Assembly (NCBI GenBank): GCA_964502425.1
Contig: CAZCWV010000002.1
Span: 1-33,254 of the forward strand
Origin: an uncultured Candidatus Peribacteria bacterium
GTDB lineage: Bacteria > Patescibacteriota > Gracilibacteria > Peribacterales > Peribacteraceae
Direction: 5' to 3'
Length of the DNA: 33,254 bases
Shown: positions 1 through 33,254 of the stretch, one piece after another
How positions within the stretch are numbered: position 1 is the first letter of the stretch
Layout: the number at the start of each line of letters is the position of its first letter
Translations under genes and position numbers: made by a program
The notes under the pieces: generated by a model
The model's input: the letters and a program-made list of their open reading frames with translations, nothing else
Database searches by the model: none
Told to the model about the DNA's origin: nothing

Positions 1-193
1 GCTCGAAATCGTGGTGCAGTCCCGTCTCGTTGTCGTTGATGAACACGGAGGCGGTGATGTGCATGGCGTTCACGAGGCACAGTCCTTCCCGTACGCCGCT
101 CTCGCGCACCGCCGCTTCCACCTGGTCCGTAATGTTCACGAAGCCCCGGCGGGACGGGACGTCCATCGTCAGGTACGCGGTGTGGGAAGCCAT
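1..193 (-). CDS. yjbQ: YjbQ/UPF0047 family protein (secondary thiamine-phosphate synthase-like), N-terminal part; 3' end lies outside the window
   Basis: Reverse-strand translation from ATG (191-193) gives [64 protein letters not shown], the typical YjbQ N-terminus. It is absent from the ORF track because it runs off the window edge. Confidence 0.8.
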
Positions 194-215
194 GGGGGAG
201 GGGGAGGAAGCCGGT

Positions 216-2312
216 TCACTTGCACTCGTACTCGCAGGAGGAGCGCGGGTAGACGCTATCCCGGGACGTGAGCGGGAAGGCCGAACAGAGGAGCGAGCGC
301 AGGCCCATGCCGGAAGGGCAGAGGTAGGGGGAGACCGTTGCGGGGATGGCCGGGCAGATCGTCTTGCAGACCGGGGAACCATTCTGCTGTCCGCAGAAGG
401 GGACGCAGTATGAGGTGGCGGGGACATTGGAGGAGGGAGTGGGGACCGAAGGGGGGAGGGGAGGCGGGGGGGGAGAAGGAGATGTGTCGGGGGGAGAGGA
501 AGGACCGTTGGGATTGCAGGTGAGCATGACGTCGGTCATGCGCCGAGCCAGTTCGCCGGACACGCCATGTGCCACGGTCTCGAGCGAGATGGGGGACGTG
601 CAAGCGCCGATAGCGAAGACGAGTTGGAAGCTTGCAGACTGGTTGGCGGAGAGGACAAAAGGAGCCCCATTCCCGATCGTGGAACAGTCCACGGTATCCT
701 GGCTGCCCGCGCGGAGCGTGCAGTGTGCGTCAGAACGGTTCGGTATGAAGAACAGCCCCGGGGGCACGGTGTGGGTAACGAGGAGGGCGTCGCTGGGGCT
801 CGCGCTACGGTTCACCGCCATAATGAGGAGCGTGATGGTGCCTTCCTCCTGGGTGGACGGCATGCCCACGTGCACGGAGATGGGGCCGCTGGCAGCGGCA
901 AACGCCGCGCTGGTGAGGAGTGATGCTTCGTGGCGGCGGGAGCGAGTCAGCCGTTCGACGATTGCCCGCAAAAAGCCCAGGGCGCTCTCTTCATGCGGAA
1001 TGCAGGTGTAGGAACAGGCAGGTTCTCCCTGCAGGTCGCAGGCGAAGGACTGGACGCGTTCCCCCGATGAACAGAGGAAGGCGTTCGGCGTGGGGAGGGA
1101 GGGGAGATTGGCACACACGATCTTGCATCGGCGGTCCCCCTCGTCCCCCGTGCAAAAGGCGGAACACTCGCTTTGGCGCAGCGTCTGATTCTGCGCGGCG
1201 GAAGAAGAGGAGCGGGGGCGGGAGCTGGAAGAAGAGCGCGACGAACGGCTCGACGCTCTGCGCGAGGAAGACGAGCTCTGGGCGGATTCCTCGCACCAGC
1301 AGCATTCTCCGCCGCAGGAATCGGTGCCGCAGGATCCACTGCATCGTAGGAAGGACCCCGAGGGGCACGTGGGGATGGTGAGCGTGCAAGCATTGCCATC
1401 CATTTCGTAGGAGCAGCGCGCGGGCAGGATGCACTCCCCCATCTCTTCATCGCTGCACGCCCCCCCATATGCAATCTGCACGCCCGCCCGGTCCGCCCAA
1501 CAAGCATTGACGTACGTGCTGCCGTCATTGCCGCAGACCGCGAACGTGTCATCTCCGCAGATCTCTTCCGAGGGGGGAGAAGAGTCATGGGGGATACAAC
1601 GGCAGCAGAAGCCGACACAGGCATCCGTCCCGCAACTGCCGTCGCACGACAAGTCCCCGTCCACGCAGTCGATCGATGTGGAAACGCAGGCATCGCCGAT
1701 GAGCAGGCGGTCGCACTGGTAGGATGATTGACATTCCTCCCAGTTGTCTGGGGGGGTCCAATCGCCCGCAGACGAGGACGTACAGACGCCCCCATGCGCA
1801 ACTTCCGTGCCGGCGCAGAAGGCTTGGCATTGATTCCCGTACGTGATGCCGTCCGCGCCGCACACCGGCAGGTACTCCATCGTGCAGAGGCAATCTTCCG
1901 GGGGAGGGGATGAGACGGGGGTGCAGATGGAGGGGCTTCCCTCACAGATCCAATCCTGTTCCACGTAGCACCACATGCCGCACCCGTCACCGTCCATAAT
2001 GTTCCCGTCATCGCATTCTTCGTACGTCTGCACTTCGCCGTTGCCACACACCGCGTCGGCTTCGGCCGGCGTGCAGATGGATGGGCTCCCTTCGCACGTC
2101 CACCCCGGTTCGGGGGAGCACAGGTCGGTACAGCCGTCTCCTTCGTCCACATTGCCATCGTCACACTCTTCTCCCGCTTCGACGATGCTATTCCCGCACA
2201 CATTGAGGATAAGACCTTGGAGCCGTATTGGCCGTTCTCCCTGCATCCAGATGAGGACAGCCAGGAAGGGAATGCCGATGGCGGGGATGGCCAACGCGCG
2301 GACGCTGCGCAT
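216..2312 (-). CDS. Secreted or anchored cysteine-rich multidomain protein with Myxococcus-type Cys-rich repeats and Kazal-like domains
   Basis: 698-aa ORF with an N-terminal hydrophobic signal/anchor ([17 protein letters not shown]). Two [23 protein letters not shown] repeats and two Kazal-like units ([29 protein letters not shown]). Two CxxSCGTDxCxxxCC modules, a Ser/Arg low-complexity linker, a Pro-rich linker, and two copies of a further Cys module. Confidence 0.85.
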
Positions 2313-2367
2313 GGAAGAATCCTATTATTCTTCACCGGAAGGGGCAAAGGCGGAGGATGGACGGGGA

Positions 2368-2395
2368 GTATTGAGTATTGGGTATTGCGTATTGA
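2368..2395. repeat. Tandem heptamer array (GTATTGN)x4
   Basis: gtattga gtattgg gtattgc gtattga read directly. It lies in the intergenic region upstream of the Cys-rich protein gene. Confidence 0.9.
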
Positions 2396-2464
2396 GGATG
2401 CCATGCCAAAAAATGGCTTCACAGAGATATCTACCCATTCTTTCCTTCGTACTACTCTGTTCTT

Positions 2465-2842
2465 TCACTTCAATAACATCTTCATCAGCCAGTTCCCGAT
2501 TCCAAACACGAGGATCACCGCCAGCCAGCCCGGGAGTCCTCCCCCGATGCGCAGCGTGACGAGTGCGGGCTCCATGTGCTGCGCGATCCACACCGTGAGC
2601 CATACGAAAATGCCGTTCACGAGGATGAAGGCGAGGAGCGTGGCGACGAGTTTGAGGGGAAGCGTGGCCACGTCCAAAAGTGGCCGGACGAGAATGTTCA
2701 GGAGCGTCAGGAGCGCCCCCACGATGACCGATGCCGCAAAGCCGCCGCCGAGGACGAACGCCTCCGGGACGAAGGCAATGAGCGCCCACACGAGGGCGAC
2801 GTTCAAGGCAAAACGGAGGGCGAGGCGGAGAGGGAGGGACAT
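2465..2842 (-). CDS. Small 4-TM membrane protein, DUF360 / phage-holin-4-like family
   Basis: 125 aa, four hydrophobic spans. The sequence style (GALLTLLNILVRPLL...LVNGIFVWL) is typical of the YvlD/DUF360 family. Confidence 0.7.
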   Translation of the reverse strand: MSLPLRLALRFALNVALVWALIAFVPEAFVLGGGFAASVIVGALLTLLNILVRPLLDVATLPLKLVATLLAFILVNGIFVWLTVWIAQHMEPALVTLRIGGGLPGWLAVILVFGIGNWLMKMLLK

Positions 2843-2882
2843 GCTGGGAGGAAGTATAGCTTCGGGAAGGGGGCGAATGGAA

Positions 2883-2972
2883 CGTTACTTCGTTATTTCG
2901 TTATCTCGTGCAGATGTTTTGATTGTAGTGAAGCGCGATACGAAGTAACGAAAGAACGAGATAACGAAATAA
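2883..2972. repeat. Inverted pair of tandem octamer arrays, (CGTTAYYT)x3 and (CGARRTAA)x4
   Basis: cgttactt cgttattt cgttatct at 2883-2906 and cgaagtaa cgaaagaa cgagataa cgaaataa at 2941-2972. The arrays are mutually complementary, giving a long slippable hairpin just downstream of the ileS stop. Confidence 0.85.
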
Positions 2973-2975
2973 CTA

Positions 2976-5900
2976 TCAAATTTTTTCGAACCTAAACCTC
3001 ACCTTCTCCCCGTTCAGTTCCGCATCGTGCCAGGGGCCGAGGTTCTCCGCGAACGTCGCGTTCGTCTCTTCCGCGATCATCGTGCCGCAGAAGTGGAGCA
3101 CGGGGGCGGCGCCCTCGATCTGCAGCGTAATCCGATCCGCGATGCCCAATCCGGCCGCCTTCCGCTCGCGCTGCACCGCGCGGATGAGGTCCCGTCCGCA
3201 CCCTTCCAGCGACAGTTCCTCCGTGAGGCCCGTATCCAAGCTGACGACGACGCCCTTGTCGCCGGCGACGTTGCGTCCTTCCTTCCCCACGTAGACGACG
3301 GTCGCCTCGTCGGAGGTGAGTGCCTCGTCGAGGATCACGATGACGCCGTTCTTCCCCTGCGTAAACTCGCCGCGCTTGCCCGCCGCGATCACATCCTGCA
3401 CGCGCGCGCCGAGGCGGGGGCCCGCTACGCGCGCGTCCACCCGGGCGATGGGCATTCCCAGTGTTCCCGGGTCATCCGTCACGTCAATCCGCTTCACGTT
3501 CAATTCTTCCTGTAGCAGCGCCGTTTCCTCATCCGTGAGCGGTTCCTCCCGCCCTTCGGCTCCGCTCAGGGACGCGGGCAGGGCGACGGACGCTGTGGCG
3601 AGGGGCTGGCGGAGCTTGACTCCGGCGTCCGCGCGGAGCTTGAGCCCGAGCGAGACGATGGTGCGGAGCAAGCGGTTCTTGCGGAGGAGCTCTTCCTCTT
3701 CCTCCGTCAGCGTCCGCGTGGTCGGCCAGTCCGTGAGGTGGATGGAGCCGTGGTCTTCACGTACCAAGTTCAGGTAGATGGCGTCCGTGACGAACGGGCA
3801 AAACGGCGCGAGGAGTTGGGACATCGTCAGTAATACGTCGTAGAGGGTGGCGCAGGCGGCTGTGCGGTCCTCCTCCTGTCCTGCGCTCATGTTGTCACCA
3901 GTCTCATGGATGCTCCCTTTACCGGCGAAGCGGCGGCGCGAGAGGCGCACGTACCAGTTCGTGAGGCTGTCGATGGTGTCGAACAGTTCCCCGCAGGTGG
4001 CCGAGAGGTCGTAGCGTTCCATTTGCTCCGTCATGCGGTTGACGAGGTCCTGCACCTCGGCGCGGATCCAACGGTCGAGCGGATGCGCGGAAGCGGCGCG
4101 CGTCTCGCGCGGCTCCCATCCCGCCGCGTTGGCGTACGTGACGAAGAAGGCGTAGGCGTTCCAGAAGGGGAGCAGGACGTTGCGCAGCGTCTCCTCCACG
4201 CCCTTCTCCGAAAAACGCATGTCCTCGCCGCGCACGGCGGGGGAGCTCATGAGCATGAAGCGGACGGCGTCCGCCCCGTGGCGCTCCGCCACCTCCAGCG
4301 GCTCGGGGTAGTTCTTCAGGCGCTTACTCATCTTCTTCCCGTCCTCGGCCAGCACCGTGCCGTTGACCACGCAGTGGAAGAACGCGGGGCGGTCGAAGAG
4401 GGCGGTGGAGAGGACGGTGAGGGTGTAGAACCACCCGCGCGTCTGATCAATCCCCTCCGCGATGAAGTCCGCGGGGAAGCCCGGCGGAAGCTCCGTCCCC
4501 TCCGCCTTCTTCTGCACGTGCTCGATGTCGAAGGGGAAGTGCGACTGCGCGTAGGGCATGGCGCCGCTCTCGAACCAGCAGTCCAGCACGTCCGGTATGC
4601 GGCGGAAGAGCGGGGTCGGTTTTCCCTCCTCGGCGGGCGCCGCTTCCCACGTGATGGGGTCCACTGTCTCCTTGTGCAGGTCGAGTTGCGCCCCCGCCTC
4701 GTGGTCCCAGTAGAACGTCTGCGTGTCCGCGTACTCCGGGTACGGCTGGCGCGTGAGCTTGGCGGGGTCTTCCTTCGTGAAGTAGTGCTTGAGGTTCAGC
4801 AGGGGATCGGCGTGCGTGACCACCACGATGTGCTCGCCGCGGTGGCGGGGCAGTACGTCCTCCAGAAACGACTTCACGCGCACCTGCACCTCCTGCCACG
4901 TCTCCATGCCGGGGAAGTGGTAGATGCTCTCCATGTCGTTCGTCTGCATCTTGTGCGCCCGCCGCGCCTTGACGAAAGCCAGGTCGGAGAAGTCCACGCT
5001 CTTGCCCTCATACTCCCCGAACTTCACTTCCCGCAGCCGCTCATCCACGGCGATGCCGGCGCCCGTCTGCTTGGCCACGGCTTTGGCCGTCTGTTGCGTG
5101 CGGCAGAGGGGAGAGGCGTAGATGCGCGTCACGTCCTGGGTCTTGAGGAACACGCCGGCCTCCTTCGCCTGCTTCTTCCCGCGCGCGGTGAGGTCCGTCC
5201 CCGGCACTTCCCCCTGGTAGACGGGCTTCACGTTCCCCGCGCTCTCGCCGTGGCGCAGGATCGTCACCTTTGTGAAACGTTCCGGCACTCTTTGCATCAG
5301 CTCATCCCGGCTCCCGATCACCTCCACCTGCCCCGTCTCCGCGCAGCGCCAGATGGGGAGCGGCGTCCCCCAGTACCGGTTGCGGGAGATCGCCCAATCG
5401 CGCGCTCCCTCCAACCACTTGCCGAACCGCCCGTCGCGGATGTGCGCGGGAACCCACTCCGTCTCCGCGTTCACCTGGAGCATCCGCTCCTTGATCTTCT
5501 CCACGGCCACGAACCACGAGGACGTGGCGTAGTTCAAGAGCGGCGAATCACAGCGCCAGCAGTGGGGGTAGCTGTGGCGGAAATTCTCCTGCTTCCAGAC
5601 GAGGCCCTTGGCGCTTACGTCCGCAAGGAGTTTCTTCTCCCCGTCCTTTACGAATGATCCCGCGTACGGTCCGGCGGTCTCCGTAAAGTGTCCCGTCATG
5701 TCCACGTCCATCACGATGGGGAGGCCGTTCTTCTTTGCGGCTTCCATATCCACTTCCCCGTACGATCCGTTGATCGTCACGATGCCTGTTCCCTCCCCGG
5801 CTTCCACATAGTCCCCCGCGAAGATGCGGTACACGTTTGGGTTCTCCTTCACCTCAGGGATGTCACCGTACCACGGCGCAATGTGCGCGTAGCGTTTGCC

Positions 5901-6836
5901 GACGAGAGCGCTCCCCGGGAATTCCTCCAGAACTTCGTACCCTTCCGTTCCCTTCATTACGTCCGCAACGCGGTCCTTGATCATGATGAGCCGCTCGTCG
6001 CCCGCTCGGACCTTTGCGTACGTCGCATCCGGTTTGACGGAGAGCCCCATCGTGGAGAGCGTGCTCCAGGGCGTCGTTGTCCAGGCAAGGACGTATGTCC
6101 TGCGATCCTTGGAATCCTTGGCATCGTCGGCATCCGTCAGGAGGAACTTCCACGTCACCGCAACATCCGATACTTCCTTATATCCCTGCGTCACCTCGAA
6201 GTTGGCGAGTGGCGTGACGCAGCGGGGGCAGATTTGCATGGCTTTCTTCCCCTCATACAGCAATCCCTTCTCATACAAGCTCTTGAACGTCCACCAGATG
6301 CTCTCCATGTAATCGGGGTCCATCGTCCGGTAGTCCCAATCCATATCCACCCAGCGGCCCATCCGTTCCACGGCCTTGCGCCACTCCTTCGTGTAGCGCT
6401 GCACCGCGGCGCGGCAGAGGCCGTTGAAGGCCTTCACCCCCATCTCCTCAATCTGCTGCTTGGACTGGATGCCGTGCTCCTTCTCGATCTCGTACTCCAC
6501 GGGAAGGCCGTGGCAGTCCCAGCCGAAGCGCCGCTGCACGGCCTTGCCGCGCATCGTCCGGTAGCGGGGGATCACGTCCTTAATCGTTCCCGCCAGGATG
6601 TGGCCGTAGTGGGGGAGACCGGTGGCGAAGGGGGGGCCGTCGAAGAAGCTGTACTCAACGCGCTCCTTCCCCTTTACCCTGCCCAGGGGGATTTTCCGCC
6701 GCTTCCCCGTCTTCTCGCTCACCCCGCGGCGCCGGTCAATGGACCGCTGGAAGGTGTTCTCCTCCTGCCAGTACGTGAGGATCGTGCGCTCAAGGTCCGG
6801 GAAGGACTGTTTAGGATCGACGGGGTCAAAGGGCAT
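2976..6836 (-). CDS. ileS: Isoleucyl-tRNA synthetase (eukaryote-like type 2) carrying an internal histidine-phosphatase domain insertion
   Basis: Class I motifs HYGH and KMSKR, plus GWDCHGLP, WAISRNRYWGTPLPIW and DCWFESGAMPYAQ. I moved the start to MPFDPVDPKQSFPDLE (ATG 6834-6836). The 55 extra N-terminal residues in the ORF track run into the AT-rich promoter region. Confidence 0.95.
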   Translation of the reverse strand: MPFDPVDPKQSFPDLERTILTYWQEENTFQRSIDRRRGVSEKTGKRRKIPLGRVKGKERVEYSFFDGPPFATGLPHYGHILAGTIKDVIPRYRTMRGKAVQRRFGWDCHGLPVEYEIEKEHGIQSKQQIEEMGVKAFNGLCRAAVQRYTKEWRKAVERMGRWVDMDWDYRTMDPDYMESIWWTFKSLYEKGLLYEGKKAMQICPRCVTPLANFEVTQGYKEVSDVAVTWKFLLTDADDAKDSKDRRTYVLAWTTTPWSTLSTMGLSVKPDATYAKVRAGDERLIMIKDRVADVMKGTEGYEVLEEFPGSALVGKRYAHIAPWYGDIPEVKENPNVYRIFAGDYVEAGEGTGIVTINGSYGEVDMEAAKKNGLPIVMDVDMTGHFTETAGPYAGSFVKDGEKKLLADVSAKGLVWKQENFRHSYPHCWRCDSPLLNYATSSWFVAVEKIKERMLQVNAETEWVPAHIRDGRFGKWLEGARDWAISRNRYWGTPLPIWRCAETGQVEVIGSRDELMQRVPERFTKVTILRHGESAGNVKPVYQGEVPGTDLTARGKKQAKEAGVFLKTQDVTRIYASPLCRTQQTAKAVAKQTGAGIAVDERLREVKFGEYEGKSVDFSDLAFVKARRAHKMQTNDMESIYHFPGMETWQEVQVRVKSFLEDVLPRHRGEHIVVVTHADPLLNLKHYFTKEDPAKLTRQPYPEYADTQTFYWDHEAGAQLDLHKETVDPITWEAAPAEEGKPTPLFRRIPDVLDCWFESGAMPYAQSHFPFDIEHVQKKAEGTELPPGFPADFIAEGIDQTRGWFYTLTVLSTALFDRPAFFHCVVNGTVLAEDGKKMSKRLKNYPEPLEVAERHGADAVRFMLMSSPAVRGEDMRFSEKGVEETLRNVLLPFWNAYAFFVTYANAAGWEPRETRAASAHPLDRWIRAEVQDLVNRMTEQMERYDLSATCGELFDTIDSLTNWYVRLSRRRFAGKGSIHETGDNMSAGQEEDRTAACATLYDVLLTMSQLLAPFCPFVTDAIYLNLVREDHGSIHLTDWPTTRTLTEEEEELLRKNRLLRTIVSLGLKLRADAGVKLRQPLATASVALPASLSGAEGREEPLTDEETALLQEELNVKRIDVTDDPGTLGMPIARVDARVAGPRLGARVQDVIAAGKRGEFTQGKNGVIVILDEALTSDEATVVYVGKEGRNVAGDKGVVVSLDTGLTEELSLEGCGRDLIRAVQRERKAAGLGIADRITLQIEGAAPVLHFCGTMIAEETNATFAENLGPWHDAELNGEKVRFRFEKI

Positions 6837-6967
6837 GCGGAAGGGGGGCAGGATCAAGGGGATGCGGAAGAGTTCCACGTACGCAACGATGCATATTGTA
6901 TGGGGAGAGTGTACAGAATTTTGTTGATACTTGCTGGGCAGAGAGATGGAAAAATTGATATCAGTAT

Positions 6968-6996
6968 TTGACAATATCCACGTGAGAAGGTACAAT
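6968..6996 (+). promoter_or_regulatory. Consensus sigma70-type promoter TTGACA-17 nt-TACAAT
   Basis: ttgaca at 6968-6973, a 17-nt spacer, tacaat at 6991-6996. The ORF-track ATG at 6995 lies inside the -10 box, so the downstream ORF more likely starts at ATG 7016. Confidence 0.6.
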
Positions 6997-7015
6997 GTCA
7001 CTACGTTTTTTTTCT

Positions 7016-7342
7016 ATGAGAACTGAGACGACCACGCGCATCGGCACGGACTACTACCATCCGATTCAGCAGAGCGAAACGGAAGAGCCTTCTCTTGATG
7101 CTACCCAGGAAGAAATCCACCACAACGTTGCCCGCGTACTGGGGATTTTTTGGAAAAGAGGCGCTGATCTTCTCTTTACCTTGGGAATGAGTGAGGAGCA
7201 GATGCACATTTGCGTGATGCAGGAACTGGGCGGAGCGGAGGGGACGAAGATGGATATCAAGGATTTTCGACATTTTGTTGCCCAGGTCATTTCTCAGCTC
7301 ATTGTAGACGGAGGGAGGAACACGGTGATTTCTCGGAAGTGA
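7016..7342 (+). CDS. Hypothetical 108-aa protein
   Basis: ORF in frame with track ORF 6995..7342, and the first ATG downstream of the consensus promoter. No recognisable motifs. Lower GC than flanking genes. Confidence 0.5.
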   Translation: MRTETTTRIGTDYYHPIQQSETEEPSLDATQEEIHHNVARVLGIFWKRGADLLFTLGMSEEQMHICVMQELGGAEGTKMDIKDFRHFVAQVISQLIVDGGRNTVISRK

Positions 7343-7418
7343 CGTCTGCAGGATTTGCGCATACCCATGATAAAATCGGTATCCTGGAGGACACGCGGAA
7401 TGGTATGATTCCTGTTCC

Positions 7419-9353
7419 ATGATGGACATTGAGCGCCAGTTACATGAGGCCATGGAGTACATGTCTGCGAATGACAGGGAGAGGGTGCTGGTTGCCCTCG
7501 AGCGGTCAAAGCTGTGGCACGAAGGGCAGAAGCGTATCAGCGGTGACCCCTACGTCATCCATCCGATCACCGTTGCCCTGTACTTATGCAAGCTGCGCGC
7601 GGGGAGGGAAACAGTGATCGCAGCTCTTTTGCATGATGCCGTTGAAGACGAAAAAGCTACGTTACAGCAAGTGAAGAGCGAGTTCGGGGATACGGTCGCA
7701 AAGCTGGTGGATGGAGTGACGAAGCTCTCCAAACATCATTATGAAAGCGGGCGGAGGGCGGAACGACAAGTGGCTTCCCTGCGCAAGCTGATGCTCACGG
7801 CGAATGACGATTTACGCGTGATCTTCATCAAGCTCGCGGACCGTCGGCACAACGTCGAAACCCTTGCCGCTCTTCCCCCGGAGAAGCAGCAGCGTATCGC
7901 CCACGAGACGTTGGAGATCTACGTTCCCTTCGCCCGTATCGTGGGCTTGTGGGAATTGAAGACGCTCTTCGAAGAAGCCTGTTTCCCCATCGCGTACCCT
8001 CAGGAGAGTGCGGAATGGCATGGCACCATTGCACGATTGCGCCAGTCCGTGCAGGAGGAACGCAACGCGTTCATTCAGCGGCTCAATGAGGAAACATCGG
8101 ATGATGTCCAGGCGGAGCTCCGTCCCATGACGGATTATGAAGTCTACCAGAAAATGCAGGGGATTATTGATCGCCTCGGGAGCGCCAGTACCATTGATAG
8201 TGTCCTCATCAAAGTCCAATCGCAGTCGCCCGTCGATTGCTACCACGTGATGGGGGAGATCCATGCACGGTATCCCGTACGGTCCGGTACGTTCCACGAT
8301 TACATCAGCGCCCCCCAATCCAACGGGTACCGCGCCCTCCATACGACGATCTTCCTCTCGCAGCGTCATGAAGTCCGTCTGCGTATCCAGACGCAAGAGA
8401 TGTACGAATTTGCGTCGACGCGGATGCTCTCCACGTGGCTTGGCGACCAGGGGAATGACATCTACCAAGCGTTGAGCGGATTGCACGCTGTGCAAGGGAA
8501 CCACGACCAGTACGTCAATGATCTCAAGCGGACGGTCTTGGAGAAGCGCATGAGCATCTTCACGACCTCAGGCGATATCGTATCGTTGCCTCTCGGCGCC
8601 ACGGGCGTGGATTTCGCCTTCGCCATCAATCCGGACCATGTCTCCTCTCTTTCGGGCGTACGCGTGGACGGGGAATTGCACGAAGCGACGTATCTGCTCA
8701 AGCAAGGTGATACCGTTGAGCTCGTTCTCCTGGAGAATGGCAAGAGCGAGCTTCGCAGCATGTGGGTGGATAAGGTGACGCTCGTCGGCGCCCGGGAAAC
8801 CTTGCGCAAGTCGCTCCGTTACTCCCCGAAGAATAAGAGAAGGGAGGAAGGAAGGCATCTGCTGGAGGTGGCGTGCAGCAAGCGCAGATTACCATTGTGG
8901 TGGTTGGTGCATTTCCCTCCCATGCAGGGCGATCTCGCCCGTGCGATGCAAAGGAAATCGTTTGAAGCGTTGCTCGAGGACGTCGGGAGTGGCCTTGTGC
9001 CGGTAGGTACCGTGGCAGATGCGTACAGGAATCTCCTGATTGCGCCCACGAGCTGGAAAGTCATTTTATTGAAGTTGTTCCACCTCCTTCCCCGCATGCG
9101 GGTCCTCAATAAAGATGCGACGGTCATGGATGTAGAGATCTATGCGCAGGATCGCCTCGGTCTCATCCATGACATTGCGCAATGCTGCGTCGACCGGAAT
9201 ATCAATATGTCGCAGTTCTCCGTCTATGCCACTCCCCATGGGGGCTCCTTTTACAAAATGCGCGTGGAAGTGAAAAATTTTGATCAATTCAGCGATCTCT
9301 ACGATTCGCTTGTCCAGGTGCCAAGTATCAGGAGTGTATTGAGGAAGAGATAA
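7419..9353 (+). CDS. relA/spoT: Long RelA/SpoT homolog (HD hydrolase - SYN-like - TGS - ACT); hydrolase motifs intact, synthetase motifs degenerate
   Basis: HD domain: GQKRISGDPYVIHP, LLHDAVEDE, KLADRRHNVETL. SYN-like region: FHDYISAPQSNGYRALHTT, but RLRIQT in place of EVQIRT. TGS: FTTSGDIVSLPLGATGVDFAF. C-terminal ACT-like segment: VEIYAQDRLGLIHDI. Confidence 0.9.
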   Translation: MMDIERQLHEAMEYMSANDRERVLVALERSKLWHEGQKRISGDPYVIHPITVALYLCKLRAGRETVIAALLHDAVEDEKATLQQVKSEFGDTVAKLVDGVTKLSKHHYESGRRAERQVASLRKLMLTANDDLRVIFIKLADRRHNVETLAALPPEKQQRIAHETLEIYVPFARIVGLWELKTLFEEACFPIAYPQESAEWHGTIARLRQSVQEERNAFIQRLNEETSDDVQAELRPMTDYEVYQKMQGIIDRLGSASTIDSVLIKVQSQSPVDCYHVMGEIHARYPVRSGTFHDYISAPQSNGYRALHTTIFLSQRHEVRLRIQTQEMYEFASTRMLSTWLGDQGNDIYQALSGLHAVQGNHDQYVNDLKRTVLEKRMSIFTTSGDIVSLPLGATGVDFAFAINPDHVSSLSGVRVDGELHEATYLLKQGDTVELVLLENGKSELRSMWVDKVTLVGARETLRKSLRYSPKNKRREEGRHLLEVACSKRRLPLWWLVHFPPMQGDLARAMQRKSFEALLEDVGSGLVPVGTVADAYRNLLIAPTSWKVILLKLFHLLPRMRVLNKDATVMDVEIYAQDRLGLIHDIAQCCVDRNINMSQFSVYATPHGGSFYKMRVEVKNFDQFSDLYDSLVQVPSIRSVLRKR

Positions 9354-9409
9354 TTATATGGTATGATGACAATCCTTAATTTTCTTCAGTACCGTTAAAC
9401 CTCTTTGTC

Positions 9410-10591
9410 ATGAACTTGGAAGGAAAACTCCTGGATCAGGCCATCGATCCTTTCCGCCGTCTCACGGAGCGCGCGGTGCGCTCGTATGACCAGTATCTGA
9501 GGCAAGATTGGACGGAGAACCGCGAGACTTTCCGTGATTCCTGGAACGCGCATTACCGATGGATGGACGACGCACTTGCCTGCGCCATTCTCGATGTGGG
9601 TGAAGAACAGAATTTGAAGAGGAGGGAGATGAACTTGGCTCTCGTGGGACCGGGTTTCCACCCCGTTGGTAACGAGATCAGCGAAAACACGGCAAAGCAA
9701 CTGCTCGCGCACTTGCGTTCCATTGTCGTCATCGATTTTTCCCAAGCCGTGGTGGTGTCTGCCATGCGAAACCTGATGGAGGCGGGCGTGCCGTCCGAAA
9801 AGCTCTTTGGAATGCAGTACGATATTACCAATTGCATGAGCACGGTCTATGGTGTCTACATTGAGAAGCTCATGAGGGAAGTCGCTACGGAGGAGCAATT
9901 CAGCGCAATGGTGGCGAAGCTTGGTGAGACGGATATTGAATGGCTCAAGAAACAACTGGTGACGTTCCTTGGGGAAATGGGCGATCAAGGACAAGTTGCC
10001 CTTCCTGAGATGCTGCTTGCGGGTGGCCAGAATGAGACGCGTACGTTGCGATTGACCGTCCAGGATGAGCCGTTACCCATCCATCTTGCATCCTATCAGA
10101 TGGTTGTGGCAGGGACGGGAGCGGCGGCGGAAGCGGATCTATGGGAGAGGTTTGGGGAAGTGACCAGCGATTCTGAGCGCGTGGCGAACCAGTCCGGCCA
10201 GCAGACGGAGACGGGACGCTGGAAAATGTACAGGCAGATCCATAATTTTATCGCCCAATATAATACTGCGATGGCAGCCCTCACAGTGACCAAGATGATC
10301 GAAGACAATCGCTATCCTAATTCTGATGCGGTGGTCAAACTTCTCACCGATGTCTCAACGGTGTACGAGCAGCCTTCGTTCAGTGAAATGGATCGTTTGC
10401 ACTTGCATCGGTTCGATAGATGTCTGGAAGAACGAGGTATTCGTGTGGATATGCGGCCAGGCGATAAGTGGAAGGACCAACCGGAACATTCTCATCTGGT
10501 CTACGATATCTTGTGCAGACGTTTGCCACAGGAGGAGCATGCAGCTCAGCAGAAAGAGATCGCTGCACAGGATGAATTATCCCATGATTAA
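9410..10591 (+). CDS. Hypothetical 393-aa protein; weak class I methyltransferase-like (Rossmann) motifs
   Basis: Long ORF following the RSH gene on the same strand. LALVGPGFHP (GxG-like), IVVIDFS (acidic end of beta2) and MQYDIT give a weak resemblance to SAM-MTase motifs I-III. The function is not established. Confidence 0.65.
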   Translation: MNLEGKLLDQAIDPFRRLTERAVRSYDQYLRQDWTENRETFRDSWNAHYRWMDDALACAILDVGEEQNLKRREMNLALVGPGFHPVGNEISENTAKQLLAHLRSIVVIDFSQAVVVSAMRNLMEAGVPSEKLFGMQYDITNCMSTVYGVYIEKLMREVATEEQFSAMVAKLGETDIEWLKKQLVTFLGEMGDQGQVALPEMLLAGGQNETRTLRLTVQDEPLPIHLASYQMVVAGTGAAAEADLWERFGEVTSDSERVANQSGQQTETGRWKMYRQIHNFIAQYNTAMAALTVTKMIEDNRYPNSDAVVKLLTDVSTVYEQPSFSEMDRLHLHRFDRCLEERGIRVDMRPGDKWKDQPEHSHLVYDILCRRLPQEEHAAQQKEIAAQDELSHD

Positions 10592-10675
10592 CACATTCAT
10601 TCTTTACGCATGAGGAGTGCTGTCTGGAGGAGGCGACAGTAGTTTTCGGATGATTCTCCTTTCTGACTGTAGGGG

Positions 10676-11155
10676 TCATTGAAAGATTTTCAGGGCGTAG
10701 TGCTTCACGTTTGCGAAAATCTCCGTCCCCTCATCCATCCCCGCAATTTCCTCCCGTGTGAACCAGCGCAGGTCCGTCCCTTCTTCCTCCTGCAGCGAGA
10801 GTGCCTGATTCTCATTCACGGGCCGTGCGAGGTAGACAAAGTCCATGTGCTGATGGGCGGGTTCGTTCCTCTCCGTGCTCGCGGGGATGTTTTCGAGGAG
10901 GAGGACAAGGGGTTTCTTCAGAATCCGGCCCTCCGCGGGATTTCCCGCGAACATGTCTTCCTGCAGTTCGCCGACGATCTCCACGTCGAGCCCCGTCTCC
11001 TCCCTGCACTCGCGACGCGCGGTCTCCTCCGGCAGCTCATCCGGATCCACGTGGCCTCCCGGCGGCATCCACCGCCCCAGACGCTTGTGCCAGAGGAGGA
11101 GCGTCCTGTTCCGGGAGTCCACGATGAACGCGGTGGCCGTGAAGTGTCGGTGCAT
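10676..11155 (-). CDS. Nudix hydrolase
   Basis: Nudix box GGHVDPDELPEETARRECREETGL (GX5EX7REUXEEXGU). Confidence 0.9.
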   Translation of the reverse strand: MHRHFTATAFIVDSRNRTLLLWHKRLGRWMPPGGHVDPDELPEETARRECREETGLDVEIVGELQEDMFAGNPAEGRILKKPLVLLLENIPASTERNEPAHQHMDFVYLARPVNENQALSLQEEEGTDLRWFTREEIAGMDEGTEIFANVKHYALKIFQ

Positions 11156-11326
11156 GGAGAGGAAGGGATGGAGGGTTGGACGAGCGTCCGGACAAGTATA
11201 TCCTTTGGTTCGTCGGTTTCCTCCCTGAACCAGTCGCAGAGTTTACCCCGAGAAGACACGAGGGGCTCCGGTTCAGGGCAAGCGGTTTCCTCGGATTCTT
11301 CGGATCTCTCGGTTCCCTCTTCGTCC

Positions 11327-11911
11327 ATGGTCCTCATCCAATCCAACTCCACCATCCTCAAGATCGGCGATCTCCTCCCGTCGTTCGTTCTCCTCGCCAC
11401 GGACGCCTCCACGGTCCGGTCCGCGGACATCATGGCCCCCGTCCTCGTGGTCATCTTCACCTGCAACCACTGCCCCTACGCGCAGGCGTTCGAGGATCGG
11501 ATTATCGCGCTGGGGCAGGAGATGCAACCCAAGGGAGCGGCATTCGTCCTCATCAGCAGCAACGATCCCGCGGGGTACCCCGAAGATTCGTTCGAGAACA
11601 TGCACAACCGCGCCAAGGAGAAGGGGTTCCCGTTCCCGTACTGTTACGACAAGGAGCAGGACGTCGCGCAGGCGTTCGGCGCCCTCTGTACCCCGCACTG
11701 CTTCGTCTTCGACGCCGACCGTCACTTGCGATACAAAGGAAGAGTGGATGACAACTGGGAGAAGCCGGAGAAGGCGAAGAAGCACGAGCTCCGCGACGCC
11801 ATCGACGCGCTCCTCAAGGGGAAAGCCCCCGCAGTCAAGGAGGCGAATGCGATCGGATGTTCGATCAAGTGGAAGAAGGGGAACGAACCGAAGACAGTGG
11901 TCAGTGGGTAG
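11327..11911 (+). CDS. Thioredoxin-fold (redoxin-like) protein with CNHC active site
   Basis: VVIFTCNHCPYAQAF, SSNDPAGYPEDSFENM, FPFPYCYD, LCTPHCFVFD. The ORF-track N-terminal 216 aa is antisense to the Nudix gene, so I set the start at MVLIQSN (ATG 11327). An alternative ATG lies at 11168. Confidence 0.8.
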   Translation: MVLIQSNSTILKIGDLLPSFVLLATDASTVRSADIMAPVLVVIFTCNHCPYAQAFEDRIIALGQEMQPKGAAFVLISSNDPAGYPEDSFENMHNRAKEKGFPFPYCYDKEQDVAQAFGALCTPHCFVFDADRHLRYKGRVDDNWEKPEKAKKHELRDAIDALLKGKAPAVKEANAIGCSIKWKKGNEPKTVVSG

Positions 11912-11984
11912 TGATCACCCTCCTACGCCAAGGCTTCGGGGGGCAGGGCGGTCAGTGGTCAGCGGTCAGTGAGCAGTAGTCGGT
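11895..11984. repeat. Two direct arrays of the heptamer CAGTGGT/GGTCAGY separated by about 34 nt
   Basis: cagtggt cagtggg tagtgat (11895-11915, spanning the TAG stop at 11909-11911) and ggtcagt ggtcagc ggtcagt gagcagt (11950-11977, degenerating to 11984). Confidence 0.85.
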
Positions 11985-12042
11985 GTTTCTGTCTGGAACA
12001 CGGTGTCCAACACCGATTCTCATCTAGGGTACAATTGCGCCT

Positions 12043-12531
12043 GTGGCGTTCACCATTCGCGAGTATCGGGACGAGGACCGCAGTGCGCTCGAAGCGCTGA
12101 TGGAAGAGCTGCAGGGGCATTTGGTCCAAATCGATCCCCTCAAGCGCCAGCGCCGCGTGCCGGAGTACGGCCGGAAGTACGTGGATGATTTGTTCAAAAA
12201 AATTCAGAACGGCGATGGAAAGATATGCATTGCGGAAGACCAAGGGGCCGTCGTCGGTTGCAGTGCATGCGTCATCATCACGTTGAGAGAAGAGGATCTC
12301 TTGAGCGTGCAACCGCTCTCCGAGGGGAGGATCCTGGAGTTGGTTGTTCTTCCCCATGCGCGTGGCAAGGGCATTGGCACCGCCCTCATGCATGCTGCAG
12401 AAGAGTATTTGAGGAGTAAAGGGTGCAGCGCTGCCCGGATACAAGCCTTTGCTCCGAATAAGAATGCCCGCAGTCTCTACGAAAAACTCGGATACACGGA
12501 GAGAGTGGTGGATTTGGTGAAGGCGTGGTGA
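12043..12531 (+). CDS. GNAT family N-acetyltransferase
   Basis: VVLPHARGKGIGTALMHAAEEYLRSKG (acetyl-CoA-binding Q/RxxGxG/A motif) and NARSLYEKLGY. GTG start at 12043 lies 7 nt after a TACAAT (12030-12035), so the mRNA may be leaderless. Confidence 0.85.
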   Translation: MAFTIREYRDEDRSALEALMEELQGHLVQIDPLKRQRRVPEYGRKYVDDLFKKIQNGDGKICIAEDQGAVVGCSACVIITLREEDLLSVQPLSEGRILELVVLPHARGKGIGTALMHAAEEYLRSKGCSAARIQAFAPNKNARSLYEKLGYTERVVDLVKAW

Positions 12532-12534
12532 TGT

Positions 12535-13023
12535 TCACCGCGACTGCTCCTGGGATCCTTCAGCGGGCGGACGGAATGTTTCCAGCAACGATCGGGCTTG
12601 CTCTCTCACGCGAGCGGGTAGTTGCTCATAGAGCCCAACCAAACGTTCCATTGCTGATCGGTCGGAAGAATCTGGTGAGCCCTCGGTGCATGTATGGAGT
12701 GCATCCAGCGATCCTCGGGCTTCCGCCATGCGCTCCCGGAGAATTTCCACTTGCCGCTGCCGTGATATCGGTTGTTGTTTCTCTGCCTGAATCGCTCCGG
12801 GCATGTTGCAGGCTGATTCTGCTAATCCCATCCCCAAGCGCGTACCGTTCCGCACTTCTTCAGCCAATTGCGCCACCGTAAATCCCCTTGCTCCCACATA
12901 CATAAAGGGTTTCTCCGGATTTGGCAGATCTCTCCCCCATTCCTCCATCGAACGAGCCATGTCTGCCAGTTGGGAAGCGGCATAAGAACGTTCGCCGGGG
13001 ATGATGAGTTTTTCGTGGCTCAA
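12535..13023 (-). CDS. Hypothetical 162-aa protein
   Basis: ORF downstream of the metallophosphoesterase gene on the same strand. The track start is TTG, with an alternative ATG at 12960. No recognisable motifs. Confidence 0.5.
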   Translation of the reverse strand: MSHEKLIIPGERSYAASQLADMARSMEEWGRDLPNPEKPFMYVGARGFTVAQLAEEVRNGTRLGMGLAESACNMPGAIQAEKQQPISRQRQVEILRERMAEARGSLDALHTCTEGSPDSSDRSAMERLVGLYEQLPARVREQARSLLETFRPPAEGSQEQSR

Positions 13024-13056
13024 AGGTTTTGGAGTGTATCATGTTCCGTTCAAGCG

Positions 13057-14025
13057 TCAACGCGGCGTCGTCTTCAGCAGCAGGATCTCCGGCGGCGCAA
13101 ACAGCCGGGCGCGGGCCTGTGTTTCGCCGATGCCGCGCGTGACGGCGAGGGTTCCACCTCCCTCAAGGGGGAAGGCGCCCTGGCTGTACTGCTTCCCGAT
13201 GCGCAGGGGAATGGGCGCGAGCGGGCCGATCCACGGCAGGCGGAATTGTCCGCCGTGCGTGTGTCCGGAGACGATGAGGTCCGCCTGCCTCGATTCCTCC
13301 TGCAGGATGATGTCGGGGTTGTGGGAGAGAAGGATGACGGCGTGGTCCTCCGGGATCAGGTCCAGCGCTTTCGTCAGGTCCACGTTCTCCGCCCACAGGT
13401 CGCCCGTGCCTGCCACCGCCACGGCGCCGCGGGATGTCCGGTAGAGGATATTTTCGTTGCGCAGCACCGTTACGCCCATGCCTTGCAGGTACTCCCGCAG
13501 CTCGACCGACCGGTCCGCCATCTCGTAGCGCCTGCCGAGCGGCGTGCGCATCCGGCCCATGTCGTGGTTGCCGAAGACGGCGACCGTGCCCAGGGACGGG
13601 GTGAGGCCGCCCAGGGGTTTAAGGTCCCTGAAGGCGGAATCCTTGTCGAAGAGGAAGTCGCCCGCGTAGAGCACCAGGTCCGGACGCAGCGCGTTCACGC
13701 GGTCAACGACGCGCTGGAGGAACGCCGCGCCCTTGTACGGGCCCGCGTGCAGGTCCGAGATCACGGCGATGGTGAGTTGCTCGGGGTAGGGGAGCGGTAC
13801 CCGGCGTTCGGTCACCGTGATCAACCGCGGTTCGAGGAAGGAGCCGTAGAGCACCGTCATGGCAACGGCGAAACAGAGCAGGCTGAGGGCGTGGAGCGCC
13901 GTCCGCGTTTTCCACCCCTCGGCCTTACGCAGCGCGACCGCCGCGATGATGAGGATGCAGAACGGCCCCGCGATGAGCAGGAGGATGGCGAGGTCCCAGG
14001 GGAACGTACTTGGTGTGAGGAACAT
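13057..14025 (-). CDS. Membrane-anchored calcineurin-like metallophosphoesterase (YaeI-like)
   Basis: N-terminal TM segments followed by the motifs ISDLHAG, AGDF, GNHD, SHNPD and GHTHGGQ. Confidence 0.9.
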   Translation of the reverse strand: MFLTPSTFPWDLAILLLIAGPFCILIIAAVALRKAEGWKTRTALHALSLLCFAVAMTVLYGSFLEPRLITVTERRVPLPYPEQLTIAVISDLHAGPYKGAAFLQRVVDRVNALRPDLVLYAGDFLFDKDSAFRDLKPLGGLTPSLGTVAVFGNHDMGRMRTPLGRRYEMADRSVELREYLQGMGVTVLRNENILYRTSRGAVAVAGTGDLWAENVDLTKALDLIPEDHAVILLSHNPDIILQEESRQADLIVSGHTHGGQFRLPWIGPLAPIPLRIGKQYSQGAFPLEGGGTLAVTRGIGETQARARLFAPPEILLLKTTPR

Positions 14026-14057
14026 TGGCGTGATTATGCAGGGAGGAGAGCGATGAA

Positions 14058-14136
14058 GGAATGCAAAAATGGGAAATTGAAAATGGAAAATTTGGAACGT
14101 GGGGGGATACCTGCGTTCATTTTCAATTTTCCATTC
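14058..14136 (-). terminator. AT-rich imperfect hairpin built from GAAAATTG-like repeats; probable uvrA terminator
   Basis: On the minus strand, ggaaaattgaaaatg pairs with cattttcaatttcc and is followed by CATTTTTGC. The repeat array continues into the last uvrA codons (RKIEN*). Confidence 0.5.
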
Positions 14137-17100
14137 TCAATTTTCAATTTTCCTAGAATGAAGCACCTTCTTCAGATACTCACCGGTGTAGCTGCCCGGG
14201 GCCTTCGCCACCTCCTCCGGCGTGCCCTTGGCCACGATGCGCCCGCCGCCCGATCCGCCGTCCGGCCCCAAATCCACGATGTAGTCCACGCTCTTGAGGA
14301 TGTCCAGGTTATGCTCGATCACGAGGACGGTGTTCCCCTTGTCCACCAGGCGCTGGAGCACTTCGAGCAGGCGTTGGATGTCGTCGAAGTGCAGACCCGT
14401 CGTCGGCTCATCGAGGATGTAGAAGGTCCGTCCCGTGGCGCGCTTCGTCAGTTCCGTCGCCAGCTTGACGCGCTGCGCTTCGCCTCCCGAGAGGGTGGTG
14501 GCGCTCTGGCCCAGGTGGATGTAGCCGAGGCCCACGTCCTCCAGCGTCTGCAGCTTGTTCTTGATGGAGGGGATGGCGCCGAAGAACAGGAGTGATTCGC
14601 TGATCGTCATGTCCAGAACTTCCGCGATGTTCTTCCCCTTGTACGTCACTTCCAGCGTCTCGCGGTTGTAGCGCTTGCCGTGGCAACACTCGCACGTGAC
14701 GAAGACATCCGGGAGGAAGTGCATCTCGATGCGCTTGAGCCCGTCGCCCTCGCACTCCTCGCAGCGCCCGCCCTTGACGTTGAAGCTGAAGCGGCCGGCC
14801 TTGTACCCGCGCAGCTTGGCTTCCGGGGTGGTGGCGAAGATGTCGCGTACGTCGGTGAAGACGCCGGTGTAGGTGGCGGGGTTGCTGCGCGGCGTGCGGC
14901 CGATGGGGGATTGGTCAATGACGATGGCCTTGTCCAAATGCTCCAGGCCCTCGATGGCTTCCACGTCCTGCGGCCTGGCATGCGCCTTGTTGAGGATGTG
15001 GAGGAGTTCCGGTGCCAGGATGCCATGGATGAGGCTCGATTTTCCAGAGCCGGACACGCCGGAAATCCCGATGAACGCCCCCAGTGGGAACTCCACCGTG
15101 AGGTCCTGAAGGTTGTGGTGGCGCGCGCCACGGATGCGGACGGCATGGCCGTTGCCGCCGCGGCGCTCCGCGGGGATGGCGATGGCTTTCTTCCCGCCAA
15201 GGTACTGTCCCGTGACGGACCGCGGATTCTCGATGACTTCCGCGGGCGTTCCGGTGGCGATGATCTCGCCGCCGTACTTCCCCGCGCCCGGTCCGATCTC
15301 CAGCAGGTAGTCCGCGGAGGCTATGGTTTCCTCGTCGTGCTCCACCACGATGACAGTGTTCCCCAAGTCCCGGAGCTTCTTGAGGGTCTCGATGAGCCGC
15401 GCGTTGTCGCGCTGATGTAGGCCGATGGAAGGTTCGTCGAGGACGTAGAGGACGCCCTGGAGCGCCGAGCCGATCTGCGTCGCCAGGCGAATGCGTTGAG
15501 CCTCGCCGCCGCTGAGCGTGTTGGCGGAGCGCGAGAGCGTGAGGTACTTGAGCCCCACATTCTCGAGGAAGGAGAGGCGGGCGATGATCTCGTGGAGAAC
15601 CTTTTTGACGATGGCGTATTCGTAGGCCGTAAGGGTAGGGACGCCATGGCATGGCGTCCCTGTCGACGCAGACGCGCCATCGGCCGGTATGAGGTCCCGG
15701 AAGAAACTCTCGGCGCTCTCCACATCCATATCCGTCCCATCCACGATGTTCTTCCCCCCCACGGTCACGCCGAGAATTTCCTTCTTCAGGCGCTTGCCCC
15801 CGCACGACAGGCAGGGGAGTTCCAGCATGTACTCCTCGATCTGCATGCGGATGTAGCTGCTATCCGTCTCGGAGTGGCGGCGCTGGAGGTTGGGGAGCAC
15901 ACCTTCGTATGCCGTCTGGTACGTGCCGCCGAACTTGGCCGTATTGAAACTGATTTGCAGTTTTTCATCGTATCCCTGCAGGATGATGGCGCGGTGCTCG
16001 GGCGGGAGCTGCTCCCACGGCGTGTCCATGCTGAAGCCCACTTTCTCCGCGAGCGCTTCCAGGAGCTGTCCCGTGAAGCCGCTGCGGCTGGCGGAAGTGG
16101 CCCACGGATGGATAGCGCCCTCGGCGAGCGAGAGGCGGGGGTTGGGGATCACGGCGTGCTCGTCCACTTGAAGGATGGATCCCAACCCGTGGCATTGTTC
16201 ACATGCGCCGTGCGGCGAGTTGAAGGAGAAGCTGCGTGGCTCGATGTCCGGAACCGACGCTTCGGGGTGCTCGGGGCAGACGAAAGACTCCGAGAAGCGC
16301 GTCTCCGCGCCGCTGTCCGCGTCCAGCGCGATGAGTGATCCTTCGCCTTTCTTCAGCGCCAGTTCCACGGAGTCCGAGAGGCGCGTGCGGTTGGGATTGA
16401 TCGCTGCTCCCTCCTTCATATCCAAATCACGGACCACGAACCGGTCCACCACGATATGGATCGTATGCGCCTTCTTGGGGTCCAGCTTGATGTCCTCATC
16501 CACGGTCACGATCTGTCCGTCGATGCGCATGCGCACGAAGCCTTCGCGGCGGATGGCGTCCAGCACCTTCACGTGCTCGCCCTTCCGTCCTTCCACGATG
16601 GGTGCGAGGAGGAACACCTTTTTTCCCTCCGGCATGCGCGCGATGGTCTCCACGATCTGGCTTGCGGATTGCTTGCTGAGCTCCCGTCCGCACGTGGTGC
16701 AGTGCACCTTGCCCGTCTTCGCCCACAGCAGGCGCATGTAGTCATAGATTTCCGTCACGGTTCCCACCGTGGAGCGGGGGTTGCGCGGCGCGGTCTTCTG
16801 GTCAATGGAGATCGCGGGGCTCAACCCCTCGATGCTCTCCACTTCCGGCTTCTCCATCTGCGCGATGAACTGCCGCGCGTACGCCGAGAGGCTCTCCACG
16901 TACCGCCGCTGCCCCTCCGCGAAAATCGTGTCGAACGCCAGGGAGGATTTTCCCGATCCGGAGAGTCCCGTGATCACCGTCAGCTTGTTCCGGGGGATGG
17001 AGACGTTGATGTTCTTCAAGTTATGCATCTTGGCTCCCCGGATGACGATGGCGTCTTTCAGCGGAGCCTGCGGGGCGATGGATTGTTCCTTTGCCGGCGT

Positions 17101-17139
17101 CGTTCCATGCGCATCGGTCTTGTGGTCTTTCTTGGTCAT
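14137..17139 (-). CDS. uvrA: Excinuclease ABC subunit A
   Basis: [34 protein letters not shown], two ABC signatures LSGGEAQR, and Zn-finger Cys pairs. Start set at MTKKDHKT (ATG 17137-17139), which is preceded by a CT-rich tract. Confidence 0.95.
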
Positions 17140-17286
17140 AAGAGGGTGGATGCCGGAAGGCTGAAGAACAAAAAAATAGCCCCGCGGCGCGCGAGGGCTG
17201 AGCCTCGAGCTTATCATAAAAAATGCGCCATGTCTAGGGTTTAGGGGCTTCAGTGTGGGAAAAACCCGCATCGTATCGGCGAGTGT

Positions 17287-17314
17287 TTGACAAACAAAAA
17301 AAGACGGTTATTGT
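17287..17314 (+). promoter_or_regulatory. Sigma70-like promoter TTGACA-16 nt-TATTGT upstream of the dksA-like gene
   Basis: ttgaca at 17287-17292 and tattgt at 17309-17314. The ORF-track TTG start at 17287 coincides with the -35 box, so it is unlikely to be the real start. Confidence 0.45.
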
Positions 17315-17340
17315 TTCAATACATTCCTTCCCCCAATTCC

Positions 17341-17793
17341 ATGGTTCACAGGAAAAACGGTGCTGAGAGATTCCCTGTATCACAGACCATGGAGCGTCTG
17401 AACAGGGTAAAGAAGCAGATTGAACGCGATTCGTACACGTCAGACTTTGCTGTGGATGCCCATGGTGATGCATTTGACCTTGCGACGAGCGAGATTGCGG
17501 CAGAGATGGTCATTGGGACGGCGGAAGCCGCTTCGGAACAGCTTGCACGCATCAATGCGGCAATAGAACGTTGTCGCGCGGGGGTATATGGGGTTTGTGA
17601 AATGTGCGAGGGGAATATTCCTAAAGCAAGGTTAGATGCCCTGCCTTTTGCCACACGATGCGTGAAATGCCAGAGAGATGTGGAACGTGCTTCTGACATT
17701 GAAGAGCACAACGAACGTCCGATTAAGAACCACATGTTCGTATCAGTGGAAGAAGATCTTCCGGTTACGGATGAGCCGCAACAAGTCTGGTGA
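17341..17793 (+). CDS. dksA: DksA/TraR family C4 zinc-finger transcription factor
   Basis: CEMCEGNIPKARLDALPFATRCVKC (CxxC-x17-CxxC) and a coiled-coil tip motif DAFDLA (DxxDxA). Start chosen at ATG 17341 (preceded by ccttcccccaattcc), with an alternative ATG at 17389. Confidence 0.85.
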   Translation: MVHRKNGAERFPVSQTMERLNRVKKQIERDSYTSDFAVDAHGDAFDLATSEIAAEMVIGTAEAASEQLARINAAIERCRAGVYGVCEMCEGNIPKARLDALPFATRCVKCQRDVERASDIEEHNERPIKNHMFVSVEEDLPVTDEPQQVW

Positions 17794-17805
17794 TACCATG
17801 AGGCA

Positions 17806-18498
17806 GTGTTTACCGGCATCATCGAAGCAACGGCGGAAATAGTAAGGAATGACCATGGGAAGCTGACGATGCAGCGTCCCGCAAGCTTTGATGACCTTAA
17901 GCGCGGATCGAGCGTCTGCGTGTCCGGCGCGTGCTTGACGGTCACCACGCTCACGGAGAAGGAGATGGCGTTCGACGTGGTGCCCGAGACGCTCCGGAAG
18001 ACGTCACTGGGGGAAAAGAAGATTGGTGACCGTTTGAACCTCGAGCGCGCCCTCCCTGCTTCCGGCCGGTTCGACGGGCATATCGTTCAAGGGCATGTCG
18101 AAGGGGTTGGTGTTGTTGTTTCTCCCTCTCTCCTCACCTCTCCCCCGGGGGGGGAGAGGGATGTGTGTGTTTCTGTTGTTCCACAAGACAACCACAAAAC
18201 AAAAACATGCCCTTCCCCCATCGGGGGAAGGGTTAGGGAAGAGGGAAGACAAGCGAGCGTACTCATCATTCGTCCCTCTCGGGATCTTCTTCCATCCATC
18301 GTCTCCAAGGGTTCCATCACGCTCGATGGCGTATCGTTGACGGTGGTGGATACGACGAAGGATTCCTTCTCCGTCGCCCTCATTCCGACCACGTTGCGGG
18401 AGACGACCCTCGGACTTCTAGCAAAAGGCGACCGTGTGAACGTGGAAACGGATATACTGGGACGCTACGTTCGCCAATTCTCTTCCTCCCGACTATGA
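17806..18498 (+). CDS. ribE: Riboflavin synthase alpha chain, with a roughly 40-aa in-frame insertion
   Basis: MFTGIIE, GSSVCVSGACLTV, GHIVQGHVEGVG, KGSITLDGVSLTV. GTG start 12 nt after the dksA stop. The ATGA overlap with ribH joins the two genes. Confidence 0.9.
   Translation: MFTGIIEATAEIVRNDHGKLTMQRPASFDDLKRGSSVCVSGACLTVTTLTEKEMAFDVVPETLRKTSLGEKKIGDRLNLERALPASGRFDGHIVQGHVEGVGVVVSPSLLTSPPGGERDVCVSVVPQDNHKTKTCPSPIGGRVREEGRQASVLIIRPSRDLLPSIVSKGSITLDGVSLTVVDTTKDSFSVALIPTTLRETTLGLLAKGDRVNVETDILGRYVRQFSSSRL
18115..18255. mobile_element. Palindromic MITE/RPE-like element inserted in frame in ribE
   Basis: Two perfect 10-bp hairpins with 3-nt loops (cctctccccc/gggggagagg at 18137-18159; cccttccccc/gggggaaggg at 18210-18232). 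A GT/CA low-complexity core lies between them. The flanks are mutually complementary (ttgtttctccctctctcc versus ggaagagggaagacaa). Confidence 0.6.
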
Positions 18499-18956
18499 AA
18501 CAAGAAACAGTTCCCTTCGCCGGCCCCATCAACCATGCGTGGCGCATCGGCATCGTCCACTCGTCTTACTATAAGGAGGAGACCGACCGGCTGGTGGCGG
18601 GGGCCGTGCGTCTTCTCCGGGAGAGCGGCATCAATGCCTCAAACATCGTCACCATTGCTGCCCCCGGTTCCTTCGAGATTCCGCTCCTGGGAGCGGAGCT
18701 TGCGCGCACCAAGCAGGTGGATGCGCTCATCGGGATTGGGATCATCGTGGAGGGCGAGACGCATCACGCGCGCCTCATCGCCGAAGCGGTAACGCAAGGC
18801 ATGATGGACGTGCAGGTGCGCTACGGCGTCCCCTTTGCTTTCGAAGTCCTGTACGTGGACAACCTCGCCCTCGCCCGCGCGCGCCTGGACAGGGGAGAAG
18901 AAGCCGCGCGTGCTGTTCTACAATCCCTTGCGCATTTGAGACAGATACAGTCTTGA
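18495..18956 (+). CDS. ribH: 6,7-dimethyl-8-ribityllumazine synthase
   Basis: RIGIVHSSYY, APGSFEIPL, ALIGIGIIVEGETHH, VPFAFEVL. Confidence 0.9.
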   Translation: MKQETVPFAGPINHAWRIGIVHSSYYKEETDRLVAGAVRLLRESGINASNIVTIAAPGSFEIPLLGAELARTKQVDALIGIGIIVEGETHHARLIAEAVTQGMMDVQVRYGVPFAFEVLYVDNLALARARLDRGEEAARAVLQSLAHLRQIQS

Positions 18957-19015
18957 GTCATTGAACAAACTTCGTGTTCAGCATACATTCAGAGGGTAAT
19001 CTCCCCCCTGTACCC

Positions 19016-20386
19016 ATGCGCTTTGCCCGTCCGTTTTCCCTCATCCTCACACTTTCGCTCCTCGTACCGCTCCTCGCGCAAGCAGTGACGTTCCCTGATG
19101 TGCCGGCAACACATCCTTTCGTGCAGGCAATCGATGGCTTGGTGCAGATGGGCGTGATCAACGGGAATCCGGACGGCACGTTCCGTCCCGGTGATCCCGT
19201 CAACCGCGCGGCGATGCTCAAGATGCTCTACCTCGCATCCGGCAAGACGCCGGCATCCACATCCGTCGATTGCTTCCCCGATGTGGAGGAGGGCAGTTGG
19301 TACGAAACGTACGTCTGCGATGCGGCAGCCAAGGGGTACGTGATGGGCTATGCGGCCGATAATACCTTCAAGCCGGCGCGGCCGGTGACGCGCGCGGAAG
19401 CGCTGAAGATGGTCATTGTCGTATTCGGCATCAACGTTGGTGAAGCTTCGGTCACCGGATCCGCAACCTATACCGATGCGCCCGTCGATGCCTGGTTTGC
19501 ATCCTATGTGAACAGTGCCTTGCAGGCGGGAATCATCCCGCTCAGTGGCAGGGAGTATGCCACAACACTCTCGCCCAACGAGCCCATCGATCGTGCGGAA
19601 GCCGCTGCGTTCATCTGGAACGGCACGCAGAGTTCCGCAGTGTCTTCTGCGTCGAACAGCACATCGTTTGATGCGGCCACAACGTCTTCCGCGGGCTCCG
19701 CCGCGTCCCAAGTGAGTTCCAGGAAGAAGGTGGACTTGGATGACACGGGTGCCTCGGCGCGCGTCTTCAGCCTCAACTTCCCCTTTGACGACATCCAGCG
19801 GTTCGAAGGCAAGACATCGTTCTCGTACCGGTTCCACGCGGACACGTCCTTCGTGGCAGACGTAACCGCGAAGATCCGGGACGGTCAGGGCGGGCTCACA
19901 TGCACGCTCTTCCGGCTTGATGCGGACGGCATGTCCACGGAGTACTACCTCGGCTACACGGAGGGCGCTGGGTGCTACCTGCGCAGCGCGCTTTCGGCGG
20001 GTGATTACCAACTGCAGCTCCAGCCGACGGTGGCGGGGACGGAGTACGTGGTGGAGACTGCGGTGGGGAGTGGCGATGGCAATGACGGCTTTTCGCAGGC
20101 AGCCAACCTGCCGTTCCGGCTGACGCGCGTGGGAGTATTGGAAGACAACGATTTGGAAGATTGGTTCACCTTCACGTTGACGAGCGAACAGAAGATGACC
20201 TTGAGCCTCACGAGCGCGGACAAGCTGCGCTGCATCATCAACCCTTCGAGTAATGTGGATCTCTTCGGCTTCGAGGGGCCGGGATGCAACGCTGCCTACA
20301 CGTATCCCTCTGGCACCTATTACGTGGGTATCGGCCATGCCTTCCCCAAGGCGCAGCGGCAGTTGTACACGATTGAATTGAAGTAG
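19016..20386 (+). CDS. Secreted SLH-domain protein with a C-terminal pre-peptidase-C-terminal-like domain
   Basis: Signal peptide MRFARPFSLILTLSLLVPLLAQA. Three SLH-like repeats (FPDVPATHPFVQAIDGLVQMGVINGNPDGTFRP, etc.), a Ser-rich linker, and a C-terminal LEDNDLEDWFTFTL...GTYYVGIG segment. Confidence 0.85.
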   Translation: MRFARPFSLILTLSLLVPLLAQAVTFPDVPATHPFVQAIDGLVQMGVINGNPDGTFRPGDPVNRAAMLKMLYLASGKTPASTSVDCFPDVEEGSWYETYVCDAAAKGYVMGYAADNTFKPARPVTRAEALKMVIVVFGINVGEASVTGSATYTDAPVDAWFASYVNSALQAGIIPLSGREYATTLSPNEPIDRAEAAAFIWNGTQSSAVSSASNSTSFDAATTSSAGSAASQVSSRKKVDLDDTGASARVFSLNFPFDDIQRFEGKTSFSYRFHADTSFVADVTAKIRDGQGGLTCTLFRLDADGMSTEYYLGYTEGAGCYLRSALSAGDYQLQLQPTVAGTEYVVETAVGSGDGNDGFSQAANLPFRLTRVGVLEDNDLEDWFTFTLTSEQKMTLSLTSADKLRCIINPSSNVDLFGFEGPGCNAAYTYPSGTYYVGIGHAFPKAQRQLYTIELK

Positions 20387-20603
20387 GATCGAGTGGGGGT
20401 GTGGGTCGTTCTCGCGTCGGATGGATGCCGAGGATGCCGACGATTCCGAAGAGCAGTCTTGTCGGAGGTTATATTCGTAGAATGGCCGCTCCTCGGCATC
20501 GCCAGCCCGCCCGAAGCTCGCAAGCGAAGGAGGGTCGGTTTCCTCGGCATCTTTCCTCAAAACTCCTCTTCCCGAGGTCCACTTCGGTTATACTATTGCT
20601 TCC

Positions 20604-21815
20604 ATGCCCCCCTTTGTCACTATCCCAAAGGCCGTTGAATTCCTGCAACGCGGCGGGTTCCTCATCGTCGTGGATGACGAGGGACGCGAGAACGAGGGCG
20701 ACCTCGTCACGGCGGCGGAATCCATCACAGAGGAGGCGATGGCGTTCGCCATACGCCACACGGGCGGCGTGGTGTGCCTGGCCCTCGGCGGCGACATTGC
20801 AGACAGGCTGAAACTATCGCCGATGGTGACACACAACACATCGCGCCTCGGTACGCCCTTTACGGTGAGCGTGGAGGCGGCGGAAGGCGTAACGACGGGC
20901 ATCTCCGCCGGAGACCGCGCGCGGACGGTCCTCGCCGCCATCCATCCCGATGCCGTACCGGCGGATCTCCACCGGCCCGGGCATGTGTTTCCCCTGCGGG
21001 CGGGTGACGACGGTACGCTGGTGCGTGCGGGGCACACGGAAGCGGCAGTGGACCTGTGCCGGATCGCGGGGCTCCGGCCCGGGGCGGTGATCAGCGAACT
21101 CATGCACGACGACGGCACGGTGATGCGGCTCCCCGCGCTGGAGGCATTCGGGAAGGAGCATGGCATTCCCCTCGTCTCCATCGCGGACGTCATTGCTTGG
21201 CGGCACGCCCGCGAGTCGCTCATTGATCCGGAAGCCCGCAGTACGCTGGAGACGGACACGGGTGTGTGGGAAATCCGCGTGTACGAAGACAAGGTGCACC
21301 ATCGTGAGCATGTGGCGCTGGTGAAAGGGGTAATGCAGCAGGAGGTCCCCACGCTCGTTCGCGTGCATTCAGAATGCTTCACGGGAGACGTGCTCGGGTC
21401 GCGCCACTGCGACTGCGGCGAACAGTTGCATCTGGCCATGCGGATCATTGCCGACGAGGGGAGCGGCATTCTCCTCTACTTGCGCCAGGAAGGGCGGGGG
21501 ATCGGACTTGTTAACAAGATCCGCGCGTACGCCGCGCAGCAGCACGATGGGTTGGATACGGTGGAAGCCAACGAGCATTTGGGTTTCCCAGCGGATTTGC
21601 GCGAGTACGGCATCGGCGCGCAGATCCTGCGCGACATCGGCGTGCGGAAGATCCGTCTGCTCACGAACAACCCCAAGAAGATCGCCGGGCTGCACGGGTA
21701 CGGCTTGGAAGTCGTGGAGCAAGTTCCGTTGGAGATCCGGGAACTCTCGGACCGGCAGCGACAGTACCTGAGCGCGAAGAAGACGAAGATGGGTCACCTC
21801 CTGCATCACCTGTGA
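20604..21815 (+). CDS. ribBA: Bifunctional 3,4-dihydroxy-2-butanone-4-phosphate synthase / GTP cyclohydrolase II
   Basis: [61 protein letters not shown]. Confidence 0.95.
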
Positions 21816-21826
21816 AGTCCGGGCAC

Positions 21827-21850
21827 TTGTATATACGATTGTATATACAA
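21827..21850. repeat. Direct duplication of the palindromic core GTATATAC (TTGTATATAC x2)
   Basis: ttgtatatac ga ttgtatatac aa, starting 12 nt after the ribBA stop. It could be an operator or a small stem-loop. Confidence 0.7.
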
Positions 21851-21932
21851 ACACAACGCGGACGATCCCAAGACGAAAAAATTACATAGAACTACTTACA
21901 CAGCTCCGTCATCTCATTTTTTTCCCGCGCAC

Positions 21933-21960
21933 TTCACAACGCGCTAAAGAGAAGTACAAT
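21933..21960 (+). promoter_or_regulatory. Sigma70-like promoter TTCACA-16 nt-TACAAT for the Lys-rich micro-gene
   Basis: ttcaca at 21933-21938 and tacaat at 21955-21960, within an AT-rich intergenic island. Confidence 0.5.
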
Positions 21961-21990
21961 AATATCCATTAGTTCTTTCCCCCCGTCTTT

Positions 21991-22068
21991 ATGCCTAAGA
22001 AGAAGGCAAAGAAGTCGAAGACAAGGAAGACGAAGAAGAAGAAGGCGACGAAGAAGAAGAGGAGATAG
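21991..22068 (+). CDS. 25-aa extremely basic micro-protein MPKKKAKKSKTRKTKKKKATKKKRR
   Basis: ATG preceded by the same CT-rich tract seen before other genes (ctttccccccgtcttt). It has its own promoter-like element and a strong intrinsic terminator. It is too short to appear in the ORF track. Confidence 0.55.
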   Translation: MPKKKAKKSKTRKTKKKKATKKKRR

Positions 22069-22079
22069 TTCGAGAATGC

Positions 22080-22116
22080 ACGCGCCGTCCCGCGAGGGGG
22101 GGCGCGTTTTTATTTT
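22080..22116 (+). terminator. Rho-independent terminator
   Basis: Stem cgcgcc(g)tccc / gggg(g)ggcgcg with a GCGA (GNRA) tetraloop, followed by TTTTTATTTT. Confidence 0.75.
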
Positions 22117-22297
22117 CCTCTTCCATTTTTCCTGTGTGGGAGGGATTGTTTGGGATTGATGACGAGGCAAGAAATCCGCATGCACAAGCGGAAAATAGGG
22201 ACGCAACCACAAGCGCACACGCAGAGAACGTGCACAGGCGGCAGGTGACGCATGGACGTCACTCGATGTTGGTGGCGCGGCTTTCTGTCGTTGAAGA

Positions 22298-23482
22298 TCA
22301 CCGGATCTTCTTCCAAAGTTTCACTTTGATGACGAGCACCGCGCCAATCGCGAAGAAAACGATCGCGACTTTTATCGCCCATCCGAGGAAGGGGATGAAG
22401 ATGAGCAGCTTGAGGACCGCGAACGATGCAAACGCAATGCCGAACGTCGTCCAGAAGTTCCATTTTTTCTTGAACTTCAACTCCATCCAGTGCGTCACAA
22501 CCAGGGCGGTGACGGGGGCGGCGAAGAGAAGCGTGAGGAGGTACGAGGCGAGCAGCGCGAGGGCGAACGGAATCCCCACCACGGTGATGGCCAGGAGGAT
22601 CATGGCGATGGGGCTGGCCATGAAGAAGAGAAACCCCCAGAGCAAACTCCACCACGGTCTGCGGCGCAGGAGCTTGGCTGCGTCATGGAAGAATGTTTTG
22701 GTGGCGAGTTGGAGCAGGAGCAAGATCGCCGCGCCGGTGAGGAGCGAGAATAGCGTGAATGCGCCCAGGATGGCGGCGAAGGCGCCCTTCTTCTCCCCTG
22801 ACGTCTGCAGTACCTCCTGGTGGAACGTGGCGCGCTGTCCCTGCGAGAGGGCGGCGCCAAAATCCACTTCCCTGTCCGACCAGTAGTCCACGCTTCCCTT
22901 GAACGATGCGTTGGGGGTGATCTCAATATCCTTCGCCGAAATCTTCGCATTGCCTTCCACCGGGCCGGCGACGATCACTTCTCCCCCCTGCACATCCACG
23001 TTCCCGTGGAAGATGCCTTCCATCGAAACGGTGCCGCCACGCACGATGAGGTTCCTCCCCACCGGCCCCCGGAGGACCACTTGGCCTCCGGTTACGATGA
23101 CATCGCCGAGCACCGCACCGTCGTTGCCCACTACAACCGAGCCGCCGGCCACGAGGAGGTCGCCGCGGATCGTCCCGCGGATCTCTACGTCACCACCGGC
23201 CGCGCGCACGTCGTTGCCCACAATGCCCATCACCTTCACCGTGGCGCCCGCCACATTGACGCCTTGCATGACGCGTGCGTCGATGTCCACGCGTTCAGCA
23301 AAGACGAAGAGGTCTCCTCCCACATCCCTCTTGATGCTCGCGAGGCCGCCGGCAATGACGTAGAGGTCATCGGAGACCGGAGCGGGAATGCTCACCGCGG
23401 CGCCGGTGTGGAACGTTGCCGCGAACGCGACGGAAGGGAAGAGGAGGGAAGCCGAGAGGAAGGCGATGGCGATACGTCGCAT
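22298..23482 (-). CDS. Exported beta-helix (bactofilin-like repeat) protein with a C-terminal multi-TM domain
   Basis: Signal peptide MRRIAIAFLSASLLFPSVAFA. About 10 degenerate repeats of the type GGDVEIRGTIRGDLLVAGGSVVV. Four to five hydrophobic helices in the C-terminal 170 aa. Confidence 0.75.
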   Translation of the reverse strand: MRRIAIAFLSASLLFPSVAFAATFHTGAAVSIPAPVSDDLYVIAGGLASIKRDVGGDLFVFAERVDIDARVMQGVNVAGATVKVMGIVGNDVRAAGGDVEIRGTIRGDLLVAGGSVVVGNDGAVLGDVIVTGGQVVLRGPVGRNLIVRGGTVSMEGIFHGNVDVQGGEVIVAGPVEGNAKISAKDIEITPNASFKGSVDYWSDREVDFGAALSQGQRATFHQEVLQTSGEKKGAFAAILGAFTLFSLLTGAAILLLLQLATKTFFHDAAKLLRRRPWWSLLWGFLFFMASPIAMILLAITVVGIPFALALLASYLLTLLFAAPVTALVVTHWMELKFKKKWNFWTTFGIAFASFAVLKLLIFIPFLGWAIKVAIVFFAIGAVLVIKVKLWKKIR

Positions 23483-23690
23483 AGGAACGTTGGAAAGGTT
23501 ACCGGATATTCTACGTTCGGCCTCGCGTGAGTGCCAGTTCTTGGGGGTGCGAGTGGCGAGATTCGTGGGATAGTATTTTTGATGTCATTCCACTTTTCCG
23601 CAATGAAGTGGCACGAGGAAATTGACGCTGGCTCATGGAAAATGCGAAATGCAAAAATGGGACATTCCATCATTGCACATCCACACTTTC

Positions 23691-23837
23691 TCATTTTGCA
23701 TTCGTTGCTCCCTTCTTCCTGAAGGAAATCTGAGTATCCTTCACGTCCACAGTCACGCTGTCGCCTTCGCCGATCTTCCCCTCGATGATCTGGAGGGAGA
23801 GTTCGTCGAGGATGTCCGATTGGATCACGCGCTTAAG
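23691..23837 (-). pseudogene. 3'-terminal remnant of a clpB/clpC-type AAA+ chaperone gene
   Basis: Minus-strand frame reads LKRVIQSDILDELSLQIIEGKIGEGDSVTVDVKDTQISFRKKGATNAK*. This matches the extreme C-terminus of ClpB/ClpC (RPL+RxIQ...GD.V.VDV). There is no start and no upstream AAA+ sequence, and an in-frame TGA lies just upstream. Confidence 0.7.
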
Positions 23838-23912
23838 GTAGGAGGATAATAATCGATAGTATTGAGTGCTAGTTTCGGAACGTCAATGAGGGTTCTATGG
23901 CGGCTCGTACGT

Positions 23913-23955
23913 ACAAACACCGCCCCTGATGCCGGAAGATGGCAATCAGGGGCGG
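23913..23955 (-). terminator. Intrinsic terminator-like hairpin downstream of the small membrane protein gene
   Basis: Perfect 11-bp stem ccgcccctgat / atcaggggcgg with a 14-nt loop, followed on the minus strand by TGTTTGT. Confidence 0.5.
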
Positions 23956-23973
23956 ATGGGCGGGACTTGGCGG

Positions 23974-24324
23974 TCAGTGCGTGCCGCTGCCCATAAAGGC
24001 AATAATGCAGATTACGAGACCTGCAAGACTCCAGCATTCGACGTGGTTGAGTCGTTCGCCGTGATACAGCGCAACAACGATGAAGCCGAGGAGTGTCGCG
24101 ATCGTCACGGCGACCCCCGAGAGCTTCATGGAGAACGGCGCATGCAGGAGGAGAGTGAAGAGTAAGTACCCTCCCATCGCGCACACGCACATCACTCCGG
24201 CGTCGAGCCACCGGCCGTAGTGACGGACCCGGTAGCAGAATTCGTCGGCTGCAGAGAAGACCGCAGCATCCGCAAGGACGCCGAGCATCCACGCAGCCCA
24301 CATCAAACATTTCGCGGGGATCAT
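23974..24324 (-). CDS. Small 4-TM membrane protein (SMR/EamA-half-like tail)
   Basis: 116 aa from ATG 24324 (the track gives GTG 24333). The C-terminus GERLNHVECWSLAGLVICIIAFMGSGTH resembles SMR/DMT tails, but the conserved TM1 Glu is not evident. It is preceded by a canonical AAGGAG (24335-24340), which is unusual in this window. Confidence 0.7.
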   Translation of the reverse strand: MIPAKCLMWAAWMLGVLADAAVFSAADEFCYRVRHYGRWLDAGVMCVCAMGGYLLFTLLLHAPFSMKLSGVAVTIATLLGFIVVALYHGERLNHVECWSLAGLVICIIAFMGSGTH

Positions 24325-24677
24325 ACACCCCACGCTCCTTTCTGCCTCGAAGGCAAATAAGAACCGGCACGCTTCCTGACGGTGGTGCCAAGTACCGGGT
24401 GATACGACGGAAGAACTCGTATCAGTAAAAGTATAACTCTTCCCCCGGGGCGGGGATCAAGAACATGAACGTCATTCAGTTTCTTCTTCCGCGACCTCGT
24501 CCATTCCGTCACCCCGTTCCTCCGTGAGCGCCGCAAACCAATTATACGTTTCCTTCGATCCTTTCGGTCCGTTGCACCGGACGGCGTTCCAGAGTGACGA
24601 GAGGAAGGAGAGGATACGGCGCATCGTGTCCCATGATAACCGCAGCAGCTCCGGCGTCCAGTGATTCACCGTAGTCC

Positions 24678-25802
24678 TTATGCCGCAAGTGGCAATGTGA
24701 AGCTCCCGATCACAACGCGCTTCTGCTGGTCTTCCGGCAGTGATGCTTTCCATTGATTCGCGCGCTGGAGCAGTTGCTGTCCGCTGAAGGCAGGATCGTC
24801 GGGGTTGCCGATGACGACGATGTGGAGGGGATGCTCACCGTTCAAGAGTTCGCCCGGTCCGTGTCCGCCGAAACTGATGGCCTTCGCGAGATCCACGGTT
24901 CTGCTGCCCGCCTTGGAGCTCAGAATCTTCCGCGCGCTCACGAGGAAACCGGCTGGCAACACGTCGCTGGATGTTTTGAACGCGTTGGTCCCGTCGTAGT
25001 AGACCACTTGTGCCACGTGGGCTTCGGCGGGACGGGAAAGCTGCCCAATGGGCTTGAAATGCACGCGTACTCGGTCAATCTCCTCCGTTGTCTTTCCCGC
25101 CTCTGTCAGTTTTCGCGTCATGGCGGCGACGATGGCGTTTGAGTACTTGATCACCAATGCATCGACGGCTTCCGGTGTCACGAGCTGCTTCTTCTCTTCC
25201 GGTGTCAGCGGTCTCTTCAGTTCCTTCTCCAATAACTTCTCCAGCGCGACTCCTCCCGCGCCGCAACCGCCATGGCCTTGGATGACGGTGATGCCCTCCG
25301 CAATGAAGGCGTCAGCCATTTTTTCGATGTGTGACGGGGACAGGGGATTGTTCTCCAGTAGATCGTCCAGATCCATGTCGAGAATACCGGAACCTGCCGT
25401 GCGGATGAGGTGCAATTCCTGTCCGCTGGCTTCCGTCCGATCATCCCCCTCGTCGATGCATCCGATTGCCTTCACCAAACCGGGCTTGTAGAAGGCTTCC
25501 TCGCGCACGCGGTCCGCATGCGCCGTTACGTACTCCTGCCACCCGCCGGCTTCCTTGATATCCAGAAGGAGCTTGCCGTCTCTCTCAAAGTAAGGGGCGA
25601 TGATTTCCGCGGTGTTGTGGGACATGTGCTCATCTTTACCATGTCCGCCTTCCTGAGACAACTTCTCTTTCGGTTCGGATGCCTGCCCATCGTTTGTGAG
25701 TACAGCTGCCGCGGCCGTAGAGAACGCGGTTGTTTTCTCCAAAAATTCGCGTCGATCCATCGTCGGATTTTGCATGGGTTGTTCAGGGAGTGTTTCGAGC
25801 AT
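24678..25802 (-). CDS. Tat-signal protein with divergent beta-carbonic-anhydrase-like zinc-site motifs
   Basis: Twin-arginine motif DRREFLEKTTAFSTAAAAV. IGCIDEGDDR, LIRTAGSG and VIQGHGGCGAGG have beta-CA-like spacing (Cys to His is 63 aa). The start is uncertain: ATG at 25802, 25775 or 25760. Confidence 0.75.
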   Translation of the reverse strand: MLETLPEQPMQNPTMDRREFLEKTTAFSTAAAAVLTNDGQASEPKEKLSQEGGHGKDEHMSHNTAEIIAPYFERDGKLLLDIKEAGGWQEYVTAHADRVREEAFYKPGLVKAIGCIDEGDDRTEASGQELHLIRTAGSGILDMDLDDLLENNPLSPSHIEKMADAFIAEGITVIQGHGGCGAGGVALEKLLEKELKRPLTPEEKKQLVTPEAVDALVIKYSNAIVAAMTRKLTEAGKTTEEIDRVRVHFKPIGQLSRPAEAHVAQVVYYDGTNAFKTSSDVLPAGFLVSARKILSSKAGSRTVDLAKAISFGGHGPGELLNGEHPLHIVVIGNPDDPAFSGQQLLQRANQWKASLPEDQQKRVVIGSFTLPLAA

Positions 25803-25944
25803 AGGGTGGGGGAAAACGTTGCAGAAGAGCGTACGAATGTCCCCCAAAAAATCAAGGGTCTAAAGAGGCAGGTTTGCCCGGAGAGGAATGAAGAATCCCA
25901 GCCATTCCTTTGACCGGAATGCGGAAAGGGACGACCATACGACC

Positions 25945-26193
25945 ATGATGAATTGGTGGTATGGCTACGGGTCGGGGTTCTGGGGTTTTGGGATGATAAT
26001 GATGGTCCTGTGGTGGGCGCTGATCGCCGTCGCGATCGTGGCGCTCATCCGGTGGATCCGTTCCGGGGCGGGGGAGGGGACAGGCGGTCACGCCGGCGGC
26101 CGCGGGTCTGCGCTGGATATCCTCAAAGAGCGGTATGCGAAGGGGGAGATCACGAAGGAGGAATTGGAGGAGATGAAGAAGGATGTTCAATAG
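25945..26193 (+). CDS. SHOCT-domain small membrane protein
   Basis: MMNWWYGYGSGFWGFGMIMMVLWWALIAVAIVALI (TM segment) followed by ALDILKERYAKGEITKEELEEMKKDV (SHOCT motif). Confidence 0.8.
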   Translation: MMNWWYGYGSGFWGFGMIMMVLWWALIAVAIVALIRWIRSGAGEGTGGHAGGRGSALDILKERYAKGEITKEELEEMKKDVQ

Positions 26194-26240
26194 CATTCCA
26201 TCCCTTCTTGTTCGCCGGAAAATGGTGGAATCGATTTTCT

Positions 26241-26270
26241 GAAGACCTGCGGGTCGAAGACCCACTCTGG
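26241..26270 (+). repeat. REP-like palindromic element, copy 1
   Basis: gaagacctgcgggtcgaagacccactctgg. The core is the hairpin gcgggtc-gaa-gaccc(a)c. Confidence 0.8.
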
Positions 26271-26312
26271 TGATTGTGCAGAGAATGGTCATGATCGTAG
26301 CCTTGTTGCTGA

Positions 26313-26375
26313 CCGAGAGCGGGTCTTCTGCCCCTTTCCACCCCTTGAAACAGAGCGGGTCTTCTGACCCGCAGG
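26313..26375 (-). repeat. REP-like element, one partial copy (26313-26334) and one full inverted copy (26351-26375)
   Basis: ccgagagcgggtcttctgcccc and cagagcgggtcttctgacccgcagg. The full copy is the reverse complement of copy 1. Confidence 0.8.
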
Positions 26376-26485
26376 ACAAGAAGATCATCCTCGTTTGTTC
26401 TGCTCAGCTAGCAAACGTCCGTCCGCGAACGCGAATTAAAAAAGTGCCTGCGCGATCCTTCCCTGAGGAATATACTTCCTCCACT

Positions 26486-26562
26486 GCCCCCGTAGCTCAG
26501 CTGGATAGAGCGCCTGGCTTCGGACCAGGAGGTCGTGGGTTCAACTCCTGCCGGGGGTACCA
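26486..26562 (+). tRNA. tRNA-Arg (anticodon UCG) with encoded CCA
   Basis: A cloverleaf can be folded by hand. Acceptor GCCCCCG/CGGGGGT, D arm GCTC-AGCTGGATA-GAGC, anticodon arm CCTGG-CTTCGGA-CCAGG, T arm GTGGG-TTCAACT-CCTGC, then discriminator A and CCA. Confidence 0.9.
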
Positions 26563-26804
26563 CGTAAAATTGCGCGCAGCGAAGCGAGCCGCATATTTTA
26601 CGTGGGACGTGGCGGCGCAGCCGCTTTACGTCCCCGCGCGCAATCACGTGGCGCCGCCATCAGCACAACCCAAGGTTCAATAATTTCTAACCTGCTCCAG
26701 TATTGAGTACCAGCATTAGCGAGTAGAGAATAACGGAACGAAATCCCAAAGTTTCCTCCGAGGCCCCGGGTTCGGGGGTACTCCTCTTGGTATATACTCT
26801 TCTT

Positions 26805-27155
26805 ATGCCTCTCAACGACGATGACCTCGACGAATCCCTCAGCAGCCGCAAGGCGCTCGAGCGGTCCGATCATGGCAAGCAGGAAAAGAAGGAGCAGAAG
26901 GTGAAGCAGGAGCACGGGAAGCAATTGAAAGAACTCCAGCTTCAGGTGCTCAAGCAGCAGGTGGCGCCGGGGAAGGCGGAGGAGGGCGGGAAGGAAGAGG
27001 GGATTAAAACCCGGACGCGGGAGGAGGAAGCGCGGCAGAGCATGGATACCGTCCGGTCGAAGCCCGATCCCGAGACGATGATCAAGAAGGAGGAGCAGGA
27101 GGCGGCGGCGGAGAAGCAGGCGCCGTATGAGAAGGGGAAGGATCAGACGGCGTGA
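26805..27155 (+). CDS. Lys/Glu-rich, probably disordered, 116-aa protein
   Basis: MPLNDDDLDESL...KQEKKEQKVKQEHGKQLKELQ. ATG 26805 is preceded by a CT-rich tract. The track start is a TTG at 26787. Confidence 0.55.
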   Translation: MPLNDDDLDESLSSRKALERSDHGKQEKKEQKVKQEHGKQLKELQLQVLKQQVAPGKAEEGGKEEGIKTRTREEEARQSMDTVRSKPDPETMIKKEEQEAAAEKQAPYEKGKDQTA

Positions 27156-27158
27156 CGA

Positions 27159-27284
27159 GCGGAAAGCTATAAGCGGAAAGCGGTAAGCTCTTCTACTTTT
27201 TGATGCCGTAGCGATTATTCTCAATATGCATACAGCTTAAGTCTTACCGCTTATAGCTTATCGCTTACAGTTTAGAGCTTACAT
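27159..27284. repeat. Inverted pair of tandem heptamer arrays, (GCGGWAA)x4 and (CTTAYNG)x7
   Basis: gcggaaa gctataa gcggaaa gcggtaa at 27159-27186. cttaagt cttaccg cttatag cttatcg cttacag tttagag cttacat at 27236-27284. The arms are mutually complementary. Confidence 0.85.
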
Positions 27285-27323
27285 CTTCGCTTATTGCCGA
27301 TTCATGTTTATACTGCCGTAAAC

Positions 27324-28079
27324 ATGACAACAGCCCTCTACACCCTCGGCAGCGTTGTCCTCGTCAGCGCTTTGTCGCTGGTCGGCGCGGCGTTCCTCTT
27401 TCTGGGCGAAAAGACGCTGCGGGGGATCCTCCTCTACCTCGTCAGTTTCTCCTCGGGCGCGTTGCTCGGCGACGTCTTCATCCACATGGTGCCGGAGATG
27501 GCGGAGGGAGGGGATTTGACCTCGAGCCTCGTGATCGTTCTCGTTGGCATCGCGTTCTCCTTCGCGGTGGAGAAGGTCATTCACTGGCGCCACTGCCACT
27601 TCCTCCCGGAGGATGACCGGAAGCACGAGCACTGCCACGATGCGGGGACGATGAGCCTTGTGGGGGACAGCGTCCACAACTTCATCGACGGCCTCGCCAT
27701 CGCCTCCAGCTACCTCGTGAGCGTGCCGGTGGGGATCTCCACCACGATCGCGGTGGTCTTCCACGAGATTCCCGACGAGATGGGGAATTTCGCCGTGCTC
27801 CTCCACAGCGGGTACAGCAGGCGGAAGGCGCTCCTCTTCAACTTTCTCTCGGCGCTCGTGGCCGTGGCGGGGGCGGTCCTCGTCCTCGTCGGCAGCAGGG
27901 CGTTTGTGCCGCTCAACGCCTACCTCCTTCCCTTCGCCGCGGGGAACCTGCTCTACATCGCGGGGACGGACCTCATCCCGGAACTCCACAAGGAAATGCG
28001 CATCACATCTTCCTTCTTCCAACTCGTGATGATGGTGGCGGGGATGGGGGTGATGGGAGCGATGCTGCTGTTGGACTGA
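27324..28079 (+). CDS. zupT: ZIP family metal (zinc) transporter
   Basis: FHEIPDEMGNFAVLL signature, HNFIDGLAI, and multiple TM helices. Start set at MTTALYTLGS. Confidence 0.9.
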   Translation: MTTALYTLGSVVLVSALSLVGAAFLFLGEKTLRGILLYLVSFSSGALLGDVFIHMVPEMAEGGDLTSSLVIVLVGIAFSFAVEKVIHWRHCHFLPEDDRKHEHCHDAGTMSLVGDSVHNFIDGLAIASSYLVSVPVGISTTIAVVFHEIPDEMGNFAVLLHSGYSRRKALLFNFLSALVAVAGAVLVLVGSRAFVPLNAYLLPFAAGNLLYIAGTDLIPELHKEMRITSSFFQLVMMVAGMGVMGAMLLLD

Positions 28080-28229
28080 GCGGCTGCTGTCCCTTTTTCC
28101 ATAGGTCTCTGTGACCCAGGAAGTGCAATATGTATCTGAACCTATGCAGGAGTGAATGTGGTTTCGGTGTTGACTGCAGTAGCGGTCTTCGTGAAAATCA
28201 TTGCCTATTCCCATTGAAACTCCCGAAGC

Positions 28230-28553
28230 ATGGAAGCAACGGAAATGGAAAGCCAGGGCACCGATCTGTACGAGGCGTATTGCCAGTTTGTCCAAGAAAG
28301 CGGCAATGCGATCGCATCGCAGTGGTCCTGTGCAGCGAGTCGCGCACAGTTTCTCGCGGCGAATTCACCTTTACCACGCAGGGAGTTCGAGCGGCTTTTC
28401 CTGGCAATGCCTCATGGGACGCAACTGGCTTTTGCCCGACGCATGCGTTGTGGATTCGATGTCGCAGTTGTTACTGAATCAAGGAACGTCGTCGGGCTGG
28501 TCATGAGAAACCTTCTCCTCAATGGCGGAGAGGCCGAGGGCGTCGAGGAATAG
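28230..28553 (+). CDS. Hypothetical 107-aa protein
   Basis: ORF with plausible amino-acid composition in a lower-GC stretch. No motifs recognised. Confidence 0.4.
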   Translation: MEATEMESQGTDLYEAYCQFVQESGNAIASQWSCAASRAQFLAANSPLPRREFERLFLAMPHGTQLAFARRMRCGFDVAVVTESRNVVGLVMRNLLLNGGEAEGVEE

Positions 28554-28602
28554 CTACGCGCTCCTTTCTCTTTCCAGATCGTATTCGTCACTTTGCAGCG
28601 AA

Positions 28603-28989
28603 TTACAAAATGGATGCTACGTCGTTCGCCGATGGCTCACCGATGACCCGGCCCGAACGCAGAGATCGTTCATGCCATTCCCGGAGCCCTTCCATCACGG
28701 ATACATCCCGGTCACTGAAGCTGAATCCTTCGACGGTGGGAAGCCGTTCAAACATGCGCTGCTGGTTCTGCGCGTCTTGAATGCCACGAGCGTTCTCCGG
28801 TGCAGCGGCATGTTGTGGATCCAGAAGAGAAAGCAATTCCCGTCGCTCCGCACTCTGAAAGTCGGTTGCGGCAATGGATTCAACCTGCTTCCCCGGGACG
28901 TCGGGAGTCACGGGCTCCGTTGGGCGTTCGGCGGAATCGGGTGTGAGTGGCTTCATAGCGTCATGGTACCACAGAACGTTGCCATTCAT
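28603..28989 (-). CDS. Hypothetical 128-aa protein
   Basis: Last gene on the strand of the GT2/flippase-like cluster. Its composition is more protein-like than the overlapping plus-strand ORF 28522..29052. A purine-rich GAAGGAAAA tract lies upstream. Confidence 0.45.
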   Translation of the reverse strand: MNGNVLWYHDAMKPLTPDSAERPTEPVTPDVPGKQVESIAATDFQSAERRELLSLLDPQHAAAPENARGIQDAQNQQRMFERLPTVEGFSFSDRDVSVMEGLREWHERSLRSGRVIGEPSANDVASIL

Positions 28990-29058
28990 GGTTCGTCGTT
29001 TTCCTTCATCTGTGCTGTGGTCAGAAGAGGGAGTGGCTGCGTACCACGCTGACAGTTT

Positions 29059-30012
29059 TCACGGGGCAGGGGATTCCCCAGCCGCTTTCGCATACCCCCT
29101 CATCTCGTAGCCCGAGAGGAGCGCGAGCGCGATGAGGAGCGGGACGGCGTAGAAGAGGAGGCGAAACAGGAGGAGCGCGCCGAGGACGGTGCTTGTGGGA
29201 TAGGAGTCCCGGAGGAAGAGGATCATCGCCGCGTCGAAGACGCCGAGGCCGCTCGGCACTTGGCTCGCGAAGCCCGAGATTTGCGCGATGACGTAGAAGC
29301 CCAGGAATGTGAGCCACGGCAGGTCGGAGGCGGGGAGGAGGGCGAAGAGCACGGTGCCGGTGAGCGCCACTTCCACGCCGGAGAGCAGGATTTGCCCAAA
29401 GGCCACGCGCGCCGGGGGAATGCGGACCTGCCACTTCCGGTATCCCACCGTCCGCTCGGGGAAGAATATGCTCCCGCCCACGTAGAGGATGACGGGGAGG
29501 AGCAGGCCGGCGCCGAGGAGGGAGAGGGAGAGCGGCGGGAGCGGCAGGGACGCGGAGAGGAGAGGGGCGTTGAGGATGAGCGCGAGTCCCGAGGTGAGGA
29601 GGAGGGAGAGCGTGAAGGTGGTGAAGCCGAAGGCCGTGATCTTGGCGACGTTCGCGAGGTCAAAGCCCCATCTTGAGTACAGGCGGTACCGCAGCGACCC
29701 GCCCGTGAGCACGGCGAAGCCGAGCGTGATGCCGAAGGTGTTCCCGACCAAGGATGTAAACGTGATCTTCCGGAGCGGGAGGCGGTAGCGGAGATAGTAG
29801 AAGGCGAGGAGGTCGTAGGAGCTTTGGATGGCGTAGACGACGGCCATGCACGCGAGAGCGGCGCCCAGGCGGGCGGGCGGAAGATGGGTGAACGCGGCCC
29901 ACACGTCTTCGGGATCCACGCCGCGCAGGAGCTTCACGAGCGTCATCATGGCCAGCGCGAAGATCGCGATCACCAGGAGGGGGCCGACGATGCGGCGGAT
30001 CATGGAGCTCAT
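29059..30012 (-). CDS. Multi-TM flippase-like protein (UPF0104 / lysyl-PG synthase TM-region family)
   Basis: 317 aa with about 8 TM helices. ATGA start/stop overlap with the upstream GT2 gene. The upstream half of the 534-aa track ORF is an out-of-frame read-through across the GT2 gene. Confidence 0.65.
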   Translation of the reverse strand: MSSMIRRIVGPLLVIAIFALAMMTLVKLLRGVDPEDVWAAFTHLPPARLGAALACMAVVYAIQSSYDLLAFYYLRYRLPLRKITFTSLVGNTFGITLGFAVLTGGSLRYRLYSRWGFDLANVAKITAFGFTTFTLSLLLTSGLALILNAPLLSASLPLPPLSLSLLGAGLLLPVILYVGGSIFFPERTVGYRKWQVRIPPARVAFGQILLSGVEVALTGTVLFALLPASDLPWLTFLGFYVIAQISGFASQVPSGLGVFDAAMILFLRDSYPTSTVLGALLLFRLLFYAVPLLIALALLSGYEMRGYAKAAGESPAP

Positions 30013-30767
30013 CGGATGACGGTATGCTCGTGTTTCCAGGGTTTTCCGAAAAATTTCTCCGAGAAGTAGGCCATGGCGTACTCGTACCCCACGCGCAGGA
30101 CGCCGCGCCGCGCCAGCCGGCGGCCGGACATCTGCGTGGTGAGCGCGGGCAGAAAGAGCACTTTCCCCGTGCCATGCAGGCGCTTGCCCGTGTCCACGTC
30201 GTCGCCGTAGAAGGTGCGCGAGGTGTCGAAGCCGCCCGCGTCCAGGAATATCTGGCGGCGCAGGATGACGTTGCCGCCCATCACCTGCGCTCCGGTGAGG
30301 AAGCCGGAGATGTGCGCGGCGTCGTTCCATCGCCCCGTAACCCAGCGGTTGAACGGCGAGAGATCGTAGTACTCGCACGGGCCGCTGGCAGCCACCGCTT
30401 CCGGATGCGCCGCGAAAGCCGACACGGCCGCCGCGAACCACTCCCGGGGGAGCAGCACGTCCGCGTCGATGAATGCCACCAGGTCTCCCGTGGCTGCGAG
30501 GAGGCCTCGTTGACGCGCGTGGTTCGTACCCTTCTGCGGCTCTGGCACCACGCGGACGCCCGCTTCCCGCGCGATGGCCGCCGTGCGGTCCGTGCTGGCG
30601 TTGTCCACCACGATCACTTCGCAGGGGTGCGGCGCGGCCGAAGCACGGATGTGTGCGAGGCACGCACCGATGTACCGCTCCTCGTTGTGCGCGGGGATCA
30701 CGACGCTCACGCGCGGCGCGGTCTCGTTCGTAGTGGCCGGAAGCGGTTGTGCGTTATCGGATGTCAC
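30009..30767 (-). CDS. Family 2 glycosyltransferase
   Basis: VSVVIPAHNEERYI, VVDNASTDRT, FIDADVLLP. GTG start. Confidence 0.9.
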   Translation of the reverse strand: MTSDNAQPLPATTNETAPRVSVVIPAHNEERYIGACLAHIRASAAPHPCEVIVVDNASTDRTAAIAREAGVRVVPEPQKGTNHARQRGLLAATGDLVAFIDADVLLPREWFAAAVSAFAAHPEAVAASGPCEYYDLSPFNRWVTGRWNDAAHISGFLTGAQVMGGNVILRRQIFLDAGGFDTSRTFYGDDVDTGKRLHGTGKVLFLPALTTQMSGRRLARRGVLRVGYEYAMAYFSEKFFGKPWKHEHTVIR

Positions 30768-31464
30768 GGTAGGTGCGCGTAGCGGGACGGTGCAGGAAGG
30801 ATTCCGAGAGGAAATTGAGGACGTAGATGGTGCCGGTGGAGATGAGACCCTGGGAGCGGAACCGCCGCGCGGACGACGCGACGCGGAAGCGCTGAAGGAA
30901 CCACACTTCCCCCTGCTTCTTGAGCCTGCGGGCGATGTTGGTATCTTCCCCGTAGAACGTGATGGAGGTGTCGAAGCCGCCGATGGCTTCCAGGGCTTCC
31001 TTCCGCGCCGCGAAGTTGCTCCCCAGCACCATGGCGCCGGTCATCATGTTTAAGGGACGCGCAACGTTCCAGTACAAGCGCACGATCCGGTTCTTCCACG
31101 CGGGAAAATCGTAGTACTCGCACGGGCCGCTGAGGCAGACGAGGCGGGGATTCTCCCGGAATCCTTTCTCGATCATGGCCAGCCAGTCTTTGGGGACGCG
31201 GGAATCGGCATCCACGTACGCAAGAATCTCCCCCGTGGCCGCCTTCCGCCCCGCTTCGCGCGCGTGCGTGATGCCCTTCTTCCCCTCGCGCACCACCCGG
31301 ACCATCGGATGGCGCCTCGCCACGTCCGCCGTGCGGTCCGTGCTGGCGTTGTCCACCACGATGATCTCGCGCAGGTCCGGTGTCTTCCCCGCGAGGATGC
31401 TCTCGATGCACGGTTCGACGTACTGCTCTTCGTTGTGCGCGGGAATGATTACACTGATATCCAT
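30754..31464 (-). CDS. Family 2 glycosyltransferase (tandem paralog)
   Basis: ISVIIPAHNEEQYV, VVDNASTDRT, YVDADSRVP. The two paralogs share SGPCEYYD, GGFDTS, FYGDD/FYGED and an -IR C-terminus. Start set at MDISVII (ATG 31464), preceded by ctcccctcctccctcccc. Confidence 0.9.
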   Translation of the reverse strand: MDISVIIPAHNEEQYVEPCIESILAGKTPDLREIIVVDNASTDRTADVARRHPMVRVVREGKKGITHAREAGRKAATGEILAYVDADSRVPKDWLAMIEKGFRENPRLVCLSGPCEYYDFPAWKNRIVRLYWNVARPLNMMTGAMVLGSNFAARKEALEAIGGFDTSITFYGEDTNIARRLKKQGEVWFLQRFRVASSARRFRSQGLISTGTIYVLNFLSESFLHRPATRTYRDIR

Positions 31465-31619
31465 TGAAGAAGGGGAGGGAGGAGGGGAGAGGTGCGCGCG
31501 GACGGTCTCGTTGTTCAAGGGGCTTTCCCTGTTCTTGAGGATTCTACCCTCCTCAGCCGCCGATTTCACTCATGGAATTCGCTCATTCTTGGCGATGTGG
31601 CTTCGGCATTGTCTCTTTT

Positions 31620-31647
31620 GACCTGCGGGTCGAAGACCCGCTCTGGG
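31620..31647 (+). repeat. REP-like palindromic element, copy 4
   Basis: gacctgcgggtcgaagacccgctctggg, with the perfect hairpin gcgggtc-gaa-gacccgc. Confidence 0.8.
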
Positions 31648-31654
31648 TAGGAAC

Positions 31655-31689
31655 GGTACTTGGTACTTGTTGCTTGGTACTTGGTCCCT
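31655..31689. repeat. Tandem heptamer array (GGTACTT)x5, degenerate
   Basis: ggtactt ggtactt gttgctt ggtactt ggtccct, directly downstream of the typA stop. Confidence 0.85.
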
Positions 31690-31690
31690 A

Positions 31691-33254
31691 CTATCTCCTC
31701 GCCCTCCTCCGGTCGTTGTCCGTCAGCAGCTTCTTTCGCAGGCGGATGGACAGCGGCGTCACTTCCACCAGTTCATCGTCCGCGATGTACTCCAGTGCCT
31801 GCTCCAGCGACATGGGCGACACGGGCGTGAGGGTCACGGCATCGTCGGAGCCGGAAGCGCGCATGTTCGTCAGCTTCTTTTCCTTGCAGGGATTCACCGC
31901 CATCTCCTCATCCTTGGCGCTCTCGCCGATCACCATGCCAACGTACACCTTCGTCTGCGGCGTAATGAAGAGCCGTCCGCGTTCCTGCAGGTTCCAGAGC
32001 GCGAAGGCCACGGCCACGCCGTTCTCCATGGAGATCATCGATCCGTGTGACGAGCCCGCCAGTTCCCCCTTGAACGGTTCGTACGTCAGGAAGGAGTGCG
32101 TGAGGATGCCCTCACCGCGCGTTTCGATGATGAAGTCACCGCGAAAGCCCAAAAGACCGCGCGTGGGTACCTTGTACTCCAGACGGGTGTGGCCGGCGTA
32201 GGCCTTCATGTCGAGCATTTCGCCTTTGCGCGATGCGAGCATCTCGATCACCTTACCCACGAACTCATCCGGCACGTCGATGATGGCGTGTTCAATCGGT
32301 TCCACCTTCACGCCGTTCTCTTCGCGCATGATTACTTCCGGTCGCGAGACCTGCAGCTCAAATCCCTCGCGACGCATGTCTTCGATCAGCACCGAGAGGT
32401 GGAGCTCGCCGCGTCCGGAGACCTTGTACGCGTCCGTCCCCGGAATCTCCTCCATGCGCAATCCCACGTTGGTCTCCTTCTCCTTCTCTAGCCGTGCCCG
32501 GATGTGGCGTGTGGTGACGAGCGCGCCTTCCTTGCCCGCAAACGGCGAGTTGTTAACGAGGAAGTTCATTTCGATGGTGGGGGGATCGATGCGGATGGCC
32601 GGGAGCAACGCCGCATTCTCATCCGTGGTGATCGTCTCTCCCACGTAGATATCCGGAATTCCCGCCACGGTCACGATGTCGCCGGCGTGCGCTTCGGGCA
32701 CTTCCACGCGCTTAAGACCCTGCGACACGAACACCTTGGTGATTTTCCCTTTGCGGATGTTTCCATCCGGGGTTTTGACGAACACCTGGTCGCCCGCCCG
32801 CGCCACGCCTTCATACACCCTGCCGATGGCCAAACGTCCCAAGTAGGAGTCGTATCCTAAAGAGCTTGGCTGCATGCGAAAAGCCGTATCAATTTTTTGT
32901 TCAGCTTCGGGGACGTGCTTCATGATCAGGTCGAAGAGCGGCATGAGATCCTTGGAGGCATCCTCCAGTTTTTTCTTTGCAATGCCTTCCCGTGCGATTG
33001 TGAAGAGGTACGGGAAGTCCGTCTGCTTGTCGTTGGCGCCGAGAGCCACGAAGAGGTCAAATACTTCATCTACTACCTCAAGAGGCCGCGCGGCAGGCTT
33101 ATCAATTTTATTGATTATCACAATAGGACGGAGCCCTAGTTCAAGCGACTTTTTAAGAACAAATTTTGTCTGCGGCATCGGGCCTTCCTGCGCGTCCACG
33201 AGGAGCAGCACGCAGTCCACCGTTCGCAGAATACGTTCCACTTCCGAGCCGAAA
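31691..33254 (-). CDS. typA: Translational GTPase TypA/BipA; N-terminus lies outside the window
   Basis: The frame is open to the window edge (FGSEVERILRTVDCVLLLVDAQEGPMPQTKFV, INKIDKP). The domain order and C-terminus are those of BipA. Confidence 0.95.
   Translation of the reverse strand, partial: FGSEVERILRTVDCVLLLVDAQEGPMPQTKFVLKKSLELGLRPIVIINKIDKPAARPLEVVDEVFDLFVALGANDKQTDFPYLFTIAREGIAKKKLEDASKDLMPLFDLIMKHVPEAEQKIDTAFRMQPSSLGYDSYLGRLAIGRVYEGVARAGDQVFVKTPDGNIRKGKITKVFVSQGLKRVEVPEAHAGDIVTVAGIPDIYVGETITTDENAALLPAIRIDPPTIEMNFLVNNSPFAGKEGALVTTRHIRARLEKEKETNVGLRMEEIPGTDAYKVSGRGELHLSVLIEDMRREGFELQVSRPEVIMREENGVKVEPIEHAIIDVPDEFVGKVIEMLASRKGEMLDMKAYAGHTRLEYKVPTRGLLGFRGDFIIETRGEGILTHSFLTYEPFKGELAGSSHGSMISMENGVAVAFALWNLQERGRLFITPQTKVYVGMVIGESAKDEEMAVNPCKEKKLTNMRASGSDDAVTLTPVSPMSLEQALEYIADDELVEVTPLSIRLRKKLLTDNDRRRARR

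Follow-up and report, generated by a model that had tools for sequence, protein, structure and literature searches.

Leaderless mRNAs are abundant in Actinobacteria and Deinococcus-Thermus (GeneMarkS-2 'group C'), where the Shine-Dalgarno (SD) sequence is kept for leadered genes. Pyrimidine- or U-rich enhancers that depend on ribosomal protein bS1 are represented by the S1 targets of E. coli and by the SD-independent initiation of the cyanobacterial rbcL/rbcS type, and in these organisms they are gene-specific and usually act alongside an SD. In Bacteroidia, initiation is SD-blind throughout the genome and depends on low structure and on the base composition of the upstream sequence, while the CCUCC tail of the 16S rRNA is mostly kept but sequestered by bS21/bS18/bS6, and the upstream region is marked by adenines (PMC7797042, PMC9976891, PMC13000453). 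That Peribacteria have lost the SD system has itself been recorded before, as the 'no antiSD' lineages include, by name, Ca. Peribacter riflensis and two Peribacteria MAGs with tail GAACACUUCCUUA (GAACACTTCCTTA in the supplement of Amin et al. 2018, PMC6107228) and, for P. riflensis, an SD usage of 7% (PMC10783764; class iv, 'SD-scarce lacking CCUCC'). These two studies only tabulate the taxon; the polypyrimidine start context is not described there, and the TACACT and TTCTTC motifs of their table, TACACT ranking first among the upstream motifs of P. riflensis in Amin et al. (PMC6107228), are left uninterpreted.

The stretch of DNA analysed here, i.e., 33,254 nt from an uncultured Candidatus Peribacteria bacterium (hereafter, the window), represents a lineage of the candidate phyla radiation (CPR/Patescibacteria) that resembles these 'no antiSD' lineages in having neither an SD nor a motif complementary to the tail, and the two tabulated motifs correspond here, respectively, to a -10 box placed at leaderless distance and to a C/U tract. 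When compared to Actinobacteria and Deinococcus-Thermus, Peribacteria add a mutated anti-SD, the complete absence of an SD from their other genes and a pyrimidine-rich discriminator. Peribacteria share with Bacteroidia the genome-wide SD-independent starts and the reliance on upstream composition and low structure, yet they possess a CUUCC tail, often lack bS21 and carry upstream pyrimidines (A 0.21, Y 0.63 at -15..-1). Bacteroidia-type SD-blind initiation was rejected, since the tail is mutated, the upstream region is not adenine-rich and bS21 yields only a marginal match in P. riflensis (PMC4736985 supplement); bS21 is also often missing in Peregrinibacteria, and the bS1 of CPR bacteria comprises three to four domains (PMC9297842). 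The likeness to the bS1-dependent enhancers consists of a single-stranded pyrimidine-rich stretch upstream of AUG, the lack of an SD and the presence of an encoded bS1, whose binding is putative, while in Peribacteria the stretch is the genome-wide default, is C-rich in high-GC members and adjoins the start codon.

Start codon context and the 16S rRNA tail

Starts were picked from coding potential alone, blind to the upstream sequence, in the window and 14 related loci (226 starts, GC 40-59%) and, by the identical pipeline, in 66 control loci from other phyla (924 starts), with internal ATGs as a second control. Pyrimidine runs of at least six nucleotides (Y6+) precede 43% of the Peribacteria starts as against 11% of internal ATGs (p=1e-31), while SD-like 4-mers are found at 6% versus 19%, and GGAGG at none of the 226. 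In the other phyla, 55% of starts carry SD-like 4-mers and 8% carry Y6+ runs, and classic SD peaks were recovered. Initiation in Peribacteria does not use the SD, SD-like motifs being depleted beyond mere absence, and both the enrichment of C/U runs and the non-SD initiation proposed by the sequence-only reading are thereby upheld. Within the window, the blind calls place Y6+ runs at 58% of starts versus 16% of internal ATGs (p=1.3e-5) and TTCC at 38% versus 10%. Among 26 curated starts, a Y6+ run lies within -25..-1 at 17 and GGAGG at none, consistent with the earlier proposal that C/U tracts replace the SD before most starts; an SD-like 4-mer is present at four, of which one is inside a -10 box and one between box and start codon. 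Eight of the strings quoted in that reading were recovered on the coding strand, 5' to 3' and adjoining ATG, while the string given for the SLH-domain gene had no match as typed, although a tract does occur there (Table 1). The purine-rich AAGGAG leader that it reported is real (24340-24335), but what follows it is only a small ORF lacking any Pfam match, and its assignment to an accessory region or to any function found no support.

The bias is present in 14 of 14 related Peribacteria loci and in 0 of the 58 control loci having at least eight starts, and the pyrimidine fraction at -15..-1 spans 0.57-0.67 in Peribacteria loci and 0.28-0.52 in control loci, ranges that do not overlap; G falls to 0.16 upstream of Peribacteria starts. 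The enrichment is limited to approximately 40 nt preceding starts, is missing from 3' regions and more distant intergenic DNA, and is alike in operon-internal, co-directional and divergent gene contexts. Pfam matches back the identity and orientation of tract-bearing genes, and homology-anchored starts agree with the blind calls for UvrA in 14 of 14 loci (MDxIxVKGA) and for RibE in 8 of 8 (M/V-FTGII). The UvrA of the window shares 72-87% identity with proteins and contigs that bear the name Peribacteria or Peribacteraceae, and every uvrA start in the 13 related loci is rich in pyrimidines (mean Y 0.74, G 0.07), with an SD-like 4-mer in 0 of 13.

The sequence-only reading equated the tract with the anti-SD core itself. 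All pyrimidine 4-mers are enriched upstream of starts, however, with TTCC at the top but exceeding composition inside Y-runs by a factor of only 1.5, and TTCC shows no positional peak relative to ATG, unlike the SD in control loci, nor do the tracts keep to one distance from the start. That the tracts look like the anti-SD core thus follows from their pyrimidine composition and reflects neither a motif nor rRNA pairing. A mild excess of TTCC and CTTCC within Y-runs (~1.5-1.7-fold) is left without account by composition.

The suggestion of an altered 16S tail proved correct at the level of the lineage, in which GGAACACUUCCUUA stands in place of GGAUCACCUCCUUA (CCUCC to CUUCC), as indicated by the supplement of Amin et al. 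2018 (PMC6107228) and by 65 of 65 metagenomic 16S genes, all ending in GGAACACTTCCTTA. An Rfam scan of five of these genes returned full-length bacterial SSU, one of them on a contig of 1,248,112 bp, and the genes flanking altered-tail 16S genes, on contigs chosen by the 16S tail alone, exhibit the same start context. We infer the altered tail for the window's own genome from this lineage-level evidence; a close UvrA relative and an altered-tail 16S gene on one contig were not found among the contigs examined. Canonical SD/anti-SD initiation was rejected, as the CCUCC core is gone from the lineage tail and GGAGG is absent from the starts, though a single G·U wobble lets CUUCC pair with GGAGG and the tail is therefore not strictly unable to pair. 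A compensated SD/anti-SD pair (AAGGAAG-like motif) was likewise rejected, since 5-mers complementary to CACUUCCUUA are depleted upstream of starts (3.1% versus 11.6% at internal ATGs, p=1.5e-5; 5% versus 10% in the flanks of altered-tail 16S genes). As the C/U tracts are same-sense and not complementary to the tail, and tail complements are depleted, the change in the tail leaves the tracts unaccounted for.

Promoter-like boxes at leaderless distance

Boxes of the form TANNNT beginning at -14..-11, which the sequence-only reading had missed, precede 29% of Peribacteria starts, the corresponding values being 2.3% for internal ATGs and 2.8% for starts from other phyla (p=8e-44 and p=2e-29, respectively), and fall 6-8 nt before approximately 30% of starts. 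The distance from box to ATG is 6, 7 or 8 nt in 61 of 84 boxed cases, the commonest hexamers are TATACT and TACACT, and a pyrimidine occupies -1 in 88% of boxed starts. The box-aligned profile displays a weak TTG (T 0.55, T 0.51, G 0.31), and TTGnnn counts peak at a spacer of 17, whereas scanning the window for the generic TTGACA/TATAAT pair gave no enrichment (7 sites versus 5.5 expected), with the strict consensus not above shuffles. At orthologous ribE starts the box keeps its place: the V/M-FTGII N-terminus is preceded by a box 6-11 nt upstream in eight Peribacteria loci, and RibE uses a GTG at leaderless distance in five of the eight. By their promoter geometry, the box spacing, the weak TTG at 17 bp and the pyrimidine at -1 imply putative leaderless or near-leaderless mRNAs, and some of the 'leader tract' of boxed genes probably belongs to the promoter discriminator and not to the mRNA. 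Same-strand spacers are longer in Peribacteria than in other phyla (median 94.5 versus 65 nt), and there are fewer tight junctions, as would be expected if many genes had a promoter of their own. The yjbQ-like start, which has no -10 box, is of the operon-internal type.

Table 1. Tracts and predicted -10 boxes upstream of start codons in the window
Gene	Coordinates	Strand	Feature	Start codon
UPF0047/yjbQ-like	194..210	-	17-nt C/U tract CTTCCTCCCCCTCCCCC adjoining start; 22 nt past stop of upstream gene	ATG 193
Kazal/DUF4215 protein	2313..2324	-	TAGGAT box 2324-2319, then tcttcc; 6-nt gap, leaderless-type layout	ATG 2312
DUF360 protein	2843..2858	-	TATACT box 2858-2853, then tcctcccagc; predicted leader ~3-4 nt	ATG 2842
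ileS	6837..6848	-	C/U tract CCCCCCTTCCGC; no nearby -10 box	ATG 6836
relA/spoT	7404..7418	+	TATGAT box 7404-7409, then tcctgttcc	ATG 7419
Nudix hydrolase	11156..11168	-	13-nt tract TCCCTTCCTCTCC adjoining start; no -10 box	ATG 11155
AhpC/Redoxin protein	11313..11322	+	Tract TTCCCTCTTC	ATG 11327
GNAT acetyltransferase	12030..12035	+	TACAAT box, 7 nt to start	GTG 12043
Metallophosphoesterase	14033..14050	-	Tract CTCTCCTCCCT 14050-14040; CATAAT box-like hexamer 14038-14033, 7 nt to start	ATG 14025
uvrA	17140..17149	-	Tract CCACCCTCTT adjoining start	ATG 17139
dksA upstream region	17287..17340	+	TTGACA-16-TATTGT promoter-like site 17287-17314; predicted leader ~20 nt, largely tract TTCCTTCCCCC (17324-17334)	ATG 17341
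ribE	17794..17808	+	TACCAT box, 6 nt to start	GTG 17806
ribH	18478..18498	+	Tract TTCTCTTCCTCCC within 3' end of ribE CDS; ribE stop/ribH start overlap (ATGA)	ATG 18495
SLH-domain protein	19000..19009	+	Tract TCTCCCCCCT	ATG 19016
ribBA	20589..20603	+	TATACT box 20589-20594, then attgcttcc	ATG 20604
394-aa protein, no Pfam match	23492..23498	-	Tract CCTTTCC	ATG 23482
375-aa protein, no Pfam match	25808..25816	-	Tract TTTTCCCCC	ATG 25802
Gene at ATG 26805	26793..26804	+	TATACT box, then cttctt; 6-nt gap, exact leaderless spacing	ATG 26805
ZIP zinc transporter	27309..27314	+	TATACT box, 9 nt to start	ATG 27324
GT2 glycosyltransferase	31465..31489	-	25-nt C/U tract with unbroken 24-nt pyrimidine run CTCCCCTCCTCCCTCCCCTTCTTC (31489..31466); no -10 box	ATG 31464

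Alternative explanations for the tracts

That the tracts act purely at the promoter or DNA level, as discriminator or transcription start context with no role in translation, is improbable. For approximately 29-37% of starts the -10 box is indeed so close that the tract sits between box and start codon, the pyrimidine at -1 matches the known Y-1/R+1 transcription start element (PMC12641261), and the longer same-strand spacers and fewer tight junctions point the same way. Nevertheless, pyrimidines are just as abundant over -35..-1 (Y 0.55-0.70) at the 141 starts that have no box nearby, and operon-internal starts (spacer of at most 40 nt) have Y 0.67 and G 0.12. Furthermore, the tract of ribH is embedded in ribE coding sequence, those of yjbQ, Nudix and GT2 extend over 13-25 nt without a -10 box, and that of dksA is located downstream of its predicted -10 box, in the predicted leader. 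An artefact of wrong strand, wrong start codons or start-calling bias is still harder to sustain and is largely refuted. A few exact starts are ambiguous (ileS, ATG 6836 or GTG 6878; GT2b; LPG synthase), a caller based on coding potential could in principle favour ATGs behind non-coding-like pyrimidine stretches, and public gene calls of relatives differ at the N-terminus (UvrA, 951-1007 aa). Against this, Pfam fixes the strand and approximate N-termini, the same pipeline finds classic SD peaks in the control loci, the homology-anchored UvrA and RibE starts show the pattern, which was also reproduced on contigs selected only by 16S tail, and a sharp box peak at a fixed distance is impossible from start-calling bias.

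It is also very unlikely that the tract constitutes a new ribosome-binding site pairing with purine-rich rRNA, i.e., an SD/anti-SD of swapped polarity. One candidate partner would be a mature 16S whose 3' end reaches past ...CUUCCUUA and keeps the invariant CCAGGGAA after the altered tail (mRNA UUCC(C) with rRNA GGGAA). This CCAGGGAA follows the altered tail in 65 of 65 16S genes (two with a single-base variant) while the 5' flanks and the remaining spacer diverge, and a complementary TTCCCTGG was not found within 150 nt 5' of the 16S gene in 25 of 26 loci, so that a processing stem is a poor explanation of its conservation; the rank of TTCC as top enriched 4-mer and the 1.5-1.7-fold excess of TTCC, TTTCC and CTTCC over composition in Y-runs would also fit. 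However, the predicted duplex energy of leaders with ACCAGGGAA is -4.90 kcal/mol versus -4.88 kcal/mol for shuffled leaders, permuted probes perform equally, TTCC has no positional peak relative to ATG, and TCCCT and longer complements are not enriched upstream of starts. In addition, UUCC...GGAA can form a local hairpin instead of pairing with mRNA. A local hairpin between anti-SD and spacer forms in other bacteria.

Probable initiation without SD pairing

The reading we consider likely is SD-independent initiation by means of leaderless transcripts and unstructured pyrimidine leaders, in a lineage with an altered 16S tail. Start codons would be chosen without SD pairing by two routes. In the first, which may apply to approximately 30% or more of genes, mRNAs would be leaderless or near-leaderless, produced from sigma-70-type promoters (TTG, 17-bp spacer, TAYAMT) that end 6-8 nt before ATG or GTG. 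Transcription would, to judge by this geometry, begin at the start codon or within a few nucleotides of it; the short pyrimidine stretch would mostly be located in the promoter discriminator, so that the first purine usable for initiation is probably the A or G with which the start codon begins (Y-1/R+1). In the second, leadered and operon-internal genes have a G-poor, C/U-rich region over the 10-40 nt before AUG; this weakens folding of the RNA there and probably makes pyrimidine RNA available to bS1 in single-stranded form.

When the upstream 30 nt are exchanged for their complement (same GC, Y to R), the predicted folding energy in Peribacteria goes from -9.2 to -11.1 kcal/mol, a gain in predicted structure of ~1.9 kcal/mol, and in control loci only from -10.6 to -11.0 kcal/mol. 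Low structure around starts is universal, being seen in controls as well, and so does not account for the choice of pyrimidines over adenines. The sequence-only reading had named S1 as one means of initiation, and this is plausible: Ca. P. riflensis has an annotated rpsA of 486 aa (K02945, E=3.5e-116; PMC4736985 supplement), and bS1 may bind the pyrimidine leaders.

A stronger proposal, which appears rather unlikely, is that the polypyrimidine stretch is a positive, lineage-specific recruitment signal that replaces the SD and is read by the shortened bS1 of CPR bacteria or by an rRNA element rich in purines, for example the CCAGGGAA behind the altered 16S tail; if true, the tract would be more than a structure-free spacer or promoter context. 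To the known loss of the SD in this lineage, the present analysis adds the polypyrimidine start context and the -10 boxes at leaderless distance.

Start contexts in the window and across the lineage

A sequence-only reading of the window had claimed that C/U tracts replace Shine-Dalgarno (SD) sequences before most start codons. Eight of its quoted strings were matched, all on the coding strand in the 5' to 3' direction and with ATG directly following, while the string given for the SLH gene had no match as typed, yet a tract is present there. Pfam matches fix the gene and its orientation for UPF0047/yjbQ, the Kazal/DUF4215 protein, DUF360, IleRS, RelA/SpoT, Nudix, AhpC, a GNAT acetyltransferase, a metallophosphoesterase, UvrA, DksA, RibE, RibH, the SLH protein, RibBA, a ZIP transporter, an LPG-synthase-like protein, two GT2 glycosyltransferases and TypA, and GC3 periodicity is consistent with the frames so supported. 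As both match the strand of the tracts, it is excluded that the CCTCC tracts represent the GGAGG of genes on the opposite strand. A pyrimidine run of at least six nucleotides (Y6+) lies within positions -25 to -1 at 17 of the 26 curated window starts, and GGAGG at none (0/26). AAGGAG and GAAGGAAAA, the latter complementary to the lineage's own 16S rRNA tail, each precede an ATG in the window and are isolated cases, for which any function would be hypothetical. An Rfam scan of the window returned a single tRNA; neither an FMN riboswitch nor any other leader RNA was among the matches.

UvrA identity was 72-80% in 14 related genome loci and 76-87% in protein matches named Peribacteraceae, Peribacteria or Peregrinibacteria, which places the window in Candidatus Peribacteria (CPR/Patescibacteria). 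Starts were called in the window, in these 14 Peribacteria loci (GC 40-59%) and in 66 loci of other phyla from the same query, using a purpose-written gene caller that relies solely on codon statistics to choose a start and takes no account of upstream sequence. In the region -20 to -1 of 226 window and Peribacteria starts, of internal ATGs from the same loci and of 924 other-phyla starts, SD-like 4-mers occur in 6%, 19% and 55%, respectively, GGAGG in 0%, 2% and 19%, TTCC in 26%, 7% and 4%, and Y6+ runs in 43% (p=1e-31), 11% and 8%, confirming C/U enrichment over internal-ATG controls in the window and in the lineage loci. Across all Peribacteria loci the pyrimidine fraction (Y) at -15 to -1 ranges from 0.57 to 0.67, and across all control loci from 0.28 to 0.52, so that the two ranges do not overlap. 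That the pattern is an artefact is excluded, being contradicted both by the other-phyla controls, in which the same caller recovered the classic G/A peak at -14 to -8, and by homology-anchored starts, i.e., those of UvrA in 14 loci (mean Y 0.74, G 0.07, SD-like 4-mer in none) and those of RibE (M/V-FTGII) in eight loci, which agree with the blind calls. Furthermore, Y falls from 0.63 at -15 to -1 to 0.55 at -40 to -16 and 0.50 beyond, so that the bias is limited to approximately 40 nt upstream of starts and is not seen in 3' regions; a general intergenic or 3'-UTR pyrimidine bias is ruled out by values of 0.50-0.52 away from starts.

The claim that the motif equals the anti-SD core was not borne out. 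Every pyrimidine 4-mer is enriched upstream of Peribacteria starts, TTCC, TTTCC and CTTCC inside Y-runs are just 1.5-1.7-fold over expectation, and TTCC shows no positional peak relative to the start; a specific CUUCC/CCUCC motif was thus rejected, the excess within Y-runs being only 1.3-1.7-fold. What orthologous uvrA leaders share is pyrimidine richness and not sequence: they are U-rich in low-GC and C-rich in high-GC relatives. The resemblance to CCUCC/CUUCC therefore follows from the C/U composition of the tracts in a genome rich in GC.

The 16S rRNA tail

Ca. Peribacter riflensis and two Peribacteria MAGs appear under 'no antiSD' in the supplement of Amin et al. 2018 (PMC6107228), where their tail reads GAACACTTCCTTA as compared to the canonical GATCACCTCCTTA, and P. 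riflensis is among the 'SD-scarce organisms lacking CCUCC' of PMC10783764, with an SD usage of 7%. A pattern scan of public metagenomes for helix 45 followed by GAACACTTCCTT matched 65 contigs, and the 44-nt 3' end is identical in 65/65; all five genes scanned with Rfam are full-length bacterial SSU genes ending at the altered tail. Among genes flanking these 16S genes, chosen for a start-context test by rRNA tail only, the start context of the Peribacteria loci recurs: 14% of starts have SD-like 4-mers and 29% have Y6+ runs, vs 22% and 12% of internal ATGs, respectively, and 35% have a -10 box at -17 to -10. A tblastn search of window and Peribacteria proteins against the altered-tail loci found no shared orthologous region, and the window lineage is therefore tied to these contigs by taxonomy only. 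The altered 16S tail suggested by the sequence-only reading thus stands for the lineage, on the published tails and the 65 metagenome genes, and not as the cause of the tracts: these are same-sense to the tail, and complements of the tail are scarcer upstream of starts than at internal ATGs (3% vs 12%), so the tail leaves the tracts unexplained.

The sequence CCAGGGAA directly follows 65/65 altered-tail 16S genes (loci L081-L145; two with a single-base variant), unlike the 5' flanks and the later spacer, which diverge. The complementary TTCCCTGG was not found within 150 nt 5' of the 16S gene in 25 of the 26 loci examined. UUCC and GGAA could pair as a 4-bp hairpin, or the mature 16S rRNA may exceed its modelled end and retain CCAGGGAA beyond ...CUUCCUUA. 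The 16S genes appear to be solitary at the five Rfam-scanned loci (L082, L093, L097, L100 and L103), where 23S was not found in the 4-8 kb downstream, and several altered-tail genes (L114, L131 and L144) carry insertions, measuring 1602-2045 nt vs ~1467 nt.

Promoter boxes and starts without them

The earlier account of the starts was incomplete, having missed promoters that abut the start codon. Ahead of Peribacteria starts, occurrences of the -10 hexamer TANNNT peak sharply at a first base 11-14 nt from the start, and 29% of these starts have a box beginning at -14 to -11, vs 2.3% of internal ATGs and 2.8% of other-phyla starts. Box-aligned sequences show a weak TTG signal at a 17-bp spacer and a G-rich extended -10 position. 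The commonest hexamers are TATACT and TACACT, the latter being the top upstream motif for P. riflensis in Amin et al. (PMC6107228), where it was left uninterpreted. The distance from box to ATG is 6-8 nt in 61/84 cases, and 88% of box-class starts have a pyrimidine at -1. A generic sigma-70 consensus scan of the window returned 7 sites, no enrichment over the 5.5 expected. Window examples of the box class are the genes for the Kazal protein, DUF360, relA, the GNAT acetyltransferase, ribE (GTG start), ribBA, orf26805 and the ZIP transporter. Judged from sequence, the position of the box is the geometry of putative leaderless or near-leaderless mRNAs, and the short pyrimidine stretch of these genes would be largely promoter discriminator. 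A possible role of this discriminator is to leave the purine of the start codon as the first nucleotide at which transcription can begin, which would agree with the Y-1/R+1/Y+2 start element of PMC12641261. The ribE gene starts with GTG (V-FTGII) in five of eight Peribacteria loci (the window, L002, L005, L007 and L013), and a -10 box lies 6-9 nt ahead of the start, an arrangement that would imply GUG initiation on leaderless mRNA; none of the rib genes in the window is preceded by an FMN riboswitch.

At the 141 starts that lack a close box, the region -35 to -1 is rich in pyrimidines, and at operon-internal starts Y is 0.67 and G is 0.12. A reading of the tracts as a promoter feature only fails for such internal tracts and for long ones: the ribH tract lies inside the ribE coding sequence, at an ATGA stop/start overlap, and those of yjbQ, Nudix and GT2, all of the no-box class, are 13-25 nt long, while that of dksA lies within a predicted 20-nt leader. 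The conservation of CCAGGGAA after the tail without an obvious 5' partner is intriguing, and would suit leaders that pair with the rRNA in a new way, but in predicted pairing with CCAGGGAA, the lineage tail or the E. coli tail, real leaders have no advantage over shuffled ones, and this idea is therefore unsupported. Lower structure around starts than at internal sites is general among bacteria, and replacing the upstream 30 nt by their complement (same GC, Y to R) stabilised the predicted fold by 1.9 kcal/mol in Peribacteria and 0.5 kcal/mol in controls. P. riflensis encodes a bS1 of 486 aa and has a marginal match to bS21 (supplement of PMC4736985), which is often absent in Peregrinibacteria (PMC9297842). 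The prfB gene of P. riflensis, of interest for a loss of the SD-dependent +1 frameshift site, is annotated as one ORF of 352 aa. The most likely mechanism for the no-box genes is an unstructured, G-poor leader that would keep the AUG accessible and would offer bS1 a pyrimidine landing site.

Annotation, other window features and significance

Coordinates of features in the window and in related or altered-tail 16S loci
Feature	Location	Strand	Remark
Kazal/DUF4215 protein	window 216-2312	-	698 aa, cysteine-rich; Kazal-type protease-inhibitor and DUF4215 repeats
IleRS	window 2976-6836	-	His_Phos_1 insert at residues 580-768 (ORF counted from 7001)
IleRS, related Peribacteria locus	L001:18841-22923		two His_Phos_1 stretches (E=1.9e-76)
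uvrA upstream hairpin and T-run	window 17170-17196	-	CCTCGCGCGCCGCGGGG CTATTTTTTT
ribE GTG start	window 17794-17808	+	V-FTGII
SLH tract	window 19000-19009		
AAGGAG	window 24335-24340	-	10 nt before in-frame ATG 24324; 116-aa ORF, no Pfam match
GAAGGAAAA	window 28990-29010	-	precedes ATG 28989; 128-aa ORF, no Pfam match
CCAGGGAA after 16S	L097:6665-6720		

In its public annotation, the closest UvrA homologue (P0002, 87% identity) starts with MISSGLSP..., ~27 residues ahead of the conserved N-terminus. Its extension resembles the upstream frame of the window (MISSRLSP...), which crosses the uvrA C/U tract; the annotated start is therefore probably mis-called, the extension apparently being translated through the upstream region. 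A GC-rich hairpin with a T-run lies ~20-30 nt upstream of the window uvrA start, and a similar G/C-rich sequence with a T-run occupies the equivalent position in many of the related loci L003-L013. Since the upstream neighbour in the window, dksA, is divergent, this may be an attenuator or bidirectional element rather than the terminator of an upstream gene.

IleRS carries a histidine-phosphatase insert (PGAM-like, PF00300 His_Phos_1) between catalytic core and anticodon-binding domain, which, given the same architecture in L001, is a conserved lineage feature and not an assembly artefact. The Kazal/DUF4215 protein is of a type unusual in a small CPR genome.

That Peribacteria have lost both the anti-SD and SD sequences is already tabulated in the literature. 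The literature searched yielded no description of a polypyrimidine start context or of leaderless promoter geometry in Peribacteria and no main-text treatment of Peribacteria together with Shine-Dalgarno or ribosome binding site, and only tabulating or ribosome-survey papers for Peregrinibacteria and Shine-Dalgarno; promoters and start codons go unmentioned in the Peribacteria genome paper.

The finding is a form of SD-independent initiation. Peribacteria would represent a third solution to SD-less initiation, beside the classic leaderless phyla and Bacteroidia, whose leaders are A-rich whereas those of Peribacteria are pyrimidine-rich. In Peribacteria a mutated anti-SD, frequent bS21 loss, promoter-abutting starts and pyrimidine-rich leaders coincide with a reduced CPR ribosome; the questions posed are those of whether bS1, or mere lack of structure, is enough for start selection without an anti-SD, and of why Peribacteria use pyrimidines instead of adenines. 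The practical consequence concerns start-site annotation in CPR genomes: SD-trained gene callers place starts wrongly in Peribacteria, as P0002 probably exemplifies, and a lineage start model (-10 box at -12±2, G-poor upstream) would improve CPR annotation.

What the first reader, a model, noticed from the sequence alone, without database searches (positions are those of the whole stretch)
4686..5288. Complete histidine-phosphatase (PGAM-like) domain inserted inside the catalytic core of IleRS
About 200 residues are inserted between IGSRDELMQRV and DLHKETVD. As I recall, these segments are only about 9 aa apart in eukaryote-like IleRS. The insert carries the full branch-1 histidine-phosphatase catalytic set: RHGESAGN, ASPLCRTQQTA, ERLREVKFGEYEG and VVVTHADPL. 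The frame is continuous and flanking IleRS motifs are intact (WGTPLPIW upstream, DCWFESGAMPYAQ and KMSKR downstream). There are no intein splice-junction or endonuclease motifs, so this looks like a genuine domain insertion near the KMSKS and acceptor-end region. I know of no described aaRS with an embedded phosphatase. Speculative roles include repair of the tRNA 3' phosphate or cyclic-phosphate end, hydrolysis of Ap4A or an aminoacyl-adenylate analogue, or antibiotic detoxification.
Basis: partly seen in the sequence, partly recalled or inferred. Interest (0 to 1): 0.8.

Follow-up and report, generated by a model that had tools for sequence, protein, structure and literature searches.

The report
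Phosphatase domain nested inside isoleucyl-tRNA synthetase
The isoleucyl-tRNA synthetase of this candidate-phyla-radiation bacterium carries a complete, apparently active phosphatase domain spliced into a surface loop, an ancient trait shared by hundreds of related bacteria for which I found no published description or known function.

Summary
The minus-strand CDS 2979-6836 encodes a 1286-aa type-2 IleRS. A 201-aa His_Phos_1 domain (D1, nt 4683-5285, Pfam E=4e-39) sits where human and yeast IleRS have 3-8 residues. The site is a loop of the variable CP3 subdomain, not the Rossmann core itself.

D1 is not an artefact, intein or recent import. All 120 best relatives (Peribacterales/Peregrinibacteria) have it. 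Its six catalytic residues are invariant in 121/121 sequences, its length is fixed, and AlphaFold models its junctions confidently.

The trait is much wider than this gene. 106/121 relatives carry one or two further phosphatase domains 20 residues downstream. Other Patescibacteria clades carry 1-4 such domains at four sites flanking KMSKS. Some also carry nested HAD, GNAT, P-loop kinase or hydrolase domains.

D1 resembles small PhoE/PspA-type phosphomonoesterases and misses every curated dPGM or phosphoserine-phosphatase cutoff.

Function is unproven. My best reading (0.4) is an active accessory phosphatase coupled to IleRS, most likely clearing a phosphate from the tRNA acceptor end. The main rival (0.3) is a passenger metabolic phosphatase.

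Ten full-text searches found no description, although IMG auto-annotates the fusion. It is a new variant of aaRS domain accretion.

The parts
2979..6836 (-). Type-2 (eukaryote-like) isoleucyl-tRNA synthetase CDS, 1286 aa, with its stop codon at 2976-2978. The mechanical ORF runs up to a GTG at 7001, but relatives start at the ATG at 6836.
   Evidence: TIGR00392 scores 798.7 bits against a 621.4 cutoff. Pfam finds tRNA-synt_1, Anticodon_1 and DUF5915. The best PDB matches are human, yeast, P. megaterium IleRS2 and T. thermophilus IleRS. The alignment start is shown.
6600..6611 (-). HIGH signature (HYGH, aa 76-79).
   Evidence: It is invariant in the alignments.
5577..6191 (-). CP1 editing domain (about aa 216-420). 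It has WTTTPW and a variant GTGIVT-INGSYGEVDM motif.
   Evidence: In 23/121 relatives the canonical His is Thr; the second Asp is kept.
5367..5405 (-). CP2-CP3 linker ARDWAISRNRYWG (aa 478-490). It is homologous to ScIleRS 453-465, which lines the pocket for reveromycin and the tRNA 3' end.
   Evidence: Sequence and PMC7955072.
5286..5366 (-). N-terminal part of the CP3 subdomain (aa 491-517, TPLPIWRCAETGQVEVIGSRDELMQRV). It ends at insertion site A.
   Evidence: Alignment to human and yeast IleRS. CP3 boundaries come from PMC7955072 and PMC7191050.
4683..5285 (-). D1, the nested histidine phosphatase domain (aa 518-718), the subject of the finding.
   Evidence: PF00300 E=3.9e-39. AlphaFold pLDDT is 85-98 in context. 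Foldseek TM is 0.80-0.82 to PspA and PhoE. The length between anchors is 210-219 residues in 118/121 relatives, 212 in the six printed.
5250..5255 (-). Arg528-His529 of the RHG motif. His529 is the predicted phospho-accepting nucleophile.
   Evidence: Invariant in 121/121. The role is inferred from homology to PhoE and dPGM.
5232..5234 (-). Asn535, predicted phosphate-pocket residue of D1 (last residue of RHGESAGN).
   Evidence: Invariant in 121/121; coordinates. The role is inferred from homology to PhoE and dPGM.
5100..5102 (-). Arg579, predicted phosphate-pocket residue of D1.
   Evidence: Invariant in 121/121; coordinates. The role is inferred from homology.
5028..5030 (-). Glu603, predicted general acid of D1.
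   Evidence: Invariant in 121/121; coordinates. The role is inferred from homology.
4812..4814 (-). His675, predicted phosphate-pocket residue of D1.
   Evidence: Invariant in 121/121; coordinates. The role is inferred from homology.
4899..4973 (-). Clade-specific conserved 'cap' of D1 (VKARRAHK ... ESIYHFPGMET, aa 622-646).
   Evidence: It is highly conserved within Peribacterales. The one Parcubacteria-type sequence printed (P0415) has no such motif. pLDDT is 58-80 when D1 is modelled alone and 85-89 in the full protein.
4584..4682 (-). C-terminal part of CP3 (aa 719-751, DLHKETVDPITW...PLFRRIPDVL). It includes the site-B loop EAAPAEEGKPT (nt 4614-4646), which is empty here.
   Evidence: 103/121 relatives carry one more His_Phos domain here and 3 carry two more. 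pLDDT is 69 in the loop.
4320..4334 (-). KMSKR signature (aa 835-839), 117 residues after the end of D1.
3597..4076 (-). Anticodon-binding domain (aa 921-1080).
   Evidence: PF08264 E=3e-25.
2994..3518 (-). C-terminal DUF5915 domain typical of type-2 IleRS (aa 1107-1281).
   Evidence: PF19302 E=5.5e-21.

Best explanation
The gene encodes what looks like the housekeeping type-2 IleRS of a Peribacterales (Peregrinibacteria, Patescibacteria/CPR) bacterium. A complete PhoE/PspA-like histidine phosphatase domain (D1) is grafted into a loop of the CP3 subdomain. It joins through short, conserved linkers that AlphaFold models confidently. D1 starts 28 residues after the CP2-CP3 linker that lines the tRNA 3'-end pocket, and it ends 117 residues before KMSKR. 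These points are shown: D1 is real, old and vertically inherited. Its catalytic set (Arg528, His529, Asn535, Arg579, Glu603, His675) is invariant across relatives, and the synthetase keeps its own signature motifs. Related IleRS proteins carry 1-4 such domains at four sites around KMSKS. These points are inferred: D1 is a second active site that forms a phospho-His529 intermediate and hydrolyses a terminal phosphate. It is kept on IleRS because its substrate is connected with IleRS's own ligands. It is dispensable for the aminoacylation chemistry itself. The specific mechanism I commit to is removal of a 2'/3'-phosphate or pyrophosphate from the tRNA(Ile) CCA end, next to the synthetic site, so that the same enzyme can then charge the tRNA. 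I put the general statement (an active phosphatase functionally coupled to IleRS) at about 0.4-0.5. I put the specific tRNA-end substrate at about 0.2-0.25.
For: Six lines of evidence support this.

(1) The domain identity is strong: PF00300 at E=3.9e-39, AlphaFold pLDDT of about 90, and Foldseek TM 0.80-0.82 to PspA and PhoE.

(2) Purifying selection is evident. The catalytic residues are invariant in 121/121 sequences. The length between anchors is 210-219 residues in 118/121. 38% of D1 columns are at least 90% conserved, against 15% in the editing domain and 41% in the anticodon-binding domain. Second-site domains also keep R, H, N, R, E, H.

(3) The link with IleRS recurs. All 120, at least 107/120 and 120/120 of the best hits in three separate homolog searches have PF00300 nested in IleRS. 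A census of 256 proteins gives A+B 98, D 41, A 37, B 16, C+D 12 and none 13. Domains at the same site in different clades are each other's closest relatives, which points to old insertions.

(4) The host is specific. Among the 150 best matches to D1 in 1.84 billion representative proteins, every long multi-domain host tested was an IleRS-like class Ia synthetase or a fragment of one. The rest were free tandem His_Phos proteins and one His_Phos+GNAT fusion. No free-standing D1 orthologue above about 42% identity was seen.

(5) One His_Phos-less relative (P0340) carries two HAD phosphatase domains at site C, an unrelated fold with the same chemistry.

(6) Other nested domains have relatives that act on the tRNA acceptor end or the aminoacyl group. 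These are a P-loop kinase whose best NCBIfam hit is PSTK, with KTI12 and AAA_33 also matching, plus GNAT and a serine hydrolase. The junction blocks have pLDDT 93-95 and the 1100-residue model has pTM 0.85, which indicates a fixed graft rather than a floppy tether.
Against: No geometry could be measured, so the distance and orientation of His529 relative to A76 or KMSKS are unknown. D1's nearest sequence and structure relatives are all small-molecule phosphatases. Its mean pI is about 7.2, with no excess positive charge expected of an RNA-binding module. 13 of 256 related IleRS proteins have no nested phosphatase, so the domain is not required for charging. Some other inserts (DUF559, IS200-like Y1_Tnp, MuF_C-like) look unrelated to tRNA. 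That suggests these loops may simply tolerate insertions. A tRNA-end repair role would not obviously be specific to isoleucine. The kinase-PSTK match is far below cutoff (38 against 290 bits), and the HAD case is a single sequence. PADLOC finds no defence-system similarity.
Confidence: 0.4

Rival explanations
1. Passenger enzyme. D1 is an ordinary housekeeping small-molecule phosphatase, for example a phosphoserine, sugar-phosphate or riboflavin-pathway (ARPP) phosphatase. It was captured in a permissive surface loop of an essential, well-expressed gene in a streamlined genome. Its substrate has nothing to do with aminoacylation.
For: The closest structures and sequences are PspA phosphoserine phosphatase, PhoE, glucosyl-3-phosphoglycerate phosphatase, a riboflavin-pathway histidine phosphatase and dPGMs. 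D1 has neutral charge. CP3 is the most variable IleRS subdomain (PMC7191050). The same loops also host clearly unrelated domains such as DUF559 and Y1_Tnp. Some relatives have no insert. From general knowledge, His_Phos and HAD enzymes are known alternatives for phosphoserine and ARPP phosphatase steps, which would also explain P0340.
Against: The same family is nested at four different sites of the same protein, in 1-4 copies, each with intact catalytic residues. No host other than IleRS was found among the top hits. No terminal fusion was seen, although that would be the simplest route for a passenger. The graft is rigid and conserved.
Confidence: 0.3
2. Nucleotide or inhibitor hydrolase at the synthetic site. 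D1 removes a terminal phosphate from a small ligand of IleRS. Candidates are AMP, PPi or another nucleotide by-product, or a phosphorylated natural inhibitor of IleRS. Either way it pulls the reaction forward or protects the enzyme.
For: The link is specific to IleRS. From general knowledge, IleRS is a known antibiotic battleground, and type-2 enzymes such as MupA and MupB are the mupirocin-resistant forms. The co-nested GNAT, CPT-like kinase and serine hydrolase belong to families that include antibiotic-modifying enzymes. The HAD insert's best hits include phosphoglycolate phosphatase and pyrophosphatase PpaX. The varied domain repertoire between lineages fits an arms race.
Against: From general knowledge, histidine phosphatases need a terminal PO3, so aminoacyl-adenylates, Ap4A and phosphoramidate antibiotics are poor candidates. 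No phosphorylated IleRS inhibitor is known to me. There is no PADLOC or resistance-model hit: MupA and MupB score 618 and 586 against a cutoff of 1900.
Confidence: 0.12
3. Protein phosphatase. D1 dephosphorylates IleRS itself, for example the Ser of KMSK, or a partner protein. That would reverse inhibitory phosphorylation of the kind HipA-type toxins impose on GltX and TrpS.
For: All four insertion sites flank the KMSKS loop in sequence. From general knowledge, the His_Phos superfamily includes protein phosphatases such as SixA, PGAM5 and Sts-1. SixA appears among the weak NCBIfam hits.
Against: D1 is closest to small-molecule phosphatases. No kinase toxin is seen in the conserved neighbourhood. 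There is no evidence that IleRS is phosphorylated.
Confidence: 0.08
4. Catalytically silent module. D1 is retained only as a structural or binding element, for example replacing the lost CP3 zinc knuckle.
For: The CP3 zinc ligands of T. thermophilus IleRS are absent here: there is one Cys in the region (PMC7191050). The graft is rigid.
Against: All six catalytic residues are invariant in 121/121 sequences and are also kept in the second-site domains. That pattern is not expected of a purely structural domain.
Confidence: 0.05
5. Artefact: a chimeric assembly, an intein or mobile insertion, or a pseudogene.
For: None was found. The exact window protein is not on record elsewhere.
Against: The same architecture occurs in hundreds of independent assemblies. 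P0001 is on at least 10 contigs and P0099 on 21, and the D1 scan found 33 species-representative genomes. The frame is continuous with a single terminal stop. D1's GC3 of 0.92 lies within the gene's range of 0.77-0.94. The junction residues (Pro518 ... Leu718/Asp719) do not fit intein splice motifs.
Confidence: 0.01

Closest known systems
NCBIfam NF040702 'ileS_w_GNAT' (isoleucine--tRNA ligase, N-acetyltransferase domain-containing)
   Same: It is a curated example of a type-2 IleRS with an extra catalytic domain. Several Gracilibacteria and Peregrinibacteria relatives found here carry a GNAT at site C together with His_Phos at site D.
   Different: The window protein has no GNAT domain and scores 248 against a cutoff of 1999. 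Its nested domain is a phosphatase at another loop (site A).
PhoE (YhfR, Geobacillus stearothermophilus; PDB 1H2E/1EBB) and PspA/iPSP1 phosphoserine phosphatase (Hydrogenobacter thermophilus; PDB 4IJ5/4IJ6)
   Same: They share the size (about 200 aa) and the fold (TM 0.80-0.82). They share the catalytic RHG...R...E...H set and reach 28-29% identity in the Foldseek alignments.
   Different: Those are free-standing small-molecule phosphatases. D1 exists only inside IleRS and has its own conserved cap (VKARRAHK...ESIYHFPGMET). It misses the PspA equivalog cutoff (98 against 350).
Cofactor-dependent phosphoglycerate mutase (dPGM), the name IMG attaches to some relatives
   Same: Same superfamily and the same phospho-histidine chemistry. 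The top NCBIfam hit is the archaeal short dPGM model NF038349.
   Different: Every dPGM model is far below its cutoff: 103 against 225, 37 against 81.7, 35 against 305. D1 is about 200 aa, whereas the dPGM chains matched are about 229-255 residues. The automatic 'mutase' label is not supported.
Bifunctional RNase H/acid phosphatase (PRK07238, Rv2228c type) and mycobacterial MutT1 (Nudix + His_Phos)
   Same: These are precedents for a CobC/PhoE-like histidine phosphatase joined to a nucleic-acid or nucleotide enzyme. D1 matches the phosphatase half of PRK07238 (profile 178-333, 101 bits).
   Different: Those are end-to-end fusions, not nested insertions, and neither host is an aminoacyl-tRNA synthetase. 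The scores are below cutoff (326 and 475).
Lineage-specific insertions in class Ia synthetases: the CP3 zinc knuckle of T. thermophilus IleRS and the leucine-specific domain of LeuRS
   Same: The same region of the second half of the Rossmann fold is known to accept lineage-specific modules. CP3 topology differs between Ca, Tt and Sa IleRS (PMC7191050).
   Different: The known modules are small and non-catalytic. Here a 200-aa enzyme, and up to four of them in relatives, is inserted.
T4 Pnkp-type RNA end-healing (P-loop kinase plus phosphatase)
   Same: This is a resemblance in how it might work, not membership. Across the family the nested repertoire includes phosphatases (His_Phos, HAD) and AAA_33/PSTK-like P-loop kinases. 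From general knowledge, those are the two activities used to heal broken RNA ends.
   Different: There is no ligase and no sequence membership. The HAD_SAK_2 hit is 26.5 bits against a 27.5 cutoff. The window protein has only the phosphatase, and no RNA substrate has been demonstrated.

Membership tests
Isoleucine--tRNA ligase (TIGR00392; type 2, eukaryote-like) | Full-length score above the curated equivalog cutoff | tested here: met
   798.7 bits against 621.4, matched as two stretches split by D1.
Isoleucine--tRNA ligase (TIGR00392; type 2, eukaryote-like) | Class I signatures HIGH and KMSKS | tested here: met
   HYGH at aa 76-79 and KMSKR at aa 835-839. Both are conserved in the alignments.
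Isoleucine--tRNA ligase (TIGR00392; type 2, eukaryote-like) | CP1 editing domain with the Thr-rich and GTG(V)VH...D motifs | tested here: inconclusive
   WTTTPW and the second Asp are present. The His is Thr and the surrounding motif is altered (GTGIVTINGSYGEVDM) in the window and 22 relatives. Editing competence cannot be judged.
Isoleucine--tRNA ligase (TIGR00392; type 2, eukaryote-like) | Overall fold, including the anticodon-binding domain and the type-2 C-terminal domain | tested here: met
   PF08264 and PF19302 are found. The AlphaFold model has pLDDT 88 and TMt 0.72-0.91 to IleRS2, yeast and T. thermophilus structures.
Isoleucine--tRNA ligase (TIGR00392; type 2, eukaryote-like) | Charges tRNA(Ile) and is the only IleRS of the genome | not testable with these tools
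   The D1-based scan of species-representative genomes found one locus per genome. A second, insert-free ileS could not be excluded.
Histidine phosphatase superfamily, branch 1 (PF00300) | Profile score above the gathering threshold | tested here: met
   134.8 bits against 21.7, E=3.9e-39, covering profile positions 2-182 of 194.
Histidine phosphatase superfamily, branch 1 (PF00300) | Catalytic set: RHG His nucleophile, two Arg, second His, Glu proton donor and Asn | tested here: met
   R528, H529, N535, R579, E603 and H675 are all present and invariant in 121/121.
Histidine phosphatase superfamily, branch 1 (PF00300) | Alpha/beta fold of PhoE and dPGM | tested here: met
   The D1 model has pLDDT 89.9. 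Foldseek TM is 0.80-0.82 to 4IJ6, 1H2E and 1EBB.
Histidine phosphatase superfamily, branch 1 (PF00300) | Phosphatase or mutase activity through a phospho-histidine | not testable with these tools
   This needs an enzyme assay.
Cofactor-dependent phosphoglycerate mutase (IMG's automatic name) | Score above an equivalog or subfamily cutoff of a dPGM model | tested here: not met
   NF038349 scores 103.2 against 225, TIGR01258 37.2 against 81.7 and NF010713 34.6 against 305.
PspA-type phosphoserine phosphatase (NF045917) | Score above the equivalog cutoff | tested here: not met
   98 against 350. It is the closest solved structure but not a family member.
ileS_w_GNAT (NF040702) | IleRS with a nested GNAT domain; cutoff 1999 | tested here: not met
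   248 bits, with no GNAT hit in Pfam.
MupA/MupB mupirocin-resistant IleRS | Score above the 'exception' cutoff of 1900 | tested here: not met
   618 and 586 bits.
Intein | Cys/Ser/Thr at the N-junction, His-Asn plus a nucleophile at the C-junction, and a Hint fold | tested here: not met
   The junctions read ...MQRV|PERF... and ...GAQL|DLHK.... The whole insert is accounted for by the His_Phos fold.

The most novel reading that the evidence does not exclude
Patescibacteria IleRS is a platform that carries its own repair or immunity enzymes. On this reading the nested phosphatases, together with the kinase, GNAT and hydrolase domains found in relatives, act on the tRNA(Ile) acceptor end or on the synthetase's KMSKS loop. 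They would undo phosphorylation or pyrophosphorylation damage, for example by RelA-SpoT-type or Hip-type toxins, before charging. That would be a kind of aaRS-embedded quality control or counter-defence activity that I have not seen described.
Probability: 0.22. Interest if true: 0.9.

Novelty: new variant of a known kind. Interest (0 to 1): 0.7.

Why it matters
Aminoacyl-tRNA synthetases are known to gain extra domains, mostly non-catalytic appendages in eukaryotes. Here a whole second enzyme is nested inside the catalytic half of an essential bacterial synthetase. Up to four such domains occur in relatives, and the trait has been kept with intact active sites across a large part of the Candidate Phyla Radiation. 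If the phosphatase serves IleRS's own substrates, it would be a new accessory activity of a synthetase: tRNA-end repair, product removal or reversal of toxin action. It would also help explain how these tiny-genome bacteria, often described as episymbionts, protect translation. If it is a passenger, it is still a striking case of gene economy by domain nesting. In that case it also corrects automatic 'phosphoglycerate mutase' calls that could distort metabolic reconstructions of CPR genomes. Either way the question is directly testable with one recombinant protein.

Tried and rejected
The following were tried and either rejected or led nowhere.

1. Misassembly or chimera: rejected by hundreds of independent sequences and multi-sample contigs.
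2. Intein or mobile insert: rejected from the junction residues and full His_Phos coverage.
3. Recent horizontal acquisition: no GC or GC3 anomaly.
4. dPGM, PspA, CobC, SixA, MupA/B or ileS_w_GNAT membership: all below the curated cutoffs.
5. Defence-system similarity: PADLOC gave nothing for the window protein and one negligible hit for a relative.
6. RNA-binding charge signature: D1's pI is about 7.2, no different from free homologues.
7. Literature: ten full-text searches combined IleRS/isoleucyl, histidine phosphatase, phosphoglycerate mutase, Peregrinibacteria, Peribacteria, Gracilibacteria, CPR, GNAT and RNA repair. None found a description. The Peribacteria genome paper does not mention it.
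8. Exact look-up of the window protein: not on record.
9. Taxon names for the divergent site-C/D proteins through cluster members: none were available. Names came later.
10. My first local His_Phos HMM missed divergent domains. It gave many false 'non-His_Phos' inserts and had to be rebuilt.
11. I could not obtain model coordinates. The key geometric question, the distance from His529 to A76 and KMSKS, stayed unanswered.
12. I could not scan whole genomes for a second ileS, for free phosphatases, or for nested domains in other synthetases.


Full report
**Observation.** The minus-strand ORF 2976..7001 is uninterrupted. Relatives begin at MFDPVDP, so the true start is the ATG at 6836, giving 1286 aa. 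On its own the block hits Pfam His_Phos_1 at E=3.9e-39 (134.8 bits, cutoff 21.7). In the full protein it lies between two halves of tRNA-synt_1, followed by Anticodon_1 and DUF5915. The protein passes the curated ileS equivalog model, 798.7 against 621.4. Against solved structures it aligns to human, yeast, P. megaterium IleRS2 and T. thermophilus IleRS in two stretches. The structures have only 3-8 residues where the window has 201 (human 489 to 493, yeast 490 to 498).

**Where the insert sits.** Published domain boundaries put CP3 at residues 459-526 in yeast IleRS and 473-534 in Candida IleRS. Both papers describe CP3 as a small subdomain whose topology differs between IleRSs (PMC7955072, PMC7191050). 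The insertion point (yeast 490/498) is therefore a loop of CP3, not the Rossmann core itself. In sequence it begins 28 residues after the CP2-CP3 linker ARDWAISRNRYWG. The yeast counterpart of that linker lines the pocket for reveromycin and the tRNA 3' end. D1 ends 117 residues before KMSKR. I could not obtain model coordinates, so closeness in three dimensions is inferred, not shown.

**Is the domain alive?** I aligned the window protein with its 120 best relatives.
- Arg528, His529, Asn535, Arg579, Glu603 and His675 are invariant in all 121 sequences.
- The distance between the flanking anchors falls in one 10-residue length class (210-219) in 118 of 121, and is 212 in the six printed.
- 38% of D1 columns are at least 90% conserved. 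The figures are 15% for the editing domain, 41% for the anticodon-binding domain and about 60% for the catalytic core.
- D1's GC3 (0.92) lies inside the gene's range of 0.77-0.94.
- AlphaFold2 on residues 1-1100 with 60 homologues gives pLDDT 88.1 and pTM 0.85. D1 blocks are at 85-98 and the two junction blocks at 93-95.
- The body of the model superposes on IleRS structures with TMt 0.72-0.91.
- D1 modelled alone has pLDDT 89.9. It is closest to PspA (4IJ6) and PhoE (1H2E, 1EBB) at TM 0.80-0.82, followed by glucosyl-3-phosphoglycerate phosphatase, dPGMs, a riboflavin-pathway histidine phosphatase and TIGAR.
- Every curated family model (dPGM, PspA, CobC, GpmB, SixA) falls far below its cutoff.

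D1 is thus a PhoE/PspA-like short phosphatase of unassigned specificity. The 'phosphoglycerate mutase' label that IMG gives some relatives is not supported.

**Distribution.** All 120 best homologues carry PF00300 inside IleRS. Most that carry a name are called Candidatus Peribacteraceae, Peribacteria or Peregrinibacteria, including the complete Ca. Peribacter riflensis genome; one (P0011) is labelled Kiritimatiellales. A D1-based scan of one genome per species found 33 genomes. Each has one locus, and all are labelled Peribacteria, Peregrinibacteria, Peribacterales or Patescibacteria, at 50-80% identity. A search of 1.84 billion representative proteins found only nine with E<=1e-30, all IleRS or fragments. 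Scores then drop sharply to generic 30-40% relatives. D1-type domains therefore exist only inside IleRS. The nearest relative P0001 (80% identity) occurs on at least 10 contigs from several samples, and P0099 occurs on 21. Misassembly is excluded.

**A larger pattern than the finding.**
- 103 of 121 relatives have a second His_Phos domain, and 3 have two more. These lie 20 residues downstream, in the loop between DLHK..W and PLFRRIPDVLDCWFESG (site B). The window protein and 14 others have this loop empty.
- Site-B domains also keep R, H, N, R, E, H. They are only about 29-35% identical to D1.
- Weaker hits proved to be further IleRS proteins with 1-4 nested His_Phos domains, some at other positions.
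- Two more homolog searches showed the trait in Gracilibacteria/Peregrinibacteria-type sequences (107 of the 120 best) and in a Patescibacteria/Parcubacteria-type clade (120 of 120). That clade includes genomes labelled Saccharibacteria.
- I mapped inserts onto an insert-free IleRS profile for 256 proteins from the first two clades. This gave four recurrent sites. A and B are both in CP3, C lies between DCWFESG and KMSK, and D lies about 80 residues after KMSK.
- The census is A+B 98, D 41, A 37, B 16, C+D 12, none 13, plus rarer combinations.
- Domains at the same site in different clades are each other's best relatives. Site B scores 102-104 bits between Peribacterales and Gracilibacteria, against 50-68 to other groups. 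Site A scores 93 between the Gracilibacteria and Parcubacteria types. This argues for old, vertically inherited insertions.
- Other nested domains occur in relatives:
  - a tandem pair of HAD phosphatases at site C in P0340, which has no His_Phos;
  - GNAT at site C;
  - AAA_33/CPT-like P-loop kinases at sites C and D, whose best NCBIfam hit is PSTK at 38 bits against a cutoff of 290;
  - a serine hydrolase;
  - DUF559, an IS200-like Y1 transposase domain and a weak MuF_C match.
- Among multi-domain hosts of D1-like domains I found only IleRS-like synthetases, free tandem His_Phos proteins and one His_Phos+GNAT fusion.

**Context.** The window is an ordinary chromosomal stretch. It holds a Kazal/DUF4215 secreted protein, a PF04020 four-TMS protein, IleRS, a long Rel (HD, RelA_SpoT, TGS, ACT), AhpC, UvrA, an SLH protein, RibBA and BipA. 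The order IleRS then PF04020, with a Rel homologue 0-3 genes upstream, is kept in the P0001 and P0099 contigs and in Ca. P. riflensis CP013064.1. I read this as synteny within one order, not as a functional link.

**Mechanism.** Three things are shown. The phosphatase domain is complete, selected and rigidly grafted. The synthetase looks functional. The association between this enzyme family and IleRS is recurrent and host-specific. By homology, His529 should accept the phosphoryl group. Arg528, Arg579, Asn535 and His675 should hold it, and Glu603 should act as general acid. From general knowledge of the superfamily, such enzymes need a terminal PO3 group. That makes aminoacyl-adenylate, Ap4A or phosphoramidate antibiotics unlikely substrates.

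Several observations favour coupling to IleRS. There are four independent sites and up to four copies, each with a conserved active site. No other host and no terminal fusion was found. One relative carries an unrelated phosphatase fold instead. Co-nested kinase and GNAT domains have relatives that act on aminoacyl-tRNA. I therefore think the domain is kept because its substrate is connected with IleRS (about 0.4-0.5). My specific bet is a phosphate or pyrophosphate on the tRNA(Ile) CCA end (about 0.2-0.25).

The main rival (0.3) is a passenger metabolic phosphatase in a permissive loop. It is supported by D1's small-molecule relatives, its neutral charge, the insert-free relatives and the obviously unrelated inserts. 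Lesser rivals are hydrolysis of a nucleotide or inhibitor at the synthetic site (0.12), protein dephosphorylation near KMSKS (0.08), a silent structural module (0.05) and artefact (0.01).

One hint remains unexplained. The clade-specific cap (aa 622-646) is poorly modelled when D1 is alone (pLDDT 58-80) but well modelled in the full protein (85-89). This could mean that the cap packs on the synthetase, or it could only reflect the deeper alignment.

**Comparison and novelty.** The closest curated precedent is NCBIfam's IleRS with a nested GNAT (NF040702), which the window protein does not match. The closest enzymes are PhoE and PspA. The closest architectural analogues are end-to-end fusions of a CobC-like phosphatase to RNase H (PRK07238) or to Nudix (MutT1). 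Ten full-text searches and the Peribacteria genome paper gave no description of an IleRS-phosphatase. The library lacks most subscription journals, so absence is not proof. The sequences are public, and IMG auto-names some of them as a fusion. This is therefore a new variant of a known kind (domain accretion in synthetases), unstudied rather than unseen.

**Limits.** No coordinates were available and no whole-genome scans were possible. I could not test for a second ileS or for nested domains in other synthetases. Clade labels come from record titles and may be imprecise.

Noticed in passing
window 4614-4646 (-), aa 731-741 EAAPAEEGKPT: This short loop is the second insertion site (site B). 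103 of 121 relatives carry another complete His_Phos domain here and 3 carry two in tandem. The closest relative, P0001 (80% identical), is among those with one. The window protein and 14 others have the loop empty, so the window holds the minimal form of the family.
   Followed up: yes
window 5745-5792 and 6063-6083 (-), editing domain: The editing-site motifs are non-canonical. They read WTTTPWSTLSTMGLS and GTGIVT-INGSYGEVDM, against the usual WTTTPWTLPGNL and GTGVVH-IAPGFGEDD. The pocket His is replaced by Thr. This variant is shared by 23 of 121 relatives and does not track presence of the second phosphatase. Editing specificity may be altered.
   Followed up: partly
P0340, P0293, P0305, P0341, P0356, P0330, P0362, P0332 (relatives): Gracilibacteria/Peregrinibacteria IleRS proteins also carry other nested domains. 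These are tandem HAD phosphatases (in a protein without His_Phos), GNAT, DUF559, AAA_33/CPT/PSTK-like P-loop kinases, a serine hydrolase, an IS200-like Y1 transposase domain and a weak MuF_C-like segment. They give proteins of up to 1859 aa.
   Followed up: partly
P0135, P0192, P0161, P0131, P0127: Further nested His_Phos sites exist between DCWFESG and KMSK (site C) and about 80 residues after KMSK (site D). P0127, a protein on short contigs (at most 3.9 kb), has four His_Phos domains.
   Followed up: yes
L034-L037 (genome-contig loci) and P0396-P0515: A third large clade has a site-A His_Phos in IleRS but is only 30-35% identical to D1. Its records are labelled Patescibacteria group, Parcubacteria or Saccharibacteria. 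The trait is therefore spread widely over the Candidate Phyla Radiation.
   Followed up: partly
P0250, P0129, P0130, P0136, P0162, P0164: Free-standing relatives include proteins made of two or three tandem His_Phos domains, one named from a Woesearchaeota archaeon. There is also a His_Phos+GNAT fusion, the same pair of domains that is nested together in some IleRS proteins.
   Followed up: no
window 7419-9353 (+): A long Rel/RSH gene (HD, RelA_SpoT, TGS, ACT) lies divergently next to ileS. A Rel homologue is within 0-3 genes of ileS in the Ca. Peribacter riflensis, P0001 and P0099 contigs too. This is probably plain synteny.
   Followed up: partly
window 2465-2842 (-): A 125-aa four-TMS protein (PF04020, 'phage holin 4_2' family) lies immediately downstream of ileS. 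It is conserved in that position in all three relatives' loci examined.
   Followed up: partly
window 6657-6725 (-), aa 38-60: A Lys/Arg-rich segment (GVSEKTGKRRKIPLGRVKGKERV) lies between the N-terminal helix and the first Rossmann strand. It is variable or absent in relatives and is modelled with pLDDT below 50.
   Followed up: no
window 216-2312 (-): A 698-aa Cys-rich, probably secreted protein has Kazal and DUF4215 repeats and long Ser/Pro-rich tracts.
   Followed up: no
window 6837-7001 (-): The mechanical ORF extends 55 codons upstream to a GTG. Homologues start at the ATG at 6836, so the extension is not coding.
   Followed up: yes
window 3906-5657 (+) and 5688-6971 (+): Long antisense ORFs (583 and 427 aa) overlap ileS. 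They were not searched. They look like the usual by-product of high GC3 content (0.87) rather than genes.
   Followed up: no

Follow-up and report, generated by a model that had tools for sequence, protein, structure and literature searches.

A palindromic in-frame insert in the riboflavin synthase gene of a Candidatus Peribacteria bacterium is probably a nuclease-less miniature of a DUF559 cassette family

The riboflavin synthase gene (ribE) of an uncultured Candidatus Peribacteria bacterium contains a palindromic segment which is read in frame as part of the enzyme, raising the question of what this segment is and how it came to lie within the gene. We analysed a window of 33,254 nt, the whole stretch of DNA under study, in which ribE occupies positions 17806–18498 on the + strand (ORF list; 230 aa, GTG start). 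Pfam identified two Lum_binding domains in the encoded protein, which scored 195 bits against the NCBIfam riboflavin synthase equivalog (cut-off 155 bits), and the gene is otherwise intact. The initial annotation, made from the letters alone, had proposed that RibE carries about 40 extra residues after the GHVEGVG motif, and both structure and ortholog alignments bore this out. When compared to solved RibE structures in the PDB, residues ~107–159 of the window protein face only ~16 residues, and the segment lying between GHVEGVG and KGS is 65 aa long compared with 22–29 aa in uninterrupted orthologs, which amounts to ~37–42 extra residues.

With boundaries refined by the family models described below, the whole element spans 18119–18249 (+, ~131 nt) and consists of two inverted termini and a spacer, with no nuclease ORF. 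It is read in the ribE frame as roughly residues 106–148, DVCVSVVPQDNHK being an example of the peptide encoded across it. A nested palindrome with two perfect 10-bp C/G hairpins had been described here and was confirmed, with 50-nt arms (18123–18172 and 18197–18246) which are 76% complementary and thus form an imperfect palindrome. The left terminus (18119–18163, −) comprises an outer inverted repeat, which pairs as TTTCTCCCTCTCTCC / GGGAAGAGGGAAGA with that of the other end, and the hairpin CCTCTCCCCC-GGG-GGGGGAGAGG (18137–18159, +), which encodes SPPGGER. The right terminus (18206–18249, +) comprises the hairpin CCCTTCCCCC-ATC-GGGGGAAGGG (18210–18232, +), which encodes PSPIGGR, followed by TTAGGGAAGAGGGAAGA, for comparison with which the family consensus is GGAGGAGGGGTTAGGGGTGGAGG. 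Between the termini lies a GT-rich/CA-rich spacer of 42 nt (18164–18205, +) with a small central stem-loop at 18175–18192; it fills the place of a DUF559 ORF of ~400 nt. The predicted RNA fold of 18105–18265 has an energy of −82.2 kcal/mol, compared with −56.5 ± 4.4 kcal/mol for dinucleotide shuffles (z = −5.8, 0/200). Five perfect hairpins of at least 9 bp were found in the window where 1.0 would be expected, two of which are those of the ribE element. As had been claimed, the insert contains no stop codon in the ribE frame; four of the six reading frames are open across it. A palindrome search and both terminus models found no second copy of the element in the 33-kb window.

The RibE proteins nearest to that of the window belong to Peribacteraceae/Peregrinibacteria (CPR), and many of these orthologs are 330–390 aa long and contain a PF04480 (DUF559) domain between the two RibE barrels. 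This domain was found at the same loop in P0002 (85% identity to the window RibE in the best local BLASTP alignment, which covered 40% of the query), P0003, P0004, P0007 and more than 15 other proteins, and a full cassette lies in frame at this loop in more than 20 Peribacteria orthologs. Alignments with P0002 (locus L001), P0003 (L002) and P0004 (L004) placed the insertion site in the RibE beta-hairpin loop after GHVEGVG-VVVS. Uninterrupted orthologs of 185–198 aa were also found. The gene order uvrA-dksA-ribE-ribH-SLH is common to the window, L001, L002 and L004, and one carrier of the full cassette, L001, is ~95% identical to the window in the neighbouring genes. In L001 the DUF559 ORF is bounded on the left by TCCTCTATCCCCCTG and CCCCTTTCCCC-GGG-GGGGAAAGGGG and on the right by CCCCCTCTCC-TCC-GGAGAGGGGG and CTAGGGGGAGAGG; its architecture is that of the window plus a central nuclease gene, with an outer inverted repeat and a 10–11 bp hairpin at each end. 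The left terminus of the window is collinear with the left end of L001 and the two have the hairpin centre CCCCGGGGGGG in common, while the right hairpin is read in different frames in the window and in L001 (PSPIGGRVREEG vs SPSPPERGLGGEG), indicating that the DNA is conserved and not the peptide. A copy without a nuclease was found at the same RibE site of another Peribacteraceae genome (L085), where a left end is separated by a 36-nt spacer from a canonical right end (52 bits). The spacers of L085 and the window have ACAACCACAAA.CA..CAT in common, the 3′ part of the window spacer (ACAACCACAAAACA..CAT) being similar to the subterminal sequence of L085, and a solo terminus without a nuclease was found at this site in L087. 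The initial annotation had named a normal, non-palindromic and conserved segment in close orthologs as the case that would speak against its reading; this is not what the orthologs show, and a third outcome was found instead, in which the same palindromic ends occupy this RibE site and enclose a nuclease domain.

These orthologs also bear on the possibility that the palindrome arose as an artefact, through misassembly or a chimera. Foldback artefacts can create palindromes and the window is represented by one contig only. However, homologous termini occur at the same ribE codon position in independent assemblies (ENA, NCBI, JGI and Logan) and the imperfect arms are unlike an exact foldback, leaving an artefact scarcely credible. 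It should also be noted that unrelated short inserts occupy the same RibE loop in P0013, P0026, P0115, P0116 and P0090 (e.g. HPERSRRATRGCKRGLDFAHPD, ELRVTSVPETRNPKPET and KTPISKTPNNVQIPKFK), and from these alignments the loop (window residues 107–149) may be a general hotspot for small insertions.

We defined the family of hairpin-ended, in-frame DUF559 cassettes in the present analysis. A full cassette consists of a terminus, a DUF559 nuclease ORF of ~110 aa and an inverted terminus. The consensus across the Peribacteria loci is TTCCTCCATCCCCC-rr-CCCCTTCCTCC-nnn-GGAGGAAGGGG for the left terminus and CCCCTCCTCC-nnn-GGAGGAGGGG-TTAGGGGTGGAGG for the right one, where the hairpin is followed by TTAGGGG. 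The termini form inverted repeats of one another, the outer repeat extending to TTTCC, and alignments across loci showed that they are strongly conserved irrespective of the host gene. Covariance models of the right end (R1) and the left end (R2) were built without the window. R1 matched both window termini, at 18119–18163 (−) with 37.2 bits (E = 5e−8) and at 18206–18249 (+) with 36.3 bits (E = 8.7e−8), and R2 matched the right one at 18208–18249 (−) with 28.6 bits (E = 5.6e−6). Elsewhere in the 33 kb neither model found anything, the next matches being above E = 0.01. Three double-change pairs were counted per hairpin, with ~99% pairing, among loci which had been preselected for having the hairpin; these covariation counts were discounted for that reason, and template-switch correction in quasi-palindromes could mimic the pattern.

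Among the 83 loci searched, R1 recovered DUF559-flanking termini in many, and the loci with such termini beside DUF559 include Anaerolineae, Cyclobacteriaceae, Saccharibacteria and some proteobacteria. Nuclease-less head-to-head doublets and solo ends were also recovered. One such doublet lies in frame in MetH of Anaerolineae, just upstream of the RFVAGSIGP motif, and L070 and L056 carry in-frame doublets or solo ends in MetH. The genes hosting cassettes in frame encode RibE, RsmG/GidB, TsaD, a Mur ligase, RibD, GT4 glycosyltransferases, CofE, PyrF and PheT, further hosts being MetH and a PduO-type adenosyltransferase, and several restriction-modification enzymes are among the proteins with an embedded DUF559 domain. 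The individual loci vary in several respects. In L015 (413–560; protein P0128) the cassette is followed by additional copies of the right terminus in tandem, which give repeated GEGLGVGEV / EEGLGVEV peptides. In L007 (2915–3400) the sequences CTGACCCTG ... CAGGGTCAG enclose the cassette, which thus lies at the middle of a short palindrome, and an ATG is found directly upstream. The inverted repeat of L013 reaches ~35 nt into GT-rich/CA-rich sequence (GTTTTGTTTGATGTTTGTGTT / CAGCAAACAAAAC), and in the window similar sequence lies within the spacer. A class-I aminoacyl-tRNA synthetase of 1455 aa in L004 (1–232, the gene running off the locus) has a His_Phos_1 match between its tRNA-synt_1 matches, and this histidine phosphatase domain may be another domain insertion into a housekeeping enzyme in Peribacteraceae.

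When the DUF559 domain by itself was used as query, a word-indexed protein search gave no matches, missing even P0002, and an exhaustive search of representative proteins was used instead, with a profile built from 18 RibE-hosted DUF559 cores. At E ≤ 0.001 the profile matched 43,318 representative clusters, and in 32 of the best 149 of these matches the domain lay embedded between flanks of at least 70 aa each. The top match, P0121 (377 aa), contains three tandem DUF559 domains. In the PDB the profile matched 3hrl, a DUF559 protein (E = 3e−25), and 3r3p, which is the I-Bth0305I catalytic domain; I-Bth0305I is the founding member of the EDxHD/Vsr-like homing endonucleases (PMC3239194, PMC3384342). 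Across the 18 cores D46, E57 and D59 are invariant and H63 is nearly so; judged against published family descriptions (PMC3384342), these would be the Vsr/EDxHD active-site residues. In a neighbour-joining tree of the DUF559 cores with 100 bootstraps, support was found only for shallow pairs from the same host gene (RibE-RibE), and as the deep nodes are unsupported the tree neither shows nor excludes movement between genes. DUF559 paralogs from the same genome are 53–78% identical in CPR, giving no sign of recent bursts.

No DUF559 domain was found in any of the six frames of the window by hmmsearch, and the EDxHD/Vsr-like catalytic core is likewise absent from the window copy. The 42 nt between the termini, together with the absence of DUF559, indicate a miniature, non-autonomous family member. 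Our comparisons demonstrate that the ribE segment belongs to the cassette family, lies at the identical insertion site, lacks the nuclease and leaves the ribE frame intact, and we conclude that it is probably a miniature, nuclease-less derivative of these hairpin-ended insertion cassettes. Judged by its sequence, the window copy would be a relic or a non-autonomous cassette member. We found no description of DUF559 cassettes with hairpin termini in the open-access literature, and the family appears to be undescribed.

The palindromic doublet architecture is like that of MITEs and of REPIN-like doublets, and doublets without a nuclease exist inside other genes, such as the MetH genes of Anaerolineae; both would also fit a free-living MITE/RPE-like repeat which transposed into ribE alone, independently of any nuclease cassette at the site. 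The same can be said of the window termini, which are unlike those of the close relative while their stems are still perfect, as would fit the arrival of a different variant better than local decay. We nevertheless consider such a transposition unlikely. It is this exact loop that holds the full cassette in more than 20 orthologs, with ends that are collinear with those of the window, and the element occurs as a single copy in the 33-kb window. Two metagenome scans, with a 21-mer from the spacer and right end and with a degenerate 33-mer from the left ribE flank, gave 0 matches, and hence neither sibling copies nor allelic contigs. Terminal inverted repeats shared with a protein-coding parent, as in MITEs, are present; however, neither in the window nor in 14 loci is the element bordered by a direct repeat, so that a target-site duplication is absent, and no target consensus was found either. 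The last point against transposition is the gradient of identity in the flanks, which indicates homologous exchange of an occupied allele and not transposition into an empty site.

This gradient was seen when the window was compared to L001. The uvrA and ribH genes of the two are 94.8% identical (93–99% per 100 nt), while in the flanks of the element (17917–18571) identity per 100 nt falls on the left, moving inward, from 93 to 80, 74 and 69%, and rises on the right, moving outward, from 56 to 63, 79, 88 and 94%. Many of the flank differences are synonymous. The 3′ flank is a mosaic, in which the window is closer to L002 and L004 than L001 is, and pairs of loci which both have the full cassette show no dip in identity. 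The termini of the window and L001 are only 58–67% identical, yet both have perfect stems; those of L001 and L002 are ~91% identical (counted by eye), and their nuclease cores 59%. With termini at 58–67% and uvrA and ribH at ~95%, a simple recent deletion in situ is unlikely, and a recent local deletion from an L001-type cassette was rejected as the origin of the window copy. The symmetric fall in identity towards the element suggests that alleles were exchanged by recombination, and the pattern is what might be expected if an occupied allele had been exchanged by homologous recombination with co-conversion of the flanks, as in homing; local error-prone repair is an alternative source of the flank divergence. 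Upstream of ribE, a block covering a dksA/traR-type zinc-finger gene (17222–17816) is ~50% identical to L001 with sharp edges, the sides being 93–98% identical, as if a divergent allele had replaced the entire gene.

Other palindromes were observed in the window. A second in-frame palindrome (15630–15690) lies in an extra segment of uvrA (ORF 14137–17271, −) and contains a perfect 11-bp hairpin, AGGGACGCCAT-GGC-ATGGCGTCCCT, at 15637–15661; the same uvrA site in L001, the 95% identical relative, has a different C/G terminus-like hairpin (L001:112–159, 31 bits), and the 100-nt stretch around the hairpin is only 59% identical between the two. An AT-rich imperfect palindrome at 14066–14151, with 27-nt arms which are 89% complementary (AAAATGGGAAATTGAAAATGGAAAATT), overlaps uvrA at its 3′ end; it may form a long hairpin like that of a terminator. 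Another imperfect palindrome (27158–27265; 32-nt arms, 81% complementary) is made of AGCGGAAAGC/TATAAGCGG-type units and spans the 5′ end of ORF 26598–27224 (−) and the gap before ORF 27291–28295 (−). Downstream of the SLH-domain gene lies an inverted repeat with 23-nt arms (20419–20556), within which positions 20442–20541 are only 50% identical to L001, compared with ~90–100% elsewhere.

Structure models were examined for the consequences of the insert for the protein. In the AlphaFold model of the window RibE the core has a pLDDT above 90 and both barrels are confident, while the insert (109–150) is coil, with a pLDDT below 50 for residues 117–146, and is bounded by strands at 97–108 and 151–157. 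The ~40-residue insert is thus predicted to be disordered and to lie at the tip of a beta-hairpin, so that the surface-loop location which the initial annotation had put forward for checking agrees with the model, from which the placement is taken. For P0002 the model is confident in the two RibE barrels as well as in the DUF559 domain, and only the linkers encoded by the termini are below 50. This confinement of disorder to the terminus-encoded stretches suggests that the termini act as linker-coding sequences, and RibE-DUF559 chimeras are predicted to be foldable.

The perfect stems, the very stable predicted RNA structure, the location between the two Lum_binding repeats and the intact remainder of ribE might suggest that the insert is kept for the benefit of the host, either as a functional surface loop of RibE or as an mRNA hairpin which tunes translation or stability between the barrel halves. 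This is highly improbable, as the content of the loop varies among orthologs (nothing, a nuclease domain or unrelated short inserts), the differing frame of the right hairpin from that of L001 leaves the peptide unconserved, the loop is predicted to be disordered and the same termini occur in unrelated genes. Removal of the segment before the mature protein is formed, as an intron, an intein or a translational bypass element, was also considered: the pairing ends could bring the halves of ribE together in RNA, and GC-rich palindromes are bypassed during translation in the mitochondria of yeast relatives. We regard removal as extremely doubtful. No match was obtained from Rfam, intron and ribozyme families included, at gathering thresholds, and an intron was rejected on this basis; a permissive search gave only microRNA-hairpin families, at no more than 29 bits against cut-offs of 51.8–142 bits. 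Pfam found only Lum_binding in the window RibE, with DUF559 in addition in relatives, and no Hint/intein domain. An intein was rejected on this ground, and inspection of the aligned orthologs by eye revealed no evident conserved Cys/Ser...His-Asn+Cys/Ser/Thr junctions. Furthermore, the frame is open in every full cassette and the nuclease domain is conserved.

We compared the element and its family to known systems of mobile and repetitive DNA. Rickettsia palindromic elements (RPEs), to which the initial annotation had likened the insert, are palindromic repeats of ~100–150 bp found in frame in unrelated housekeeping genes and translated, as summarised in PMC10969869 from Ogata et al. (2000, 2002), and that summary describes their extra peptides as compatible with the fold of the host protein. 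The window element is also palindromic, in this size range and in frame, and by its structure model forms a disordered loop. However, its host belongs to another phylum, no kinship at the sequence level would be expected, and whereas RPEs have no known associated nuclease or autonomous parent, the window-type termini flank DUF559 in relatives. Membership of the RPE family was rejected on the basis of the Peribacteria host, the single copy in the window and the published description of RPEs. What stands of the earlier reading is a selfish-type, in-frame palindrome in a loop; the RPE label holds as an analogy only, the element belonging to a different family. The initial annotation is therefore partly supported: it named the correct type of element but gave an incomplete account of it.

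By its match to 3r3p, the full-cassette nuclease is homologous to the catalytic domain of the EDxHD/Vsr-like homing endonucleases, and the divergence of the flanks is of the kind expected from co-conversion during homing. Known EDxHD members are found in group I introns or inteins or are free-standing, and have an extra DNA-binding region (PMC3239194, PMC3384342). In contrast, the cassette has no intron or intein, its ORF forms an in-frame fusion with the host protein, and it has conserved inverted termini containing hairpins, which homing genes do not need. The nearest published arrangement that we found in the open-access literature is the ShiLan insertion in a phage DNA methylase, which is associated with an endonuclease and is neither an intron nor an intein (PMC11855218). 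Like the cassettes, it has no stop codon in the frame of its host gene and is predicted to loop out from the encoded protein, but it has a phage host and its HNH nuclease lies in another frame, whereas the cassette nuclease shares the frame of its host gene; the cassette family also has hairpin termini and miniature derivatives. REP/REPIN-RAYT systems also consist of short GC-rich hairpins arranged as inverted doublets, with the same repeats flanking a single nuclease or transposase gene (PMC3733652, PMC8049555, PMC10969869). However, REPs lie outside genes and are paired with a Y1 (HUH) transposase, while the cassettes are intragenic and in frame with a DUF559 partner of the PD-(D/E)xK fold, and membership of the REP/REPIN-RAYT group was rejected on the intragenic position and the associated protein. 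MITEs resemble the window element in being non-autonomous miniatures with the termini of a protein-coding parent (PMC3733652, PMC8049555, PMC10969869), but they are derived from IS elements and usually have target-site duplications.

From these observations we propose the following mechanism. Being in frame, the cassette would most likely be expressed when the host mRNA is read through, giving a domain inserted into a loop, and its C-rich/G-rich termini would encode Pro/Ser- and Gly/Glu-rich disordered linkers. The nuclease would set off recombination at or near the insertion site. The miniature would have been derived from a full cassette through loss of the ORF, and homologous recombination may have brought either the miniature allele into the genome of the window or the full allele into that of its relative, co-converting a few hundred bases of the flanking ribE in the manner of homing elements. 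Going by the reading frame and the integrity of the gene, the window insert is probably transcribed and translated with RibE as a floppy loop of ~40 residues which presumably does nothing for the host. Taken together, DUF559 may be the nuclease of widespread selfish cassettes which have hairpin-containing inverted repeats at their ends, lie in frame in essential genes of CPR bacteria, Chloroflexota and others, are expressed as inserted domains with the termini doubling as flexible linkers, spread or persist by recombination triggered by the nuclease and decay to REPIN-like palindromic miniatures such as that of the window. We put forward this combined reading tentatively, rating it somewhat short of an even chance.

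If true, this reading would assign a biological role to a very common domain, DUF559, whose function is unknown, and would add to introns and inteins a third way in which a nuclease gene can lie inside an essential gene without killing it, namely in-frame insertion into a loop with built-in linker-coding ends. It would also account for the recurrent Pro/Gly-rich peptides of the SPLPxGEGxGV type in the CPR and Anaerolineae proteins examined. RibE, TsaD, RsmG and MetH offer naturally validated permissive sites and linkers for domain insertion, and in annotation such inserts should be taken neither as enzyme-specific features nor as signs of a pseudogene.
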